A stretch of 64,000 bases of DNA from Psammoneis japonica (lineage: Eukaryota), in NCBI GenBank assembly GCA_008632985.1, contig QPGO01000015.1, positions 373,998 through 437,997 on the forward strand, written 5' to 3'. Numbering within the stretch: the stretch's first letter is position 1; each line of letters starts with the position of its first letter. The translations under genes and the position numbers were made by a program. Of this stretch, positions 1-64,000 are shown piece after piece. The notes beneath the pieces were generated by a model. It worked only from the letters and a program-made list of their open reading frames with translations, did not search any database and was not told the origin of the DNA.

Positions 1-3000
1 TAGCATGTCTCATCCAACAACCATGTCAGGTTTGCCCAATGATCAGCTGTGTGTGTGGTGAACTTCACACACAAGTTCTGCAGTTGTGGACAATTCTGGC
101 AACTGGAAATTGGTGGTGTGAGAACTGTGTGCCATCTTAACTCTTTGTTTGCCAGAATAGATTAGATTGGAATTTTTTGCATGGTGTGCAGATGCACATG
201 TTTTTCATGATGTGCACCACCACACACCACAAGGGTGGTGATGCCAACAGCCACAACAGCGTTGTTGCATTTGCCATTGTTGCAGAGCCACCATGGCAGG
301 TGATGTCCTCCACCATTTTCCAGTGGCATTTTTTTATTTCAATGTTGTGGTTGCTGTCATTGCCAATTTTTCCTCTGCAACAATTTGACTGCATTCATGT
401 GGTTGCTGTTGTTGTTGCTGTGTGAGACATTCCAACTGTGAGCTGTGCTTGGAATTGTGGAAGGGGGGCAAAAGAGATGCAAGCAAGCTTTTGTTTCATG
501 GTTAAAGCAAGACATGTTGTTGTCTCTTGCATTGTCATTCAGTGCTCAACACATTTCATGTGATGCCTTGGCATCACACACTGATGCATGTTTTCTGGCT
601 ACACTCATTTGTTGCATCAGAACAAATGGAGAGCACTGTTGGTGGCATGGCAGTGAACTGTCACAGCAATGCTTTTTGTTCAGATTCAGGTGCAAGTGCT
701 GCAGGAATGGCAGGATGCATGCCAGTTTAAAGAAGTCGCTCTTCCTTTAAAAAAATCATTTGGAAACTGTTGTTGCGCGTGATGCTGTTGGATTTCAAGT
801 GTGGATGGGGGGCAAAAGCAACAGATGCAGGCAAGCTTTTGTCATTTTTCAAAGTGAGTTTACATTGTCTTTTCTTTGTTCAACAGATTCCATGCATCAC
901 ATGCCAACACACATCATTTTTTACACCTCGGCACTGCACACTGATGCATGTGGTCAAATGTCTTCATTGCCTTCTTGTTGTGCACAAGGTCTTCTTCTTG
1001 CACAGGCCTCTTCCTCCCTTTCTTTGGTTGACAGGTCTTTCCATGTGTGAGACCATGTTTGCTGAAAGAGCACCACTGCAAGGCACACACTCAATTAAGC
1101 CACAGCACAGAGTGGCGCATGTTGTGTGACAGACAATGCACGTGCACATTGCCAATTTTAAACTGGCAGTTGCTGCACTTTGTTGCACCCAACATGTGTT
1201 TTAGATGTGTTGATGGCAACAATCTTAAATTGCACTGGCAGTCTTCTGTTCAGCTTTTCTTTTCTCATTGGCTGAGGGAGCCTTGTCTGCAGTGCCTGTG
1301 GACAGACATCTCCTTCCCCATGACTTCCTTGTCAAGATGCCTCTCAGAGGATCAGGGTGCAGGACATGTTCTTTGTGCATTGCATGTGAGCTTGTGCAAG
1401 TGAACAAGAGACAAAAAGGCATTCAGTGGACAAACAGCAAAGGGCTGGTCTTCTGCAAATGGATGCAACTAAGATCAGTGGAAGCTCACCTCATTTTCTT
1501 TTGTTGGTCAGTGCAAGAAATGACGGGTGAAACAGCAGCTGCAATTTCTGATGGCACTGGAGGTCAAGCAGTGGCTGGGGGAGCCATGCAGGACTCCAAA
1601 TCAGCATTCTCCATGGCAGTGTCAAGGGAGCTGAAGGTGAGCATAAAGACATGCTTGCCATTGTCCATGTCCATCATGCCCATGCCACAAACAACCGTGA
1701 TTTTGCAATGAAAAGTGGAAAACAGCAGCACAAAAAGCAAGGGTTAGCTGAGGGAATGTGAAGTGCAAAAAAGGACAATCCAGCGTAACAGAACAACAGC
1801 GTTGTGATGCACACTTGCCCATTGTTTGACAATCCACCAGATTCCATCCTGCAAATGACAACACCATTCTGTCAATGATGGTGGCTGGTTGCACCTGTCA
1901 TGATGCAAGAAATGCTGATGCAACAGCCGGTGAGTCACAAAGTGAAAACAAGATGGCAACACAACAACACACCAAGTCAAGCCATCACAATGCACCTCGC
2001 CATGTTGGCAATCACTCCCCATGGCATCGAGGTGCTGTCAATCACAATGACTCCAAACGGCAACATGCCACATTGGTTGTCTTTGTGTTGGATGCTCTGC
2101 AATGCGCCACACAAAAAAATGCGTGCGTGTTGCTGCAAGCTGCCTGCCACTGTGTTTTTGGGGGCTGTTGTGTGACTCAAAAGACATTTGCAGCACTTGG
2201 CATCAGGCAGCATGTGCTCCTGATGCCACCATCTGGTGCTGCCTCAATTGTTTCAGGCTTGCCTTCACCATGCTTGGCATCCATGGCTGCAAACAAGATT
2301 GGCATCAGTCAGGTGTCTGTGCTTGATGTGTGTGTGGGGTTGGCCAACAAGTGATGCACTGAACCCATCTGACTTGCACTGGCCTGCTTCTCAGGTGGTG
2401 TTGTCCTCCAAATCCTCATTGGAGTCACCCAGGGACAGGGCAAAGAAGTGATTTGGTTCCTCTTTGCAAGCCTTGCACACCACCCTGCAGCTCTCAAACA
2501 CACACTCAACTCTTGCTTTTGCAGCTTTGTCAAGCTCCTCATGAGTGTGCAGTTTCTGTGTGGCTGGCTTTCCATTGCTGTTCATGTGAAACATCTTGAG
2601 ACATTTCACACCCCATGCCTCAAACTGAGACATTCTTCCACATTGTGCACCTGGCATTGTCACCACCATGCAATGCCCAGCATTTGATGCCTTTCTCTCC
2701 TGACTGGCAACCCCAGCAATTGAGGAATGTCTCCATTCCATGGCCCTGGTGCTTCCTGCGGACCTTGGCATGACTTTCCTTGCCTTTGGCAGAGACAAGT
2801 TTGGCAACAGCATGTGTCCATGGGACAAAACCCTGTGGGATCATCTGCCTTTGCCGTGTGTTTGAAGTGTTTCACTCAAATGAGTCAACTGGCAGCTCGT
2901 CTTCTGGCAATGATGCAGGTGCAAAACCATTGTCAATCACAGGCAAAAACAGCAAGATGTGGCCATTGACCTCATCCACTGGCCTTTGTGGCACAGAGTT

Positions 3001-5450
3001 GCCTGTCTTCATGCCATTTGGCTTTGGCACAAAATGTCACAGAGACAACATGCTTTTGCAGCACTGCTGCCTTGTGTGGGAAGATGCTTTTTGTGTCACC
3101 TTTGAGGCACACACCTTGAACAACACACTGGCCTCCATCTGATGCCCTTTTGATGCACCATCATCAAATGCAGTCAAGACATTGCTCATGAGCAACTGGT
3201 GCACAAGCAAAAACTTCTCCAGTCTGGTGGAACATTTTGCCCTGCCACAATGTGGCCTGCATTGTGCAGAAACACAATGATGGGTTTGCTCTTCAAACAC
3301 ACAACCCACAAAAAAGCACAGAACACTCAGCTTGTGTGTTGGACTGGCTTCATCAACTGGCAATTTCCTGAGCTCACACATCTTGTGCTCTCCTTTTGAC
3401 AGTGCCTTTTTCTCTGGATGTTCAAGCAGAGATGGCAGCTCAACCTGCTTTTTCATGGTTGGCTGACTTGCTGGTGCTGGTTTCAATGAGACATCATTGT
3501 GACCTTGCACATTTGCAGCAGCAATGTTGGTGTGCCTTGTGCACTGTCAGGTGATGAAAACAACAGGTTGTCACAAGTTGCGCCATGTTGTGGAGTTCAT
3601 GAGACCAGCTTGTTTCTGAAAAAAATTGTGTGAATGGGGAGTTGTGCAAATTCCCTGTTGAATTGCTCTTTGGATCACATGTGGCCAACTGTGCCAAAGT
3701 TTCTCCAACTCCATTTGCACACATGATCATGAATGCATGCACCACATGCCACTCTTGTGCAACATCATGATTGCATTGATGGCCTGTCAATGCACACACA
3801 CCACATGCACAGATGCTCACACTGCTGCAGCTCTTGACAGTGATGGCAGCATGCTTTCTTCATGTCCCAGCTGTCTTCTTTCCAGCTGCAATGCCTTGAC
3901 AGATTGATCTGGTTTCAGATCATTGTGTGCTGGATTGACCCCCATCTTTGGAGCTTCTCACACTGGCCAGCCAAAAAAAGCCATGCCACATTTTCCAGTT
4001 TGGCAACTCCACCATCTCACTTGTGCACAATCATTTGGTGTGCATGAAGTTGGCGACCTGTGGCAAGGCATCACCACAATCAAGCATCTCCCAGTGTTCA
4101 TCTCCATCTGATTTTTTGCTGTGATTGTGAGCCCCATTTCTGGAAACAGCCTGTGAAGATGTGAGCACCACCATGGGTGGGAGGAATCCAGCTCCACTGG
4201 GAGCCAGGGTGGCATTTGGTTCTTTTGTTTGCACTGGAGAGATTGGCGCTGTCACCTTTCTGTCTGCAACAGCTCTTTCTTCTTTCAACAATTGCAGAGC
4301 ATCTTGCCATAAAAAATGGCAGTGCTCAACTCCGCATTTGCCACCATGACAAGTGACAACACACCCAGCAGCATTGCAACAGCCCCCCACTTGCACCATT
4401 TTGGACCACATGAGAAAGTCAATGAAGTCAATGTCATGTGCACCTCTGATTGGCAAGAAAGACATTGAAAGCCTCTTCCATTGAGCGCCCACCCAAGATG
4501 CTGGTGTTGATCTTGCCAGCAACATGACTCAGAGCACTTGCAACAGAGCATTTGCAGAGATTGCCAAATCTTCCTTGGCATGCAATTTTCAGGCCTGGAC
4601 AGGCTCTTGTCTCCATTGCCCACAGTTTGCAGCCATCAAAGCTGTTGATTGTGGGCTGTTCAAAGCAGCAAAATTGCCTTGGTCAGCAACAGAGAGTCTT
4701 TTTGCAAAACAATCTCTGGGTGGGTTCTTTGTGCCATTGTTGACAGCTGGCTGATGCCAGCAATGGCACTTGTGTCATGGGAGCCCTGCAGCAGGGGAGA
4801 CATGCAACCCAAAAGTGCTCACTCTGCAAAAGCTGCACAAGCTCAGGCTCGCTCCACTGAGTGTGTGTCTTGACATGACTGTGTGTCTCAACTGTGGGTG
4901 ACTCGTGTCATGAGCATTGCAGACTCATCTGGCTCCTGAGGACATGTCTGGTGAGCAAAAGCTTCTGCTCATAGAAGACAACATTTGTGCATGTGTGTGA
5001 AGAGAGAGCACATTTCACAGGATGAGTCTTTTCATGACAACACATGTGCCAGCCCAGGTGAGCAGCTCTCACAGCTGTCAACAAGAACAGCAAAGTTTGC
5101 AGCTGCTCAATGCCCCTTTCCCTGCTTTTGTGGCACATGAAAAAGGAGCAGGGGGTGAGCTGGGTTGTGAACAGGAGATGAAGTGCCTTGGGTTGCTCAG
5201 TCATCTCCAAGGTGAGCGAGCCAAGGATCAAGGAGAACCTTCATCAAATGCAGCCAGCCGCACACCAGAGGGTGAAATGCAGAGAAATGAATGAGCCAGC
5301 TCACAAAAAGAGCAAAACAGCCAAGAACCCAGAGAGATGCTGGAGCTTGCGGCTCATTTGTTTCTTCATTGTTTCATCACTTCTCATGGAATCACAAGGG
5401 AATAGAATGGACTTGTTTCTGTGCGAGTTTTTGCGACGTCAACATGCCAT
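1..5450. other. TpA- and CpG-depleted, CA/TG-rich hypermutated block (decayed repeat/TE DNA, family not identified)
   Basis: Only about 20 TA dinucleotides in 5.4 kb by manual scan, mostly TTAA/TTAG/CTAA. CpG is rare. Overlapping Cys/His-rich ORFs contain almost no Tyr. Confidence 0.85.
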
Positions 5451-5775
5451 CGGACCAAGGTTGGTTTGAAAGCGCAGCAAAACTACATCACGGGTGGTGT
5501 CTTGGAATGCAAAAGCCCGTCACTGCCTGGCGTGTGTCATCTGCGAGGGCGGGCCCAAAGCGATCAAGCGTTGCGCTCGACTCACTCATGATGATCCGTG
5601 AATTGGACTGGAGAAGGGCTCGAAGAGCTGGAGGAACAAGCCGAAGACAATGAAGATGGCGAAACGGCCAGTCGTAAGTTTAATCCGGACAACAAGTGTG
5701 AACTTGTATGGGCGGGAATGGCTTCGAAACAGATGTTCTCGACTTACACCTTTCAATCCTGTGAAACAACGACAA
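5240..5775 (+). pseudogene. PRP3: Frameshifted fragment of U4/U6 snRNP protein Prp3 (C-terminal part)
   Basis: Across frames reads HRTKVGLKAQQNYITGGVLECK..ACVICEGGPKAIKR..NWTGEGLEE..KFNPDNKCELVWAGMASKQMFSTYTFQSCET, which resembles the Prp3 C-terminal domain. It has frameshifts and no intact start. Confidence 0.75.
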
Positions 5776-7902
5776 CACAATATGCAACGACATCGCAAGC
5801 GCTACGACCGTCATCGCAGTCTATTGACATGCGTACGGAATAACTTACACGCAAATAAGGAATACTATCTGGTACTTTTAGTTTTTCTACTTCTATTGTA
5901 AAGGTTCAAAGAGTGTTTCAATAAAATTGAGACACACCAATGTCAAAAGTTGATATAGAAATCGGTTGCGTAGGGTGACGTTGCCTCAAGAGCTCCATCA
6001 AAAGATGGCGCTCAAGCTTTTACGTATCTTCAGAGAGAAAAATATCACTCAAAAAAAGTAAAAGGGGGGACGTACTACGGAGACAACAAGAAAACTTGCG
6101 AGTCAACCGCGTTCTAAATCAACACTCCCTACGAGTGAAGACTTACCGTATCATGTCAATGATACGACAGAACCCCAAACCTGTGTTCCGTCAACAGTAT
6201 GATCTGCTCGGCGAGCTTTTGCTGCTTCACAGACGAACGCTGCTGCCTATTTCAACAGCCGTGACCTGACGGGTCAAGCGAACAGGCAACTTCCTACGCT
6301 CAAAGACACGAGAGTGACATGGACTCAAGGCCGGAGAGACGCATTCGATTTGCCCCGACCTCCGGACTTAACTGGCAACACCTACGCCACCTAGAGACAA
6401 CACGCCATCAAGCTAAATGAGTTGGGGAATGCCAAACGAATGCAAGGTCTCAATCCAGAGGAAGGGCGAGCCATCCTTGGCGATAGCGGCATTCCGGCTT
6501 GGCAAACAACAAGCACATGGTGCGAGACGACGAGTTGTGATCGAAACGAAAGAATTTCCGAGACAGAGATTTGTTTGTTTCGTGACCGTTGCTAAATTTT
6601 TCAATCACTATCATTTTGTGTGTATCTTTGTAGAATTACTACCATGATTTCGTATGTAAAAGATTCGTGGGAACTCGGTACTTTCCAAATTATTACTAAT
6701 TCCTACGTACACTTTACGGTAACCGTCGAAAATGCAAAAGACTTGCCGAGCGACTGACTGACGGAAAAATCTTCAAATTTCCAAATCCATCTGGAAATCC
6801 AAATTTGAAAATCGCCATCGTCCCCCACCCCCCACCGCATACCCCCACAGCAAATTTGATGTTGAAGAGCACAGAATCAGATGATGATGAAGGTCCAAGT
6901 GAACACAGATTGAAGATAGAAAAACGGAATATTTATCTGAAGAGAAAAAGAAATCGAGACTCTCTAGAGTAAGAGTCAACTGAGAAGAATGCAGAGTGAA
7001 GTAGAGATATATTTGTCGAGTCGCCGTCGTCAGCGGATCCGGAGCTGACGCAATCGCGATCTGCTCGCATTCGAGCTATATCCATCGCGAACGCGTAGAG
7101 AAATTGGACGGGACTATATTCTCCTATTGATCGATGGCCATTTCTTTTAAGTTGCGCTTTTTTGGTGATTACCAATGTTGCATTCTCTTTCTTGTTGCTC
7201 GTGGGGTGGTAATGTGTGAGCCTTGTACGGATTGTGAACCTCGAAAGCTTTGGTTACAATTGGTCTATTCAAGTGCTTACTGGTTTGTTCACGTACATGG
7301 TGAGAGTCTTATTGCCCTGGAGAATGGCCAACTTTTGGTACACTGTTGGTTGCGGTTTACGGAAGAACACTCCAGGCCTCGATCTCTACGTCCTACCCAC
7401 CAAAGACATTTGGAACGTAGGTGTCTTCGAACTGTCTTCTTGTTTGTTTGGATTGATTGGCGTATTGATATGTACAATGTTTCGTCTCTCGTCTCTTAGC
7501 CCTTGTTCCTTCTTTAAAAGCGTGCGACTAATCTACTGCTGCTATGAGCTTCAGGCAGAACATGGATTAGAGGTTACTACATTTTTTTAAGATGAGTTTC
7601 ACGTTTGCATTTCTGGCCTTCATATAGATGTCATTGGAGACCGTCAGATTACGACGGGCGAATCCAGGGTTCTTTGCGGATGGAGAGTCTCCCGCCGACA
7701 TGGTTAAGAAACACTGGAAAAGGTATTGTTGCCGCATGTTGAATGTGTGGGAAAGCTGAAGATGAAAAACAGTGACGCTGAAATGGAAATTGCAGAAAGT
7801 GACCTGGGCTACTTTCTTGGACTAGCTGTGAGTTTATCGCCTATTTTCAATTTTATCATAAAATAGATATTGTGAATAATGAGAAAACATGTTTTTGGAG
7901 CT

Positions 7903-10900
7903 TCACTTTTTCTTTTTCGTCCTTCGGTTGTTTTGCGCCTCCTTTAATTTCGTTTGTAACGCTTCTGAAGCACGAGCGTCTTTCTTATTCTTGACTGGAC
8001 CTTTGCTGATGGGTGTGGTGAGAAGCGCGCCATTGATAATGGTTCGATACGTGCTTCCCTTCCCATCAATCGTTCTTCCGTGGGACGTTTGAACCTTGTT
8101 GATTTGCGCGTCCAAAAATGCCATATCGTCTAGTTCATCCAACTCGTGATCAGTATCTTTTGTCGACGCTCCGCCACCAAGCTTTTGGGCATTCTTCTTT
8201 TTTGCTTTTTTCTTCTTCTTTGGTTTCGGTTGCCCTTTACATTGAGACTCCTTGCTTTGAACAGCGGCCGAGGCACGAGCAGCTCTTTCTTTCGCCAAGT
8301 CGCCCAAGAGACTGTTCATTCCTGACTTTGATGGATTATTTGTCTTCACTTCCGCATGAACTTTCTCTTCTTTATCGTCTTCTGAATCGACATCCTCGCC
8401 CAATTCTAACGCTGTAAACGCTGACATGGCCATTGCCGGCTCCTCCCCGAAAGCATCATCATTGGAAGCATGACTCGCATCACCCGGCGGCGTGACTGAC
8501 TCTTCTAGCTCATTCTCGGGAGTAACTTCAGATGCCTCTGCTTCTTCCACGGTTGCGGCAGCTTCTGGTTTAGGAATCGTCACCTTGATGCGACGGTTCT
8601 TGCCTTCCGTGCCTTCACTGACGTGTTCCAGATGCAGTTCCTCCGCGATCTCGTGTACGAGCTTTCTATCAAGCTTGGACAGCTCAGTACTCAAGATCAT
8701 CTCGGCGCCTGGTTCATGGCTAGAGACAAACTCTTGAATCGTTGTTCGCAAGGCAACCTTTTGGTCCTCGGCACTCGGTGCTTTGTATGCAGCTTCGCTT
8801 CGAGGCTTGACCGGCTTCGTCGTCGTATCCGCCTTTGTTGCATCCTCCATGATTCTTTCCAAGTCCAACTCGGCTTGTGCGAGATCACACGCATATTGGC
8901 CCTCCACTGAATCAGACATGAGTTCGAATGCCGAGCGCTGTTCTCCGTGCTCTTCGATCCAGTCGATCAAGTTCTTCAAAAACGGACTCTGGGATACAGT
9001 GTCGGTGTCGGCGACCACACAACAGTGTCGCTTGGCTCGGGTGACAGCGACATTCAGACGTCGATCGTCCTTGAGAAACCCAATACCCTTGATCCCTCCC
9101 CGATTGCTGCTACGGACAAGACTCAGAACAACCGCCTCCCGCTCGCCTCCCTGGAATCCGTCTACCGAACGAATCTGAAGCTTTGGTGCGTCGGGCAGAA
9201 GAGCCAAACGAAGAATCTCGACTTGAACATTGTAGGGAGTAATCACGACAATCTGATCTTGCTGAACACCCATTTCAATCAGCTTTTGGACGTGCTGAAT
9301 GACCAGCTGAGCCTCTCCTTCGTTGAAGCGGGACCCAGCAGCATTCTCGGACTCGTGCATATCACACCCCGCAGTGTCAATCAGCAATAGCGGTGTTTCC
9401 TCCAGTCCACAAGTATCATCCAAACCGACGCCAACGGGGGTTGTTCCATTCAACTGTACAAGAGTCCGGTCCCTGACAGTTTCGTGTGTCGCTAGTTGTC
9501 CATGATAAAGCGCCTGACTTGCCCAATTCGCAATCCTTTCGTGCATGCGATACTGAACCTTGAGCATCCGCGAAACACGGCCTCCACCACTGGTGTCTCC
9601 ATACAATTGCATGACGCGTTCAAACATGGTAACAGCTAGTCCTTTCTGTACAATAGGATCGTTGCTTTGGATAGTCGGTGGTAGCTGACAATGATCTCCT
9701 GCCAGGACCAGTTTTGTTCCTGCCTGTAGTGCAGGGATCCAACAAGCAGCTTCCAACGCCTGCGCGGCCTCGTCGATCACAACCATATCGAATTGTTGAT
9801 CCCGTAGCAACTTTTGATTTGCCGCTCCAACACACGTGGCGAGGACAACGTGTGCATTGTCCATGAGCTCCTGCACTACCCGTTCTTCCCGCGTCCGCAG
9901 TTCTTTCCGAAGTACCTTGACTTCACGGTATGCCAGGCGCTTGTCCCCGCCCCGGCCATTTAGTATTTTCAAATAGGACTGTAGTTCGGAACGAACGTCA
10001 TTAACAATCTCGGTTCCATCCGCACCTTGTACAAGTGCCTCCAGGCTGTAGGGCAAGATGGAAGTTTGCAATCGCGCGGGATGTCCAAGGCGCACCACCT
10101 TGAGCCGCTGTCTTTTCTTATTGCGACTTGTCTTCTCACCAACCAGCTTGCTCAACACGTTATCCACCGCAACGTTGCTAGGAGCTGTCACCAGTACCTT
10201 CCATCCATGTAGCTTGACCGCTTGTTGAATAAGTTCAACGACGGTAGTCGTCTTTCCCGTTCCTGGCTGTAAAGAAATGAGTTAGTATCGAATCGTCCGT
10301 GTCAAACTCGATTTGCCTTGAAATCTGAAAGTACCGGTCCGTGAATCAACGAAATGGGTTGACTCGTTGATAGAGAATTGGAAATAGCTTCTCTCTGACT
10401 CGAGTCTAGATTCTGATTGATTGGGTGAAAGTCCTGTAACGGAACAGATTCTGGGTTTGCGGGAACGTCAAAAAGTGCCTTCACAATCTTGGATGCAACT
10501 GGATGGCCCGCGCCCTTGCTATCGAGTTCATCCAGAGCACTGACAATTTTACGATGCACTTCAATGTTGCTTCGAGGAAGTAACGAATAGGGAGGATTTC
10601 CTATTGCCGTTTCTTCACTATCGTCGTCATCGGCTTTCTGTGTTTTGTTCTTTTTTGCTTGAAACAACGCGACAGAGATGGACCTGTCTGACACTGCGCT
10701 AACCACTCCAGAACTGTTGTTGCTGCTGCTGTTTCCACTTCGAATCTCTACTTCATCTCCCGTGGTGAACTTATGAGCAGGTAAAAGAGCATCGTCGTCC
10801 TTGGAAAACTCCACCACGGTACGTCCATACAATCCAACAGAGACGTCGGCCGAGCTCAATTGATGGAGGACATGAGACTTCTTATCTTCAGAATCTGATT

Positions 10901-10970
10901 CACTGTGCAACTCAACTTCTAGCCATTCTCGCTGCTGTTTGCAAAAGTCATGGATGGCGGCATCTGTCAT
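7903..10970 (-). CDS. IGHMBP2: IGHMBP2/HCS1-like SF1 (Upf1-family) helicase with R3H domain; exons 10970-10335 and 10266-7903
   Basis: Splicing a 68-nt GT-AG intron gives GPPGTGKT. Also TAPSNVAVDN, IDEAAQ, GDHCQLPP, QYRM, SVDGFQGGE, RRLNVAVTRAK, and an R3H motif (DRKLVHEIAE). Confidence 0.93.
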
Positions 10971-11168
10971 GATTGAGCAACGTCGTGTACCTCGTAGGGC
11001 CCTACTCTAGAAATGCTCCGCCATGGTCTTCTCTCGTTGCGCATTATTTCTCCAGCGACTTGCGCGCATCACGCATCAGAGGGATTTTTTTCATTTTTTT
11101 GTTCCATCAAGACGAATTCAAATTCAGCCTCGATGGCGGTCATTTGCCGTACTGTACTTTGTATCGAC

Positions 11169-11810
11169 ATGGCGCATAATACCAACTCAAACCAATGCAG
11201 CCCTTTGGCGCTTCATAATGACGACGACTTTAAAAAGAGTCCGTCTCAATACGACTGGGATATAATTGAGAACGGTGCGGATTCCGCGGATCGCCGCAAC
11301 GGCGTTGGCGCGATGCTTGCCGCGGCAAATGCCAAGAGTTCGCCGACAAGTGCTGCAAGCTCTACTGATAATAGTGATGAGCATGAGTCTATGGATTACG
11401 ATGCTCGAGATGATGACAAGGAGAACCGCTGGAAAAGTACCGCAACCCATGCACCCGTTCCATGAAGACGATGAGGACGATGATGACGATGACGAGTTGG
11501 AGGGGGATTATTCGGGTTCCCTCGTTACCACCCAAGCCCAAACTCGTCAAAGAGGTGACGCTGAGCGAGCCTCCAAAGGATGTGAAGGCTGCAAAGAAAC
11601 AAGGCGTGGCGAAATTGCACGCCGAGCTCCGCAAAGCTCATGATGTGTACAACACCCTGTTTCCGCAGTATGAGTTGGAGCATTCCTGCCTGTCACAAGT
11701 GTGCCCCGCTGCAAAGGATTCTGAAAAGTTGCAATGGCAACTGGTCCAGGTTTGAGAGATTGCAACAGGACAACAAGCGCATAAATTCAATGAATGCTTC
11801 CACTTTGGTG
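11169..11810 (+). pseudogene. Possible hypothetical gene, frameshifted, divergent from IGHMBP2
   Basis: Protein-like acidic and Lys-rich segments lie in successive frames (11013-11465, 11462-11755). No recognisable domain. Confidence 0.3.
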
Positions 11811-11944
11811 CAAATTACAGTTTCGAGTTGGGCATGTCAATCAACTTACAGTATCTCGTTCAACCAAGCTGCATTTCTTCTTTAGTGGTGGCCAACAACA
11901 ATCCAAAACTTAAAATGTAAAACCGTTGACAGGCAATCGCCGTT

Positions 11945-12100
11945 GCTCTAGCTTCTATTCAGACCACCACTGCCAGCTAGCAGCAGCTACTACTCTCTAT
12001 GTTGCTCTCTGGCTTCTAGTTCTATTTACATAGACCATCACTACTAGCTAGCTAGTAGTAGCAACTATCTACTCTACTAGAGTAGAGAGAAGAGTAGTGC
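11945..12100. repeat. CTA/TAG/AG-rich low-complexity patch
   Basis: ctactagctagctagtagtagc..ctactagagtagagagaagagtag. Confidence 0.7.
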
Positions 12101-12449
12101 CGATACAATTCACTACACATTAGACTACGTTACCACGAGATTTGCTTCCCGGTACGGGGAGGTACAAAGAGCAATTCGATTTGTGTAGCATCTTGGTATG
12201 TTTCTACCATTTCATTTCTTCAGTAGAAGCGTACGAGTTAGCCAAGTACTGACGAACAATGCGCTATTCTACACCACACTACAACACGTAAATACAAATC
12301 TACAGCTAATACAAGTTCTATCTGTTACATCTACTCTAGCTAGACTTGGAAGCCGCAGTGGCGGTACGCGGACTCCACATCCGTGTGCGTGAAAAATGGT
12401 CCTCACCCCAGAAAAGGCGGTCGTCCAAACTAGCAGAAAGGTGTTGTAC

Positions 12450-12620
12450 ACTAGATAGTTCCACAGTAACTCAATTGGGTTCATCTCAGCTGGGAGGAGC
12501 ACGAGGCCAACTCGAAAGTTGTCCCACAACAGCTCATCCAAAATGCCATTGTCACCAGCAACGTGGATCTGTGCATTGTCACAAACAAGCACGTCTTCTT
12601 GGTGGCTTTGCGTGAAAAAA
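12450..12620 (-). mobile_element. Tc1/IS630 (DDE_3) transposase remnant
   Basis: DVLVCDNAQIH...LW...LLPAEMNPIELLW matches the 'DNA.IH ... PELNPIE.W' DD34E motifs. Truncated. Confidence 0.75.
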
Positions 12621-12928
12621 GGCTTCTCTCTGTCCAAGTCTGCTCCCTCTGTTGGTGCATGTACGGCCGGTAATGCTCTAGCCCTGCAGCACTTGTGACT
12701 GAACAGGAAAAGCAAAGCGGGGTTGGAGTTTCAGTTCCATAGATTTGCATTATGTTATGTGGCTACTGGTTCAAAGAAATAGATGATGATCCCTTGTGTA
12801 CTACTATACATGGCTCTTGTTTGTTTCACACGAGATTGCAAATATGAGTCTCGTCGTCATTGTTGTATATCCCCAAAACAGAGCATTCCTACCCAAGTTC
12901 CCAAATTCTTGATAAAGTATGGTAGGTT

Positions 12929-15350
12929 TCAATCAATAATTGTATCCAGCTCCTTCAAGCTCTTTCGCTTTAGAAGGTCAAGTCGTGGGTGCAGCTCTTG
13001 CGTTTTCGTTTGGTTTGACTTGCTCATCATCTTTTCCTGCTGCTTCTTCTGGGCTAGTCTGATCAATTCTTGTTGTAATTCATAGGAGTAACCGCCCGTC
13101 GAGTTGGATGAATACGACGCGTCGTCCGCATACTCGTGTTTCGGCGACCCGTTGGTTTTCGAGGTTTTTTCCTTCTTAATGTCATGGGACCCACGCTCGA
13201 TAGTGTCATCAGCTGGCACGTCCTCAAAAGGTTCTTCTTCGGGAATGCCGTGAGGCTTGTTCTTCAACCCTAGATTGGTTTCGCTCTTTCTCTTTTGCTT
13301 CGCTGATAAGGGATCGTTCCTCTTCATTAGTTCCACAATCTTTTTGTTCTTCAAGAGCGGCTTTCCTAGTATGGCAATATGACTCCCCGAGTATGTCTCT
13401 GGAATAGCCAAAAGGATCTCTCCCTTGGTGATGCGGGCGCAGCCCTCACCACCGTCGGAACTCGCCATGAGCTCCGTGTCGGTGATTTCTTGCCATCCTT
13501 GGGTCGGCAGAGGCCGTAGTAGTCTTGATTGCCCAGCGCCGGCTCGGTTGCGTTGGATTTGAATGAGCTCAAAGATCTTGGCTTTGGGTTGTCGCAGGAG
13601 AACAAATATTTTAAACGGATTGGAACATCCCACGACGGACCCAGCGCTCGACTGACTAAACTGACTCATCGAGTCATTAAGATTTTGACTCGATCTCCTA
13701 CTGAACGAACGGAAGGAGGACTCGCTCATGGCGGAGTCTTTTCGAAAGAGCATTCTCTCGCTTGAATCACGTTTCACCTTTGTCTTCTTTCCGTTGGCCA
13801 GACTGTACCTGATCTGTCTTCCTTCAGTAGTCGAGGGCGACGGAGTCAAGGGAGCAGAGTTGAGGAGAAAGTGACCGCTAGCTGTCTGCGGATGAACCAT
13901 TCGTCTGACGCCATCATAAGGAACGATTTCACCACTTTTCATGATCGGAGAGTGCGGCACGGGCGGTGATCCTTCAGAATGAGAATGAGGCCACCACGAG
14001 TCTGCAGAGGATCTGTATTCATCATTATCATACTCCTGAACAGAGGTAGGCGAGATATTCCATCGATCGATTCGTTTCAAGAGCGAAAGTGGGGACAGAG
14101 GAATATCTCCCTTGGGCTTTTCGTAAGACGCAGGAGAAATCCCAATTCTGTCTCCGTCGTGTGTTCTGGGCACAATTGCTCGTTCTTCTTCGTTCGCGTA
14201 GTATGAAGGTTGAGTGATACCGATTCGCTCAATATCATACTCATCATGTTGCTCATCTTCATCATCGTCTGAGAAGGATGTAGAGTCATTCTGAGAATCA
14301 CCTGCCGTTGGGGACTGATGAAAGAAAGCAAAGGGGGTCACAATCTTGGAGGTTGTTGCCATTTTGCCGGCAGATGGCGATCCATAAGTGAGACTGGTAG
14401 GAGCATGGTCTGACTGATCCATCTCCAGAGCCATCTTGATGTCCACTAGCAACGGAGGGGGTGTTTCCGTGCTCATTTTTACGACAATGGTAGTGGGAAA
14501 AGAGACAAGACTCGAGTGGATAGGGCCCAAAGAGAAACCGACTTGGGTTGAAGCTTCACGTTTTTGAAAGGAGGTATCCATGCGTGCATTTGACTCCAGC
14601 GGGGCGCCCACGTAGCCGACGACAACGTCTGCTAACTTGGTAATGTACTTCTCGTCTGTTTTGACGTGGACTCGGAAATCCTGCATCGGATGCAGACGTG
14701 AACAGTGAGTTACAATGCAGAAGAATGCGCTGCGTCGTCACAACATGAGTGCTTACCTGCATGAAATCATATCCTCTGATGTTCGCGCCGTCTACTTCGA
14801 CTCCGTTCTTGATATACACGGGCTCTTATAAAACGCTAAATCCACCTTCCTCCACGATGCTTGTTGGTGAGTTGCTATGGTCAGTCCACACCACTTCCTA
14901 CACACGCGCGGTTTGTTCCGCAGTAGTATCCGGCATGGGTGAAACTGCTCGCGGTAACGCCGTAGCTCTATTGTCAACTGGAGCAAGCTTGATTTCAATT
15001 GCAGCCTTTTGATCCATCAAAATACGAAGTCGTTGCTCATATATGTTTTTCTCCCATCGCGGCATCTTACTCCAGCGTTTTTTCTCCAGCTTCTGCTCGG
15101 CGGCATCCATCTCAACAAAACTTTGAACCTTCTTGAAAACGGTGCGCCAACTCGTGTCATAACCAGCTATATGGCGTGGTATTGCGCCTCCATCATATTC
15201 CAACTTGAGTACAGTAAAGATTGACAAGCTATCTGTAGCATCAATCAGCATTATTTGCCTCTCTTCGGTCCGATTGTACGATGGAACAGCATTTGGTGCG
15301 TCGCATCGGGTGACCCCATTCAACTGCGTATCATTGGATGACGGTGCCAT
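12929..15350 (-). pseudogene. Large hypothetical protein gene, probably damaged (intron ~14682-14757)
   Basis: 585-aa ORF. The upstream ORFs 15350-14898 and 14819- are in the same frame but separated by TAG and TAA, and a GTAAG donor joins YDFMQ|DFRV. The segment NATEPALGNQDYYGLCRPKDG is in a shifted frame. Confidence 0.5.
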
Positions 15351-15786
15351 CTCTCAACAATCTTGGAAGTTCAATAGTCACTTGAACACTCTTAGATTAT
15401 GTGTATCGTGTGTGAGAGCCGTAAGCGTTATTTTAGTGGAGCTACAAGACGACGCGTCGACGGCGCTCGTCATGGTGTGCGTTTTTTTTGATGTTTTCCA
15501 AAAAGTGTTTTTTGCAGTACCCCGACGAAGTCCAGACGGAACCGCTGCGCGCGGCGCGGCGCTAGTTTCCAGATGAAATTTCACATGATCCTCTCAAAAT
15601 CGTCTCCACGTGGAGATCACAGAAGCGGGTGCATTCGCACGCCTCACGCACGCCAAGCTGGAAGCAAGCGAGAAAAGATCTTCAGCCGTTCACGCAATGC
15701 TTGCCCTCACATTTCACATTCATCGGATTGATTGAACGTCGCCGTTCCTTCCAATTGCCATACCTTACACCGCTCGGCGATTAGAA

Positions 15787-16930
15787 ATGCGTCTCGTTAA
15801 TATGTCTACTCTTTGCGCCCTTTTCGTTTCGGGTGCTTCGCGTTCTGTCTGTGCTTTCTCGTCTACCAGCGTTTCGAAGATTGGTGCTTTTGGTGTCCGT
15901 GTAAGTGCTCCGTGCTCCGTACTCGGCCAAAGTGCACAGACCGGCTGTCACCAGTGCTGACAACTGTATCCGTCGTCACAGACCTAATAGTTCGTTCAGA
16001 GCGAGCGCAATCTCTTTGCTTGGTGTCTCTGCTCTACTCTGATTTCGCCCATGTACTCTCTGTGACGGGCGCTTTCTCGTTTTACCGCCATGCTCCTTTG
16101 CTTCGGTCGCCATGCCTCTTACCCATGACTCTTTGTTGCTTTGCGCTTCATCCACATCCTTTTATAGGCTGCGTCGGCACGCCACATGTCCAGCGTTCCC
16201 ATGCCGTATGACGACGAGAAAAATGCCATTTTACGCGTTGGGCACGAATCTTGCGAGGCAAGTCGGCGGGCAGGGAAACTTGAAGACTTTACTAGATGAC
16301 GATGAGTTGGAGATTGTATTGGCGGGATTTTGTGAGACCCTCAAAGGAACTGCCACTACTGATGCCAACACTGTCTTGGGCACCTATGGACCGCAGCTGA
16401 ACAAGTTGCTTCAGGAGAGAACAGAAAAGATTGTTGACCGCGTCAAGAAAGATGGAGAGGACTTCATCGCAAACTTCCTCGACTGCAACGAGGAAGCTAC
16501 CAAAACCGATTCTGGTCTCGTCTACTGCCCCATGAAGGAGGGTGACGGCAAGCAAGCCACACTTTCCAACACTGTGGAGGTGCACTACCATGGAACACTC
16601 ACCGACGGTACCGTCTTTGACTCGTCCGTAGATCGGGGGCAGACCATCTCCTTCCCTCTCAGCGGCGTTATTAAGGGGTGGCAAGAAGGACTGGCAATGA
16701 TGAAGGAGGGTGGAAAGGCTACTCTTGTCATTCCATCTGACCTTGCATACGGAGATGCTGGTAGCGGAGAAGTAAGTTCATGACACGACGTTCTGCTCGT
16801 TTTGCAATGGAGTTAGCATGCTTCAACATCACATTGTTTCTCACTATCTTCCTCTTTTTCCAATGCTTTGTAGACTATCCCCCCTGGCGCTACTCTCAAG
16901 TTTGAAGTTGAGCTTTTCAAGGTTTCGTAA
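15787..16930 (+). CDS. Plastid-targeted FKBP-type peptidyl-prolyl isomerase (FkpA-like); exons 15787-15900, 16168-16771, 16874-16930; one extra A at ~16219-16223
   Basis: Signal peptide ending CAF. Motifs VHYHGTLTDGTVFDSS, VIKGWQEGL, LAYGDAG, IPPGATLKFEVELF. GT-AG introns. Confidence 0.9.
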
Positions 16931-17198
16931 GCACCGTTTACTTGGTACCAATACTCGTTTTCGATATTGCTAGCTAAGAGGGGGTTTACCGTGTGCTTTG
17001 TGGAGTTGGGCGACATCAGGGGTGACTTGAGACGCAACTACTAGGCTAAGAAGAAGTGAATTAAACTTTTTACCGATGCTATACGAACCCCTTTGTGCCT
17101 CAAAGAGAAGTCTCGTGTTCGGTGCAGCTATCATATCTGCTTGCTTCTCTAGAGAATGTTTTCATATTACAAGACGGAGTAAAGACCCCCCTCGACTA

Positions 17199-17747
17199 CT
17201 ATTCAGCATTTTCACCACTCCCGTCATCTATGAGACCAAGGTAGTTATCCTTTATAGTGCCAATTGCGGTGATGTTCCCTTGCTCAACTGTCCTTCCCTT
17301 GATTTTGAGTCGAACACCACATCCAGACGATATCACAACTTCCTTGTCATCACTCACCCACGCATCCTTGTCCCCATTAAAGCCGTTGAACATATCTTCA
17401 GGCATGGAGTGCTTAGAGATAAAAATTCGAAGCGGTCCGACATAGGCAAAGAATCCAAGCTGATTGCACTGTGACACGGTTGCATCAAGTACCTCGTTGA
17501 TGAATGGTCTTAGCAGCAACGCTGTGTACTTGACAGAAAAGACAACATTTCCCGAGTCGTATTCAATGATTCCTGATTTGATTTCGTCCTCTGGAACCTC
17601 AATTACATTGACGACGTAACCATATGTTGCTAAAGCCAGACCCTCCACCTCTTCTTTGAGGAGTCTCACAATTGTACCCTTGAGTTCCTTTCCGAAATGC
17701 AGGGGCTCCAGCACAATCTCGTGCTCAAGCGTCTTCACGTAAAACAT
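17199..17747 (-). CDS. RPB7: RNA polymerase II subunit RPB7
   Basis: MFYVKTLEHEIVLEPLHFG...GFFAYVGPLRIFISKHSMP...AIGTIKDNYLG. Intronless, 182 aa. Confidence 0.95.
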   Translation of the reverse strand: MFYVKTLEHEIVLEPLHFGKELKGTIVRLLKEEVEGLALATYGYVVNVIEVPEDEIKSGIIEYDSGNVVFSVKYTALLLRPFINEVLDATVSQCNQLGFFAYVGPLRIFISKHSMPEDMFNGFNGDKDAWVSDDKEVVISSGCGVRLKIKGRTVEQGNITAIGTIKDNYLGLIDDGSGENAE

Positions 17748-18341
17748 GATGAATAGTAAATCCCTTGATTCTTTAGATGGCTAGAAAAGTATCCCCAAAA
17801 CAAGTTCTGTTATATCATTCCCCACAAAACAGTAACAACAGTCGCTGTGTGCTGTGTGCGTGCGTGCTGTGTCGTTTCGAGGTTGCTTGGCATTTGTTGA
17901 ATCTTGAATGTTGAATGTGTCGTCGGTCGCGCGTCGCGCGTCGGAGTGAAGCTTGCTTGTGCGCGTTTCCGTGCACGAAATCTTTCGAGAAAGCTGTCGC
18001 TGCGCAGTGGGCAAGGATGACACATCAGTGAACATCATCAGGCCCTCCAATGCACAGGTTGGGCCCTACTCTAGCGTTAGACAACAGCTCGCTTTTTGCT
18101 GCCATAAATGATTTTTAACCATGAAGCCAGATCAATGTTTTTTCTGCTTGTGGCCTGTGCTGTGCTTGGCCGCCATCCCGATTCCCAGTGGCATCACGCG
18201 GTTTTCAGCTTGCTCGATTGTTGAGAAGCAGCACTGACGAAAATCCTTGCCAGACCAACAATTGCAGAGCTTCTTCCTCCAAGCAACTTCCTCCAAGCAA
18301 GGTCCTCATTTCTCCATCACCGCACCACCAAAACTGCAGAG

Positions 18342-19300
18342 TCAAGATCGCCTTCTTCCCCGTCCAGTGTCGCGACACTTCCAGCGAAGTCGGGTCACAT
18401 TCTCCGCATGGTCACGCAAGCCAAACCTCAAATTCAATGACTCGTGGTTTCCTGAGTCCTTGTCTGCTGTGACGCCATGCTGACAAGCATTCCTTGTTTG
18501 ACCTGACAGCATGCAGACATCCTGCTGTTCAAGCGACAAACATGCTTGCCTGCCCTGCTCCCCTTGTCTGACAGCTTCTGGCACTGTGCTTGCAGATCCA
18601 CAAATTGAAATTGTGACAATGACAATGCCAAACCCATCCTTTGTCGGATGATCAACATGAAGGGGCAAAAGATGATGCCCATTGTGCAGGCTGGGTTGCA
18701 CCGCGACGAGTTGTGGAAAACGCAGATGCTTCGCTTGTTCTGCTGGTGCCGCCGACGCCCTCAGTGTGCTGCAAAGCTGTTCAATTGCTCTCTGAGCATC
18801 TTGAAGGAGCAGATCATTTTCCTTGCATGGATGCAGAGCCACCATTGCTTTCTCATTTCTGGGCCGTTCAGCGGCTGCCATTGCCAAAGAAGCGCTGGGG
18901 GTTGTGAGACATCTGGGGAGACGATTGCACTTTTTCATCATGGCCCAGAGCACCTGGCAGAAATCCAAAGGCTTGCTCTCTTGGATCAAAGATGGACCAC
19001 TCCATGACACCATTGCATCTGAGGCTTCTTGTTGAATGGTGTCGTAAAGGTGCCGGAGCATCTGAAAATTGGAGCAACCAAGCATGGTGCGACCCAAGCC
19101 AGCAAAACAAGAATCCAGGTTTTCATTGAAATTCTCGATTCCATCCCACGTCTTGACATTAGCCCAGAGTGCATTTTTTGCAGCAGCCGCCTCAACAGTG
19201 TCTGAAGGCAGACTCCGCAGGTGTCATCCCCATGACTGCCATTGCAACTGACACTTTCACCAACGAAACACTCACTGCTGCTCTGCCATTTCCAAACAAA
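18342..19300 (-). pseudogene. Hypermutated 2OG-Fe(II) dioxygenase (AlkB-fold-like) pseudogene inside a TpA-depleted block (~18000-19850)
   Basis: LPLHVDHP (HxD), DGFGIVIVTI, LSGQTRNACQHGV (distal H), ESLNLRFG. Almost no TA or Tyr codons. Confidence 0.65.
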
Positions 19301-20056
19301 TGGAGCGTCAGCACCAAGAAATCGAGTGCCTGGGTCAAAAAGAAGTTTCAGCGCTTCATTGTGTTCATGTCACGCACAATTCAGAGCAGGCAACCATGCT
19401 TCTCGGGCAGTGCCACGAAGTCAGTTAGCTGCTAGACTGGCCAGTTAGCCAGCTCTCTCTCTCTCTAGAGCAGAGGGCCCTGCCGGCACTCTAGAGTGGA
19501 GAGCATTTAGCACAACAAGTTAGGGGAGCAGGACCCTGCTTCTGCTCCAGTTAGAAGCAGTTAGTTAGAGTAGAAGCAGCAGCCCTGGAGTCAGCATCCG
19601 CGTTGGAGTAGAAAATTTTATCGGTTTTGACAGTTTGAGTTGGTCCTCGATGGAGAGTCCTTCCAAGAACTGCACGCACCAGATTGTTCAGTCAATGCTT
19701 GGATGCCCATCATCTGTGGGTGGGAATCGTCTGGTGGAAGGATCCGCCCGCTTCTTGGGATTTGGGAAGTTGGTGTGGAGCGGCAGCAGCACAAGAGTCA
19801 AAGAGAATTAACCATTGCTGTGGTGGCATCCTTAAACTAACGAACTGGGACAAACTGGCGCCAGACAGGTAATACCCAGACACAGTAATTGTTGTTTACC
19901 AGGTTGACATCATTATTCTTGAAGGTGGCAAAGGAACTGTGATCTTGCGACTTTTGATAATTGAATCGTAGTCTACTTGAAAGAAACACAGTCCTTCTAC
20001 TTTTCATGTTTAACAAATATAATATTTCGAAGAGGCGATTCTGCATTTGTTCCTTC

Positions 20057-21515
20057 CTACTCCTGCTCAGTCCCCGACTCCTTAACCATGCCATGATCAT
20101 CGTCTGTGGTCGCTTGGTCACCCGTGACCCCAGCTGCGTCTTTCTCTGTCAGTTCTTCTCCTTCCTTGACACTCTCTTCCATGGCGTCGGCTTCTACCAC
20201 TGCATCCCCCTTCTTGCGCTTTCGCCACCTCCACGGATGAATCCACCGCCATTTTTCTCGGCCTGTCATTTCATCATTAGCATCTGGATCGTATCCTTCG
20301 ACCAACATGAGTTCATCGACCATTTCCACGTCTCGCACCTCCACCGGAGTCGAGGCGATGTCTAACTCAAGCCTAAACCGCTCCAAGTCCTCTTTGGCAC
20401 GCATGCACTGTACCAGTTGGGCTTCCAAGATGACAACTAGACGAGAAAGCGTTTGATCCTCAATATCCTCTGGTTTAGTCTTCATCACCTCTCGCCAAGA
20501 CATTTCAGCCTCGGCACATTCATTCTTGAATCGGTCGAGCGTTCGGTCATACCCCTCTTCGCAGGCCATCCAATGGGTGTATGCCGCCTTTTGCTGATCC
20601 TGCAAAGTAACACCAGCTTTGCTATCATAGTACTGCTTATATTCATACCCTTGTACACCCTCGACAACCTCGGAAGGCAAGCATTCTTCAACCATGAGGG
20701 AATCGTGTTCATCCAGTATATCTTGGCGGCTGCGGCCCGCCCAACAACAGCACGGATCAATAATACTGTGCTGTTCCATATCTCTCATCATACGAATGAG
20801 TGGAACTGCCTTGGGGGTGACGCAGGTGAGAAAGGAAGAAGCGAGAAACAGACAGGATGCAATGATGGCGTAAACACCTCCTTCGTCCAGCGAACATACG
20901 TAAACCAGGCCTTTGGGAAAGCATCCTGCACAACAAACCACAGCATGCACACACAACATGACTTGAGTATTTCGAATGTGTTAAGCAATTCACTGCACGT
21001 TCATAAACCATTCGCTTACTGTCAATGGCAAACACAGAAAATGTGCCCGCTTGGAGAAACGCTGCGAGAATCATCGAAAAGACAATAATGACGCGGCTGC
21101 ACCAAAAGCGGCAGCACAAAAACTCTGTCAGTAGCAACAAAAGGGCAGCTGCCCCAATAATCAAGGCGAGAACACCACAAGCCCGTGCCGCTCGAATGCC
21201 GGTTTGCAAGTCTTGCTTGTCGACAGCGTAGTCGGTGCATCCTAGTCCTGTAGGATTGGCGCGATACAAGCCAAGTGTAGAGAACACTTCTGTCTCGTCG
21301 TCGAGCAATTCAACTTCTTCGGGTGCTGTGGTATTCAGATCTAGATCACCCTTGACCTTTGCAAAAGCACACGACCGCAACACGAGAACAGAGAAGACGA
21401 CACCAACCAGGGCGACAGACAGAAGGATCATACGGAGAAGACGTGCCACCCAGTCGGAGCCATGATACCAAGCCTTCTTTAGGACCGCTTCTCCAGGGTC
21501 ATCGTCATACATCAT
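20057..21515 (-). CDS. Multi-pass membrane protein (claudin-like N-terminus, acidic C-tail); exons 21515-21020, 20925-20057
   Basis: About four hydrophobic helices, a GLYR motif, and a GT..CAG intron that keeps the frame (ID|RCFPKG). Confidence 0.75.
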
Positions 21516-22077
21516 GGTGGATATAACTGCAATAAAGAAAGGCAGATGATTCACCGCAAGTCAAAAGCAGTGGCCCTATGTAGTTCTCGTTCTTATCGTT
21601 TTTGTTCTTCACAAATCATCACCCTGCCCACACGCAACACCCATCCAACAACCAACAAGCTTCAAAAATCTGGATAAGCCAAATCGCGCGGGCGACATCT
21701 ATCCGTTCAGATAACGGCCGTTTGCTTGTCCTTGAGTGAGTGCGGTGCGCAAGTGCTTTGAGCTCCGACCCTGCTGGCCTCTTCTGCAGATTGACTCCGC
21801 TCTCTACGTGTCGATCGTATCGCAGGTTCCCTCTCTCTCTAGAGAGTAGCTAGCAGAGAGTAGAGCAGCTAGAGAGCTGCTCTAGAGAGAGCGAGAGCAG
21901 CTCTCTGCAGCAGCTGCGACTGTGGAGTGAGGGTGACCTCAGGAGCAGAAAGCTGAAAAACGACACTTTCTGCTCCACAAAACGGCTCCTCAACTCATGC
22001 ACTGAATTGCTCGCGTTCCCAATCAACACCACAGGCAAACTTTGCAACAGCTCTGAACAGGCAGGTGGTGCAAGAAC

Positions 22078-23367
22078 TCACACAAGAGCACAAGATGCGC
22101 GCGCACAGCCATCCCCTTGTGCTTCTTCCTCGGCAGAGGGCTCCATCACATCTGACCCGCGCTGGGCATCAGCTCCCACAGCAACAGCTCTCTCTGCAAT
22201 GTCAACACCTGGGGGGTTGCAGCCACCTTCAACAGCACCATCCTTTTTGAAGACAACAGTCTTCGTCTCAACCTTTTCTGGTCGACAGCCTCTCACAGCG
22301 ACCGCCTCATTGCTGCTTGATTCGTCAGCAGCTCGGCGCCATCCAGAGTTCTTCATGACCCAACCCTTGGTCAATCCAGCAGCTCCATCTTCGCCTTTGA
22401 TCACCAGCGTGCCACCCAGATCAAGGCTCTCGACTGTGACCCCTGACCCCTGTGCAACCAGGCTTGAACGAGCTGACACTTTGACGGCAGATGGGTTTGT
22501 GAGCTTCTTCTTGTGCTCTGTGGGAAAGGCGGAGAAGCCCGTGCTCAACACCACAGTGGCAGGACTGAGCACCGCCGTGGCACCGCTGTGTGCTTCTTCT
22601 TTGGCATCTTCAATTTTGCACCCGATGGAGCGCACAATGTTTCAAGCAGAGCAACGTTGATCGGCTTCTCTGCTCACTGCTGTGCCCGGGGCTGTCCCTT
22701 TCTCCTGGAGAGCTGCGCCGTTGGAGGCGGCATTCTTCAACGGAGAAAAGCAAAGATTTGTGGGGATGCTGGCAAAGCCCACTTTTTTAGACATCTCTCC
22801 TGTGAGAGCCATCGGGAAGCCCTGCGATCACAAAGCGACGGCAAGTCAATCAAACACAGTCAACCACTGCAGACGCGTTCCAGGTCCAGGTGGGACCTCG
22901 CACTGCTGAGCTGTGACATCGACAGTTTTTTGAATCACGTCGCATGTCGCGCGCGCACATTTCTGCGTAATTTTGGCAAAAATTTGCATCATTTTACAGT
23001 GCAATCATCGGGCGATCCATTCAACAACTTTTGATGTTTTTTCTTCTGCGCCATTCTCGAGCGTCTTAAGAATGGCGCAGGGCAGGCGCATTGTCCAAAA
23101 CTTTGAGTGCGAACAGAGACATGTGCACTGCAAACTTGGCCATTTGTTTCATGTTGAAGACAAATGTGCCCATCAGCCAGAGTGCGAACTGCAGAGCTCG
23201 CACGCAGAATTCTGTGGGGCAAATGTCACAAAAAGTCCCACCCAGGACTGGAGCCCATCTGCAGCCTCAGACATTCTGCGCAAGACCTGCCTGCATCATG
23301 CACGCCAGATGCGCCGGCTTCTCAAAGACAGTCTTCACCACATCCTCACATCTCGGGTTGACAAATT
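22078..23367 (-). pseudogene. Hypermutated duplicate of the 3' part of UDP-sugar pyrophosphorylase
   Basis: Collinear with 24253-25147. Tyr->His/Cys changes (ETYSG->EAHSG, EYKK->EHKK, GYR->GCR, GYN->GCN). Confidence 0.93.
22873..23258. mobile_element. 386-bp MITE-like insertion in the intron of the duplicated USP copy
   Basis: Absent from the intact copy, which has a single ctgcag at ~25039. Here ctgcag flanks both sides. Imperfect TIRs cagacgcgttccaggtccaggtgggac / gtcccacccaggactggagcccatctg. Confidence 0.8.
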
Positions 23368-23700
23368 TGCCACTCAAGCGCCGGTTTGCAAGTCTTGCTT
23401 GTCGACAGTGCAGTCAGTGCACCCTGGTCCTCGGGGTTGGTGCGACACCAAGCCAAGTGCAGAGAACACTTCTGTCTCGTCGTTGAGCAACTCAACTTCT
23501 TCGGGTGCTGTGGCGCTCAGATCTAGATCGCCCTTGACCTTTGCAAAAGCACACGACCGCAACACGAGAACAGAGAAGACCACACCAACCAGGGCAACAG
23601 ACAGAAGGATCACACGGAGAAGACGCGACACCCAGTCGGAGCCATGACGCCAAGCCTTCTTTGGGGCCGCTTCTCCAGGGTCATCACCGCACATCATGGT
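23368..23700 (-). pseudogene. Hypermutated duplicate of the 5' part of the membrane-protein gene
   Basis: MMCGDDPGEAAPKKAWRHG versus MMYDDDPGEAVLKKAWYHG. Truncated at the duplication junction. Confidence 0.92.
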
Positions 23701-24009
23701 GGACGCAACTGCAACAAAGAAGGGCAGATGATTCACCGCAAGTCAAAAGCAGTGGCCCCAGTTCTCGTTCTTGTTGTTTTTGTTCTTCACAAATCATCAC
23801 CCTGCCCACACACAACACCCATCCAACAACCAACAAGCTTCAAAAATCTGGACAAGCCAAATCGCGCGGGCGACATCTATCCGTTCAGATAACGGCCGTT
23901 TGCTTGTCCTTGAGTGAGTACGGTACGTAAGTGCTTTGAGCTCCGACCCTGCTGGCCTCTTCTGCAGATTGATTCCGCTCTCTGCGTATCGATCGTATCG
24001 TAGGTTCCC

Positions 24010-24125
24010 TCTCTCTCTAGAGAGTAGCTAGTAGAGAGTAGAGTAGCTAGAGAGCTACTCTAGAGAGAGCGAGAGTAGCTCTCTACAGTAGCTACGACTG
24101 TAGAGGGTAACCTTAGGAGTAGAGA
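24010..24125. repeat. CTAG/AGAG-rich low-complexity patch (mutated twin at ~21830-21925)
   Basis: ctctagagagtagctagtagagagtagagtagctagagagctactctag. Confidence 0.75.
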
Positions 24126-24252
24126 AGCTGAAAAACGACACTTTCTACTTCACAAAACGGTTCCTTAACTCATACACCGAATTACTCACGTTCCCAATCA
24201 ACACTACAGGTAAACTTTACAACGGCTCCGAACAGGCAGGTGATGTAAGAAC

Positions 24253-26796
24253 TCACATAAGAACACAAGATGCGCATGTACAGTCATTCCCTTGTGCTTC
24301 TTCCTCGGCAGAGGGCTCCGTCACATCTAACCCGCGCTGGGCATCAGTTCCCGCAGCAATAGTTCTCTCCGCAACATCAACACCTGGGGGGTTGTAGCCA
24401 CCTTCAACAGTGCCATCCTTTTTGAAGACAATAGTCTTCGTCTCAACCTTTTCTAGTCGATAGCCTCTCATAGCGATCACCTCATTACTACTTGATTCAT
24501 CAGAAACTCGGTGCCATCCAGAGTTCTTCACGACCAAATCCTTGATCAATCCAGTAGCTCCATCTTCGCCTTTAATCACCAGTGCACCATCCAGATCGAG
24601 GCTCTCGATTATGATCCCTGATCCCTGTACAACCAGGCTTGAACGAGCTGATATCTTGACGGCAGATGGGTTTGTGAATTTCTTCTTATACTCTGCGGGA
24701 AAGGCACAGAAGTCCGCGTTCAACACAATGGCAGGACCGAGTACCGCCGTGATACCGCTGTACGTTTCTTCTTTGGCATCTTCAATTTTACATCCGATGG
24801 AACGCATAATGTTTCGAACAGAGCAATATTGATCGGCTTCTCCACTCATTGCTGTGCCCGGGGCTGTCCCTTTCTCCTGGAGAGCTACACCGTCGGAGGT
24901 GGCATTCTTCACCGGAGAAAAGCAAAGATTTGCGGGGATGCTGGTAAAGCCCACTTTTTTAGACATCTCTCCTGTGAGAACCGTCGGGAAGTCCTACGAT
25001 CACAAAGCGACGGCAAGTCAATCAAACGTAATCAATCACTGCAGTCTCAGACATTCTGCACAAGACCTACCTGCATCATGCATTCCAGACGCGTCGGCTT
25101 CTTAAAGACAGTCTTCGCCACATCCTTATATTTCGGATTAACAAATTCCGGCATGACTCCCTTGGTACGTTCTAGAGTATCCGCGTATGGCTTTAACTTG
25201 AACAAAAGTTGGTTGATATTACCAGGAAAAGGAGAAAAACCCGATTCATCGTTTACATCTCCGTCCGGATAACCTGACGATCGTAGAAGAGGGTCTAGCT
25301 GATTGTACTCCACGTTCAGCGTCCTATTCAAACACAGAAAAAAACGAGTGAGTTGAGAAAGGCTCCAGACTGTAAGGCGGGAGTGCTCTGGGCTAGCCAA
25401 AATCGTCGCTGCTCTGGAAGTTTGATTCTCGAATCATTGGTGGTCGTGCCACTCTCTCATATGTCTCTATCTACTTTTTGGTGTTTGGTATATCATCATT
25501 GCAACGGTGAACAATCAACATATGCTACATTCTGCCTGCTCATACGTACCTTGTTTCCTGGGTTTTCTCATTTTCGAGCTTGGCGATGCCACCAATTGCC
25601 TGCTTTGCTTTCCGCGGCACGGCCACTGAGTTCATGACAAGGTCAAGCTTTTTTGAAACGCCAATGGCCAGTGGAAGAGTGTGAAACGCAAGTCCATTTG
25701 TGTCCTGGAAGAAAATCATCCACTGGATTCCGTTCTTCAACCACGTCTTTGCTACTTGGTGTGAATGCAACAATGAGTGGATATCTCCATGACCATGAGG
25801 TTTAGCCAACAGTTTGTATCGCGAAGTGGGATCAAGCGCAAGTCTGGCGTCATTATCTTCCAATGCTGGCACACCTTCTCCCTGAATCACAATGGTTACT
25901 TGACTCTTGTCCATTCCAAAATAGTTGTTTTCGGAGAGTAACTTGACCGTTCCGGCGTTCGTGTCACCTGATGTCATGATGCATAGCGGCAACCTGGCTC
26001 CTTTAGCGGCGTACCTATTTTGCAACGCCAAGATGTACTCGATATAGAACTGAAGATACAAAGTCTCTGTTGCCATTTCAGTCGGCAGTCCAATCTTGAT
26101 ATCACTATACCCGAGACGCTCTCCCAGTCCACCCGCTACAAGAACAAACCCGACACTTCCTAGATCTTTCATGCCCAGACTCTCCACAGCGTCGAATTCC
26201 TTGGACCCTAGCACAAAGGTTTGTCCGGAAGGAACACTAGGTTTCCATCCATCCAATGGATTAACGCCCATTTTACTTTTCTCGAGCAAGTCCCTCGCAT
26301 TCTGAATGTATCCTGCGAGTCCTCCTGCAGTGTAAGCCTGATCCATAGATTCGAGCTGTTCGACAAATTTTCGTTTGAGATTGTTGCTAGCTTCAGCAGA
26401 TGGACTGGATGTAGCTGATGGTTTGGACCAGTGCTCGAACAAATGAGTTTGGTTCAGGTCCGGAGAACACAACGATTTTACCAACTGTTGTTGTGACGGC
26501 GTAAAGAGCGAGAGAGACGCCTCCAAACCTGCCGGTAGGCCTGCCTTCTTCTCAGTCTCATTCTCCTGACTTTTGTCTAAATTTTTTGTCGGTTGCTTCT
26601 CAGTAGCTTCCTTTACAACAGAAGCAGGCTTTTCAGAGTATGGCACGGAAGGAACAACATCATTTTGATTCAAATTATGATGCGGCGCACTGTCGGCAGC
26701 GACGCCTTCTGCGTGCGGCTTTTTCGTTTTCGCTTTTCCTGCACCCGGACGCCCCTTTCCCGCTCGGGATTTTCCCTTCTTACTCTTCTTGCCCAT
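24253..26796 (-). CDS. USP: UDP-sugar pyrophosphorylase; exons 26796-25550, 25323-25071, 24993-24253
   Basis: FVLVAGGLGERLG, KPHGHGDIH, FFQDTNGL, NVEYNQLDPLL, FPGNINQL, EFVNPKYKD, RLECMMQ|DFP. GT-AG introns keep the frame. Confidence 0.93.
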
Positions 26797-27244
26797 GACG
26801 TTGTTAACAGGAACGTCTCACGACAAGATAGAAGCTTCCACTTGACTGTTTATTGCAGCACACAACACAATTACAAGCCTCACACAACACATACCATTGC
26901 GTGTTGCGTGTTGCGTGCCACCACCTCACAAAACTCAAGATCGCACGCCAGATCCGAGGCGAAACAACGGAAATTATATTCGATATTTAGAAATCAATAC
27001 AATCATACTGAATATTAACCGCTGTCGTAACAGCGACAGACGCTACGTAGAACCACGTATCCATCGTACATTCGTAACGGTCAAAAATTGACACGCCGGC
27101 GCGCGCCGACGCGCAAACATCAAAAGAGCACAGCCACAGCAAAAAGTTCTCATTCTCATGGCGATGGGCGATGGGCGATGGCACTTACTTACACGTCGTT
27201 ATTTCCACCGTCCACACCGCCACAAGAACTCGAGCCAAGTCATA

Positions 27245-29677
27245 ATGAGACGAAAGTCTAAAAGAAGTGCTTCAAAGATTATCACGCTTCTGTCGTGTAA
27301 GTTTCTGATTAGAAGTTCAAGTTCGTTCGTATCACGAAGTACACGTGGTAGTTTTGTCCGTCACTCTTCGTCACACCGTACAAAACAAAGCTTGTTCGCT
27401 GTAAAAAATGATGGAGAAGATGGAAAAGAAGATATGGATTTCTCCTCTTGGACTCGAGCGCTACAAAGCTGGCCTCTGTATCCGACCAAGACACCTGAGT
27501 CGCAGCAAGAGCAAGAGTCGTCATCGAAGCCTATGGAAGTGCAGAACCCAAATAGCGTTCCTCTGGCGAATCTAATCAATGTGGAGGCTCTATTAATGGC
27601 GAGTGGGGCAGAAACAATCGACAACTTTGATGATATTGAGCAATTTGAGTTTGGAAACAACAGAGTAGTGGCTGTGAAGAGCCAGAGCGCGACTACCAGA
27701 CCAGAAAATACCTCTACGCCGCTTTCGATCCTGCCGTCTTTTCAGGAACTCGGTAATTGGGATAGACTTGCGGAAACCCTGCAGCGATCCATTTCAGAGT
27801 TGAAAGTCCCTAACGCAATTGTCACGGAAACAATGCTCAAAGAAGCCACTGCATTGATTGAGGACTTTGTCTCGGAAGCATCCTTGGCTGTTTCTCCAAG
27901 TACGGTCCAAGATTTGATCACGAGAGCTAGCCAGACCTTGGATTTGGAAGAGAACGCCAACAATTTTGTGCTCACAGCAGAAAAACTTGCTCGTCAACAA
28001 GGCTTAGATGTTAGTGAAGCAGCGGAACGCGCTCGAGAAACTACAAAATACACCACAAACTTGGTGAAAATGGCGAACGGAGTTCTTGTGTCTGGTTACG
28101 TTTCTGGTGATAAAATTGCAAACCAAGATGTCCTCACCGATGCCCGTATCGACACCAGTGACGTCATTTCGCGGCCACTGTTTGACGAATACAAATCTGT
28201 TACCGCGATTCCAAAATCTGAGTATGCTTCTGCGATTGCCAAGGGGGCGGAAATGGGAGATCTGTCTGGTGCCATTTATGAAGACACCGTACCACGCACA
28301 ACCAAGGACCTTGGACACAGTATCGTGGCAAACGGAACAACTTCGGATGTTTCCTGGATGGTGACGGATAGCCTCGCATATGAAGATGAGTTTGTACCGC
28401 CTACCGCGGCTGACGAGAATAAGCGTAAGCCAATCATGGTGCGAACCATTACAATACGTGGGTTCGATGCTTCAGACGAGTCTGTAGATCGCGAGGGACT
28501 ACTCAATACGATATGTACTGCAAGCCCGGCGACTCTCAGTATTGGTACGGGAACGCTGCTGCACTCTGGTCTGTTGTCGATTGCAAGGGATATTTACGAG
28601 GATGTCGAAAGATACATTGACGAGACGGCACCATCACACAGAATCGTATTGAATGGGCATTCCGTGGGCGGATCACTAGCTGTGTTGTTGTTACTTCTTC
28701 TCGCGGAAACGCGAGGAGGTACGTGTCCTATACCTTTTTTTCTTTGTTTCGTCTTCGACGACTGCTGAAACTTTCTTTCTCTTCTCTAAACACAGCTGAG
28801 TATGTCAAAGAGAAAGTTTTGCGTGTTTTCACGTTTGGATCTCCCCCGGTAGTTAAGGCACCAGGCACAATCTCATCCACAGATAACCTCTTCCGGTGCA
28901 GCGTCTTGGAAACTTTTGGGCTGCCGGACTCGATTGTTTATGGTTACGTGCAGCCTTGGGTACGATTAGATTCGTTTTGCGTGGAATTGCTGTTTAGCTC
29001 TTTCTGACGACTGTCTTTCTTAATTCGCTGTAGGACCCAATCATTCGTCTGTTTACAAACGTGGATCCTCTCTATCCGTTGTTGGATGATATTGGCGCCG
29101 ACGGTGTCACCGTGTATGCGTCTGGACCACAGCGAAGCCTTCGACCAATAACGCGTGCAATATTCGAAAGTTGGGAGGGATGGCCGCGGTTCAGAGATAC
29201 CTTTAGGAGCACAGTCGATCAAAACTACACCAGTGTTGGAATTCAGCACCTGCTGCTACCTGATCGTGGACGTTATTTGTCTGACCGCCTGTGTCAGTGA
29301 ACATTGGGGTTCCCCCCGTAGACACTGTTGTACGAATATCCTCGCGCGAACTGTTGCCTGCGCTGAAAGAAATGTTTCCTTTGGACGTCTTCCGAATAAG
29401 CTTTGTTCCTGCTGCAATTCGAAGCTTTGCTCACCACTTCTTCCCAGCATATGGATTTCCTTTTGTTGATTTCGTGAAGAAGAGAAAGCGAGGCTCAGCT
29501 GAATCCGAGGGCTATCCTGGAAAGGTATCACCAAAGAAGAAAAGCGGCGCTGAGACGAATGGTGAATCATTCGCCCGAGATGCCTCCAATGAAAAACGAA
29601 GAGAGGCGGCGGCGGCGAATAGCAAGGACTGGGCCGGAGCTGCAGCGCAATGGATACTTGGAGGGAATGAGATGTAG
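27245..29677 (+). CDS. Class-3 lipase-like alpha/beta hydrolase; exons 27245-28718, 28796-28959, 29034-29677 with a 1-nt frameshift at ~29290
   Basis: ITIRG, LHSGLL, NGHSVGG nucleophile elbow, VFTFGSPP, W|DPIIRL. Confidence 0.85.
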
Positions 29678-29720
29678 GAAACATAAAAAAGATTTAGTTA
29701 TTCATTTTGACAATAAAAAG

Positions 29721-31897
29721 CTAGTGTTCTTCTAGGTCAATCACCAAGAGCCCTTCATCAGCTCCGATATCACCGCCAACAAGATTTCCAGTTTTCGTAT
29801 TTACAATTATGAAGCGTTCGTTGCAACTCATGTAGACTGAATCAAAAGTCGCGAATCCTCCGAGCCCAGCATGGCGGATGCGATTAGCAAAAGTCACTCT
29901 CGGTGGATCTGTAAAATTGTACAGTCCGCTGATTCATCCCCACGATGAATTCGTAGCTTCTTGTCGCAGTTCAACGTGAAATAATCCAAATCTTCCCAAG
30001 AGCTAAGGACGTGGTAAACCAAGATGATCGTCCCGATATGGTCTCGACCAAGAACAATCAGACGACGACCGTCGTAGTGACTTTGTGGCTCTGGCTGCGG
30101 CAAGAGAGGGAGATTGATCAGAGAGACAACTTGAAAGTCGTCATTTTGAAGGCATCCCGGCGTCATCTTCCACAGCAACAGCGTTGTACCCTCTGATGCA
30201 TCATGCTGAACAGAAACGAAACCACAGTCACCAACCGGACAATGAAAAGGTACATGAATCGACTCGACAAGGCGTGATGGATTTATCCGTGGCAGTCTAT
30301 GCTGAGTCGAAGAATGAGAAGCTTGATCTTGGTCGTCAATTTCCATCGTTGACTCATCTGTGGATGACGAAGAATCCAGTCCAACTAGGTGAGATGTGCC
30401 CTGATTGTTATTCTCGTGGAATCGGGAAGAGGCACGGGCCGAAACATCAGAATGCTCCGTTTCAATGACGTGAAGGCTCTTGCGAGAACTAGCCGCTTCT
30501 GCGCTTGACAAAACGTTTTGACGAAGATCAAGTATACTACGGCATCGTGCATGATGTTTGTCGCTTACTTGCCAAACCTCAATGGTTCCCTCTGCAGTTC
30601 CAACCAAAATGTTGCTTCCCGTCGGATCCACTACAATTATCGTCACTGGAGAATGGCAAGTAAAAGAAAATTGTGGCTCGGAGCAATAGACTTGAGAATC
30701 TGTGCCGCTGCGTTTCGCCTTGTCGAATGGCAGAAGCGAGTAGACATAGACTGTCTTTTGGACGGCACGAGAAAAAGGGGAAGCTGTCGCATCCGTGTTT
30801 TGCCTAGATTGCGGCCCATGGTTTGGCGGAAATGAAACGTAGGCTCTGTTGTACCGTGCACACGTGTCCATGCAATGAAATATCCAAGCAAGCCGACACA
30901 CCAGCTGTTCCCTGTAGAGAGAGCAGTGCGTTTCGTCACACGCCATCCTGTTCCATGCCATAATTTCAGTGCAAATAATGTCATTGTCATCAGTCGTTTC
31001 ATCATAATTGCTGAACGATCGTGCAAGGACAATCTGCGTGCCCTTGACGCCGTTAGTTTCCATAATGCTCTTTGCTTCTATTCCAATGTAGTCAGTCACT
31101 ATTTGAACATCATTGTTCTCTTCAAGCACCATATTCTGACTCTGATCTCTTCGAAGTATCTGCCTGATCAAATTATTCAAGAAATCGGGATCAATGTAGT
31201 CTTGCCTCCACTTGTCGAGAAGCACTTGAAAGGGAGGCGAGTGATGCTCAACATGGTGGTTCCCGTCAACGTGATCATCACCCATGGGCGATTCTATGTT
31301 GATCCTCTCTCGCCAGGGGGTAATAGCAGAGTCAGTATCAAGCATGGCGAGATCCATCGTGACGTCGTCGCTCTTGACCGCATTTTCACGACAGTTGCGA
31401 AAGACCGACAGACTCCCATCGAACGGGTTCAAAAGAACAAATTCGCTGCCGACAGAAGCAGACGTCAACATGAATGACTGGCAGTAAAAGTCCACAGGTG
31501 GAGGATCGTCAAGTTCCATGTCATCTTCAGTGGGAGTGATTGGTATGAAAGTAAAGTACCGGTGCGGGAGATTGAAGCAAGACTGAGTTCTTGCTCCTCT
31601 GTTCTTTGCGTGACACATGAGATTGAAAAACAATCGCCTTCGCTTCCGGCACTCCTCAACATAGTCAACTTCTGTGCTTCCGTCTAGATCTACCGGAGAA
31701 AAACGGTGCCGCAAATACATGCCACGCCATTGCTGTTCAAAAGATGCCACGTCGTACTTTTCTCCAGCCTTTCCATTCTCAATGCGCCGACGCAGGGACT
31801 TTGACGCGCAATGGGAAAACCGGACTGCAGACGAAAAGTCCGCATACGACAGCACATGAGCAAGTGTATCGTTGCACAACAGATCGAATGAGGACAT
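29721..31897 (-). CDS. F-box-like / WD40-like protein; 1-nt frameshift at ~29928
   Basis: N-terminal LCNDTLAHVLSY (F-box-like) and VGTAEGTIEVW (WD-like). Protein-like continuation GLYNFT..ANRIRHAGLGG..CNERFIIVNTK..LLVIDL* in the next frame. Confidence 0.7.
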
Positions 31898-32329
31898 GCT
31901 CTTTCCGTTCTCAAAGCTGCTAATGGGCAATGTGATCAGTCAAAAAAGTGTCTCGTCAAAATTCTGGAAATTCCGAGAATTCAAAAAGAATTCTTCGTGA
32001 CGTCATTCTACAGTATGCTTCTTCGGCGGCGCGGCGCAGATCGGAGATGGTCGGTTGCTACTTTTTTTAGCTCGAATTCGGCCGAATAGCTCGTGTTTTG
32101 CGTGGTGAAAACAACAAGCCACAAGTCTGTGACGGAGGTGGTCCGTCTACCAACTCTCATTTATATTTTATGTTTGTTATGTATCAGAGATTGTACACAC
32201 ATGAAAAGTTGGTAGACGGCAAACTCTGCGTTTTTGAGAAATGTCGATGATTGTCATCATCGTCGTGCTTCGGTCGCGGCGCTGATGGCTCTCATTTTCG
32301 TGCGCGATCGGGTGTGACTGTGAATGATT

Positions 32330-35300
32330 CTTGCATTCAAAAATAAACACCACAAAAAACCTCATTCAAAACAAAACCCAAAGTCTAATTTTAAGTGCTG
32401 CTGCGCTTCCACCCTGCAACTCCAGCAACAAGCTGACCCACACTCCCAGCACACTGGGTGCGGCAGGAGCACACAACAATTGGCCAAGATCGGCATCACC
32501 CTCGGGTGATGCTGCGCCGAAGTAGCTTGCGATGGTGCGCGTGCCTCTAACAGCTAGACGCCGGGCCTCTCAGACACTCGACTCAAACATTGGCTTCACC
32601 ACGGCGAGCCAGTTTCGGAGTCTGTGGGTGGAATGGGTGAGATGTTCATCTGCCGAATCAAAAAACTGTGCTCGGTCATGGGCCAAGCACTCGTCTGCCC
32701 TTGAGTAAATTTCTTTAACCTCTGCCTCTGCATCCCGTCATTGCAAAGACTTTCTCATCTCGGAATCGTGCCCATGTGCTGCATCATTGTGGGAGCCCCA
32801 CAATTCCCGCCATTGTGACCACACACAGCTGCCAATCGTTGCCGCCCAGTCTAATCTTTTGTCTTTATCGGACAAGGAACAATGCAAGCCAGAGGACACC
32901 AAGTGTGACGTTTGTGCCTTGTTCCACAAAGAAGCAAAATGCCCACTGAAAATGTGATGCCAACCAATGTCGTCTTGAGATCGAAACACCTCTGTGACGC
33001 TGTGGTGAACGTGAGTAGAACAAAGCAATTCCTCATGGAACCAACCTTCCAAGGCACACAACAACAGGTCTCATGTGGACAGGGACGTGTGCATGTCGTC
33101 GCATTTCTTCCGCAATCCTTGGAGAAACGTGCGCCGCCACGATTCATTGTGAGCACAATGCAGAATGTGGTCCCTGTCTTCAAGGGGGTGTTGGCAATGC
33201 TTGCAGCAGTCGGGGCGTGTGGGATCATGTCTGTGGACAATCTTGTTTGCCGGTGGCAAATCTTGGGCCAATTTCACGGTGCTCACCTTTTGTCAGACAT
33301 TGCAAGACATCAGTTTGGAATGCACTCTCCAATCAATAGATTCGCACACTGAGTCAGACCACCCGCACTTCTCCTTCATACATTGCATCAAGGCGGGGCT
33401 GGAAGCTTCACAACAGAGAACTGATTTAAACTTCAAGTTCACCGATGCCGACCGGACGTTCAGCAATGCAGAGCAATGGGGCATGCGGGGGGCCATCAAG
33501 GCATCTCTAGTGTGTTGACCCTGAAACAAACCTGCCAGTTTGTCAGCTCTGACATTCAATTTTGCTGGAAACGGGAGGGACTCGAATGGAGTGTTGTCAT
33601 CCTGATGGCTTTTAATCCACTTCATGTTGACGACGTTGCTTGCAGAGTGTCCGTCATGTTGGGCCTCCAAACTTGTTAATGAAACAAAGATCTCATGGAT
33701 GACATCCCAGTCCGGTGCCAACGTGTTGGTGACATGGTTCCAAAAATGAAAATCTTGTTGTCGCTGTGAGTCATCTACGTCCAATGGAAGCAGTGGGGAA
33801 GAATGAAAGTTGGCAACGTTGCAGCACCAGAGAGGAATTGTCACAACAGGCAGCCACGCCGTGAGAGAAATGGCTGTTGCAAAATTCCAGCACTCGAATG
33901 AGAAAATGCAGAACTGACAAGAAGCCGCGTGCTTCTGCTCGATGCAAGGACAGTCGGAATCCAAAGACCGGTCCAGCACAATCTACAAGAATCACTCCAT
34001 CAACCACCAGCGTCCAGCCAAAGGTGCAATTAAAATGCAACACGGAACCATCACTTCCCACCTCTGCCCGGAAGCGCCAAAGGGAATCCGCCATTTCAAA
34101 TGCCAACACATGCATGGCAAGGTCACTGAACAGGGCAGACTCCCACAGCGACAGAGACCGCAGCCATTCGCAGAAGTCCCAGAGGACAGGAATTGTTGGA
34201 GGCATCTTCACTGGGGACACAGTGGAGCACACCCGCCATCTACCGTCTAGAGTTGTGTCCACCACAACAGGTGATGCCAAAGGAGATGGGTCCAGAACCG
34301 TTTCTAACTGCTGCAGGGTTTCAGCGCAAGCATCCTTGACTGGAAACACTTGACAACCCGCATCAGATTGGACATGCAAAAACTCTTTGGAGGGCTCATA
34401 GCAGGCAGGGTGAAGCACACGCATCTTGGAGGCAGGGACGGTCCATTGACCTAAAGGGGTTCATAGGATGGAAGCACCTTTGTTGCACAAAAGAGCCACA
34501 GCTTGGCTCCATTGTTTCCAGGTGCGAGGTGACGGGCGTGCCTGTTCGACTGGGTTGAGTGACGACATGCTACTCACAAGGGAAGTTTGCCCTTCCAACT
34601 TGAATTCATCCAAATGTCTGCCGTCAGGAAGAGCAACGTCCGAGACAGCAAGCACTCGTGGGAACAGCCTGCAATGGTTCACCCACCTTGTCTCTTTTTC
34701 AGAGAAAAGCTTGGACTCCAGTGCCGCGTCCACAATGTGTTGATCATTCTCTCGTTGTGCAGGAAGGATGCCAGTGAAATCCAAATCGAATTGTGAGTCA
34801 ATGCGAGCAAGAAAGGATCTCATTGACACAAACCATTTGGACTCGGAGTGTGGGAGTCTAGTGTGCACATCTTTCAGAAAACTGGACCCTGTTCCAAGCT
34901 GGAACTGCATCCATGCAACTGCAATGCGGGACAAGGCATGAGGTTGACCAGTGCCTCGCCAGTGTTGAAGGAACTGCAAACATTGAGCGACACCCTGCTC
35001 CACGTCAAGAGAATGGAATCCTCCACCTCCTGAGGTGTGCGGGCCGTACAAAACGTCCCGCTTGGTGTTTCGGTTGTAACCGCACTTTGCAAATGTAGTT
35101 TGCATGGCCTTTCGTTGAATCTCAAGTGATTCCTTTGGTTGGAAATGGGCACTTGGAAGGACACAAGCAGTGGAGGCCAGGCAGCAAGCAAAGCAGTGAG
35201 TCCATGCCTCGTGACGGTCCAATGGGCACGACATAAGAAACAGAGAAATGTCGTCACTTTTCGGTTTTAGTGCCTTGTGCTGAGTCTTCTGAGTGCCTGC

Positions 35301-36870
35301 AGGAGATTTGTAATGACCCAACGTCTTGTGGGAGGAGCATGCTGAAAGTTGTGTGCTGGATCGTTTGGTGGATCTATCAGCAGAGTGCATTTCGACATCA
35401 ATCTCATCATTGTGCGCCCGAAGGTGTGGCTCGCCATCTTCAGCAAAAAGCCATTCAATGGCGTGAAACGAGCACTTTGGAAGCTCAAGCTTGTGTCCTG
35501 CCACGTCCAGGAGGTCGCACCACAACTGATTGTCTTGCTGCATTCAAGGGACCAGGTCCAGCGCATCTGGTTGGGGATCAGCACAGAAGGCATTGACTTG
35601 ATTTGAAGTGTCATCAACATGCCCTCTGGTGCACATCTGCATTGAGACTTTCTGGTCAGGAGTTTCAAAGCAGGCTCCGTGAGCTTGACCATCAAATGAC
35701 CAAAACAGGCTGTTGCAAATCTGATTCCAACAGAAGGGTGAATTTCCGCTGCCCTGACCAGTGCCGTAAATGGGGAGCTCATCCGAGTGGGAGCAAGATG
35801 ATGATGAGAGGCCAAGAGCTGTCTTCAACCAGCATCTTGTGTCATGCAAAGCAGCGTTTGTCGTCTGTGTTGCTGATTTGGGCATGCCATTGCTGCGGCT
35901 TTCAAGTGCTGTTAAGGCAGGAATGTTGCGATCGCAGCATGAGGCACAATCGCCATCACTGTGAACAGCAGTTTTCCGGGAGACTCCACTGATCTCAAGC
36001 ACAAGTTCCTCGAGGTGCACCGGAGCATGGGCATTCAAAAAGGGGCGTGTCCCGTAGACACCTGGATTGTGCAGATGACGGTGTTCCATGTTCTGTGCCA
36101 AGACTCTCCATTTCACACTGGGTGTCAGTTGGAAATCTGCCTCACAGATGTGGATGACTCGGAGACGATGGATCTTGTTGTCACCCGGCTCTTTGAAAAT
36201 CATTGCATTGACGATGTCCTTCCACCTGTCGAACGAGCATCCCCAATGCAGGGCACAGTTGAGCAAGTTCAAACAGATCCGAATTGGCCGTTGCTGAACT
36301 TTGTTCAAATGCTGACACTCAGGCGTGGGATCACCTTCGGGAGCAGTGGAGTCTGAATGAGAATGAGATGCATGCATTGCTTTCCAGTGTCCCAAATGAA
36401 GGCCTGAGAACACAGAAGTAGATGCAGTTTCCTTCCACACCTTGAGTTTTCCCTTGAGATCAGATTCAGTCAGGAAGTTTGACACAGATGCTGGGGAACG
36501 TCTTTGGAGATGTTGGATGAAGAGAGCAGCAGTGCTGTTGAGAGAGGATGCATCATGCTCTCCATCTAAGACAAGGTCGGCCACAACCGTGTCACCTTCA
36601 CATCCAAGATCCACAGAAAGGGGGGGAACTGCAGGAGGTGTGCCATGTGCTTGACCAAAATGTCTCTGATTCCGAGAACACAATGCTGCAGAAACGTCAA
36701 CTGGGGCATCTGTCGTGATCCAATCTTCGCACTCTTTTGGATTGGCAGCCGGGTTGCAAAACCTTGTTCAAATGCAACGGCAATTTTAGGACAAATGCCG
36801 GGATGACCCCCCTTGAGATGCCGGTGGACAGATGGGGCCTGCGGCAGACCAATGAGAGACAGTGGTCTGT
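32330..36870 (-). mobile_element. Degenerate non-LTR retrotransposon (LINE with RT, RNase H and C-terminal Zn knuckle; possibly Ambal-like), 5'-truncated
   Basis: RNQRHFGQA, SGLHLGHWKA, KEPG..IHRLRVIH, DCASCCDR, YGTGQGSGNSP, GHVDD. RNase H motifs SDGS/HRAEA/CDN/WIKSHQD/NVRADKLA, then EDRDHILHC. Confidence 0.9.
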
Positions 36871-38732
36871 GCCTCCCCCCTGCGCGAGTGGGGGGGGGGG
36901 TGTTTTTGCAATCTGCTGCTTCAACGACATGCTCTGCATCGCAGAAGCAGTGCACGAGCCTGCAAGCACCCTTTGAGCCACAGCAAGCTTGCTCTTTTTC
37001 TTCATCAACATTGCACTGCACGTTTGTGAGATGAAAGAGCAAGTTTTGCTTGCAGCTCGCCTTCTGTCCCTCCACATTGATCGCACCCGATTCACACTGT
37101 GGTGATCTTGACTCACGGGAGCACCGCTGGCCACTCTGCTTCTGCGACGAGCGCTCCCATGCTCACAGCCGGCACTTCGACCATCTTGGTGAAGTGCGGC
37201 TGCAGTCTTCTTTCTGCCCTTGCAGAGACTCCTTCCTTCTGGAGTGACCAGTTGTTCTGGCCATCACGGTGGTCTCCCGTCCCCACATGGTCGTCACAAC
37301 TCTCAAAACAGCGTGGTGGTTTGCGTTTGGACTCAAAAGCTGATGACATTGCCATCACCTCAGGCCTCTTGGCCACCATCAATCGCGGTCCCCGCGCAAT
37401 GGTTGGCAGCCCCTGCACTTGGCCCTGGGCACGTCCCTTGCATCTGGAAAATGTCATGGGCTCTTGTTCAGAACTTGTTTTGCTCTTGTTGAGAATCCTG
37501 TGTTCTTGACAAGTGCTCATTGATTGTGCATGAATCGATTTTAACAATTGTTTCAACATGCCAAGTGGGATTTAATGCTTGATGAAAATGACTCCAATTC
37601 TTTGTTCAATCTTGACAAGATCATGACCACAATGATTTTAAAATTGTTCAGCTCACGTTCACAATTAATGCAACCTTCCAAGTGGGAAACAATTGTCAAC
37701 AAAACTTCTTGACAAGGGTGCAATTGCAACTGCTTTGCAACATTGTTCATTTCTGACAACTGCAACATTCATTCATTGCATTAAGATGCTCGTACATTGG
37801 CTGTGTGTTTCTTGCAATGTGATTGTGCCAGCTGTGTTTTGTCATTTCTGCAGTGAACGGATTTTTGCTTCCTGTTTCCTGCTCTTCCCTCCTTGGCTTT
37901 TTCCTGTCTCCTGCTGGTTCTCCTGTGCCACAGTGATGGCACGATGCTTTTGCTCATTTCGCTGACCCTTGCATCCGCTCTTGCTTGCCATGCACAAAAT
38001 CCAGTCATTCATTCTGTGTCGTGACCTTGTCTCTTTTGCTCGTCATGCCAGATTGCCAAAGCTTTACCTGCAAAGAAGAGAAAAGAGCTTGCAACAGATC
38101 AGAGCATTGCACATGCTTTGTTTTTGAGTGGGCTTGTCTTGACAAAAACAGCGCTTCTGCTCACCTTTGCACACGACCAAGTCTCTTTTGTGTTTTGCAC
38201 CAGTTTGCCAAAGCATCGCCTGCAAAGAAGAGAAAAGAGCACGCAACAGATGAGAGCATTGCATTTGCATTGTTTCAAATGTGCTTTGCTCACCTTTGTG
38301 TGGCCCCTGCAGGGCCGTCTTCCCTTCCATCTCCCTTTGCATGTCATCAACATCATGTCTGAGTTGAAAGATTGGCCAAAGCATCAGTTGTTTGCACTGT
38401 TGCCCAAACTCCGTGCACTCACAGACTCAGTTCCTGCCTCTCTCTTGCCTTGTGTTCCGCATTGTCCTCCTCCCCCTGGTGCTCTTCTGTTGCCTTCCCT
38501 TGCTGCTGATGTCATTGTCATGATGTTTGACGAGCCTTGTGTTTTGTGTTTTGTGTCTTGTGAGGAAATGATGGTTCATGTTTTTGCAGCAATGTCGAGC
38601 CTGTCCAATTTTGTTTTAAAATTCCATGCTCACATTCCGTTTTGAAGGTTTGAATGGTTTGAAATGACTCAATGAATCATCCAGTCATTTGGGTTTTGCA
38701 TGTGTGTCGGCAGTCGGTCAATTTCTCATCTT

Positions 38733-38845
38733 TCATTGTGTCGATGTGTTCTCATTAAGATGCAAATTTTCACAGTCTTGCTGCACAGTTTTCATCATGT
38801 CAATGTGTTCTTGTTAAGATGCAAATTTTCACAGTCTTGCTGTGC
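38733..38845. repeat. ~59-bp tandem duplication
   Basis: atgtgttc..ttaagatgcaaattttcacagtcttgctg occurs twice. Confidence 0.8.
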
Positions 38846-39149
38846 AGGTTGAGCTGGCAAATCTCAAGCTCAATCTCAGCCACAAAAGCTCAGCAGCAGG
38901 AGCCCTCAGAGAAACCAAGGCTCTGCTGCCGGAGCTGTTGCAGTGCCGGCTGATGGTCCAAACCCAGCAACTGCCACCACTGCTGCTGCCTTCACAATGA
39001 CAAAGCCGCTGCCGACCATGCAAATGCAGGCCTGTGCCACTCTGTCTTCAGCCACTGCAATCTCATGCACTGGCACAAAGTTCCCATGATTGTTGTTGCA
39101 TGCCCTGGCACCCAATGGAGTCTCCTCCCACAGCCATCCCACAAGGCAA

Positions 39150-42100
39150 CTGGTCACTTGCGCTGTCACACAGATGGCTCAATGGCATCTGCACAGGTGC
39201 ATTGGCTGGACCAAAGAAGGCCCCAGTCATGTCATCAGAAAGAAAAGGGGCCACATTGTTGACACAAGACAAGCCTTTGCTCCCCAACCAAGGTTGTTGT
39301 TGGCTCTCCTGGGATGCAATGGAGTCACCCAAGGGGCCAGCAAAAGATGTCTGGGCACTGGCTCTGTCTGTAGAAAGTTCCCTTGCCTTTGCAGGTGGGG
39401 TGGTGGCTCCGTCACCAAAGCAAGCCGATCACATCAGAAAGAAAAGGGGCTGCATTGGCCCAAGACAAAAGGCTTTTCCTTCCCAACCACCGTTGTTGTT
39501 GCCTCCTCCTGGACACAACAGAGTCTCTTGTGCCCATCCTCAGACAACTGAGTGCTTGCACTGTTGTCACACAGATGACTCCCTTGTCTTTCTTGCAGGT
39601 TGAGCCACCAAAAGCCATCCTGAGAAAACAGAGTGCTTGCACTGTCACACAGATGACTCCCTTGTCTTTCTTGCAGGTTGAGCTGCCAAAAGCCATCCCA
39701 AGACAATGCAGTGCTTGCACCATCACACAGATGGTTCCCTTTTCTTTGCAGGTTGGCTGATGCCTCCCCACAGCACCTTGTGCAGCTGGGCATTTTCTTG
39801 TGTGGAGGGATCTTGCAAGGGGCTGCTGCTGCTGCCCACAACATGGCTTGCAGCTTCCAAAATCATTCATGTGCCGTGCACCCCTCGGCAAGCCTGTTTT
39901 GCTCCAGTTGGAGACACCAAGACATGCAATCAAACTCACAACCAGACAAGGCTTTTCCTTTGCAACCACTGTTGTTGTTGCCTCCTTGAGGACCCAATGG
40001 AGTCTCTTGCAACTGTCCCAAGACAACATGGAGTGCTTGCACTGTCACACAGACAGTTCCCCTGTCTTCCTTGCAGCAGGACGGTTCTTGGCTGGGCCAA
40101 ACCCAGCCATGCCAGAGAGACAAGGTGCTGCACCAACACAAGACAAGGCCTTTGCTTTCCAACCATTGTTGTTGTTGCATTCTCTGGGACCTGATCAAGT
40201 CTTCCAAGGCCACCCCATGACAACAGAACACTTGCACTGTCACACAGATTGTTTTCTTGTTTTTGCAGGTGGTGTGGCTGGGCAAAGAAACCCAGTCATG
40301 TCAGAGAGACAAAGGGCTGTGTGGACACAAGACAAGGCCTTTGCTTCCCAACCATTGTTGTTGTTGCATCCTCTGGGATCCACTGGAGTCCTCCAATGCC
40401 ATCCCAAGACAGCTGCAAACCTCCTTTGCCACCAGGCTGGCAACACCATGAGTGCACCCACCAACCTGACAACTTTTGTCAAACATCATTGGCTGTCTTC
40501 AGTGGACCCCAGGTGACACTTTAAGAGCCATGGTTGGAAGTTGCAAAGCCATCCTGGCTGAGCTGCAGCTTCTGTGTCACTTCACACACCACTGCCAGGG
40601 TGAGACTTGACTCCCAAATTCAAAAAGTGAAACAACACCATGAGTGCACCCACCCACCCAACAACTGTTGTCAAATGCCATTGAGTGTCTTCTGCAAACC
40701 CCAGGGAACACTTTTCTCAGCCATGGTTGGGAGTTGCAAAGCCACCTTGGCTCAGCTGTGGCCCATGTCACTTCACAAATGTCAGGGTGAGACTTGAGCC
40801 CCAAAGTCAAAAGTGAAACAACATCATGAATGTGCCAACGCACCAAACAACTGTTGTCAAACACCATTGGATGTCTTCTGTGGACCCAAGGTGACACTTC
40901 AAGTGCCATGGCAGGGAGTTTCAAAGCCAACCTGCCTCAGCTGCAGCCCATGTCACTTCACAAAATGTCAGGATGAGACTTGATTCCCAACTTCTGAAGT
41001 GAAACAGCACCATGTGTGCACCCACCCACCCAACAACTGTTGTCAAACACTGTTGAATGTCTGCAGTGGACCCCAGGCAACACTTCAAGAGCTGTGGTCA
41101 GGAGCTTCAAAGCTGCTGTGGTGCAACTCTGGCTCTGTGTCACTTCACAATTTCAGGGCGAGACTTGATCCCCAATTTCTGAAGTGAAACAACATCATGA
41201 ACATGCCAACACACCAAACAACTGTTGTCAAACACCATTGAGTGTCTTCTGCAGACCCCAGGGAACACTTTTCTCAGCCATGGTTGGGAGTTGCAAAGCC
41301 ACCCTGGCTCAGCTGTGGCCCATGTCACTTCACATGAGACTTGAACCCCAACTTCTGAATTGAAACAACATCATGAATGTGCCAGCGCACCAAACAACTG
41401 TTGTCAAACACCATTGAATGTCTTCTGTGGACCCAAGGTGACACTTTGAGTGCCATGGCAGGGAGTTTCAAAGCCAACCTGCCTTAGCTGCAGCCCATGT
41501 CACTTCACAAAATGTCAGGGTGAGACTTGAACCCCAACTTGTGAATTGAAACAACACCATGAGTGCACCCACCCACCCAACAACTGTTGTTCAAACATCA
41601 TTGACTGTCTTTGGCAGACCCAAGGCAAACCTCAAAGAGCCATGTTTGGGAGTTGCATGGCCCAAGTGCCACACCGACACAAGACAAGGCCTTTGCTTCC
41701 CAGCCATGGTTGGTGTTGCATTCTCTGGGACCCGATCAAGTCATCCAAGGCCGCCCCATGACAACAGAGCATTTGCACTGTCACACACATGGCTTTCTTG
41801 TTTTTGCAGGTGGTGCGGCTGGGCAAAGAAACCAGTCATGTCAGAGAGACAAAGGGCTGCATGGACACAAGACAAAGCCTTTGCTCCCCAACCGTTGTTG
41901 TTGTTGCATCCTCTGGGATCCACTGGAGTCCTCCAATGCCATCCCAAGACAGCTGCAAACCTCTTTTGCCACATCTGTGGGCACAGTGCTTTCACACCTT
42001 GTGCAGCTGGGCATCTTCTTGTGTGGAGGAATCATGCAAGGGGATGCTGCTGCTGCCCAAGACATGGCTTGCAGCTTCCCAAATCAAGATTGCAAAGACA
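39150..42100. repeat. Complex repeat containing a ~186-bp tandem array (~40440-41660, ~6.5 units) flanked by ~300-bp direct repeats (~40133-40430 and ~41677-41968)
   Basis: aa(g/t)tgaaaca anchors at ~40625, 40811, 40997, 41182, 41358, 41544. Recurrent cacaagacaaggcctttgcttccca and tgcactgtcacacagat modules. Confidence 0.9.
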
Positions 42101-44099
42101 CCACACTTGGGTCAAGAACCCACTCAACAAATGCAGGCTGAGTGCATTTGGGGTGCATGTCATGCAGGCAGCAACTCAAACCAGTGTGCATTGATGGTGA
42201 TGATGATGATCTGGAGCACCACCACATGATCCATTTTAGTTTCTCAAGTGGCACTGGCCTGTGCTTCATGCACCACCACCCCCCAGCAAGTTTGTTGCTC
42301 CAACTGGAGACACCAGCAAGACATGTCATCAAACTTGCTGCCAGAGTGAACTCCTTGGAACTGAGGATGTGTGGCTGATGAACTCTGGCCATTGTCTTCA
42401 TTTGCAGCAATGGCAAGAGGGAAGAAGATGAGACATTCTTTCCAGTCTCTGTCAGGACAAGGCCTGAACCCGCAAGCAAGAACACTGTGACAACACTTCC
42501 CAAATGACATGTGATGCAATCCCACCCTCAAAGAAAACCAGAATGTTAAGAGACACACAATCACACCTCTAAAGAACAGCAAAATGCTGTGAGTCTTTTA
42601 AATGGATTGTCCAACTTTTTGTCGGACAACGCCGAAAACGCTGCGACAAGTCAAAAATCACAAATGATGATGGATCTCTTGCCTTTTGCACCAAGTTCTG
42701 CTCTGGAGCAAAGCATTCCAGAACAGTGGCCCTCAATGGAGAGTCCATCCACACTCACAAACCCATGCACTGACCAACTGCACCGTCGAGAAAAAACACC
42801 ACGTTGGCCAAATTCCATTCACAACCTGGTCCACATTTCATCCAACACTCGCACCTCTCTAGACCCGACTAGATGCCAAAAGCTCCAAGATCTGATTCCC
42901 CAAACGAACAAGTGTCATCAAAGAACTTGTGTCATGTAGAGTGTTGGCATGGAAAGGCCACTTTCAGCACTCGCAGTCCCAGATAATCATGCTGAAAACA
43001 TGACAGGCAAAATGAAAATGTGAGTGGAACAACACACACAACAACAACCCATTGAGGCCACGTGTCACAGTGTGCTCACCAGGTCACCTTTCCGAGGTAG
43101 TTCCAAGTTGCCCCAGCAAATTTCATGGCCTCAAATGCCACCAGCTCATCGTTGCATCCACGCATCCAAGAGCAGGCAAGGAGCCCGGCCACACAAGCCT
43201 CCACTTCTCCGTTTTACCCAGTGCAAAACCGAGTCTGGTGGTTGCACCAACAAGATCACCCAAAACAACGTGGGAGATGTTGTGTCTCAGATCATAAAGA
43301 CAACACGATTGCAGAGCAGGAAGAAAGGGTCAAAAAGGACCAGACACCCACACGCATGAACGAGATGCACAAAAAAGGCTCGTGAGGTGTGCAAGTTTCA
43401 TCAAAACAAGTCCAATGCTCAAACAATTACATTGTGCTCACAGGATTGCCGTTTTTGGACTGTGGGAAGGCTGTCTGACAAATGCCAACGTCGTGAGCAT
43501 CCCCGAGACTCCATCACATCGTTTTGTTCCCATGGCGTGCACTTTCAAGAAATTGTTGTCGCCGAAAAACGACATGCTGTGATTGCGAGCTGACCAAGAC
43601 CTTCAAAAACACATCAAGCACGTCACAAATCTATGTTGACATGCATGACAGTTGCGCCAAAGGATGCAGAGTGGGGTGAGGCATGAGGCTCCCAAACGGA
43701 CATGCTGTGGTGGTGCAAACACTGTGAAAAAAACCAACATCACAGATGCAACAATCGACCGCACGAGACGATCAATCCACCTGCGAAGCTTTGACAAAGC
43801 ACAAACAACATCTTTGGTGAGCATGCAATTGGTGTAAAATGAGAAAACAAAGAAAGAACTTACCTCTGCAACGTTGTCGACATGGGTCGTGTTAACATCA
43901 TTGCGGCTGTTGGTGTCTGTGGTGTGGTGTGGTGTGAAAAAATGTGCGTCCGCCGACCGCGAATCGGGCCACGCAGGTAAAAATGGTCAAATCATTTGTG
44001 ACTTGACATTTGTAAAAATGCATGATTAACAACTGGACAGAGTTGGCACGTTTGCAACAATTTTGTTTGTTAACAAGTTTCACAATCAAGTTGTTTGTG

Positions 44100-47000
44100 A
44101 ATGAGCATTTCTAAGAATGCATGGTCAACAAGTGAGAACATTGAAGATTGGTGGACAGAGACATGTGACACGTGCAAGCAATCTTGGTCTCCCAATCCAA
44201 CCAACTGCTTTGAGGCCCCATCAGTGGCCTGGTCCTTTGACGGTCCCCACATGCTGTCCTGGACAGCAGTGCCCTCTGCAACGCCACCCACAGAACCAGC
44301 GGATCTTGTTGCCTCCCCGGCAGGTGCTCTCGTTGCCAGCAAACCAATCCCAGAACAGAGAGCCTTGATCCCACTGGATGCACCAGCCAGTCTCACTGAT
44401 GTGCAAGCAGCAGCCAAGCTGTGGTGTGCTGTCCCAGGATCTTTCAGCTGCCCTCGTGCTTGGATGTTCCAGTGGGACAGATCTGGGCAGCAGACATTGC
44501 CTTTGAGCAATTTCAGGAGAGCCTGGCCGGCATGTCCCAGGACGCCGCACCCCCTCCCCAGCTGTGTGGGACAAGCAGTTGCTGCTCAAGGAATGGTTTG
44601 CCACCATGGCAGCCTTTCTGGCGGATGTGACAGTGGAGCTGGTGCCCAGCGCACAATTTGCTGGTTCGCTGACCATGCCTGACCCCACCGGCTCTGGCGC
44701 GAGCACTCCAGTTTCATCTGAGCTGGCAATGGTTGACCATGATCTGGCCTTTCAGCTGCATTGGGGTTGGATCCTCATGCGGCATGATGAGTCTCTTCAA
44801 GAGACCTGCCTGGACTGTGAGTCAAAAGCCTTTGCCGGCGTATGCCCCTCGGACTGCTGTCTCGGTTTTTGCCTGGCGGAGCGCTGCTCTTCGACTTGTG
44901 GCATCACCTCCAATTCCGGGTCCCTGGAATGGGAGCTCCAGCTCAAGGTCTGGTGCTCATGGCTTGCGTCACAACCAACCAGAGTGCTTGACTGAGAGTG
45001 CATCAGACATGAGAGGAAGCAGAGTCAGCAAGCGACAGAGGACAATTGACACATCAACTGGAAATTCGAAATCATTGTCATTCATCACAAGCACACCTTT
45101 TCTGCAGCCTGCGCGATCGCAATGACCAGCAATGTCTCGGCCCTTAACCCAGCACCTCCTTTCAGACCGTCAATTGGACATTGGGGTCAAAGGTGGACTT
45201 GATTGCCTTGTTCACACAACCCCCATGCCAAATGTTGAATGGCACCTTAATGTTCCCATGCCATCTCACTTTTCAAAAAGTGATTTTTTCAACGAATGCC
45301 TCTCAAAACACATGCCACCAAGTTCTCGATTGCTCTCTGCAATTCTGTCACCTCCCACTCATCTTTGATCTCCTCTGCAATGCCCCAATGTGTGCTGGTG
45401 TTGCAACCTGACTGGCAACTGGCACTCCTTTCTCCAACCTGAAGGCTTCTGCCAAGAGGCGGCTGCCTCCTGCTGGCCTCCCCTTTTGCAGCACTTGACC
45501 TTGTCCTCAGCGTCATGCTCAAACAACTGAACTCCAAACTCCAACAACATCTCCTGTCCACCAACGTCACCTCCACTGCCTCCCTCGTTGATGACACTGG
45601 CATGTGGCTGCCCACACTGAGCTCCCGTGGTTTTTTTGAATGCCTCACAATGACTGGCCCACAAGAACACAGCGTCCACCTCAGCTGCAATGACAAAACC
45701 ACCATCCTTGCCTCCATCACTGGCACCTCCCCTCTTCCCAACCCACCCCCTGCAAGTGCCACAGCCTTGCGTCATGCCCTCTTGAGGGCAGCAACCTTGA
45801 CCACCTTTCATCCTGCCTCTGCAACATCCAAACTGAAAGCTCTGTCTGCCACACCTGTGCCATCTCCTCCATTTTGCACCTCTTGGTCTCTGACATCTGC
45901 TGCAACTTTGACCCTGACAACCCATTTGCCATCACTGCCTGCCTGGACATCATGATTTCAACAAGACACTCAAAATCACTGTCGCACATTTCTGCAACAC
46001 CTCACCACCCCATTCCACAGTGCTGTTGCACCTTCCTGCATCTGGTGCAGGTGGCCTTGGCTGCTGCTCCATCATGGCTGGTGTGATCCCCTTCCTTGTC
46101 ACACAACTCTTGCTTGCTCCTTCCATTGTGCAGTGCACTGCCTTGCCACATCCGCCTCTGGTGACCCGCTCCCACTCCCAACCTTTGGTGCTTGATCCCT
46201 GCAAATCTGGGCCACCTCTTGTGAGTCTCTGTGACCACACCAAGTTTTTCACCATTGCGGCAATGCCACACTCCCTCCCTCCAAGCTCTTGTGGCATCTT
46301 TCCCACTCAAGACTCTCTCCACACCCTTTGTCTCATGCCCACTTCAAGAACCAGCTAAACCACCTTCACCTCAATGGTCCATCACAAGTCACCACCATCC
46401 TTTCTTCCCTTCTGTCTCCTCTCACCAGCCTTCCACCACACTCACTTGCCCACTCCATTCCCGCCCAATGTCTCCCATCCAACATTTTCCAACCAATGCT
46501 GCAATGCAAGCTCCACCTTCCCACACCCACCAACCAACAACCTTCTGTCTCCTGCCCTTCTTGTGCAGGCACTGCTGACCCCTGTGGCAATCATGCCTTC
46601 TTTTGCCACTCCCTTGGACACAAAACCCCTCTGTCCAATGCCACATGTGATGGCCTTTTTGCCATCCTCCAAACCATTGGCCTGCTCTCCAGATTTTGTG
46701 CTGACTGCTCTGCCATCCATCATAAAACCACCAACCTGGTGCTGCATTCACCACTCAAGTGCCCTGCCAATGTTGGCATCAAACTCACCCCCACCTCTTC
46801 CACTGCCACCCCCTTTCCCACAACTGCCTTGCTGTTGACATCACGGTTCTCAACCACCTTTGCTTCCACCTCCTGGCTTGCCTGTCCTCACCCAAGACCC
46901 CACCAACAAGGCACACCATGCAAGTGCAAAACACAAATTCCACAGAACTCATGAGACCCAAGACAGCACCACCACAATCACCCAATGAAGCTGGCACACA

Positions 47001-47420
47001 CCTTGTTCCCTTTGCCATTGACAATCTCAGCACCCCTGGGTGCTTTGCTCACTGCCTGCTCTTTGGTGCCAACCAAGACCATCCACTCCTCCCCTCCCTT
47101 CCTCCACTGCCCTGGAATTCAGAATCCTCCTTCCAACACCCAGCTGCATGTGTTGCCTGTGCCAATGCCCAACTCTCCCCATCTGGCCTCATTCCTGCTG
47201 CCACAGCTTCCTGGACTGCACCACGCAACTGCTCCCACCCAATGGGGCCTCCAGAGCCTCAGCCTTGTTGTTGCCAAGTCCCTTGCTGATCAACTTCTTT
47301 GCTGCTTCACCAAATCACATGCCAAACTTGCTGCTCCTGGTCCCAGAACCCTCCCATTCCCTGCCTGCATGACACAATTTCATCCCACCATGCCATCTGC
47401 ACCTCACACCACACCATTCA
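44100..47420 (+). mobile_element. Degenerate CRE-like non-LTR retrotransposon (RT plus restriction-like endonuclease)
   Basis: IGVKGGLD, EGFCQ, ACLDI (YxDD position), GGLG, C..C...DPCGNHAFFC...KTPLSNATCD (CCHC), CPANV (RPAD-like), AVDITV, PFAID. Confidence 0.8.
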
Positions 47421-47451
47421 TTGACGTTGCACATGAACTTCTCATGTGCAT

Positions 47452-47528
47452 GTGCCAGGCAGTTACCCCAACCAACAAGCAATTGCTCAAGTGCCAGGCA
47501 GTTGCCCCAACCAACAAGCAATTGCTCA
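47452..47528. repeat. 39-bp tandem duplication at the 3' end of the CRE-like element
   Basis: gtgccaggcagtt(a/g)ccccaaccaacaagcaattgctca occurs twice. Confidence 0.85.
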
Positions 47529-47739
47529 CTTTTTCCATTGTTTCTGGGTCTTGTTTTTCTGAGGATGGAGACATGGTTGGATCACCAGGCAATTGCACTT
47601 TTGGGGCACATGCAAGGAAATCTGAAAGCAGGCACAGGTGTGGCTTTCTTTTGTGCTTTTTCAAGTTCTTGCCTGTTGGGGTCTTTGCTCAGCATTTGGA
47701 AATCAAGCGATGCAGCTCTCAGAGCTGGTGACCAAATCT

Positions 47740-48400
47740 GACCCAGCTGAGATGAGAAAAATTCCAACTGGATCTCCAGGTGTTGGCAAGTCAGCTCTGC
47801 TCTTCTTGATGGCACCATGACATCAACTGTTGCTTCTCAAGAAAGCACACACAACCAAGCAGCCTGCTCTTGCAAGGTGGAGGCCAAGGATGAAAAAGGA
47901 TGCTGCACTCTTTTTGTGGAATGTGGAGACCAGCCATCTGTGCTCAAGATGTCATTTTCCCGAGAAGCAGCCCCAAAAGATTTCCTGATTTGGCATGCAG
48001 AAAGAATTCTGTGGCTGTGCCAAAGCACTGAAGCCCAATCCTGCCATGGCCATCAATTGCACAAACAGTTGGAAACCTGCCATGGCCAATTTTGCTGATG
48101 TTGATGCTGACTTCGTTTGTGGCTTGATCTTGGTGTGAACTCAGCATGCACAGCAAGAAGCAGCATGGCTTTGACAAGCAAACACTCTGGCAGGATTTTG
48201 CCAGTCACATCCCAATGATGGCTCCACTTGCTTCAGTCACTGTCTGGCTTGTTTCCCCAAGTGGTGCCAGCCTCCAACACATCCCACCATCTGAATTTTC
48301 TTCCAATCATGCTGAGCTGAGGTGACACGCAAGAGCACCAACATGGTGAACAGGACAGGGCCTGAGTCACCTGGTTCAAGGATCTGGCCATTCACGCACA
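47740..48400 (+). pseudogene. P-loop NTPase remnant (possibly Crinkler-type)
   Basis: IPTGSPGVGKSALLFL Walker A motif. The rest is degraded. Confidence 0.4.
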
Positions 48401-49801
48401 ATCTTTTGTTGACTTCTGCTTTCTCCAATGCTCAACAAGTGCTCTTTCAAGATGGCACCAATGTGCTGAAGCACGCTGTCACTGCAATGGGTGCACCCGC
48501 CACAGCAGAGCCTTTCCCCAAAGAGGGACACTGACTGGACTCCTCAAGCACAGCAAAATCATTTGTTGCACAAAGGCAGCCAGGCATGCTTTGGTCAACT
48601 CTGCCTTTTTTTCACAACATGTGCATTGTTGGAGAGTTTTTGTTGCCACCTTTTTCTCTTTCTCATGTTGCAGTCCAAGGGGTCATCAAATTTTGTTTTT
48701 AAGGTCACCCTGCCCACACTGGACGGTGCCGATGAACAACAGGGAAGGCCATTCATGGGAGCAAGCACACTGTTGACAACCAGCTCTGGCCCTTCAAGCA
48801 GCCCTTTGATGGTGCCACAGATGGTGCCTGCATTGGTTTCTCCATGTTTTTGCAGATTCTTCAGCGCCGCTTCCTTCTTGTGCCACATTGCTTTTCAAGT
48901 TAAAACACCAGCCAAATGGCGCCCAGTGTTCTCCCCTGCCCTCCTTGCAAGCCCATTTTTTGGACATGATGACTGCAGATTCTGACCAATCAATCAGCTG
49001 TCAGAGAAATGACAGTCAAGTGAACAAATGGCATGGAGCTCCCAGCAAACTGGCGACAGCGACAACATGTGCGCCAGCAAAAGAAAAGAGAATGTGAGAA
49101 GAGGCACGGAGATTGCAGAGAGAAGATCCACCAGACAAGGTGCTCAAGCACCCTCTGCATGCTGTGGCTCTAACTCAGGAGTGTGTTGGAGCAGATCAAT
49201 CTGAGACATCAGATGCAAGCAGCAGTGAGATGTTGGAAACAGTGTGGGCAGACCCCAAAGATGCTCGAAGCCACTGCAAATGAAGACCCCCTGAGCAAGC
49301 ACACACTGCAGCTGTGTGAAAGAGCAGCAAGGTGAGCTCTGAGATTGCATTTTAGAAGAAGCAACATGACAAGCTTGTTCATTTGAGCAAACCCAAAAGA
49401 GTTGGGTTCTGACATGAGATGTGCGCTCACTGTGTGTTGCTTCAGCAGGTCCCATGCCTCTGCCATCAAAGACGATTGCTCGGACACTTCCTGGCCCACA
49501 GAGCACAAGAACGGTTGTCCATGTGCAAAAGGGGGGCAGGCGTGAAAATTCTGAAGGAAATGTTTCTCACCTGCTCCACGTCAGGAGCAGAGCACCAGCA
49601 GTGACAAGCTGGTGTGGTCAAGAAATAGAAATGCCCGAAAAAATGCGCAGCTTCCAGCTCCTGGCTGCGCGAACAGTGACACCGCTGTCCGCTCACTTTT
49701 TTGTCTCGGGTTCTCGTTTTCCCGCCATGATGCCGTGGCTTCTTGCACATTTGTCCCTCACCCTGCTAAGCTCTCTCTCTTCCGATTCCCGAAACCTTGA
49801 A

Positions 49802-50563
49802 ATGAAGCCGAGGCTTTATAGTGCCGCATTCTGTCCATATGCTCAGAGAGTTTGGGCTGCATTGAACGAGTTGCATGTAGATTTCGAGTATGTCGAATCG
49901 TTGGGGTCCGGACTGGAACCGTCCTATACCAAAGTGCCGGAGCTCTTAATGGTCAATCCAAAAGGATTGGTACCAACTCTATCATATCCTAACAAGAACG
50001 AAGTGTATTGCGAAAGTATCAATATTTTGAAGCACCTATTTTTGAAGGATGACACAAGTGGCGCGCATTCAAAAGAGGTGTCAACCTTGGAAAAGGAGGC
50101 AGTGCGGTGGAACGAGATTCTTTGTTCGCCCTTTTACCGAGTTTTGATGAAACAAGATATGAGTGAAAGTGAAGCTGGGTGGAATGACATGGTCCGAGGA
50201 CTGGAGCAATTCAGCGAGCGACTGCGATGGAAGACAAAGAGTGAAATTAGCTTCTATGAGTTCAACGGCAAGCGGTCCGATGCTCCATGCCTCGTGGATT
50301 TCACCGTCTTTCCCTTTGTTCACCGACTCTATATTATTCAGCATTATAGAGGGTTTTGTCTCGCAAACACTAGAGGGGTGTCCAAGGACGTGGAGACTAA
50401 ATTGAAAGCTTGGCAAAACAAAATGGAGGAGCGCCCGTCAGTTCGAAAAACACTGGCAGATGAAAAGTACTTGGTCGCAGTATACAATCGCTACGCAGAC
50501 GGAACAGCACAATCAAGAGTGGGCGACGCTGTCCGCCAAGGAAAGGAAGCTCATGAAATATGA
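49802..50563 (+). CDS. Glutathione S-transferase (omega/lambda-like, CPY active site)
   Basis: FCPYAQRVW, VNPKGLVPTL, ESINI, LVDFTVFPFVHR. The true start is probably MKPRLY at 49802. Confidence 0.9.
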   Translation: MKPRLYSAAFCPYAQRVWAALNELHVDFEYVESLGSGLEPSYTKVPELLMVNPKGLVPTLSYPNKNEVYCESINILKHLFLKDDTSGAHSKEVSTLEKEAVRWNEILCSPFYRVLMKQDMSESEAGWNDMVRGLEQFSERLRWKTKSEISFYEFNGKRSDAPCLVDFTVFPFVHRLYIIQHYRGFCLANTRGVSKDVETKLKAWQNKMEERPSVRKTLADEKYLVAVYNRYADGTAQSRVGDAVRQGKEAHEI

Positions 50564-50720
50564 TAGCTATACTTTACCATCATACCGTGCCGAAAAAGTG
50601 CTTTGAAATAGGAGTATCTTTTCAGAACGTAACGATATGTCATTTGACGACTTTTTGTTACATACCGTTCATCAGTATGTTCATCAATGCACCGAGGCAG
50701 TATCTTCAATCTAACGAGAG

Positions 50721-51461
50721 TCATTGCCGCGAGTCCGTCGGTAGCATTGCCCATGAGATGTACTCTTCTCGCAGTTCTTGTAGGTTACTGACAACTCTTC
50801 TATTGCAGGTCGTCTTGACGATTTTTGAACCCACAGAATTAAAACCTGGTGGCAGCGGCAGAAGACGAGGCAACGGAACGCGCAGATTCAATACCAAATC
50901 AGCTGAAAGCAACCATTCTTCACTGCCTGTCTCCTCCCAACTGAGAGAGTTTCCTCCTGCAAATGTTGACCGGTCCATTACCTTCGAGAGAACATTTCCC
51001 GCCGCACTTCCGCTTACAATGTTGGTCCGTGAGTCCAAAATCGAAATTGAAACTTTGTTTTGGTCTGATCTGTCAATGCGATTGACAAACACTGGGGAGA
51101 GCTTCAAGCCGAACCACTTGATGTCTGGCTGCCTGCATTCCCAGAGGTCGTCACCCTTGCAAACAATCATCTTTGTTCCCAAGAGAGCTATATTACTATC
51201 GTCGCTATTAAGCCACTCCGGTAGTGATCGAGTCTCCTGCGCACCTGGAGGAAGGGTGACTCGCAGGCTCGAAGACGATTCACCTTGGAAATTTATCGCT
51301 GACATGTGAAGCCCAGTCCGACACGGACTCCTCCAGTTCTTCTTGCTGACGACTTGGCCGAAACATGAATCACATCTCCTGTAGGAGTCGGTAACGTGCA
51401 GAAAGGCTGCAGTCAGATTAACGCACAAGAGAAACAGGCTGCTGGTAATCAGATTCGTCAT
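50721..51461 (-). CDS. Plastid-targeted hypothetical protein (DUF1997-like)
   Basis: Signal peptide ending AAF. 246-aa ORF of normal composition with WFGLKLSPVF and PPGFNSVGSKIV. Confidence 0.7.
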   Translation of the reverse strand: MTNLITSSLFLLCVNLTAAFLHVTDSYRRCDSCFGQVVSKKNWRSPCRTGLHMSAINFQGESSSSLRVTLPPGAQETRSLPEWLNSDDSNIALLGTKMIVCKGDDLWECRQPDIKWFGLKLSPVFVNRIDRSDQNKVSISILDSRTNIVSGSAAGNVLSKVMDRSTFAGGNSLSWEETGSEEWLLSADLVLNLRVPLPRLLPLPPGFNSVGSKIVKTTCNRRVVSNLQELREEYISWAMLPTDSRQ

Positions 51462-52324
51462 GGTCTTCCGATGCTCAATGCTACAGTGTGTCGATTTTGG
51501 AATTTTGTGGGAGGAGACCCCCCAAAGATAGGAGTGACGTCACGATTCCGTCCGCACGCAATTTTTCTGGCGCCGCGATCGATCGCAACGATGGGGCGTC
51601 CACCGTCCATGATCATCCTAGCGTCGGCATCGTCGAACCTGCAAGATCCATCAAATTGGACATGAATAGCACATTAGCAACTAACCCAGGTCCAGGGTGC
51701 GAGTTTCAGTCTCTCGTAGATCTTAGTTCTATGTTGTGTAGTCCACGATGATGAACAAACAATGGTTCATACTTTAGGCACTTTGTCTACAATTTCGCGA
51801 TGGTGCATGTACGGTACCTTATCCCAATATACACATTAATCTGTGCAATAGAATTATCTTTGGGGCATACTTTTGCAGCTGCTCAGTGTGCGTGCTGCAA
51901 ATAGTCGTACGTATCAAGGACGATGAGCACTGTTACTTTCTCTTTTCTCCTTCGATGTTCTGATGAAGCCTCAATTGCAAATGGTAAGAACAACGACGAA
52001 GTATGTATTGCATTGTCGTCTTATTCGCTGCAATGATGAAGAAATATTCACCACATCACTTCCGAGACAGAGGCTACTTTTTGTGGCTCATGTGAGATGA
52101 TAAATTATGGCTGAACAGCTCAATTGCTTTTTTTAACACTCGCCGTTTGTCAAGGCACAGTTCTAACATCTTTACTCTCTATTCGTCTGCACATAACAGG
52201 ATACGATACATATCCGTTGAACGGCGCAATCGAAACACTACATAGCTACAAAAAAGCGACGAAAAACAAACGAAAACGTCTCCGTATCTTGAGTGAATCT
52301 TTTTCATGCTGAATGTTAGTCTCT

Positions 52325-53015
52325 TTAGATCACGCCAACCTTGCTCGCAACATCAAGCGCATCAAAGTCCTTGCTCAACCTAACATAGCTCTTCTTAAGA
52401 CCCCGCGGAGTAATCAGAGTGTTAACCTTTTCGCATTCAATGTTGTAGAGTTCCTTCACGGCTGCCTTGATTTGACGCTTGTTGGCTTTGATGTCAACAA
52501 TGAAGACAAGCGTGTTGGAATCTTCGATAAGCTTCATGGAAGACTCAGTGGTCAACGGGTATTTGATTATGGAATACTTGTCAATGGTGTTCTTCTTGGG
52601 AGTGCTTTTCCGGGCATACTTCGGCTTGCGCTCCAACGAGAGAGTTTTGGGTCGATAGAAGTGCACTTTGGCGTGAATCCGAGTTCCCTTCTTAGAGATA
52701 CCCTTCTTCAAGGTCTTTGAGACCGAACTAGCTTTTGCTGTTGCATAAGAAATAGTGACAAAGGGAGTGAGTTAGTACATTATTCGTCAAACGCAAACAC
52801 ATACATCGCCCGCCAACGATCACGGCAATAATTCCGTCCGTCCTTCGCCGACATCATGGTGTTGCGTGAGAGTGTAGAAGTGTCGGTCGACGGCCCCATT
52901 GGCTCCCCTTTTCTCTGGCGCTGAATCTTTATCATGTTCTTATATATCCAAAACACACAACGAATCATGACTATCAGCTTCCGATCACCCGCAGAAACTT
53001 ACATGCTCCCGCCAT
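52325..53015 (-). CDS. RPL23A: 60S ribosomal protein L23a (uL23); exons 53015-53003, 52737-52325
   Basis: [47 protein letters not shown]. Short first exon ATGGCGGGAGCAT|gtaag. Confidence 0.95.
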
Positions 53016-53347
53016 TGTGCTATCGTCGCGACGAAGTGAACGATGTGGGCAAAAGCGGTGGAGATTGATTTCAATACAAAATCTACGTATGGTACGTAGG
53101 CAGTAATCAGGTAAGAAGTACACAGTGCGTCCATCAACCGAAACACGGTACGTACGTAGGTCAGCGCGTTCACACATCATCAGCACTCATAGCGATCTGC
53201 GGATCAGCGGCCAGCGGCAAGCGGCACACATCACCATGATGAGTCAAGACCATCATTGAATCAGGGGTCCACATCATCAGTTCTTGTGTCTTGGCAGAGA
53301 ATTTTCTCATTCTATCAGTTGAAGCCGATTGAGTAGTAACGCGAAGG

Positions 53348-53953
53348 ATGAAGATTAACGCACAGATGAGAGCGAGCCGCTCATGGTTGTGGCTTGGCGT
53401 GATTGCGGCGTGCTTAGCTTTGTGTCAAGGGTTCACCCCAAAGAATAGTTTCGCTTCAAGAAACTCTATTTTTCACGATCGCGTTTCCCTTCAAGTCGGG
53501 GACTTACTTGGTGGACTTTTTTCCAGCAAGGAGGAACAAGATCCAAACAAGCCTACAAGAGTTGTTGAAATTCCTTGCAGGAACGTAAAAGTTGGTGGTT
53601 TGAGATTCTTTTTAGGGATATACTTAGTTGGTGAACAAAACAAACCGAAACCGGGATCTTGGAAGTCGAACAATGTCGATGACAAAATCAATATGTACTA
53701 CACGGACGGGACGGCAATGTGCAGTATTGGCTTGACAGAATACGCAATCACTGTTGACCGGTACGGATCGTCACCCTCTCTCGAGTACGTGTTGCAAGAG
53801 AGTGTTCTGCTTCACGGCTTACTTGATGAAATAAATAAACTCGCTTTCGAGATGGATGATATAGAGGAAGATAACCGCCTTGTGCAGTTAATGGCGCCGG
53901 GAGACGCGATCGAGAAAGCTCGCGAAAAATTGCCAGCAAGAAAGGAAGAATAG
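53348..53953 (+). CDS. Probably plastid-targeted conserved hypothetical protein (paralog A)
   Basis: Signal peptide then GF. Homologous to 63154-63888. Confidence 0.8.
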   Translation: MKINAQMRASRSWLWLGVIAACLALCQGFTPKNSFASRNSIFHDRVSLQVGDLLGGLFSSKEEQDPNKPTRVVEIPCRNVKVGGLRFFLGIYLVGEQNKPKPGSWKSNNVDDKINMYYTDGTAMCSIGLTEYAITVDRYGSSPSLEYVLQESVLLHGLLDEINKLAFEMDDIEEDNRLVQLMAPGDAIEKAREKLPARKEE

Positions 53954-54249
53954 TAGTGGCTGTTAGTAATCCTTATTTTTAACCATCCAGTAGCCATCAA
54001 CTCTTTTGTGCAAACACCGGTTGAAGCTGTATCGTATATAGGTGCAGAAGTCTTTGTCGAACAGCGGGCTTTCCGGCCCCGACAGAGGACCGACGCCACA
54101 CCTAGTAGCTGGCACCTTTTCACCACAGAAACAAAGTCTCACAGTCACTGTCTACTACCTCCTGTGGTAGAATTGATCTCACCAGAACTGACGTCGAGAT
54201 GAGGAGCCGTCGAGGCTTTTATGTCCTTCACTGATTTCAAAAACAGGAC

Positions 54250-57200
54250 GAGTGGTGATGCAGTCTACCCAATGATTCTGCCAACGTTGGATGCACTGGT
54301 GCTTGATCGGGGACAGTCCAGCAATGTCGAGGACTTCCTCTGTCAGGATTTGAACAGAAATTCAGTTGTGTGCGAACGCCTTCTTTCAAATCCCTTCATG
54401 ACAGGTCACTTGATTCATCAGATGGGGAGAGTCAGGACAATGGGGAGAGTCAGGACAATGCTGTCTCCAAGTTGGAAAGGTTCAAGCTGTGACATCACCT
54501 TTCTCAATGCTTTCCCTGTCAGCTGGTCCTCCAAGGAGCAAGCACCACCATTTCCTTCCATCATTTTCACTCTTTTGTGTCCTGAAACTTTGACACCAGT
54601 TTTTTTTTTGCCAAGTTCTGTGTGCATGTGGCTCCTTCCAGCAAAATGGGCATGACAGAATTTGAGCAGGATTTCAGCCAGTTGTGAACAATTGTTTGCA
54701 CACTGTGGTTGGATTTTGTTTGCAGGTTTGTGTGCTGTTAGCTCCATGTGCTGAGTTTTGCTCTTGTGCCACATGGTGCATGCCACATGAGAGAAAAACA
54801 AACAGCAGTGCTGGTTGTTGAGATGCACATCTGTTGGCACCTGCAACAGTGTCTCTGCACAGAGGAGACTCATCTGCTGTTTGGACAGCTGCAAGATGTC
54901 TCATTGTTTTCTTTCACATGGCTCTCAGTCTTCAAATCTTCTCATCCTTAAGTGGCAAATGATGGCTGCCCCACATGATGATGGAGTCCAATCAATGCAT
55001 CATCACAAGCACCACAGAGGCAATGGACCACATCTCTGAGATCCACAAAGCAAGGCCACCTGTGCTGCTGTCTTGCAATGCATTGCTCAGCAACCTTCAT
55101 TGCGCAAGACCCAACAGGGCATGTGTTCACTCACAGCATTCTTATGTGGTGCAGGCCAGCCATTGTCTGCATTGGACAAGACGCACCCCCCAAGCACTTG
55201 AACAATTGCACCCTTTCCAGGCTGCAATCAGAAATGCCTTGTGTGCCTTGTGAGTGTCCTTGGCAACATGGCTTTGGGGTTTTGCACCACCCACTCAGAA
55301 CATGGATGTTGCACAACCTGTGTGCAGCACACTTCAGCAAGGAAACAACTTGGGTGTAGAAGCAGATGGCATCAACAGCAATGGTGCAGAACAGGAAAGT
55401 GTTGTGTGGGTGGCACCCAGTGGCAGATCCCAGAATGAGGAGACAGAAGAAACCAGCCAGTCTGGGAATGAATCTGACACTGCCGCCTCAAAGACAGGAG
55501 CTCCTCTGAGTGCAAGGTGGGGCACCACCCAGCCCACTTTCATGCCCACAGGACCTCACAAGCTTGCCCAACAGTTGACAGTTGATGATGGCAGTCAAGG
55601 CAGTGAATTGAACACATGAATGCTGGTGCATGCTCATCATGAAATTTGGAGAGAAAATGATTGCACAGAAGCCAGGAACTCCTTGTTGAGATGTTTTCAA
55701 TTCTCCAAGAGGCCAACTCATCTTGTGTGCCACACCCTTGGAAGGATGGCTCTAGGAAAAACCATTGACCAAGCTTGAGAAGTTGCCAAAGAATGACAAG
55801 AGCAAGATGATGGGCCACAGGAGCCACAAGTGCCACATCATGAAGAAGCCAAGGTTTTCTTGAGTGTCTTTGTGGGCAGCAACAAGGCACATGTGCCCCA
55901 TCCCTTCAATGACAATTGCACGGGACTGCACCCCAACTTGGTCCCACTGCCCCAGGAAGTCTCTAAATTGGGCTGGCTGCTCTGCTCTTTGCTCTTTTCA
56001 ATGTCAGCCACATGCCCTCAGCTTTTACGTGGGTTTCTACGTGCCTTCTCATGCTGATGTCACCCTTCTCAGATGGCGTTGATTTGGCTCCAACAAGCCC
56101 ATTCTGTCCATGTTTGCCAATGGTGCATCCTCATTGTGCAGCATGATGAGCAAAGTTCATCACTGGAAAATGACGAGTGTCCTGGCCTTTTGGCTCGTGT
56201 GCTGGTTGTCATTTCTTGCAATTTTCTGTGAGCGCGGATCCGCAGATGCTGCTGACAATCTACATGTCACTTCCCTGGCCTGCTTTTGTCCTTGTGAATC
56301 GGTTCTCAATGCCACTTCTTTTCCTTGCCATGCAATCAAGTCATTCACTCTTTGTGGTGCAAGTGCCGCTTCTGTTGTGTGGCCCTTTTCAGCAAGAACA
56401 TTGCTTGTCCTTTGGAGTCATTTGATTGTCATCAATTTGCTGCTCCCATCGGTCTTTCTGTGCAAGATCTGGTGTTGTTTCTGTGTGTCACCTCTGACTG
56501 TCTGTGTGCCACTTCTCCAGACCACTTTTGTCCTTGCCAACTGGTCTTCAACCTCTCTTCTTTTCTCCACCGTGCAATCAAGTGCTTCACTCTTTGTGGT
56601 GAATGTGCTGCTTCTTTTGCAGCCCTTTTCAGCAAGAATGCAAGTCAACCTGTGGTGCCATTTGATGGTCTTTGGTTTGCTGCTCTCATTGGCTTTTCTG
56701 TGCAAGACTCAGCATTGTTTCCATGTGTCAAGAACATTTTCTCCAATGACCTGCTTGTCTCACCTTCAAGGCTCCTTTTGTGGACTGTTTTAAAAAACTG
56801 TCTGAGTGCAATTGTCCGTTTGCAGTTGTGGTGTGCCTTCTGTGGCTGTCATTGACAAGCATGCTACAAATCCCTCGTGTGAACCATTCCTTCTCAGTTG
56901 TCTTGGTGGGGTGTCACCTTCTGGTGATGCCCATTCCGGCTGATCCTGCGCAAGCTCCTGCCGCACTTGACTGTGCACTGGGGGTGTGGGTCAACTGGTG
57001 CTGACCCAGCTGGCAAAGGAGTGACAGCACTTAAAACACAGATCTGTTTTTTTTTGGCTGGCTGCTCTTTGAATGTGAGGCCTTCAAAACTGCCTTTCCA
57101 CAGCTGACTGGGCAAGAGGTTGGTTTCCAATGGATGGGATGGTTTCTGATGGAGAGGAACATCAATGTTTGTGACCCAGGCCAACAGAGGGACACCCAAG

Positions 57201-60200
57201 CTGACAAGGTTTGTGCATTTGAAGTGGAAGCTGATGCAAAAAAGGAGTTTCAGGCCTGCAAGTCCCTGCAAAGGGTCTGCTCCTTGAAAGCTGAGGATGG
57301 ATTTGTGCTGGGATGGCACCATTGCTTTGTGCCCAACCACAAGCAAGAGCATCTTCAATGAGAAGTCCAAGCTTGGGGCATGCATTCTCCAGGCACATCA
57401 AGGAACATTTTGTTTGCACCTTGCATGGTGAGGACCGCCACAAGGTTTTCAGTTTTGGATCACATGCTCAAACTTGGCTGCAAGTCAGCCAACAAAATGG
57501 AAAGCAGGTCACTCAGGGAAGTTGCACTGTGGCCATGGGCTGGAATCCACCAAGCACATGGGCAAAATGCTTTTCTTGTCTGTCAACAAGGACAAGAAAA
57601 AATGCCCACAGATGCACAAAATTCCACTTCCTCCCAAAGCACACCAACCATGCAAAAGGACAGGTTGGGAGCCTCCTTCCCTTTTTGAAACATCATCACT
57701 CAGAGGGAAAACTCCACCAGAGCTTTCCTGCTAAAGCCAAGAACAAGGAGATGGATTTGCCAGTGTTTGATGAAGCCACCAGGAGTTTGGTCTCTGCTTG
57801 GGATGACATGATGCTCATGGAACTGCTGGAAGGTGACAAGGACTTCCAGCTCACAATCTTGATGGACAGATCAAAGCAAAAAGTTGATGATGGGGAAGAG
57901 ATGCCCAGCAGACCCACTCCAGCAGAAAGGAGGGAACAGAGTGATTTCTGCACAAACTCCAGATGATGACAGGGTGTCCAACAGCATGTCACCCACGAAC
58001 TGTCTCAAATGATGACATGGAACAAATGCAGGTGCAAATCACAGAATCACTGCATCTGTTTGGAACCTGCAACTCTGGCTGGTGCAGAGTGCACATGGTG
58101 ATGCAGCAGAAGCTGCTGCGCCACAAGGACAAGGCCCTCCCATCCACTCTTCCTGCAGGCCCAGCAGGCCAACCCCCTGAGGACACCACCAGTGGTGAAA
58201 GACACACTGGCAAGCAATGGTGGGTTGCAAGCAGCCATGGAGCCCACAGGGAAGATGGGCTCAGCTTTCAGCTGTCAGATGGGTGAGGGGAGGAGGGGAG
58301 AACCCATCCAGCATCCAGCACAACAGAGGGATGGATGTTGAAGATGCCAGAATCACAACAGTGCCAACATGTGGGTGTTTCAGTGACAACAAACTTCAGC
58401 ACCAGGTGAACAGCCAGTTGACCCACGAGTGACATGGGGAGATGCACCAGGAAACAAAAATGAACCCATGCTTGGAGCAGCTTTACAAAACCCAAAAGGC
58501 CTGCCTCTTTTTAATGAACATGAAAAGAACCACAAACTTTGCTGCACAACAGAGCAGATGGAACTGGACAGACTGGGGCTGCTCACAGAAGTCAATGCAC
58601 ACTGGCTGGCACATGCTGAACAAAGCTTGCCACCTTCCAGAAAGGATGGTGGAATGGTTTGAGATGTTGGACACTGTCTGGACACATGCAATGCCAATGA
58701 TCACCTTTTTCTGCAGCTCCAATGGGAAGGCAGTGTAGTTTGCCACCAATGGAGCCACACACCACATTCATGAATCAGGAAGGGACCTTTCTGGTCCAGG
58801 AAGATGGGCCTGGACAACATTTTGTGGGAGCAACAACCACATGTGCAACAATGGAGTTGGTCATTGTGGTCAAGGGAGGACAGCATCTTCTGCCCCTGCC
58901 ATGTGTTTGTGGATGACATGAGTGATGAAACAGTGGAGTGAAAGGAGCAAGGTGATCAACTTGTGGTGATGCTCAACCCCAACACCAGTGTGAGGAGCGA
59001 CTGTGTCAAACTTGTGTTTGACCAAATGTTCCTCCAAGAGTTGACCCTGGAGAAGCATGGCACCATTGCACTGCCCACGCAGAAGGTCAAGCTCCAATTG
59101 ATGGCATCTTTTCCAAGACAATTCAGGTGGAAAAGTCAGGCTGCCTGGGCTTTGATCAGTCCATGCACAGTGACCAAAGACTTCCATGGGTCAACATGCC
59201 ATTCCAGACAGCCTTTCAGTCATGAATCCCCAGAAACACCACATCCCAGTGCATGCCAAAGGACAGGCCAAGACCCAAGAACCATTGACAATTGCAGCAC
59301 AACTTCAAAAATGAGTTGGTGACTGGGAATGGCAGGAATGTGATGCCCAGCTGTGGAAAGGAAAGTTGCCAACTCATGACCCACACTGCCAAGCAAGGCA
59401 CCTTGGATTGGCCAGAACACAGAAACCAGTCCCAGGGCAATTGGTGATGGTGGAAGGAAGCACTGGAATGAGGGGGGCATTTGAAGTGCTGGATGGATGG
59501 TCATCATGAGCAATGACCCTGCTTTTCATGCACTGCCAATGAGAGAGGATTGTGTGAGCACATGGACCACGAGTGCACACACCACAAAATGCTGCCAAGA
59601 AAGAGAGAGTGAGTGAGCACATGGATGAGAGCACATGCTGGCAGTGCCACAGCCCTGTGTGTTGGGTCACTCAGCAAGGACTGGCAGTCAACAATGCTGT
59701 TGTTGCATTGGGGAAACAGAAAATTTTCTAGACCATGCCATCTGAATAAAATTTTGTGGGTCAGGTGTGACAGCAGTGGTTGCCACTGGAATTGCTGTGG
59801 AAGCTCAGGTTGAGCCCAAGAAGCTCATGCCTTCAACACTGCAGGCACACATCAACAAGTTGCACTTGGACATCAGGTGGCTTGTTGAGGACAGCAAAAC
59901 AAAAAGATGACAATGGCACAGCACTTGCACACGCAATGTGAGGAGATGGGGAAGCCATTGCAGTGTTGTGCATGTCCTGTCAGGATGGCAAAGGCACATC
60001 AGCTTGGATGACAAGGTTGTTGGGAGAACAGATTTTGAGAAGATCCCTTGGATGTGAGTGTGCACAGGGTGGAGCTGCCTGGCCTCCTTTGTTGATGGCA
60101 GCACTCATCTCCATTGTCAGCAAACTGCACAGAGTGAGTCAAGGACCAAGGAGCATTCAAGGTCAGGCATGACAGCAATCAAGCTCTGTGGAGTGCAGCC

Positions 60201-62700
60201 AGTGCACAGTGCAACCTCACTGCAAACCACAAGCAGCACAACATTCTCTCAGCCTTTCACCTCAGGTTCTGGAAGTCTTGGACATCACCTTGGATGCCAA
60301 CAGAGTTCAAGGGACATCCAGATGATTTTGCAGCATGCAAGAACCTTGGCTGTCCTTTCCAGAAGAGCTGGTCAAAATGCAGGAGATCATTTGGGAGCAG
60401 CAAGAAGCACATGGTGAGCTGTGGCCCTTCTGGGTTGGGCAGCACAAGATTGCATCCAACATTTCTGGTGACAGGGTTTGCTGCACCATTGATGACAGCT
60501 GCTGAAGCAATGGGTCAACAAGGGTTGCTTCTTGCACACTTTTGGTGCAAGGAATGTAGACCAGGACACACACAGGAAGGGTCCATGGCAGACCTGAAAC
60601 TTTCCAGATGGAGGTGAGTTTCCAAACATGTGTGTCTGGCTTTTGCATTGTCAACACAAGATGCTGCATTGGTGGGGCAAGTCACTGGTCTAATTGTGCC
60701 TGAGGTTTCATCCACCCATGTGCTCAGTCTCTTGTTTGGACAGAGTGGCAGAAAACAAAAGTGGTCCAGTTCCCTCACCAAGCTGTGGAGCTGGATGACA
60801 AAGGCCAGGACAGATCTGGAGATCATCAAGATCACATTGCAACAACTTAGACAGCAGAAGGATGGTGTCCCCATGGAGCCAATGGCCTCACAGAATGACC
60901 AGCACATGCAAGCATCAGTGGACTTGTGGAAGACTGTGTTTCATTGGATTGGAGCTTTGAGCAATGCTTGCTGTCAATGGATGGGTGCCCACAGACATGG
61001 GAGTTGATGGGTGGGGCAACTGATTGCCAACTGCGTGATGTTGTGTGGGACCAGCAGAAGCACTGCATCGGCATTGTGCATTCCACCACTGCTTGTGACT
61101 TGTGACTTGCACAGGCATGGGTGGAAGCAGTTTGTGGACAGGTGCAGTTTGAGCACTCAGTGAGGAGATCTCAAAATTTGCCTCCTCAAATGGATGATTG
61201 ATTGTTTGATGCCTCCCTCAAGGAGCTCTTGCAACAAACTCTTGAGTGCTTTAAGGCATGGATCAACAATGTCCAGGCAGGAAGAGATGCCCACCAGAAA
61301 TTGCAAAACAAATGAGAAACACAAACATGGAGCAGGCCTTGTTTTGCAGATGTGGCTCCATGGTGCTGACAACAATTCTTGACATTTTTGCTGCTTTGGG
61401 TGAGGGTGGTGCTTCCTCTCACATTGTTCACAAGTTGATCACAACTTGGGGCAATGCAAATGTCATTTGGTCTGGCAATGAGCTGTGATCTTTGAGTCAT
61501 CATTTGCTTGTTCATTTGTGGCTGTCATGTGGTCCACCCAGCTGGCCTGTCATCAGGATGGAAGAATGTGACCTTTCTTTCTTCTGCTCAGAAACACCAA
61601 AACCCTCAAATGGAGTCATTGCTGTGTTGTCTGTGATGACACTAAACCATTGTCAAATGATGACATTGACTGCTGTGCTGAAAACAGTTGGAGACAATGT
61701 CTCCCTGAGTCTTGTCCCTTGCAGCACATCAAAGATGGGCAGCCCCCCACATCACGAGAGATGCTCCATTCATCACACAGCCACTTTCTCTGCACCTCCC
61801 AAAAGCAGCACTTGCACAGCAGAGGGGATCTTGGACCAGCTTCACATGCCTTGAGAAGTTCTGTTGCCTGTTTGCAATCTGCCACATCATGCACCTCCTT
61901 CAAGTTCCAAGTCCAAAAGATTCTCTTGAAAAGGGGCACTTGGTCAATCACCGCCAGTGTTGTTGCATGAGCTTTGCTTCTGCAGTGTCTGTGCTGGCGC
62001 CCCTTGCTCAGCTTAGAATCTGCAAAAAATGTTGCAAAGCAAAACAGACTTCTTCATTCTTGCATCAATGGTGAAGGAGGAAAATTTCCATGTGCGTGAC
62101 TTCCAACAATGTGATCTCACGAAATGCACCACCATCTTTGTGGTGGAGAATGAGAAAAAGCACAGCAAGCACAAACCAGGGAAGCTCTGTTGGGATGACC
62201 TGGGTGCAGAAGATTTCTGCACCAACTCAACCAATGTGCACCACAGTTGGCTGTCAGTTGTGCCCTTCTGCCGCAACCACTTTTTGACATTGTCGTCTCT
62301 CTCTTGCTCTCCTCACACCTGGCAGGCCTGCCTGGAGCTCAGCACTGGACCTCAATTTTTGACCCTCTCTTCTGTTTCCTTCTCTGTGGGGATCTCATCA
62401 TCAACATCACAAGATTTAACCAATGCTGGAGTGTTCTTGCCTGGTGGAGGGCCCTCACACTCCAGCGGAGGTTGTGAACATTGTGGTGTGATCTGAGCCT
62501 GCTGGTGCTGCTGGGTGCTGTGAGCAGCTTTTGGGATGGAGTGCACACTTGTTGTTCTGGGTTGGTGGCAGTGGCAAAGCTTCAGTTGTGCCAGTGCTTA
62601 AAAAAGAGTGGGTTTCGGCACTTTATCACACACTGGACTGTCTTGCCAAACACGTCCCTGACATGATCAGCGCACGACAACAACGCACATGATGCAATTC
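54250..62700. other. TpA- and CpG-depleted hypermutated TE block
   Basis: Very few TA (mostly TTAA/CTAA/TTAG/CTAG) and few CG over 8.4 kb. Contains an 18-bp duplication (~54422-54460) and a ~242-bp internal repeat (~56331 and ~56573). Confidence 0.85.
57000..61100 (+). mobile_element. Heavily degenerate LINE (APE and RNase H remnants; RT apparently largely deleted)
   Basis: WGDAPGNK...LQNPKGLP...LGLLTEVNAHW (APE start), SVHRVELPGL and FKGHPDD (RNase H), VSKH. Confidence 0.7.
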
Positions 62701-63153
62701 TTCAAGATTGACTTTGTCGATTGACTGATTCAACTCACTCAATTTTGCCGCGGGTTGTTGAAAACAAGAGAGAACAAGTGGTGCGCTGCTCTCTAGCTGC
62801 CGTTAGAGGCACCGGCGCATGGAGAGAGTAGAGAGAGAGAGAAGGTGCCGCACTGCTGCTGTGTGGTGCAGTGCGACGAGCCCAAAGATCATGTTGTCGT
62901 GGGAACAAGTGGGAAGACGAATGACTCATTATCGTGATCGCGCGCTGAGCGAGCGAGCGCCGCGTTGGCGGCTGCCGGCTGATGCACGTTTCTCACTCTC
63001 TTCATTCGTCATCACCCCGACTGAGTTGGAAACATTGCTCCCATCATTAAAATGTCAAACGTTTAATGGGATACAATTCATGAAACTCGGAAACATCGTA
63101 TAGTTCTTAGCGAGTGAGTTCGAGAGGAAAAGAGGAACGCAAAAACGCGCCAA

Positions 63154-63888
63154 ATGTCACGTGTTGCAGCCAAGAGCCTCGCAGCATGCATTGCGGCAAT
63201 CTTTCTCCTTGTCACGGGGACGGAAGGGTTCTTGTGTGGGACGAGTGCTTCTCAAAATAAAATTAGGTATGGGAGCCAGCTAGGCATGGGTTTGTTTGAC
63301 GACCTTGGAAATTTGTTCGCGGGCAGATGGGGTGACCAGAATGAAAATCCTGATTCATACGAAGATGAGTTGGACATACTGAAGCCACGCATAGTTCTGA
63401 GGATTCCGGGTGAGAACACTATTGTATGTCTACAAGCGCTTTTTTCAACATCGACACGTTCAACGATGTCAGCAGCCTAATTTTTGACTTTTTGCTACCG
63501 CGAGAACACTTCAGTGGAAAATATTAAAATTGGCGGGCTTCGGCTTTTAATTACATTTTACCTGATGGGGATGCAGAATACGCCAGAAAAGGGGTCGTGG
63601 AGAACAAATCAGCCGATAGAGGAGGATTCTGCGGTTGAATTCTTCTTTCACGACATGACTGCAGCGCTCAAAATTATTCTTTCCGATGATGAGATCACCA
63701 TAAATAGAATCGGATCAGCTCCTTCCAATGCGTACTTGATGCAGGAGTCTGTCATTGTGCAAGGAATTCTCGATGAACTCGAGAAATGTGTGGAAGAGGG
63801 AGAAATCCAGAGTAGCGACCGACTCGTCTTGCTACCTGCCCCTGGAGATGCCATTGAGAAAGCGCGCGACAACCTTGCTTTCAGCTGA
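63154..63888 (+). CDS. Probably plastid-targeted conserved hypothetical protein (paralog B); exons 63154-63409, 63515-63888
   Basis: Signal peptide then GF. KIGGLR..GMQNTPEKGSW..QESV..GILDE..PGDAIEKAR is shared with paralog A. The GT-AG intron keeps the frame. Confidence 0.82.
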
Positions 63889-64000
63889 TTTACTGTGTGC
63901 ACTTTGTGATCTTAATAATATGCGTTTTATCGAGAAATAACTGCTTTAGTCATCCTCTTCACCATCGTATTCGTCTAGCCCAATGCCTTCCCCATCCTGT

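Follow-up and report, generated by a model that had tools for sequence, protein, structure and literature searches.

Why does about half of a diatom locus almost lack the dinucleotide TA, while the genes lying in between retain it? The window considered here, i.e. the whole 64,000-nt stretch of the Psammoneis japonica contig, contains in total ~32 kb of depleted DNA with 2.8-5.6 TA/kb, as compared to 40/kb in the gene islands (dinucleotide counts). The original prediction had described such blocks, without TA and rich in CA/TG next to normal islands, and had ascribed them to a domain-restricted, directional A:T>G:C mutator erasing TpA in silent DNA. The blocks are indeed as described, with edges falling within a few hundred bases, and the proposed mutator is supported as well, since it withstood all three refutations named along with it, as judged from contigs of a DNA sequencing run (X1), transposon relatives and the substitution spectrum. 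The blocks, together with one of the islands, are the following (all unstranded):

1..5480: strong depleted block; TA observed/expected (o/e) 0.00-0.14, CG o/e 0.02-0.14, CA+TG o/e 1.9-2.1
17834..19808: mid depleted block; TA erased, CG about half retained
21742..23877: young depleted block, in which a MITE-like insertion is flanked by the right part of duplication copy A and the left part of copy B
32214..49766: depleted block of 17.5 kb, of the mid class between 32.2 and 38 kb and of the strong class between 38 and 49.7 kb
49767..54266: normal gene island between two depleted blocks, with GST-like and DUF1997-like genes and equal read depth
54267..62793: depleted block of the strong class, 8.5 kb long, with multi-copy repeats

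Judged by the first and last TA, the edges lie at 1-~5480/5675, ~17834/18117-19808, 21742-~23877, ~32214-49766 and ~54267-62793. The first block extends past the left end of the window, and at its right side CG is back at 5424 and TA at ~5675. Of 64 sub-windows of 1 kb, 31 combine a TA o/e of at most 0.43 with a CA+TG o/e of at least 1.52. For quantification, the depleted DNA was divided into a mid class (18201-19400, 21900-23850 and 32601-38000; 8,551 bp) and a strong class (1-5400, 38001-42400, 44201-49700 and 54301-62700; 23,700 bp), and compared with 28,201 bp of gene islands. The islands contain 1129 TA (40.0/kb), 1597 CG (56.6/kb), 2023 CA and 2000 TG, the mid blocks 48 TA (5.6/kb) and 315 CG (36.8/kb), and the strong blocks 67 TA (2.8/kb, o/e 0.04), 191 CG (8.1/kb, o/e 0.13), 2797 CA and 2672 TG. 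At island density, ~950 TA would be predicted for the strong blocks. CG is thus depleted besides TA in the strong blocks and only partially in the mid blocks. The sum of the four dinucleotides TA, CG, CA and TG nevertheless stays constant at 239.3/kb in islands, 240.0/kb in mid and 241.6/kb in strong blocks, which indicates that CA/TG arose at the expense of TA and CG.

The direction of this conversion can be read from a 1.7-kb duplication, half of which lies inside the young depleted block and whose copies are 89% identical:

21186..22872 (unstranded): duplication copy A, normal up to 21741, hypermutated at 21742-22872
22873..23264 (unstranded): MITE-like insertion (~392 bp) bounded by terminal inverted repeats of 30 nt; empty site in copy B
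23368..25044 (unstranded): duplication copy B, hypermutated up to ~23877, remainder normal
24253-24993 (minus strand): open 246-aa frame in the normal part of copy B

The arms of the MITE-like insertion (22867-22896 and 23235-23264) are 77% complementary, the element occupies the centre of the young block, and alignment places the empty site of copy B at ~25044. With the normal copy taken as reference (A left of 21741, B to the right), 169 differences lead from the normal to the depleted copy, namely 59 A>G, 73 T>C, 18 C>T, 13 G>A and 6 transversions. Hence, 132 A:T>G:C changes face 31 in the reverse direction, a clearly asymmetric spectrum, and the polarity of the changes between A and B reverses at 21741/21742 together with the block border. 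In copy A, none of the 5 Tyr of the duplicated gene remains, its codon differences are non-synonymous in 63 and synonymous in 18 cases, and it contains a stop. As the asymmetry persists downstream of the open frame (29 versus 4 in B 23920-24252), selection on coding sequence is not its source.

The duplication also bears on a mechanism of the RIP type, in which duplicated sequence is recognized through homology and then mutated. RIP in Neurospora and other fungi likewise introduces permanent, dense transitions in a dinucleotide context into selfish or redundant DNA, kills reading frames and leaves a dinucleotide footprint; a tandem gene duplication, a satellite, a LINE and multi-copy repeats are among the affected DNA here, and diatom genomes contain DNMT4, which is related to fungal RID (PMC9998398). 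RIP, however, converts C:G to T:A at CpA, creates TpA and lowers GC, whereas A:T is changed to G:C here, TpA is destroyed and the GC content of the depleted blocks stays at ~0.50. Moreover, RIP mutates both duplicates, while each homologous position of this duplication is mutated in just one of the two copies, so duplication as such is not the trigger. Most depleted DNA is also single-copy by depth at a likeness of at least 85%, a threshold below which hypermutation itself would push copies. Recognition through homology is hence very improbable, and of the predicted analogy to RIP the functional likeness stands, but not the trigger.

The same comparison reveals the target, which is 5'-R-T-A or, on the other strand, T-A-Y. 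In the duplication, 62 of 83 RTA sites (75%) were converted, compared with 10 of 72 YTA sites (14%). Outside TpA, where 59 of 131 A:T>G:C changes fall, A-Y steps were changed ~4-5 times less often; R-T-[CGT] sites were converted in 56/304 cases (18%) and Y-T-[CGT] sites in 3/391 (0.8%). The flanks also determine the fate of each site: RTAR became CA in 25 of 30 cases and YTAY became TG in 14 of 16, RTAY yielded CA (6), TG (6), CG (4) or remained TA (1), and YTAR stayed unchanged in 6 of 13. Both strands were changed without runs (82 strand runs versus 66 +/- 5.7 expected), which points to site-by-site action on duplex DNA. This flank rule holds in blocks other than the duplication, too. Of the residual TA in the strong blocks (n = 66), 40 are YTAR and 1 is RTAY, and the resistant class likewise forms an island inside a mid block:

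19426..19619 (unstranded): TA island within block 17834..19808, 10 of 13 TA being TTAG or CTAG

Loss of CpG is a separate, slower overlay. In the duplication, C>T changes affected 25 of 174 CpG (14%) and 6 of 635 other sites, so that the rate at RTA derived from these counts is ~9 times that at CpG and ~150 times that at background sites. At three block edges CG reappears 100-350 bp before TA (5424 versus 5675, 49424 versus 49767, 62616 versus 62794). Decay of methylated CpG to TpG/CpA therefore accounts for the CG loss and part of the CA/TG gain, but it is unable to remove TA, whose loss is faster and reaches wider than the zone of CG loss. The predicted coupling to 5mCpG is contradicted by both the duplication rates and the block edges, TA loss being uncoupled from CpG loss. 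Error-prone repair, i.e. Pol-eta-type synthesis at WA motifs following 5mC deamination as in somatic hypermutation, had been suggested as well. It would share the preference for A after T, and CpG decay is present in the same domains. Pol eta, however, yields many transversions, in poor agreement with 6 of 169, and the strong need for a 3'-pyrimidine does not suit it. In addition, AA sites are no better targets than CA or GA (R-T-T 20-26% versus 12-22% for R-T-G and R-T-C), and TA loss exceeds and precedes CpG loss. This explanation can hardly be given credence.

Further evidence comes from the identity of the affected DNA, which had been predicted to consist of transposable elements, satellites and pseudogenes:

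32498..36758 (minus strand): 5'-truncated non-LTR (LINE-like) retrotransposon remnant; 5484 homologues, the best 43% identical over 974 aa
40441..41657 (unstranded): satellite of 6.6 units of 186 bp, with a 371-bp higher-order period
18345..19223 (minus strand): decayed copy of a hypothetical protein conserved in diatoms; 16 homologues, the best 46% identical
54673-55339 and 56007-57340 (unstranded): multi-copy repeats in block 54267..62793, with a k-mer depth of 1700-4400 versus ~60 elsewhere

With these and the mutated duplicate the prediction is confirmed in part, while most strong-block DNA is of unrecognizable origin, and none of 172 ORFs attained a Pfam cut-off; 'transposon-derived' is demonstrated for parts of the strong blocks only. 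A viral gene was not found among the affected DNA of the window. In the homologues of the LINE remnant, an APE endonuclease domain is accompanied by a weak RT domain, and the 3' end of the remnant sits at the left edge of block 32214..49766. At 16 conserved columns (Tyr in at least 60% of 24 homologues), the remnant has lost Tyr in 15, mostly to Cys (Cys 10, Phe 2, His 1, Arg 1, Asp 1, Tyr 1), while other conserved residues are retained (W 14/15, H 9/9, G 34/37, R 16/19). Nor are its relatives equally free of TA: all of 150 protein homologues contain at least 2.2% Tyr versus 0.6% in the remnant, and across 80 related metagenome loci the median TA o/e is 0.66 (lowest 1-kb value 0.20), with the depletion signature in 0 of 80. 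Products expected from non-TpA A-Y sites were found at 0 of 35 conserved columns of the remnant (His>Arg 0/9, Asn>Ser 0/10, Asp>Gly 0/16). The non-TpA component is hence not uniform between blocks and might represent a second process. On the sense strand, TG reaches 101.9/kb versus a median of 54.9/kb in 67 related LINEs, and CA 93.6 versus 89.2/kb; as the flank rule accounts for only part of this excess of TG over CA gain, the remnant may have been edited partly before integration. In the satellite, nine adjacent column pairs carry either CA or TG as paired swaps between units. The decayed gene copy, which has a weak 2OG-Fe(II) oxygenase-like match, kept 0 of 4 conserved Tyr columns and contains 4.1% Cys versus 0.3-2.0% in its homologues.

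Alternatively, the blocks might reflect miscalled modified bases, or DNA of foreign or transposon origin in which TA was absent from the outset. For most strong-block DNA an ancestor is not identifiable, and X1 (60x) is possibly the assembly's own data and thus not independent proof. X1 contains 95% of sampled words from 46501-56500, and its contigs span 44018-64000 with k-mer depths around 60, one of them (47236-56105, 10 differences from the assembly) crossing from depleted to normal to depleted DNA and a second one covering 57017-64000 with 3 differences. These high-depth contigs carry the TA-free sequence, with no TA in its place, and pass unbroken into normal DNA through both borders of 49767..54266, which renders a base-calling artefact unlikely. 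X1 contigs of up to 315 kb at depth 60 further imply accurate reads, and borders are crossed at equal depth. Regarding native composition, the paralogue, 24-homologue and satellite-unit tests all show former TA that has since changed, and the LINE relatives have normal TA and Tyr. Taken together, either variant is most improbable. In single-copy depleted DNA, 12 positions differ between assembly and X1 contigs, including TA/TG, CA/TA, TG/TA, two CA/CG and two adjacent CA<->TG doubles, which fits recent or continuing activity.

Hypermutation against mobile elements is also known from APOBEC3 (C>U on cDNA) and ADAR (A>I on dsRNA). Unlike in those systems, a non-retro gene duplicate and a satellite were mutated here in place, after amplification, and both strands were changed equally without runs. 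ADAR prefers a 3' G, whereas a 3' pyrimidine is needed here. A preference of ADAR for U 5' of the edited A, which resembles the present target, is noted in a recent preprint (bioRxiv 10.64898/2026.01.13.699255). That preprint describes the closest counterpart, in Bigelowiella natans. Two viral regions integrated in its genome showed 231 de novo mutations, 230 of which were A>G or T>C, without exception on TpA (Mettrop et al., bioRxiv 10.64898/2026.01.13.699255). Such a process thus has a precedent, albeit outside diatoms, for which the original prediction knew of none. Both cases share nearly exclusive A>G and T>C changes, by which TpA becomes TpG on one strand reading and CpA on the other, confinement to discrete, silent, non-host regions, and a long-term footprint of low-TpA, high-CpA+TpG clusters with RT, endonuclease-RT and DDE domains; the B. 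natans genome contains 124 such clusters, enriched in RT and DDE domains. They differ in that a stramenopile is concerned here and a rhizarian there, that TA o/e is 0.04-0.10 here versus 0.45 in the NCLDV region of B. natans, and that the targets are a LINE, a MITE-centred gene duplicate, a satellite and pseudogenes rather than integrated viruses. The changes outside TpA and the strong flank rule are mentioned nowhere in the preprint text as far as accessible, nor is CpG, the decay of which overlays the signature here. De novo mutations were counted there, while the diatom process is known from its footprint.

Most probably, the silent chromatin domains of this diatom undergo in-situ, context-specific A:T to G:C hypermutation. 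Its direction, flank rule, confinement to domains, timing after amplification and independence of CpG loss are demonstrated by the comparisons above. T after a purine (5'-R-T-A) is changed to C or, on the other strand, A before a pyrimidine (5'-T-A-Y) to G, so that RTAR becomes RCAR and YTAY YTGY, RTAY goes either way or to CG, and YTAR resists. At a rate ~9 times lower, CpG, presumably methylated, decays in the ordinary way to TpG/CpA in the same domains and completes the TA-free, CG-free, CA/TG-rich end state. The domains would start at or around transposon insertions and stop near active genes, silent chromatin being the likely route of targeting and genome defence the presumed function.

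The lesion is probably enzymatic. As a tentative first choice, a TadA/ADAT-like enzyme may deaminate adenine, giving hypoxanthine. The second candidate, oxidative modification of thymine, is rather unlikely: a TET/JBP-type dioxygenase would mark T at 5'-R-T-A in silent DNA, giving 5hmU, a further oxidized or a J-like base that miscodes as C. The context rule reads equally well from either strand, and hmU and base J prefer TpA. Yet 5hmU pairs well with A, a rate nine times that of methyl-CpG decay is hard to attain by occasional miscoding, and oxidized thymines should give more transversions than were seen. Dinoflagellates, which also belong to SAR, have a TET/JBP homologue that produces 5hmU, and this base is concentrated on repeats and silences transposons (PMC11572971). 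There it serves as an epigenetic mark on A:T pairs for which the accessible text reports no mutational footprint; in the diatom, a modified base is hypothetical. For B. natans, an ADAT2-like adenosine deaminase was proposed and the process likened to RIP (bioRxiv 10.64898/2026.01.13.699255).

Alternatively, the lesions might be untargeted. If A:T>G:C lesions at T-A-Y arose genome-wide and were repaired in open, transcribed chromatin but not in compact, silent chromatin, the domains would mark a repair deficit rather than a defence system. Domain edges close to starts and ends of genes and TA-free zones extending into CpG-rich gene-flanking stretches agree with this, and a pure, context-dependent transition spectrum is also given by a lesion-plus-repair model. 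It is nonetheless improbable in view of the rates at RTA, and of a rate gap of at least 20-fold between the copies within a few hundred bases of the same sequence (132 changes versus at most 6 candidate reverse ones outside CpG). Furthermore, activity in B. natans was episodic and hit only two of many viral inserts, which looks regulated (bioRxiv 10.64898/2026.01.13.699255). Targeted hypermutation thus remains the preferred reading, and it would be the same kind of process as TpA hypermutation in B. natans: a real diatom variant of a recently described process, of which there is one prior report, in an unrelated alga.

Dinucleotide counts over the 64 kb of the window reveal gene islands alternating with five nearly TA-free blocks, which are discrete and sharp-edged. 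The TA-poor blocks of the original prediction proved correctly placed within a few hundred bases. Together with the elements discussed below, they are:

1 to about 5480: TA-poor block
17834 to 19808: TA-poor block
18345 to 19223 (-): decayed gene copy
21186 to 22872: copy A of a direct duplication
21742 to about 23877: TA-poor block, here called the young block
22873 to 23264: MITE-like insertion in copy A
23368 to 25044: copy B of the duplication
32214 to 49766: TA-poor block of 17.5 kb
32498 to 36758 (-): LINE remnant
40441 to 41657: 186-bp satellite, seven units
54267 to 62793: TA-poor block

Table. Composition of islands and blocks, per kb (mid blocks, TA gone and CG partly kept; strong blocks, both nearly gone)
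Gene islands (28,201 bp): TA 40.0; CG 56.6; TA+CG+CA+TG 239.3
Mid blocks (8,551 bp): TA 5.6; CG 36.8; TA+CG+CA+TG 240.0
Strong blocks (23,700 bp): TA 2.8; CG 8.1; TA+CG+CA+TG 241.6

As the summed pyrimidine-purine steps stay constant, the lost TA and CG are now present as CA and TG, the very steps that transitions at TA and CG yield, and in most blocks the two are balanced. The TpA depletion first noticed is thus real, as block counts and assembled public reads both attest, while the accompanying disappearance of CG had been understated. The two losses are separable: three blocks are TA-depleted with at least half of their CG retained, and at three block borders CG reappears 100-350 bp ahead of TA. 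Four zones adjoining genes (5424-5675, 17843-18066, 49424-49767 and 62616-62794) have normal or high CpG with almost no TA, which implies that TA erasure extends into probably unmethylated promoter-proximal DNA. When the cut-offs for scarce TpA and abundant CpA+TpG from a preprint on Bigelowiella natans were applied by an observed/expected (o/e) measure, 31 of 64 windows of 1 kb passed both, in runs of 5, 1, 16 and 9. Locally, 45001-47000 carries a strong C-over-G skew (342-396 C vs 143-170 G per kb; GC skew -0.34 for 46001-48000) and an excess of CA over TG larger than the flank rule described below alone suggests. The named homologues of the window's helicase gene all come from raphid pennate diatoms, at no more than 59% identity, which supports a diatom host, though the database contains no close relative.

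Evidence that this DNA physically exists comes from a public DNA run of about 60x (X1), which contains 95% of sampled words from 46501-56500 and whose contigs cover 44001-64000 (k-mer depth about 60). One of these contigs (47236-56105) crosses from depleted through normal into depleted DNA again with 10 differences from the assembly, a second (57017-64000) has 3, and the longest in the run measures 315 kb. Since contigs of this length need accurate reads, noisy long-read miscalling of modified bases is an unlikely source of the missing TA. X1 is strong support for real TA-free DNA rather than independent proof, as it may be the assembly's own data. Inside depleted DNA, assembly and single-copy X1 contigs differ at 12 positions, among them two paired CA/TG differences as well as TA/TG, CA/TA, TG/TA and two CA/CG; these differences suggest recent activity of the process. 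Contigs of a second public run (X2) within 44001-64000 lie on gene islands only, at very uneven depth, so that this run behaves like a transcriptome; the absence of its contigs from the depleted blocks of that range was not taken as evidence of silence. One X2 contig joins 63408 to 63514, omitting about 105 nt, probably an intron.

The direction of change can be read from the direct duplication, whose copies A and B are 89% identical and are cut by the young block in such a way that, left of a switch at 21741/21742, A is normal and B depleted, while to the right B is normal and A depleted. Scored from the normal copy towards the depleted one, the 169 differences comprise 59 A>G, 73 T>C, 18 C>T, 13 G>A and 6 transversions. 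Hence, 132 of the 169 are A>G or T>C, CpG decay accounts for 25 of the other 37 and transversions for 6, and A:T>G:C outnumbers the reverse by 132 to 31 overall. The excess over G:C>A:T holds in the left part (32 vs 8) and in the right part (100 vs 23), and since both are biased toward the depleted copy, polarity tracks the block and not the copy. It also persists downstream of the open reading frame (29 vs 4), so it does not stem from purifying selection on the normal copy. Copy B retains an open 246-aa frame (24253-24993, -), against which 63 codon changes in copy A are non-synonymous and 18 synonymous, with a stop gained and all five Tyr codons lost (to His in 2, Cys in 2 and Arg in 1). In gene terms, the tandemly duplicated stretch measures about 1.8 kb (20057-21741, 23920-25044) and takes in the tail of one Pfam-less gene and the head of a second, represented by the 246-aa frame and a frame at 20757-21560 (-), respectively; its mutated halves are the redundant ones.

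A duplicated sequence laden with transitions calls to mind RIP (repeat-induced point mutation), a process that introduces C:G>T:A transitions creating TpA, mutates both duplicate copies across the repeat, requires RID/DNMT and operates premeiotically. A relative of RID, DNMT4, does occur in diatoms according to the available part of one source (PMC9998398). The direction found here is nevertheless the opposite one (132 vs 31), TA being destroyed, and polarity flips at 21741/21742 with one copy normal at each position. The reversed direction and the sparing of one copy mean that RIP is not the process at work.

For the sequence context, changes in the duplication were folded onto the pyrimidine strand.

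Table. T>C changes by context in the A/B duplication (R, purine; Y, pyrimidine)
ATA: 24 of 30 sites
GTA: 38 of 53 sites
CTA: 5 of 45 sites
TTA: 5 of 27 sites
R-T-[C,G,T]: 56 of 304 sites
Y-T-[C,G,T]: 3 of 391 sites

The target is a T preceded by a purine, best before A or, on the other strand, an A before a pyrimidine, best after T; TAY-type sites are changed in 75% of cases and TAR-type sites in 14%. Expressed as -ln(1-p) on the duplication counts, the rate at RTA is about 9 times that at CpG and about 150 times that at background sites. Decay of methylated CpG also operates here, C>T being found at 25 of 174 CpG sites vs 6 of 635 elsewhere; it accounts for the CG loss only and, unable to cover the TA loss, was rejected as the whole process. 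At R-T-G, T>C was found in 18 of 98 cases vs 0 of 125 at Y-T-G, a contrast indicating that new CpGs arose in the depleted copy and not that CpGs decayed in the normal one. The fate of each TA is determined by its flanking bases.

Table. Fate of TA by flanking bases in the A/B duplication
RTAR: to CA in 25 of 30
YTAY: to TG in 14 of 16
RTAY: to CA in 6, TG in 6, CG in 4, TA in 1
YTAR: TA retained in 6 of 13

This flank rule predicts which TA survive in other blocks. Of the 66 TA that the strong blocks still contain, YTAR accounts for 40 and RTAY for a single one, and survival there relative to island density amounts to 24% for YTAR, 5% each for RTAR and YTAY and 0.3% for RTAY. Likewise, 10 of the 13 TA in a 'TA island' within a block (19426-19619) are TTAG or CTAG. 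Along the duplication, A>G and T>C alternate beyond chance (82 runs vs 66 ± 5.7 expected) and the strand-run test gave no strand-coordinated tracts; non-TpA changes showed no clustering near TpA, being independent of the distance to it. By count, 72 of 131 A:T>G:C changes in the duplication fall on TpA and 59 outside it (56 at R-T-[CGT]), while in the LINE remnant the non-TpA outcomes, namely His>Arg, Asn>Ser and Asp>Gly, number 0 of 35. The non-TpA component may therefore differ between blocks or represent a second process.

The same counts bear on further mutators of A:T pairs. ADAR enzymes, acting on dsRNA, prefer a 5' U/T and a 3' G neighbour. The 5' T preference is common to both, whereas a 3' pyrimidine is required here (TAY-type 75% vs TAR-type 14%), and this requirement together with in-place mutation of non-retro DNA speaks against ADAR-type editing. 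AID/Pol-eta somatic hypermutation at A:T has a WA hotspot and a large share of transversions. With transversions at only 6 of 169 and AA not favoured, the Pol-eta-type repair offered as one candidate in the original prediction fits poorly. As to modified adenine, 6mA lies at ApT of active genes and leaves little mutagenic footprint, according to the available part of a recent report (10.1101/2024.10.28.620566), which makes a 6mA route unlikely here.

An outgroup test independent of the duplication is afforded by the 17.5-kb block, at whose left edge lies the 3' end of the LINE remnant. When two TGA are read through, a frame at 33774-36767 (-) finds 5484 homologues at E <= 0.001; the closest match is a protein of about 1900 aa, with 43% identity over 974 residues; four homologues were domain-scanned, giving an APE-type endonuclease in three and a weak reverse-transcriptase match in one. 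Once its C-terminal part is included, the remnant, a 5'-truncated non-LTR retrotransposon, extends over 32498-36758 (-), with about the first 500 residues missing. The family is very large, with 218 metagenome stretches encoding a relative besides the 5484 homologues; its proteins of about 1900 aa combine APE endonuclease and RT, and Pfam RVT_1 barely picks it up. In the 16 columns with Tyr in at least 60% of 24 homologues, the remnant carries Cys in 10, Phe in 2 and His, Arg, Asp and Tyr in 1 each, and other conserved residues are retained (Trp 14/15, His 9/9, Gly 34/37, Arg 16/19). Its Tyr content is 0.6% vs at least 2.2% (median 3.5%) among the 150 homologues listed, and its sense strand has 7.7 TA per kb vs 25.6-58.8 in 67 relatives. 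The median TA o/e of 80 related metagenome loci is 0.66, and none of the 80 contains a 1-kb window below 0.20, the search patterns having needed conserved peptides, so that mutated copies were missable. With relatives normal in TA and Tyr, the element was not born TA-free. On the sense strand TG is raised (101.9 per kb vs a median of 54.9 in the 67 relatives) and CA hardly so (93.6 vs 89.2), which may be a strand bias only partly covered by the flank rule, the relatives varying widely. The decayed gene copy at 18345-19223, with 16 homologues (best 46% identity), offers fewer sites than the LINE but a like picture; it retains none of 4 Tyr columns and has 4.1% Cys vs 0.3-2.0% in its homologues.

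The satellite informs on timing. At nine adjacent column pairs each of its seven units reads either CA or TG, with TA and CG absent, as expected if an ancestral symmetric TA or CG was resolved per unit, in place, after amplification. The array also has a 371-bp higher-order period and, within 39000-42100, is flanked by diverged repeat copies of about 300 bp (40125-40432 vs 41666-41972, 92.5% identical). Together, paralogue, protein-outgroup and satellite tests support the core of the original interpretation, a directional A:T>G:C mutator acting in silent DNA.

How a block is delimited is best seen in the young one. The MITE-like insertion (about 392 bp, 30-nt terminal inverted repeats) has its empty site in copy B at about 25044; a flanking CTGCAG may be its target-site duplication. 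Around this element the block takes in 1.1 kb on the left and 0.6 kb on the right, and it ends at the same sequence in both copies, where one open frame has finished and the following one has yet to begin. Being about one duplication unit long, it could also be taken for a Campbell-type insert or a chimera of haplotypes, a reading set aside as the central insertion and the shared gene-boundary edges explain the length more simply. With the MITE-like element inside the young block and the LINE end at a block edge, the layout would fit a silent domain that a transposon nucleates and that active genes bring to a stop. The blocks contain the LINE remnant, the MITE-like element, satellite and repeats, host gene copies are also mutated, and no viral gene was seen in them; strong blocks are partly multi-copy (depth 190-4400 vs 60) and mostly of no recognisable origin. 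None of the 172 ORFs of at least 90 aa in all depleted blocks passes the curated Pfam cut-off (best match 2OG-FeII_Oxy_2, 20.7 bits vs 31.2), a frame at 46235-47728, read through one TGA, has no homologue at E <= 0.001, and Rfam and tRNA scans gave no match. Because TAA and TAG are gone and TGA is the sole stop codon remaining, long false ORFs arise; the 172, gene-like on both strands and matching nothing, are a gene-prediction trap.

The closest known counterpart was described in 2026 for the chlorarachniophyte B. natans (10.64898/2026.01.13.699255). According to the available text of that preprint, 231 of 302 nuclear mutations in mutation-accumulation lines fell in two integrated viral regions, and A>G or T>C made up 230 of these 231, without exception on TpA; the rate was about 6e-7 per site and generation (about 1000x background), and only some lines showed it. 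Its authors also list 124 clusters poor in TpA and rich in CpA+TpG, with an enrichment of RT, endonuclease-RT and DDE domains, suggest an adenosine deaminase resembling ADAT2 and liken the process to RIP; its main text, as available, mentions neither diatoms nor flanking bases nor CpG. The likeness extends to the dominance of A>G/T>C (132/169), to the occurrence of both TpA>TpG and TpA>CpA (A>G 59, T>C 73) and to the low-TpA, high-CpA+TpG windows (31/64). In contrast to the TpA-only pattern in the available B. natans text, 59 of 131 changes here lie outside TpA, yet 0 of 35 in the LINE remnant. The host here is a stramenopile, the footprint is saturated, with a defined flank rule, a broader A-Y component and a CpG-decay overlay, and the targets are transposons, satellites and redundant gene copies instead of the integrated viral regions reported there. 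The diatom process is most fittingly classed as a variant of B. natans TpA hypermutation. The first statement, that no such process was known in diatoms, still applies, none having been reported for them in the literature searched (most subscription journals lying outside the search).

Among candidate lesions, we rank adenine deamination at T-A-Y first, followed by oxidation of thymine at R-T-A. More speculatively, and with doubt prevailing, the footprint might be that of an old SAR-wide defence shared by diatoms and chlorarachniophytes, in which a chromatin-guided, duplex-acting T-A-Y DNA adenine deaminase, nucleated where a transposon or virus has inserted, would spread to the nearest active gene and irreversibly rewrite all between. 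If true, this would be a natural A-to-G base editor on double-stranded DNA, with the pruning of redundant gene copies and the shaping of intergenic DNA as side effects. The search for the enzyme is narrowed by the flank rule (R-T-A / T-A-Y, YTAR resistant), by both strands being equally affected, by independence from CpG methylation decay and by a domain being centred on a transposon insertion; a natural enzyme for A>G in duplex DNA would interest base-editing work. For diatom genomics, the process means old transposons hidden from annotation (0/172 ORFs at the Pfam cut-off), long false ORFs and Tyr codons destroyed where gene copies are redundant. Only one earlier report, from 2026 and on a rhizarian alga, describes a directional A:T>G:C mutator on silent DNA; its saturated footprint in a diatom as well would mean that the process is no peculiarity of a single species, and it may be widespread in SAR algae.

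Follow-up and report, generated by a model that had tools for sequence, protein, structure and literature searches.

Why has one of two copies of a sequence, located side by side in the same nucleus, lost nearly all of its TA dinucleotides, while the other retains them? The question is raised by a tandem duplication in the 64,000-nucleotide stretch of the Psammoneis japonica genome analysed here, which is referred to as the window. The duplication serves as an internal control, because it presents one sequence, of the same age, in two states.

Structure of the tandem duplication

The duplication was delimited by repeat search and local alignment, and has a repeat unit of 2.18 kb. The copies are approximately 89% identical in the local alignment. 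The duplication and the adjoining genes include the following features:

20057–21621, minus strand: gene X, encoding a membrane-like protein without a Pfam family (ATG at 21515, intron 20925–21018)
21186–23367: copy 1 of the tandem duplication
21681–21737: spacer S of copy 1, 57 nt long, the same in copy 2 and free of mutations in both
21738–23858: hypermutated zone, contiguous, approximately one repeat unit plus an inserted element
22081–22827, minus strand: fragment Y', which duplicates the last exon of gene Y in hypermutated form
22873–23261: MITE-like element of 389 nt, with terminal inverted repeats of approximately 30 nt and a duplicated CTGCAG
23367/23368: junction of the duplication, spanned by a 327-nt public DNA contig (23234–23560) with a depth of 52.6
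23368–25147: copy 2 of the tandem duplication
23371–23697, minus strand: fragment X', a truncated, hypermutated copy of codons 1–109 of gene X
23859–23915: spacer S of copy 2, where the zone ends abruptly on the right
24141–26817, minus strand: gene Y, encoding UDP-sugar pyrophosphorylase (stop codon 24253–24255, introns 24993–25069 and 25323–25548)

The left part of copy 1 (up to 21680) is unmutated and completes gene X, whereas hypermutation affects its right part (from 21738). The arrangement of copy 2 is the reverse, with a hypermutated left part (up to 23858) and an unmutated right part (from 23916) that completes gene Y. Copy 1 is longer by the MITE-like element, which is inserted in the intron of the Y fragment and is absent from copy 2. 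Fragment Y' has 63 of its 246 residues altered and contains one in-frame TGA, derived from CGA. The inner interval consists of two non-functional gene fragments made by the recent tandem duplication and positioned back to back between the intact genes.

The spliced contig of gene X extends to 21621, and that of gene Y ends at 24141. None of the public runs is recorded as RNA; nevertheless, the contigs of run X2, for which "DNA?" is a guessed label, skip three stretches bounded by CT and AC, a pattern expected of spliced transcripts from the minus strand. Gene X (20800–21621) and gene Y (24141–25325 and beyond) are covered by these contigs. Except for a low-depth piece of the MITE-like element, no run X2 contigs lie on 21766–24019, where the absence of contigs is not evidence of silence.

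The DNA contigs from a public run, which may come from the same sample as the window assembly, cover the flanks and both copies alike at depths of 52–61. The mutated letters are present at depths of 52–55, and the flanks at 58–61. The duplication is thus not at half depth, and a single contig bridges its junction, which speaks against the haplotype mis-join that the sequence-only reading had named as a possible source of the pattern. A contig joint from 21906 to 24030 in run X1 was considered as an unduplicated allele and rejected, since it is 54 nt out of the repeat register. The joint falls in the low-complexity block CTCTAGAG and was read as k-mer ambiguity.

Extent and boundaries of the hypermutated zone

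Nearly all of the 181 differences between the copies are located in the zone, where TA was lost at 71 of 80 sites (89%). The core of the zone (21898–23858) lost 63 of its 65 TA. The left edge is graded over 21738–21897 and holds most of the nine surviving TA, and the right boundary at 23858 is sharp. To the left of unit position 21680, TA are kept in copy 1, and 16 of 17 are lost from copy 2; to the right of 21738, they are kept in copy 2, and 55 of 63 are lost from copy 1. The sequence-only reading had counted 25 TA in 24241–24840 and none in the twin sequence at 22066–22670, and our recount gives exactly these numbers, with 13 of the sites changed to CA, 11 to TG, and one to CG. The motifs that it quoted, gagtacggtacgtaag at 23916 and gagtgcggtgcgcaag at 21738, are found at these places. 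Its description of mutations restricted to the inner halves is correct, but the zone ends at 23858 rather than at approximately 23980. About 170 changes can be assigned to the copy in the zone and at most about 10 to the intact copy, with the twin as the internal control. The zone is a discrete region, the rate of change of which is far above that of its twin sequence.

Spacer S retains both of its TA and all seven of its CG, and carries the palindrome AACGGCCGTT. Its first copy is positioned 60–116 nt upstream of the end of the gene X transcript contig. Both boundaries of the zone lie at the same unit position; for two independent boundaries, we roughly estimate the probability of such a coincidence at 5–20%. 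The coincidence is therefore suggestive, at most, of spacer S acting as a barrier to the zone.

Direction of change and sparing of neutral DNA

A pairwise comparison is symmetric without an outgroup. The outer halves might thus have gained TA through a RIP-like conversion of CpA to TpA, with the inner zone as the ancestral state. Comparison with 20 diatom USP orthologues refutes this: among 56 informative sites, 47 favour the intact copy, six the mutated copy, and three are ties, as anticipated by the sequence-only claim that the TA-bearing copy is ancestral. For gene X, four out of four sites compared by eye with a single orthologue favour the intact copy. Furthermore, the TA-bearing halves match the genic DNA of the window, which has a TA observed/expected ratio of 0.58 as opposed to 0.04–0.09 in the TA-poor domains described below, and the open, spliced genes belong to the TA-bearing copies. 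We regard the reversed direction as practically excluded.

Neutral DNA in the outer halves escaped the changes, as had been proposed for introns and intergenic sequence. The TA content is 8.9% in the 3' region of gene Y, 3.9% in the Y intron, and 4.2% in the 5' region of gene X, whereas the values in the mutated twins are 2.4%, 0%, and 0%, respectively. Because non-coding DNA of the outer halves retains TA, selection does not explain the pattern.

Mutation spectrum and sequence context

The 181 differences, in approximately 1700 aligned sites, comprise 173 transitions and eight transversions. In the copy located in the zone, 139 differences are A:T→G:C and 34 go the opposite way, an imbalance that chance does not explain. 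Seventy-six of the 139 A:T→G:C changes are within TA, and the remaining 63 (45%) are at R-T outside TA, with 29 of 161 AT, 30 of 152 GT, 1 of 210 CT, and 3 of 194 TT dinucleotides changed. When counted per strand, A→G occurred at 31 of 42 TAC, 24 of 29 TAT, 8 of 29 TAA, and 5 of 32 TAG. Elsewhere, the per-strand rates are 0.12–0.24 at VAY, with AAY (0.20–0.23) like CAY and GAY, and 0–0.03 at VAR. The per-strand target is A→G at 5'-TAY-3'. At TA sites that present TAY on one strand only, the change is on the TAY strand in 39 cases and on the other in three (p = 6e-9). Both strands are struck equally, and the differences do not form strand-coordinated runs. The processive action of an agent on a single strand, which would produce strand-coordinated clusters, was rejected, since 82 runs were observed versus 69.5 ± 5.8 expected.

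The zone also contains CG that decayed to TG or CA, with 28 of 86 CG lost. The per-strand rate of C→T is 0.15–0.30 at CG but does not exceed 0.04 in other contexts, and six C:G→T:A changes are outside CpG. The contigs of the public run differ from the window at nine positions in approximately 1290 nt of the zone, all of which are CG versus TG or CA, in both directions; the intact parts contain one difference. The restriction of these differences to CpG provides an indirect hint that CpG in the zone may be methylated.

The MITE-like element has a summed contig depth of 3e4–1.4e5, compared with approximately 58 for its flanks. The copy in the zone is about 99% like the family majority, from which it differs at four places. 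It keeps 22 CG, whereas the adjoining zone lost a third of its CG, and the element is therefore probably younger than the zone. The nucleation of the zone by spreading from the element is unlikely, given the retained CG and the four differences from the family majority.

In the absence of any targeted process, the dead fragments could have drifted by ordinary mutational bias or by GC-biased gene conversion, with the functional halves maintained by selection. The inner fragments are indeed non-functional, truncated and with an in-frame stop codon. However, the neutral DNA of the outer halves retains TA at 3.9–8.9%, only eight transversions accompany the 89% loss of TA, and the changes are strictly dependent on the TAY context, which makes drift very unlikely. 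We attach similarly little weight to an artefact in which a haplotype mis-join or the misreading of modified bases created differences where nothing was mutated. Consensus errors at methylated CpG might explain some of the nine CpG-type positions in the zone at which the public contigs depart from the window, but independently built contigs hold the TA-free sequence at depths of 52–55 and bridge the junction, and the differences are clean transitions, almost without indels. The replacement of tyrosines by cysteine or histidine in a decayed LINE, described below, is consistent with a real sequence, and we know of no base-calling rationale for the TAY strand rule.

TA-free domains in the rest of the window

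The TA-free, CG-poor signature covers 34,079 of the 63,952 segmented bases (53% of the window). In the TA-poor domains, the observed/expected ratios are 0.04 for TA, 0.09 for CG, 1.83 for CA, and 1.92 for TG. The domains outside the duplication include:

1–5395: old domain, with TA and CG near zero and without recognisable genes
18120–19414, minus strand: TA-free domain, containing a 2OG-Fe(II)-oxygenase-like ORF (18345–19223)
32396–38242, minus strand: decayed LINE, TA-free and CG-poor, with endonuclease, RT, and RNase H relatives at 39–47% identity
38244–42620, 42623–45168, and 45171–49619: old, young, and old domains, respectively, with a 186-nt satellite at 40441–41657
54387–62595: old domain, with TA and CG near zero

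Of 28 columns with a conserved tyrosine in the LINE domain, four retain it, 12 contain cysteine, and five histidine. The 120 LINE homologues compared retain at least 58% of the conserved tyrosines. The signature is absent from 80 related metagenome LINE loci, in which none of 1685 1-kb windows has a TA observed/expected ratio below 0.15. The old domains have lost approximately 91% of their CG. The G+C content decreases from 0.521 in the young domains to 0.496 in the old ones, about the drop produced by CpG loss alone. If a given ancestral composition is assumed, this comparison of young and old domains suggests that the A→G phase was an early, limited episode.

The TA that survive in the other domains are in the predicted YTAR contexts, and TTAA is present at 0.74 of its count in normal regions. 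These survivors suggested that TTAA is a refractory site, which is contradicted by the duplication, where four out of four TTAA, the chief survivor elsewhere, were lost, although the numbers are small. The difference in rate between TAY and TAR explains both the survival of TTAA in the other domains and its loss in the duplication.

The TA-free domains contain 166 ORFs with a length of 90 amino acids or more, and a Pfam scan of 150 of these detected a weak 2OG-oxygenase match and two matches at chance level. Half of the window is thus TA-free and CG-free DNA that escapes family searches. Long spurious ORFs arise in such DNA because TAA and TAG are absent.

Comparison with known systems

In the chlorarachniophyte Bigelowiella natans, viral DNA that is integrated and silent is reported to undergo TpA hypermutation (Mettrop et al. 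2026, bioRxiv 10.64898/2026.01.13.699255). According to that preprint, the mutations are essentially all at TpA, without a rise in G:C→A:T, and arise de novo in a subset of culture lines. The large hypermutable region, which is single copy, is not transcribed, and the TA observed/expected ratio of the viral region is 0.45. In both organisms, A:T→G:C changes on either strand convert TpA to TpG or CpA, the fast-mutating regions are discrete, and TpA is lastingly depleted with a gain of CpA and TpG. As in B. natans, most of the changes in the zone are A→G or T→C (139 of 181), and the rest are mostly CpG decay (28).

Several properties distinguish the diatom, a stramenopile, from B. natans as portrayed in the preprint. 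The targets described there are viral inserts, whereas the zone is derived from two host genes, a LINE occupies another domain, and the remaining targets are old relics. TA is nearly exhausted in the diatom domains (observed/expected ratio of 0.04–0.09 compared with 0.45). TA is the dominant target in the zone (76 of 139 A:T→G:C changes), but not the sole one, since 45% of these changes are outside TA, at VAY. The two processes may therefore differ. CpG decay accompanies the changes in the diatom; the preprint text makes no use of the word CpG, and does not state the rule of a 3' pyrimidine (TAY). The diatom case extends the phenomenon reported there to a target of host origin, narrows the motif, and adds CpG decay. 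No earlier report of this signature in diatoms was found in the literature searched.

The diatom process resembles RIP of ascomycetes in that it is saturating and transition-only, inactivates non-essential duplicated or repeated DNA, and leaves a strong dinucleotide trace. The chemistry is the opposite, because RIP makes TpA from CpA and the diatom process destroys TpA, and C→T outside CpG is nearly absent from the zone (six changes). RIP depends on an RID/DNMT4-type protein acting before meiosis and mutates both copies of a duplication. In contrast, one copy was struck at each unit position in the diatom, and the distinction from RIP drawn in the sequence-only reading therefore holds.

The decay of methylated CpG in silenced transposons resembles the minor component of the spectrum, with CG→TG/CA at CpG only (28 of 86 in the zone) and CpG as the sole polymorphic sites there. 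However, it leaves TA untouched, and accounts for that component alone. Enzymes of the ADAR and ADAT/TadA types share with the diatom process A→G conversion with a preference for 5' U or T. These adenine deaminases act on RNA. The loop of the tRNA substrate of TadA reads U-A-C, which fits TAY. ADAR prefers 5' U or A and 3' G, whereas in the zone a 3' pyrimidine is strongly favoured (0.74–0.83 at TAY versus 0.16 at TAG) and a 5' A gives no boost (AAY 0.20–0.23).

Proposed mechanism

The trigger could be homology between repeats, as in RIP, with transcribed DNA and DNA adjoining active promoters protected, so that the untranscribed halves mutate. The zone is duplicated DNA, the LINE and the MITE-like element are members of repeat families, and spliced contigs show that the genes to which the spared halves belong are expressed. 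Nevertheless, TA are kept in the spared intron, 60–116 nt upstream of gene X, and in the 3' flank approximately 220 nt past the end of the Y transcript contig. Moreover, the MITE-like element has retained its CG and is about 99% like its family majority despite being the most repeated piece, and the large hypermutable region of B. natans is described as single copy (10.64898/2026.01.13.699255). A homology trigger is unlikely.

It is no more probable that the trigger was unpaired DNA. A heterozygous duplication would loop out one unit when homologues pair, the partnerless DNA would be mutated, and the phase of the zone would be set where pairing from the two flanks met; new transposon or viral insertions would be targeted likewise. 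This would account for a zone that is one unit long in a permuted phase, with the switch within 21681–21737, and thus for the striking of one copy per unit position. The inserted LINE is also among the targets. However, the duplication is now at full depth rather than hemizygous, the left edge is graded over approximately 160 nt, and 57 nt are spared in both copies, and we know of no mutation mechanism directed at unpaired DNA in diatoms. The single-copy inserts targeted in B. natans are what this trigger would predict, but the mutations arose in mutation-accumulation lines, and the preprint text available does not mention meiosis (10.64898/2026.01.13.699255).

We consider it probable, though far from certain, that a locally confined, TAY-directed A→G mutator resembling that of B. 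natans acted on the presumably silent inner interval after the duplication. This reading builds on the signature, direction, confinement, and context rules displayed by the two copies. The recent duplication would have left the 3' end of gene Y and the 5' end of gene X as dead fragments between intact genes. The inner interval, flanked by two copies of a promoter-proximal spacer, would then have been struck by locally confined mutation, with A→G on either strand, strongest at TAY, weaker at TAR and VAY, and hardly at VAR. Since A→G at TAY may occur on either strand, every TA becomes TG or CA. In the same interval, CG would be converted to TG or CA at a lower rate, as for methylated CpG. The zone may be silent, methylated chromatin, and the agent may be an adenine deaminase acting on DNA. 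The limits of the zone may be set by a chromatin domain or by transcription, as the sequence-only reading proposed, or by something else, such as the lack of a pairing partner. Because host-derived DNA, a LINE, and older relics were all struck, the trigger would lie in the state of the struck DNA, and not in its being foreign or simply duplicated.

Implications

The duplication isolates the spectrum of the mutator and provides context-specific rates, with TAY far above TAR and VAY, and these in turn far above VAR. It shows that the process is triggered neither by foreign origin nor by duplication alone, and it ties the A→G process to CpG decay. A phenomenon known from one 2026 preprint now reaches the diatoms, which are a major group of ecological importance. 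In genomes of this kind, TA-free DNA should be allowed for when repeats are annotated, genes are called, and mutation rates are modelled.

More tentatively, and with somewhat less than even probability, the process may be a genome defence of diatoms, a "reverse RIP", in which a DNA adenine deaminase with the target 5'-TAY-3' acts in a limited episode on silent or partnerless DNA, including duplicated host fragments. The appearance of the same signature de novo in a rhizarian alga means that such a system would be common to the SAR supergroup. If this is true, the "reverse RIP" erases every TA, and hence the TAA and TAG stop codons and the tyrosine codons, and slower CpG decay completes the process. 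It would then account for a large share of the unannotatable, TA-free and CG-free "dark" DNA that makes up half of the window.

Structure of the tandem duplication

The tandem duplication, delimited by local alignment and a repeat search, consists of two copies with an identity of about 89% over 1.7 kb and a register offset of 2172–2182. Two genes overlap it, and copy 1 carries an insert.

21186–23367: duplication copy 1
23368–25147: duplication copy 2
24141–26817, minus strand: gene Y, UDP-sugar pyrophosphorylase, 57–71% identical to diatom protein relatives
ATG at 21515, within the repeat unit, minus strand: gene X, membrane-like protein without a Pfam family
22873–23261: insert of 389 nt in copy 1, within the intron of Y'

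The window is diatom DNA, and the best relatives of Y are diatom proteins. The Y stop codon (24253–24255) and the start of X both lie inside the repeat unit, so that the plus-strand order is the intact 5' part of X, the truncated copy Y', the junction, the truncated copy X', and the intact 3' part of Y. Contigs from X2, one of two public sequencing runs compared with the window, jump three stretches bounded by CT..AC (20925–21018, 24993–25069, and 25323–25548), which shows that both genes are expressed and spliced.

The junction 23367/23368 is spanned by one 327-nt contig of X1, a DNA run that is possibly the sample behind the window's own assembly. The X1 contigs carry the mutated sequence at a depth of 52–55, compared with 58–61 in the flanks. 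The full depth and the bridged junction show that the duplication is not a half-depth haplotype join, and it is upheld against the mis-join considered in the sequence-only reading. The insert has inverted ends of about 30 nt and a duplicated CTGCAG, and its summed X1 contig depth is 3e4–1.4e5 versus about 58 in single-copy flanks. We read it as a MITE-like element at very high copy number, onto which most of the 1606 X1 contigs matched to the region presumably fall.

Extent of the mutated zone

The intact segment 24241–24840 contains 25 TA steps and its twin, 22066–22670, contains none; 13 became CA, 11 TG, and one CG. A recount thus reproduced exactly the contrast from which the sequence-only reading started. 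Across the whole repeat there are 181 differences, including 173 transitions. Left of position 21680 of the unit, copy 1 retains its TA while 16 of 17 are gone from copy 2; right of 21738 it is copy 2 that retains them and copy 1 that lacks 55 of 63. This reciprocal loss identifies the mutated DNA as a single contiguous stretch, 21738–23858. A contiguous zone had been proposed at about 21740–23980, and its contiguity holds, but the right edge is at 23858, where it is abrupt. The left edge is gradual across 21738–21897 and contains most of the nine surviving TA, whereas the core has lost 63 of 65. CG also decays in the zone, with 28 of 86 converted to TG or CA, which had been overlooked.

The zone is the exact interval between two copies of a 57-nt spacer, S (21681–21737 and 23859–23915), which are identical and retain all 2 TA and 7 CG.

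Direction of change and controls

For polarisation, 20 diatom orthologues were aligned with the final exon of Y and with its twin; 63 of 246 residues differ between the two, and at the 56 informative sites the orthologues favour the TA-bearing copy 47 times and the other copy six times, with three ties. In the twin, the conserved Y motif GEADQY has become READQR-stop, MRGY has become VRGC, and DLDGALVI has become DLGGTLVI. For X, one partial orthologue was available, and the four sites compared by eye in the aligned stretch all match copy 1. The orthologues side with the TA-bearing copy; therefore, the TA-free state is derived, and TA was lost from the inner halves of the duplication, as initially proposed.

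In intact non-coding DNA, the share of TA among dinucleotides is 8.9% in the sequence downstream of Y, 3.9% in the Y intron, and 4.2% in the sequence 5' of the X start codon. The corresponding values in the twins are 2.4% (the graded edge), 0%, and 0%. The claim that the outer halves spare intergenic and intron TA is therefore borne out (3.9–8.9% versus 0–2.4%). The non-coding DNA of the intact halves has TA at or above the genic level, and selection is not the cause of the loss.

In about 1290 nt of the zone, the X1 contigs differ from the window at nine positions (21817, 21983, 22003, 22049, 22356, 22431, 22521, 23767, and 23812), all of them CG versus TG or CA, five in one direction and four in the other; the intact parts contain one difference. 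These nine differences stem either from rapid turnover of CpG among isolates or from consensus errors where CpG is methylated, and in both cases they mark the CpG of the zone as unstable.

Sequence rule of the mutator

Rates of A-to-G change were counted strand by strand, with the intact twin taken as the ancestor. The change occurred at 31 of 42 TAC and 24 of 29 TAT, compared to 8 of 29 TAA and 5 of 32 TAG. Where A, C, or G precedes the adenine, the rate is 0.12–0.24 before a pyrimidine (VAY) and 0–0.03 before a purine (VAR). At TA sites with TAY on one strand only, the TAY strand changed in 39 cases versus 3 (p = 6e-9). Sites with TAY on both strands (RTAY) were lost in 19 of 20 cases, four of them changed on both strands, and those with TAY on neither strand (YTAR) in 9 of 15. 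Outside TA, T changed to C at 29 of 161 AT, 30 of 152 GT, 1 of 210 CT, and 3 of 194 TT; this requirement for a 5' purine is the TAY/VAY rule viewed from the opposite strand.

Changes from C to T are limited to CG. TA was lost about five times faster than CG (-ln 0.11 versus -ln 0.67, from survival counts), and the same time span produced only 8 transversions in about 1700 sites. The strands are affected equally and lack strand-coordinated runs, which suggests numerous separate events on duplex DNA rather than a processive single-strand burst. The zone has undergone context-specific, domain-confined A:T to G:C hypermutation plus CpG decay.

The A-to-G change at T-A-Y is compatible with adenine deamination on DNA. 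TadA recognises a U-A-C loop, which the 5' T and 3' pyrimidine of the mutator resemble, whereas neither the 3' G preference of ADAR nor the WA hotspot of polymerase eta matches the TAY rule. Thymine oxidation at R-T-A is a possible source of the same changes.

TA-free domains elsewhere in the window

The TA-free state is not peculiar to the duplication. A three-state segmentation of pyrimidine-purine steps assigned 34,079 of 63,952 bases to TA-free domains.

1–5395, 38244–42620, 45171–49619, 54387–62595: old domains, TA and CG both nearly absent
18120–19414, 21898–23858, 32396–38242, 42623–45168: young domains, TA gone and CG partly lost
32396–38242: decayed LINE, relatives 39–47% identical, with endonuclease, RT, and RNase H domains
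18345–19223, minus strand: 2OG-Fe(II) oxygenase-like ORF of 293 codons, inside TA-free 18120–19414, relatives up to 43% identical
6962, 17147, 19463, 19489, 21837, 21880, 24015, 24058: palindrome CTCTAGAG

The observed/expected ratios in the old domains are 0.04 for TA, 0.09 for CG, 1.83 for CA, and 1.92 for TG. The sum of these four steps is constant at about 120 per 500 nt, and thus TA and CG both drain into CA/TG. In every domain, the TA that survive are mostly the poor targets predicted by the TAY rule, with survival relative to the normal-region count of 0.74 for TTAA, 0.34 for CTAA, 0.19 for TTAG, and 0–0.03 for RTAY. The G+C content is 0.521 in young and 0.496 in old domains, a gap close to that expected from CpG loss alone; this is a weak hint that the A-to-G phase may have been an early, limited episode.

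Of the 28 LINE columns with a tyrosine conserved in 25 relatives, 4 still encode Tyr in the window copy, 12 encode Cys, and 5 encode His, whereas all 120 relatives retain at least 58% of such tyrosines (median 85%). The oxygenase-like ORF retains none of five conserved tyrosines and may represent a host gene that is silenced or dead. Many long frames are open in all six frames of TA-free DNA because TAA and TAG are absent, and such spurious ORFs would mislead gene callers. ORFs of at least 90 aa that overlap TA-free domains number 166 of 251 window-wide (for example 33774–36767, minus strand), and no Pfam families were found in the old domains among the 150 of these 166 that were scanned.

One old domain contains a 186-nt satellite (40441–41657, 6.6 copies, 77% matches), and further diverged repeats at 39084–42086. 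Domain edges lie near starts or ends of normal genes (49418–49626, 5395–5403), which is consistent with the domains occupying all DNA between active genes; one domain, for example, ends at 49619, and a GST-like ORF starts at 49418. The palindrome CTCTAGAG occurs eight times versus 0.36 expected, mostly paired, within intergenic CT/AG-rich low-complexity blocks downstream of genes. Within the zone's graded edge, the TA of CTAG in these blocks persists.

Possible determinants of the zone

The inner zone is probably silent, CpG-methylated chromatin in which alone the mutator is active. Spacer S, which contains the palindrome AACGGCCGTT, sits 60–116 nt upstream of where the X transcript contig ends. 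It could act as a barrier at an occupied promoter element, which would explain why both copies switch at one and the same position of the unit. By our estimate, two independent boundaries would coincide by chance with a probability of perhaps 5–20%, which makes the barrier role only suggestive. Alternatively, an unpaired loop may have been targeted while the duplication was heterozygous, which likewise predicts a zone one unit long. A third option is that homology triggers the mutation and transcribed DNA is protected, but the sparing of an intron and of untranscribed flanks agrees poorly with it. The zone is unlikely to have nucleated at the MITE-like element, as the copy at 22873–23261 is about 99% like the family majority (four listed differences) and retains 22 CG; the family sequence has just 3 TA.

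Comparison with known systems

The sequence-only reading had set the zone apart from RIP, and this contrast is supported by the opposite chemistry and by the restriction to a single copy. In mutation-accumulation lines of Bigelowiella natans, two integrated viral regions accounted for 231 of the 302 new mutations, and these 231 were almost all A to G or T to C and all at TpA, at a rate about 1000 times background and in some lines only; the authors proposed an ADAT2-like deaminase (bioRxiv 10.64898/2026.01.13.699255). The words ‘diatom’ and ‘CpG’ are absent from the text of that preprint. The diatom case is a related process, but differs in its lineage and host-derived target, saturated signature, TAY rule with a substantial non-TA class, and coupled CpG decay. 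A literature search of limited coverage found no diatom report of the TA-loss signature, which was present in 0 of 1685 1-kb windows from 80 related metagenome LINE loci. We class the diatom case as a variant within a type of system that was described only very recently. The duplication provides a clean internal control that gives the mutator's rule, and it shows that neither foreignness nor duplication alone is the trigger.

Follow-up and report, generated by a model that had tools for sequence, protein, structure and literature searches.

The sequence studied here belongs to the diatom Psammoneis japonica, and the 64-kb stretch that was analysed as a whole is referred to below as the window. 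About half of the window consists of sharply bounded blocks from which the dinucleotide TA has been almost wholly erased. One young block lies on a tandem duplication with a period of 2178 bp (2.18 kb), and the features of this locus are the following.

21186..23367: first unit of the tandem duplication (copy 1), comprising gene A's 5' part, a spacer, a USP 3' fragment and a MITE
21676..21741: spacer, identical in both copies (partner 23854-23919); both edges of the young block fall within it
21742..23853: young TA-erased block of ~2.1 kb, which runs from the 3' part of copy 1 across the MITE into the 5' part of copy 2
22066..22670: segment described in the original prediction, inside the young block and within B1, the dead duplicate of the last USP exon
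22081..22818, minus strand: B1, hypermutated USP pseudo-exon, 246 codons with one CGA>TGA stop
22873..23258: MITE-like insertion, 386 bp, in copy 1 only
23368..25147: second unit of the tandem duplication (copy 2); its gene-A 5' fragment is truncated, with mutation as far as 23853, and is followed by the spacer and by the unmutated 3' part of intact USP
24256..24990, minus strand: B2, last exon of USP in its intact, spliced form, which preserves the ancestral state of the segment; 129 relatives at E of at most 1e-10

USP stands for the UDP-sugar pyrophosphorylase gene, of which B1 is a dead copy of the last exon. The young block straddles the junction between the two duplicate copies and corresponds exactly to the redundant middle of the duplication, that is, the dead USP 3' fragment and the truncated gene-A 5' fragment. 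It ends in the spacer, beside two intact genes (gene A and USP) that are spliced and transcribed. Within it the observed/expected ratio of TA is ~0.06-0.16, and that of CpG is still 0.67-0.79. The MITE is flanked by a target-site duplication, CTGCAG, at 22867-22872 and 23259-23264, matched by a single CTGCAG at 25039-25044 in copy 2, and its termini are imperfect inverted repeats of ~18 nt. The element is present at very high copy number in the genome, as seen from a summed depth of up to ~1e5 compared with ~58 alongside and from loose contig ends at 22870/22871 and 23259.

When copy 1 (21186-22872) was aligned locally with copy 2 (23368-25044), 1675 sites were covered and 171 differences seen, 164 of which were transitions. 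Which of the copies carries the differences flips between 21675 and 21742. The duplicated stretches 21186-21712 and ~23890-25044 are unmutated and the change is limited to one period, 21742-23853, a length of 2112 that nearly equals the period of the duplication. Around the edges, neither copy has lost its hot TA sites, which lie at 21700 and 21712 in one and at 23878 and 23890 in the other. Since the duplicated parts of both intact genes are untouched, duplication alone is insufficient to bring about the change here. The mutated stretch includes the host-gene duplicate flanking the MITE, and the process has thus acted in place on chromosomal, non-repeat host DNA.

To assign a direction to the differences we compared B1 and B2 with USP outgroups, using the last 330 residues of each of 40 diatom relatives, the first of 120 listed among the 129 relatives found (E of at most 1e-10). 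B1 and B2 differ at 62 residues, and the outgroups favour B2 at 51 of these and B1 at 7, with 4 ties. Conserved Tyr codons, TAT or TAC in B2, read CGT, CAC, CAC, TGT and TGC in B1. TA-bearing DNA also matches the composition of the window's intact genes. These comparisons support TA as the ancestral state and CA/TG as the state derived in the block copy.

The absence of TA is no artefact of the assembly. Read contigs were compared over 19500-26500, and contigs from an independent DNA run (X1, depth ~55) agree with the window over 21765-22143 and 22124-22707 except for 4 letters in each, in every case at CpG. Inside the young block the assembly and X1 differ at 9 positions, 9/9 at CpG and none at TA; 5 of these read TG/CA in the window and CG in X1, and the other 4 run the opposite way. 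One X1 joint, 21906>24030, was considered as a single-copy allele and rejected, as one side measures 21 letters and lies in a CTAG/GAG low-complexity stretch. No run among those listed is recorded as RNA, but a further set of contigs (X2) is cDNA-like, with three joints bounded by CT..AC and a spliced USP. None of the X2 pieces listed falls within 21840-23945, a missing cover that is not in itself evidence of silence.

The original prediction had described how the flanks of a TA site in the segment 22066-22670 decide what becomes of it, and its counts were reproduced exactly by the alignment. From copy 2 to copy 1, RTAR became CA at 9/9 sites and YTAY became TG at 5/5, and RTAY sites went either way (4 CA, 3 TG, 1 CG). 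RTAR and YTAY are one site class seen from opposite strands, so that the 9 and the 5 count as 14/14 for a single statement. Three YTAR sites, which the original prediction had omitted, were also altered (CTAA>CTGA, CTAG>CTGG and TTAA>TTGA), and the flank rule is therefore a strong preference rather than an absolute one. With 25/25 TA sites of copy 2 altered in copy 1, the TA observation in this segment is confirmed far beyond chance.

The same held for the whole block. Among its 46 RTAR/YTAY sites the change was on the TAY side only at 39 and on the TAR side only at 2 (binomial p 8e-10), 1 was changed on both and 4 were kept. The 19 RTAY sites comprised 14 single hits, 4 double hits and 1 kept site, and 7 of the 13 YTAR sites were hit and 6 kept. 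When all differences between the copies were considered, 131/171 were A>G/T>C in the block lineage, and 27 of the other 40 were C>T at CpG. A>G had occurred at 62/85 TAY compared with 10/73 TAR (Fisher 2.6e-14) and, outside TA, at 56/305 VAY compared with 3/393 VAR (2.5e-18). A 3' pyrimidine was thus near-obligatory (118/131 A>G), and a 5' T boosted the rate roughly 4-fold, from 18% at VAY to 73% at TAY. By single neighbouring base, A>G was found with T at −1 in 72/158 cases (A 21/218, C 18/223, G 20/257) and with C or T at +1 in 65/204 and 53/186, G at +1 being among the lowest (6/248). C and T at +1 were alike also within TA sites (TAC 38/55 and TAT 24/30 altered), and within TAY a G at +2 (15/19) was no higher than a T (19/22). 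By far the hottest target was TpA, which took 72/131 of the A>G changes (46% altered compared with ~9% elsewhere), yet it was not the sole one, since 59 fell at other ApN, 56 of these at ApY. By simple arithmetic, 40/46 changed hot positions against 9/1034 cold ones (A>G at VAR together with C>T outside CpG) correspond to a difference of ~200-fold or more. As a side observation, G at −2 was in excess among the VAY hits (31/75), where CpG may be a confounder.

The context spectrum from the duplicate pair supports that the flanks decide between CA and TG, with a dependence of A>G on both the 5' T and the 3' pyrimidine, as had been anticipated from the segment. The extra changes outside TA are indeed mostly A>G at ApY, and the one exception pointed out earlier, CTAC>CCAC at 22030, is real. 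The proposed TAY motif was right as to the hottest context and overstated as a limit, as VAY is also altered and the 5' T merely boosts the rate. The claim that the mutated base is the A before a pyrimidine holds for the base pair that changes (39 v 2) and not for whether A or T is attacked, the strands being equivalent. We looked for strand bias and saw none in the block, where RTAR (26/30) and YTAY (14/16) were changed alike at the hot base, or across the blocks, where CA versus TG on the plus strand ranged from −0.26 to +0.25 per kb. The A of TAY on one strand is the T of RTA on the other, and the data consequently fix the base pair that changed rather than the strand chemically attacked.

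CpG sites in the same block behaved differently. Of 178 CpG in the young block 27 had undergone C>T, and neither a 5' T bias nor a flank rule was seen among them (ACG 6/44, CCG 6/46, GCG 8/35, TCG 7/53). CpG loss was ~ten times slower than TA loss, and the slower rate together with the lack of a flank rule argues for two separate processes. Diatom transposons carry CpG methylation by DNMT5a (PMC9998398), and the loss of CpG to TG/CA is most simply explained by deamination of methylated cytosine in silenced DNA. Such decay of methylated transposons accounts for the slow step here and cannot account for the loss of TA.

Further blocks of the window provided replicates of the rule.

1..5250: old block; TA absent in 2001-4000, CpG observed/expected 0.02-0.14
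18117..19425: second young block; TA is absent over 18117-19044
18345-19223, minus strand: 2OG-Fe(II)-oxygenase-like pseudogene in the second young block
32750..49500: older block; TA nearly gone, CpG half to fully gone
34464-36767, minus strand: non-LTR retrotransposon (LINE) ORF2 pseudogene in the older block
~39.2-42.1 kb: tandem repeats of 186-190 bp in the older block
54250..62600: old block; TA observed/expected 0.03-0.09, CpG observed/expected 0-0.29

The oxygenase-like pseudogene was compared with those of the first 60 of at least 150 matches that reached 200 aa, 55 relatives in all. Invariant Y237 has become C (TGC), N178 S (AGC) and H270 R (CGT), and one invariant R has also changed, to H (CAC). 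In the LINE ORF2 pseudogene we followed 18 Tyr columns (at least 70% Tyr among 40 relatives, the first of 120 listed among 193 found), which now read Cys (TGY) in 9 cases, His in 0, Phe in 3, Trp in 1 and Asp in 1, with Tyr kept in 4. Counting NTAN tetramers bore out the earlier impression that the TA left in old blocks is mostly YTAR, the surviving class making up 72/133 in blocks compared with 167/970 in the background (p 9e-19) and 32/54 in the oldest blocks; RTAY conversely accounted for 5/133 compared with 296/970. The gain of CA in young blocks fell in the predicted class (RCAR +28, RCAY +10, YCAR +6 and YCAY +2 per kb), and in old blocks the gain of CA/TG (~92 per kb) is balanced by the loss of TA plus CpG (~89 per kb). 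Depletion of VAY in old blocks was weak relative to background (AAT 0.77, GAT 0.72, GAC 0.85, AAC 0.98).

The transposons inside the blocks are the MITE and the LINE, and the blocks also hold host gene fragments and the oxygenase-like gene. A Pfam search of 115 stop-to-stop block frames of at least 110 aa left 112 without a match; the other 3 gave a weak 2OG-FeII_Oxy_2, a weak MINDY and a GST gene at a block edge. The signature was not seen in 120 of the 193 LINE relatives (Tyr 2.3-5.6%), a protein set that favours intact copies, or in 80 related LINE loci on metagenome contigs (TA observed/expected 0.49-0.87, lowest 1-kb window 0.34), where the scan patterns contained Tyr and again favour intact copies. 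Within searches that favoured intact copies, this speaks, if weakly, against a process general among diatom LINE copies.

Taken together, the observed direction, motif, regional limits, in-place action on host DNA and transposon content lead us to read these blocks as the product of regional, motif-bound in-place hypermutation of silent, transposon-bearing DNA, a statement to which, with the deaminase step left aside, we give a probability of about three in four. T:A is converted to C:G within bounded blocks at pairs in which the A precedes a pyrimidine, on both strands alike. As a 5' T raises the rate ~four-fold, TA dinucleotides are erased first and almost completely, CpG in the same blocks decays more slowly to TG/CA, and the end state is DNA with almost no TA, no CpG and a surplus of CA/TG. 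The process may be targeted through silent chromatin or through an aberrant transcript containing the MITE. The near one-period length of the young block counts against this reading, and its explanation by boundaries set at the two intact genes is conjectural. As for chemistry, the observed change would result if an enzyme of the deaminase fold, TadA/ADAT2-like or other, turned adenine into inosine, which is read as G, and a putative adenine deaminase is in our view a plausible agent at somewhat less than even odds.

The symmetry of the sequence data allows for attack on T instead of A. A purine-preceded T (best in RTA) could be oxidised or modified by a TET/JBP-type dioxygenase to 5hmU or 5fU, or excised, and C would then take its place through reading or repair. 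An event at the A of TAY is always also one at the T of RTA, the strands are alike, thymine oxidation products mispair with G, and the same blocks lose another 5-methylpyrimidine context, methylated CpG; the ~ten times slower CpG loss, which follows no flank rule, nevertheless suggests separate processes, and we consider attack on T unlikely. The resemblance to Pol eta that was originally suggested did not hold up. Repeated patch repair by error-prone synthesis in silent chromatin would leave the WA>WG signature of this polymerase, in which A or T 5' of the mutated A are both favoured and which includes A>G after a 5' T, so that part of our spectrum fits. A 5' A however gave no boost (AAY 20/90, no higher than CAY plus GAY at 36/215; AAR 1/128), the strict 3' pyrimidine is foreign to WA, and ~90% saturation of the hot sites would demand very many repair rounds, which makes a Pol eta-like origin improbable. 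Another route would be through RNA or a free molecule, by ADAR-type editing of dsRNA copied back into DNA or by integration of a hypermutated free circle through homologous recombination. ADAR editing favours a 3' G and avoids a 5' G, whereas here a 3' G is strongly avoided and G at −1 is like A and C. The A>G change with a 5' U/T preference is itself ADAR-like (10.64898/2026.01.13.699255), and a block of almost exactly one duplication period is what an integrated circle would give. The 66-bp unmutated gap, with its four retained hot sites, would be unexpected from a uniformly mutated circle (chance escape of two ~0.01), and both variants appear very improbable.

GC-biased gene conversion, or another recombination bias, would agree with the net W>S change in the young block, whose GC content has risen to 0.53-0.55, but it does not predict dependence on a 3-base motif (VAR 3/393 compared with TAY 62/85) or the S>W changes that the block also shows at CpG (27/178); there is no donor sequence, and the GC content of the old blocks is an ordinary 0.50. 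Motif-bound changes at ~90% of the hot sites inside sharp edges, with concurrent GC>AT at CpG, argue for an enzyme-like process over gene conversion, as the original prediction had proposed, and conversion is hardly credible here. Equally hard to credit is a misreading of modified bases in the long-read assembly. The window/X1 differences, all at CpG, could be miscalls of methylated CpG, but the X1 contigs themselves carry the TA-free sequence, 4/9 of the differences run opposite, and the Tyr to Cys pattern in the proteins fits real substitutions. Read in the other direction, the locus would resemble fungal-type RIP, with duplication triggering C>T at CpA, CA/TG ancestral and TA derived. The tandem duplicates do differ almost solely by transitions, at CA/TG versus TA sites, and RID-related DNMT4 genes occur in many diatoms (PMC9998398). 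The 40 outgroup proteins however place the TA-free copy as derived (51 against 7 for the TA-bearing copy, with conserved Tyr intact there) and thereby rule fungal-type RIP out. The same direction is moreover found in two unduplicated pseudogenes (LINE and oxygenase-like), TA-bearing DNA shares its composition with the window's intact genes, one period has changed rather than both copies, and the same copy would additionally require CpG-creating T>C.

Hypermutation of silent, transposon-bearing DNA has parallels in known systems. RIP in ascomycete fungi ruins repeats and transposons by motif-bound transitions and can spill into neighbouring DNA; it is similar as a defence-style mutator that leaves a skewed dinucleotide content, but it makes TpA from CpA, whereas here TpA is destroyed, the opposite chemistry and direction. 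Bacterial TadA has UACG as its natural site. The likeness to TadA/ADAT2 that had been suggested stands for the T/U before the target A (here T at −1, 72/158) and in part for +1, where C and T are alike here, and fails at +2, where no preference for G was seen. Some ADAT2 enzymes deaminate DNA, and the amphioxus DNA-editing ADAT2, the sole one with a measured context, shows a preference for GAA when it edits A, for TCG when it edits C, and for hairpin loops (PMC10354150), unlike the TAY context and the CpG C>T without a 5' T bias (TCG 7/53) seen here.

The closest parallel is Bigelowiella natans. In mutation-accumulation lines of this chlorarachniophyte, two integrated viral regions took 231/302 of the new mutations, and these were with few exceptions A>G or T>C at TpA; its genome holds TpA-poor, CpA+TpG-rich clusters enriched for transposon/viral domains and unannotated genes, and a deaminase-based defence was proposed (Mettrop et al., bioRxiv 10.64898/2026.01.13.699255). 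Both systems share near-exclusive A:T>G:C change, conversion of TpA to CpA/TpG, kb-scale regions and rates that exceed those elsewhere in the genome by orders of magnitude; in B. natans the targeted DNA is silent, a feature to which the diatom blocks may be likened. The two also differ in several respects. B. natans is a rhizarian and our host a stramenopile; the targets there are giant-virus or virophage inserts, and here transposon-bearing DNA and adjacent host gene fragments; and TA erasure is near complete here (observed/expected 0-0.1) compared with 0.45 in B. natans. The 3' pyrimidine rule, the non-TpA ApY hits and the CpG loss are seen here, and the main text of the preprint mentions no flank rule, CpG or diatom. 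With 59/131 A>G off TpA, compared with events reported as all on TpA in the preprint, the diatom process may differ from that of B. natans or be broader. Occurrence in real time was shown for B. natans and is here read from sequence comparison. On balance we hold it very probable that a mutator like that of B. natans, targeted and context-specific, has been at work, and its purpose may likewise be genome defence, as proposed for B. natans. A more specific scenario, which we offer tentatively and regard as doubtful, is that diatoms have a dedicated nuclear DNA adenine deaminase, TadA/ADAT2- or toxin-derived, that is recruited to silenced, methylated transposon chromatin and erases TA in place; it would be a mirror image of RIP, share its origin with the Bigelowiella process and have the T-A-Y rule as its enzyme footprint.

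In the literature searched, targeted A:T>G:C nuclear hypermutation has one earlier report, the B. natans preprint, in which no enzyme is identified, and none in diatoms. The tandem duplicate provides a clean before-and-after pair that yields a three-base footprint, N-A-Y and best T-A-Y, and separates the fast TA step from the slow CpG step. This footprint gives a concrete criterion by which candidate enzymes can be assayed and the Bigelowiella mutations looked at anew, and a natural enzyme editing A in chromosomal DNA, if true, would be of interest to base-editing research. As nearly all TA is lost over about half of the 64 kb, and TAA/TAG stops and Tyr codons with it, gene finders will be misled by long false open frames. 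Its presence in a diatom would extend the range of this kind of process to a major, genetically tractable group of primary producers, and if its origin is shared with the Bigelowiella process, it would be old within the SAR supergroup.

Dinucleotide maps of the whole window, a eukaryotic sequence of ~49% GC, separate two composition states: a background with TA o/e ~0.55 and CpG o/e ~1.0, and a block state in which nearly all TA is lost to CA/TG and TA o/e is 0–0.15, with zero TA across 2001–4000. The five blocks sum to about half of the window:

1–5250, no strand: block (dinucleotide map)
~18117–19425, no strand: second young block (dinucleotide map)
21742–23853, no strand: young block (dinucleotide map and paralogue polarity)
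32750–49500, no strand: block (dinucleotide map)
54250–62600, no strand: block (dinucleotide map)

Region sets for block and background counts were picked from this map, excluding transition zones. CpG o/e in the blocks is 0.67–0.79 at 22–24 kb, ~0.5 at 33–38 kb and 0.02–0.1 in the oldest parts, where the gain of CA/TG (~92 per kb) matches the loss of TA plus CpG (~89 per kb), and we infer the ages of the blocks from the extent of CpG loss. The oldest block also holds several diverged direct-repeat families at 39200–42100 (spacing ~186–190 bp, with a larger repeat of ~1.35–1.5 kb), for which no Pfam match was found. At 45000–47000 the plus strand has far more C than G (GC skew −0.34 to −0.47; 397 C vs 143 G in 46001–47000), an excess unexplained by CA/TG asymmetry. 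A TA-rich patch at 12001–12500 (30 and 19 TA per 250 bp vs ~9) has low CpG and ordinary surroundings.

Intron-poor long frames encode a SMUBP-2-type helicase, a UDP-sugar pyrophosphorylase (USP), a lipase, a GST and an FKBP. The top named relatives of the helicase, USP and a non-LTR retrotransposon (LINE) are diatoms (Amphora, Nitzschia, Cylindrotheca, Mayamaea, Seminavis, Fragilaria and Skeletonema), at identities up to 59–67% among the matches listed. The window thus comes from a diatom, one with proteins missing from the sets searched. Around the young block, contigs behaving like cDNA omit three stretches with CT..AC ends (GT..AG on the minus strand), and as reading frames are continuous over the joints, they define two spliced minus-strand genes:

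20925–21018, minus strand: intron of gene A, 94 nt, GT..AG (cDNA-like contigs)
24993–25069, minus strand: intron of the USP gene, 77 nt, GT..AG (cDNA-like contigs)
25323–25548, minus strand: intron of the USP gene, 226 nt, GT..AG (cDNA-like contigs)
21621 down to 20245, minus strand: gene A, membrane protein (spliced cDNA-like contigs)
25325–25070 and 24992–24141, minus strand: last exons of the USP gene (spliced cDNA-like contigs)

The 5′ part of gene A, a spacer and the 3′ part of USP form a unit that is tandemly duplicated with a period of ~2178 bp, and of 1675 sites aligned between copy 1 and copy 2, 171 differ, 164 of them by transitions. Up to 21675, C/G stands in copy 2 where copy 1 has T/A, and from 21742 onwards the C/G is in copy 1; this switch of polarity by position shows that the TA-poor state is a single continuous block, 21742–23853, running across the copy junction. 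It coincides exactly with the redundant middle, made up of a USP 3′ fragment, a MITE of 386 bp and a truncated piece of gene A. Contigs from an independent DNA run carry the TA-free sequence (depth ~55–61 throughout, both copies), so the block did not arise from faulty assembly or base calling. The block edges fall within a 66-bp spacer stretch (21676–21741) and its partner, where TA sites containing a hot base (A of TAY, or T of RTA) are retained in both copies, which speaks against a uniformly mutated circle having been inserted. A low-complexity palindromic CTAG/GAG stretch (21830–21920 and 24010–24100) also lies in the spacer that separates USP from gene A; in its mutated copy CTAG survives at 5/5 sites and most neighbouring GTAG became GCAG, two GTAG being kept. 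The MITE has 3 TA and 22 CpG:

22873–23258, no strand: MITE-like element, 386 bp, with a CTGCAG target-site duplication and imperfect ~18-nt terminal inverted repeats

Its summed contig depth of up to ~1e5, vs ~58 alongside, implies very many genomic copies; no further copy was found within the 64-kb window.

Since fungal RIP involves the same pairs of states with opposite polarity, outgroups were used for polarising the changes. The mutated duplicate of the USP last exon (22081–22818, minus strand) and the same exon in the intact gene (24256–24990, minus strand) differ at 62 residues, where diatom USP relatives favour the intact exon at 51 and the duplicate at 7, with 4 ties (40 relatives, the first 40 of 120 listed; 129 found). 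Conserved Tyr codons of the intact exon read CGT, CAC, CAC, TGT and TGC in the duplicate, which also carries a CGA>TGA stop, and the non-TA changes share this polarity (invariant Asp GAT>GGT, Ile ATC>GCC, Thr ACC>GCC). By these comparisons, the TA-free copy is the derived state.

The original prediction placed the target at the A of TAY, from flanking bases in a segment of copy 1 (22066–22670). Its counts were exact (RTAR 9/9 to CA; YTAY 5/5 to TG; RTAY 4 CA, 3 TG and 1 CG), to which 3 changed YTAR sites that it did not mention must be added. Of the 46 RTAR/YTAY sites over the whole block, which have one hot base each, 39 changed at the TAY-side base alone and 2 at the TAR-side base alone; 1 changed at both bases and 4 stayed intact (binomial 8e-10). 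The proposed dependence on the 3′ base and on a 5′ T holds with full denominators from the paralogue pair, as A>G occurred at 62/85 TAY, 10/73 TAR, 56/305 VAY (V = A, C or G) and 3/393 VAR, and the extra non-TA changes are, as claimed, A>G at ApY. By preceding base the rate is 72/158 after T vs ~9% after each other base, and by following base 65/204 for C, 53/186 for T, 7/218 for A and 6/248 for G; a 3′ pyrimidine is thus almost required, and a 5′ T raises the rate about four-fold. Site classes and the CA/TG balance across blocks show both strands to be mutated equally. C>T changes number 27/178 at CpG and 6/641 elsewhere, with 7 transversions. A single hot-type change (T after purine and before A) was seen outside all blocks, at 19897, where the independent contigs have C vs T in the window (GTAC>GCAC).

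The same footprint is visible in the other blocks. In young blocks the gained CA falls in the flank class predicted by the rule, and surviving TA in blocks are, as had been noted, chiefly YTAR, which has no hot base (72/133 vs 167/970 in background), RTAY with two hot bases making up 5/133 vs 296/970. Densities in old blocks relative to background are 0.02–0.03 for TAC and TAT, 0.18 for TAA and 0.08 for TAG. Three coding features lie in these blocks:

33300–37260, minus strand: LINE remnant (relatives of its ORF2)
34464–36767, minus strand: LINE ORF2, 768 codons with one internal TGA (read as X), 193 relatives
18345–19223, minus strand: 2OG-Fe(II)-oxygenase-like frame in the second young block, open for 293 codons, 158 relatives

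A Pfam search on the ORF2 frame itself gave no recognition; several relatives that carry RVT_1 and Exo_endo_phos domains are among the matches listed, at E 1e-179. Because a Tyr codon always reads T-A-Y on its sense strand, replacement by Cys, not His, is what the rule calls for; among 18 columns with conserved Tyr, 9 hold Cys in the block copy and none holds His (first 40 of 120 listed relatives). In the oxygenase-like frame, compared with 55 relatives among the first 60 of 150 listed, invariant Y became C (TGC), N became S (AGC), H became R (CGT) and R became H (CAC), which marks CAY>CGY and AAY>AGY as genuine A>G events. The frame seems intact only because TAA/TAG stops are lost in TA-free DNA, and it is a dead gene bearing the same footprint.

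CpG is lost by a separate process that is slower and later than TA loss and follows no flank rule in the paralogue pair. At 21765–23812 the window and the independent contigs differ at 9 positions, every one of them at a CpG (window TG/CA and contigs CG at 5, the reverse at 4), vs 4 differences in ~4.9 kb outside the young block, none at CpG in the contigs. CpG change in the young block is therefore still under way or polymorphic, and the nine differences point either to fast ongoing change or, in part, to assembly miscalls of methylated CpG. The loss fits CpG methylation of silenced transposons, which the excerpted text of PMC9998398 describes in diatoms.

The pattern in this one window is that of a regional, motif-bound T:A>C:G hypermutation acting in place. 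Mutation of transposon copies before insertion is excluded, as the young block is mostly duplicated host-gene DNA, and duplication alone is no trigger, as equally duplicated parts of the intact genes are unmutated. The block boundary would fit a limit imposed by the neighbouring genes; alternatively, it may follow an aberrant transcription unit that starts at the truncated-A promoter, crosses the MITE and ends at the USP terminator. The original prediction preferred an enzyme to GC-biased gene conversion, and the latter is indeed unlikely, since changes are motif-bound and accompanied by S>W changes; an enzyme explains the pattern most economically, given the three-base footprint, the sharp edges, the saturation of ~90% and a rate ~200-fold or more over cold sites (our own arithmetic, hot vs cold sites in the same DNA). 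Other candidates fare poorly: RIP has the wrong polarity, ADAR is at odds with the avoidance of 3′ G, and Pol eta, with which a comparison had been proposed, is not favoured because a 5′ A gives no boost.

Deamination of adenine to inosine would be our first choice of chemistry, with a probability of roughly 0.4. tRNA substrates of TadA/ADAT2 have a U before the edited A, and the proposed comparison with TadA gives a partial fit: the T at −1 agrees, C and T act alike at +1, and +2 shows no preference. Amphioxus ADAT2, unlike the TAY footprint, has a measured DNA context of GAA and TCG in the excerpted text of PMC10354150. Attack on the paired T (R-T-A) would fit the data equally well, and thymine-directed chemistry is a serious rival that we nevertheless hold to be rather improbable. 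A deaminase, as in our preferred reading, is likewise proposed for Bigelowiella natans (10.64898/2026.01.13.699255).

That preprint was the sole work on TpA>CpA/TpG hypermutation found in a full-text literature search, the remainder concerning fungal RIP, a process opposite in direction to the TA loss seen here; no paper on TpA hypermutation in diatoms was found. It reports events on TpA only, and the words trinucleotide, tetranucleotide, flanking, CpG and diatom are all absent from its main text; its supplementary tables may give contexts. The diatom process is therefore most likely of the same kind as the TpA hypermutation of B. natans. Compared with that main text, the flank rule, the hits at non-TpA ApY and the near-complete erasure are new, as are the spread into host DNA around the MITE and the coupled CpG decay.
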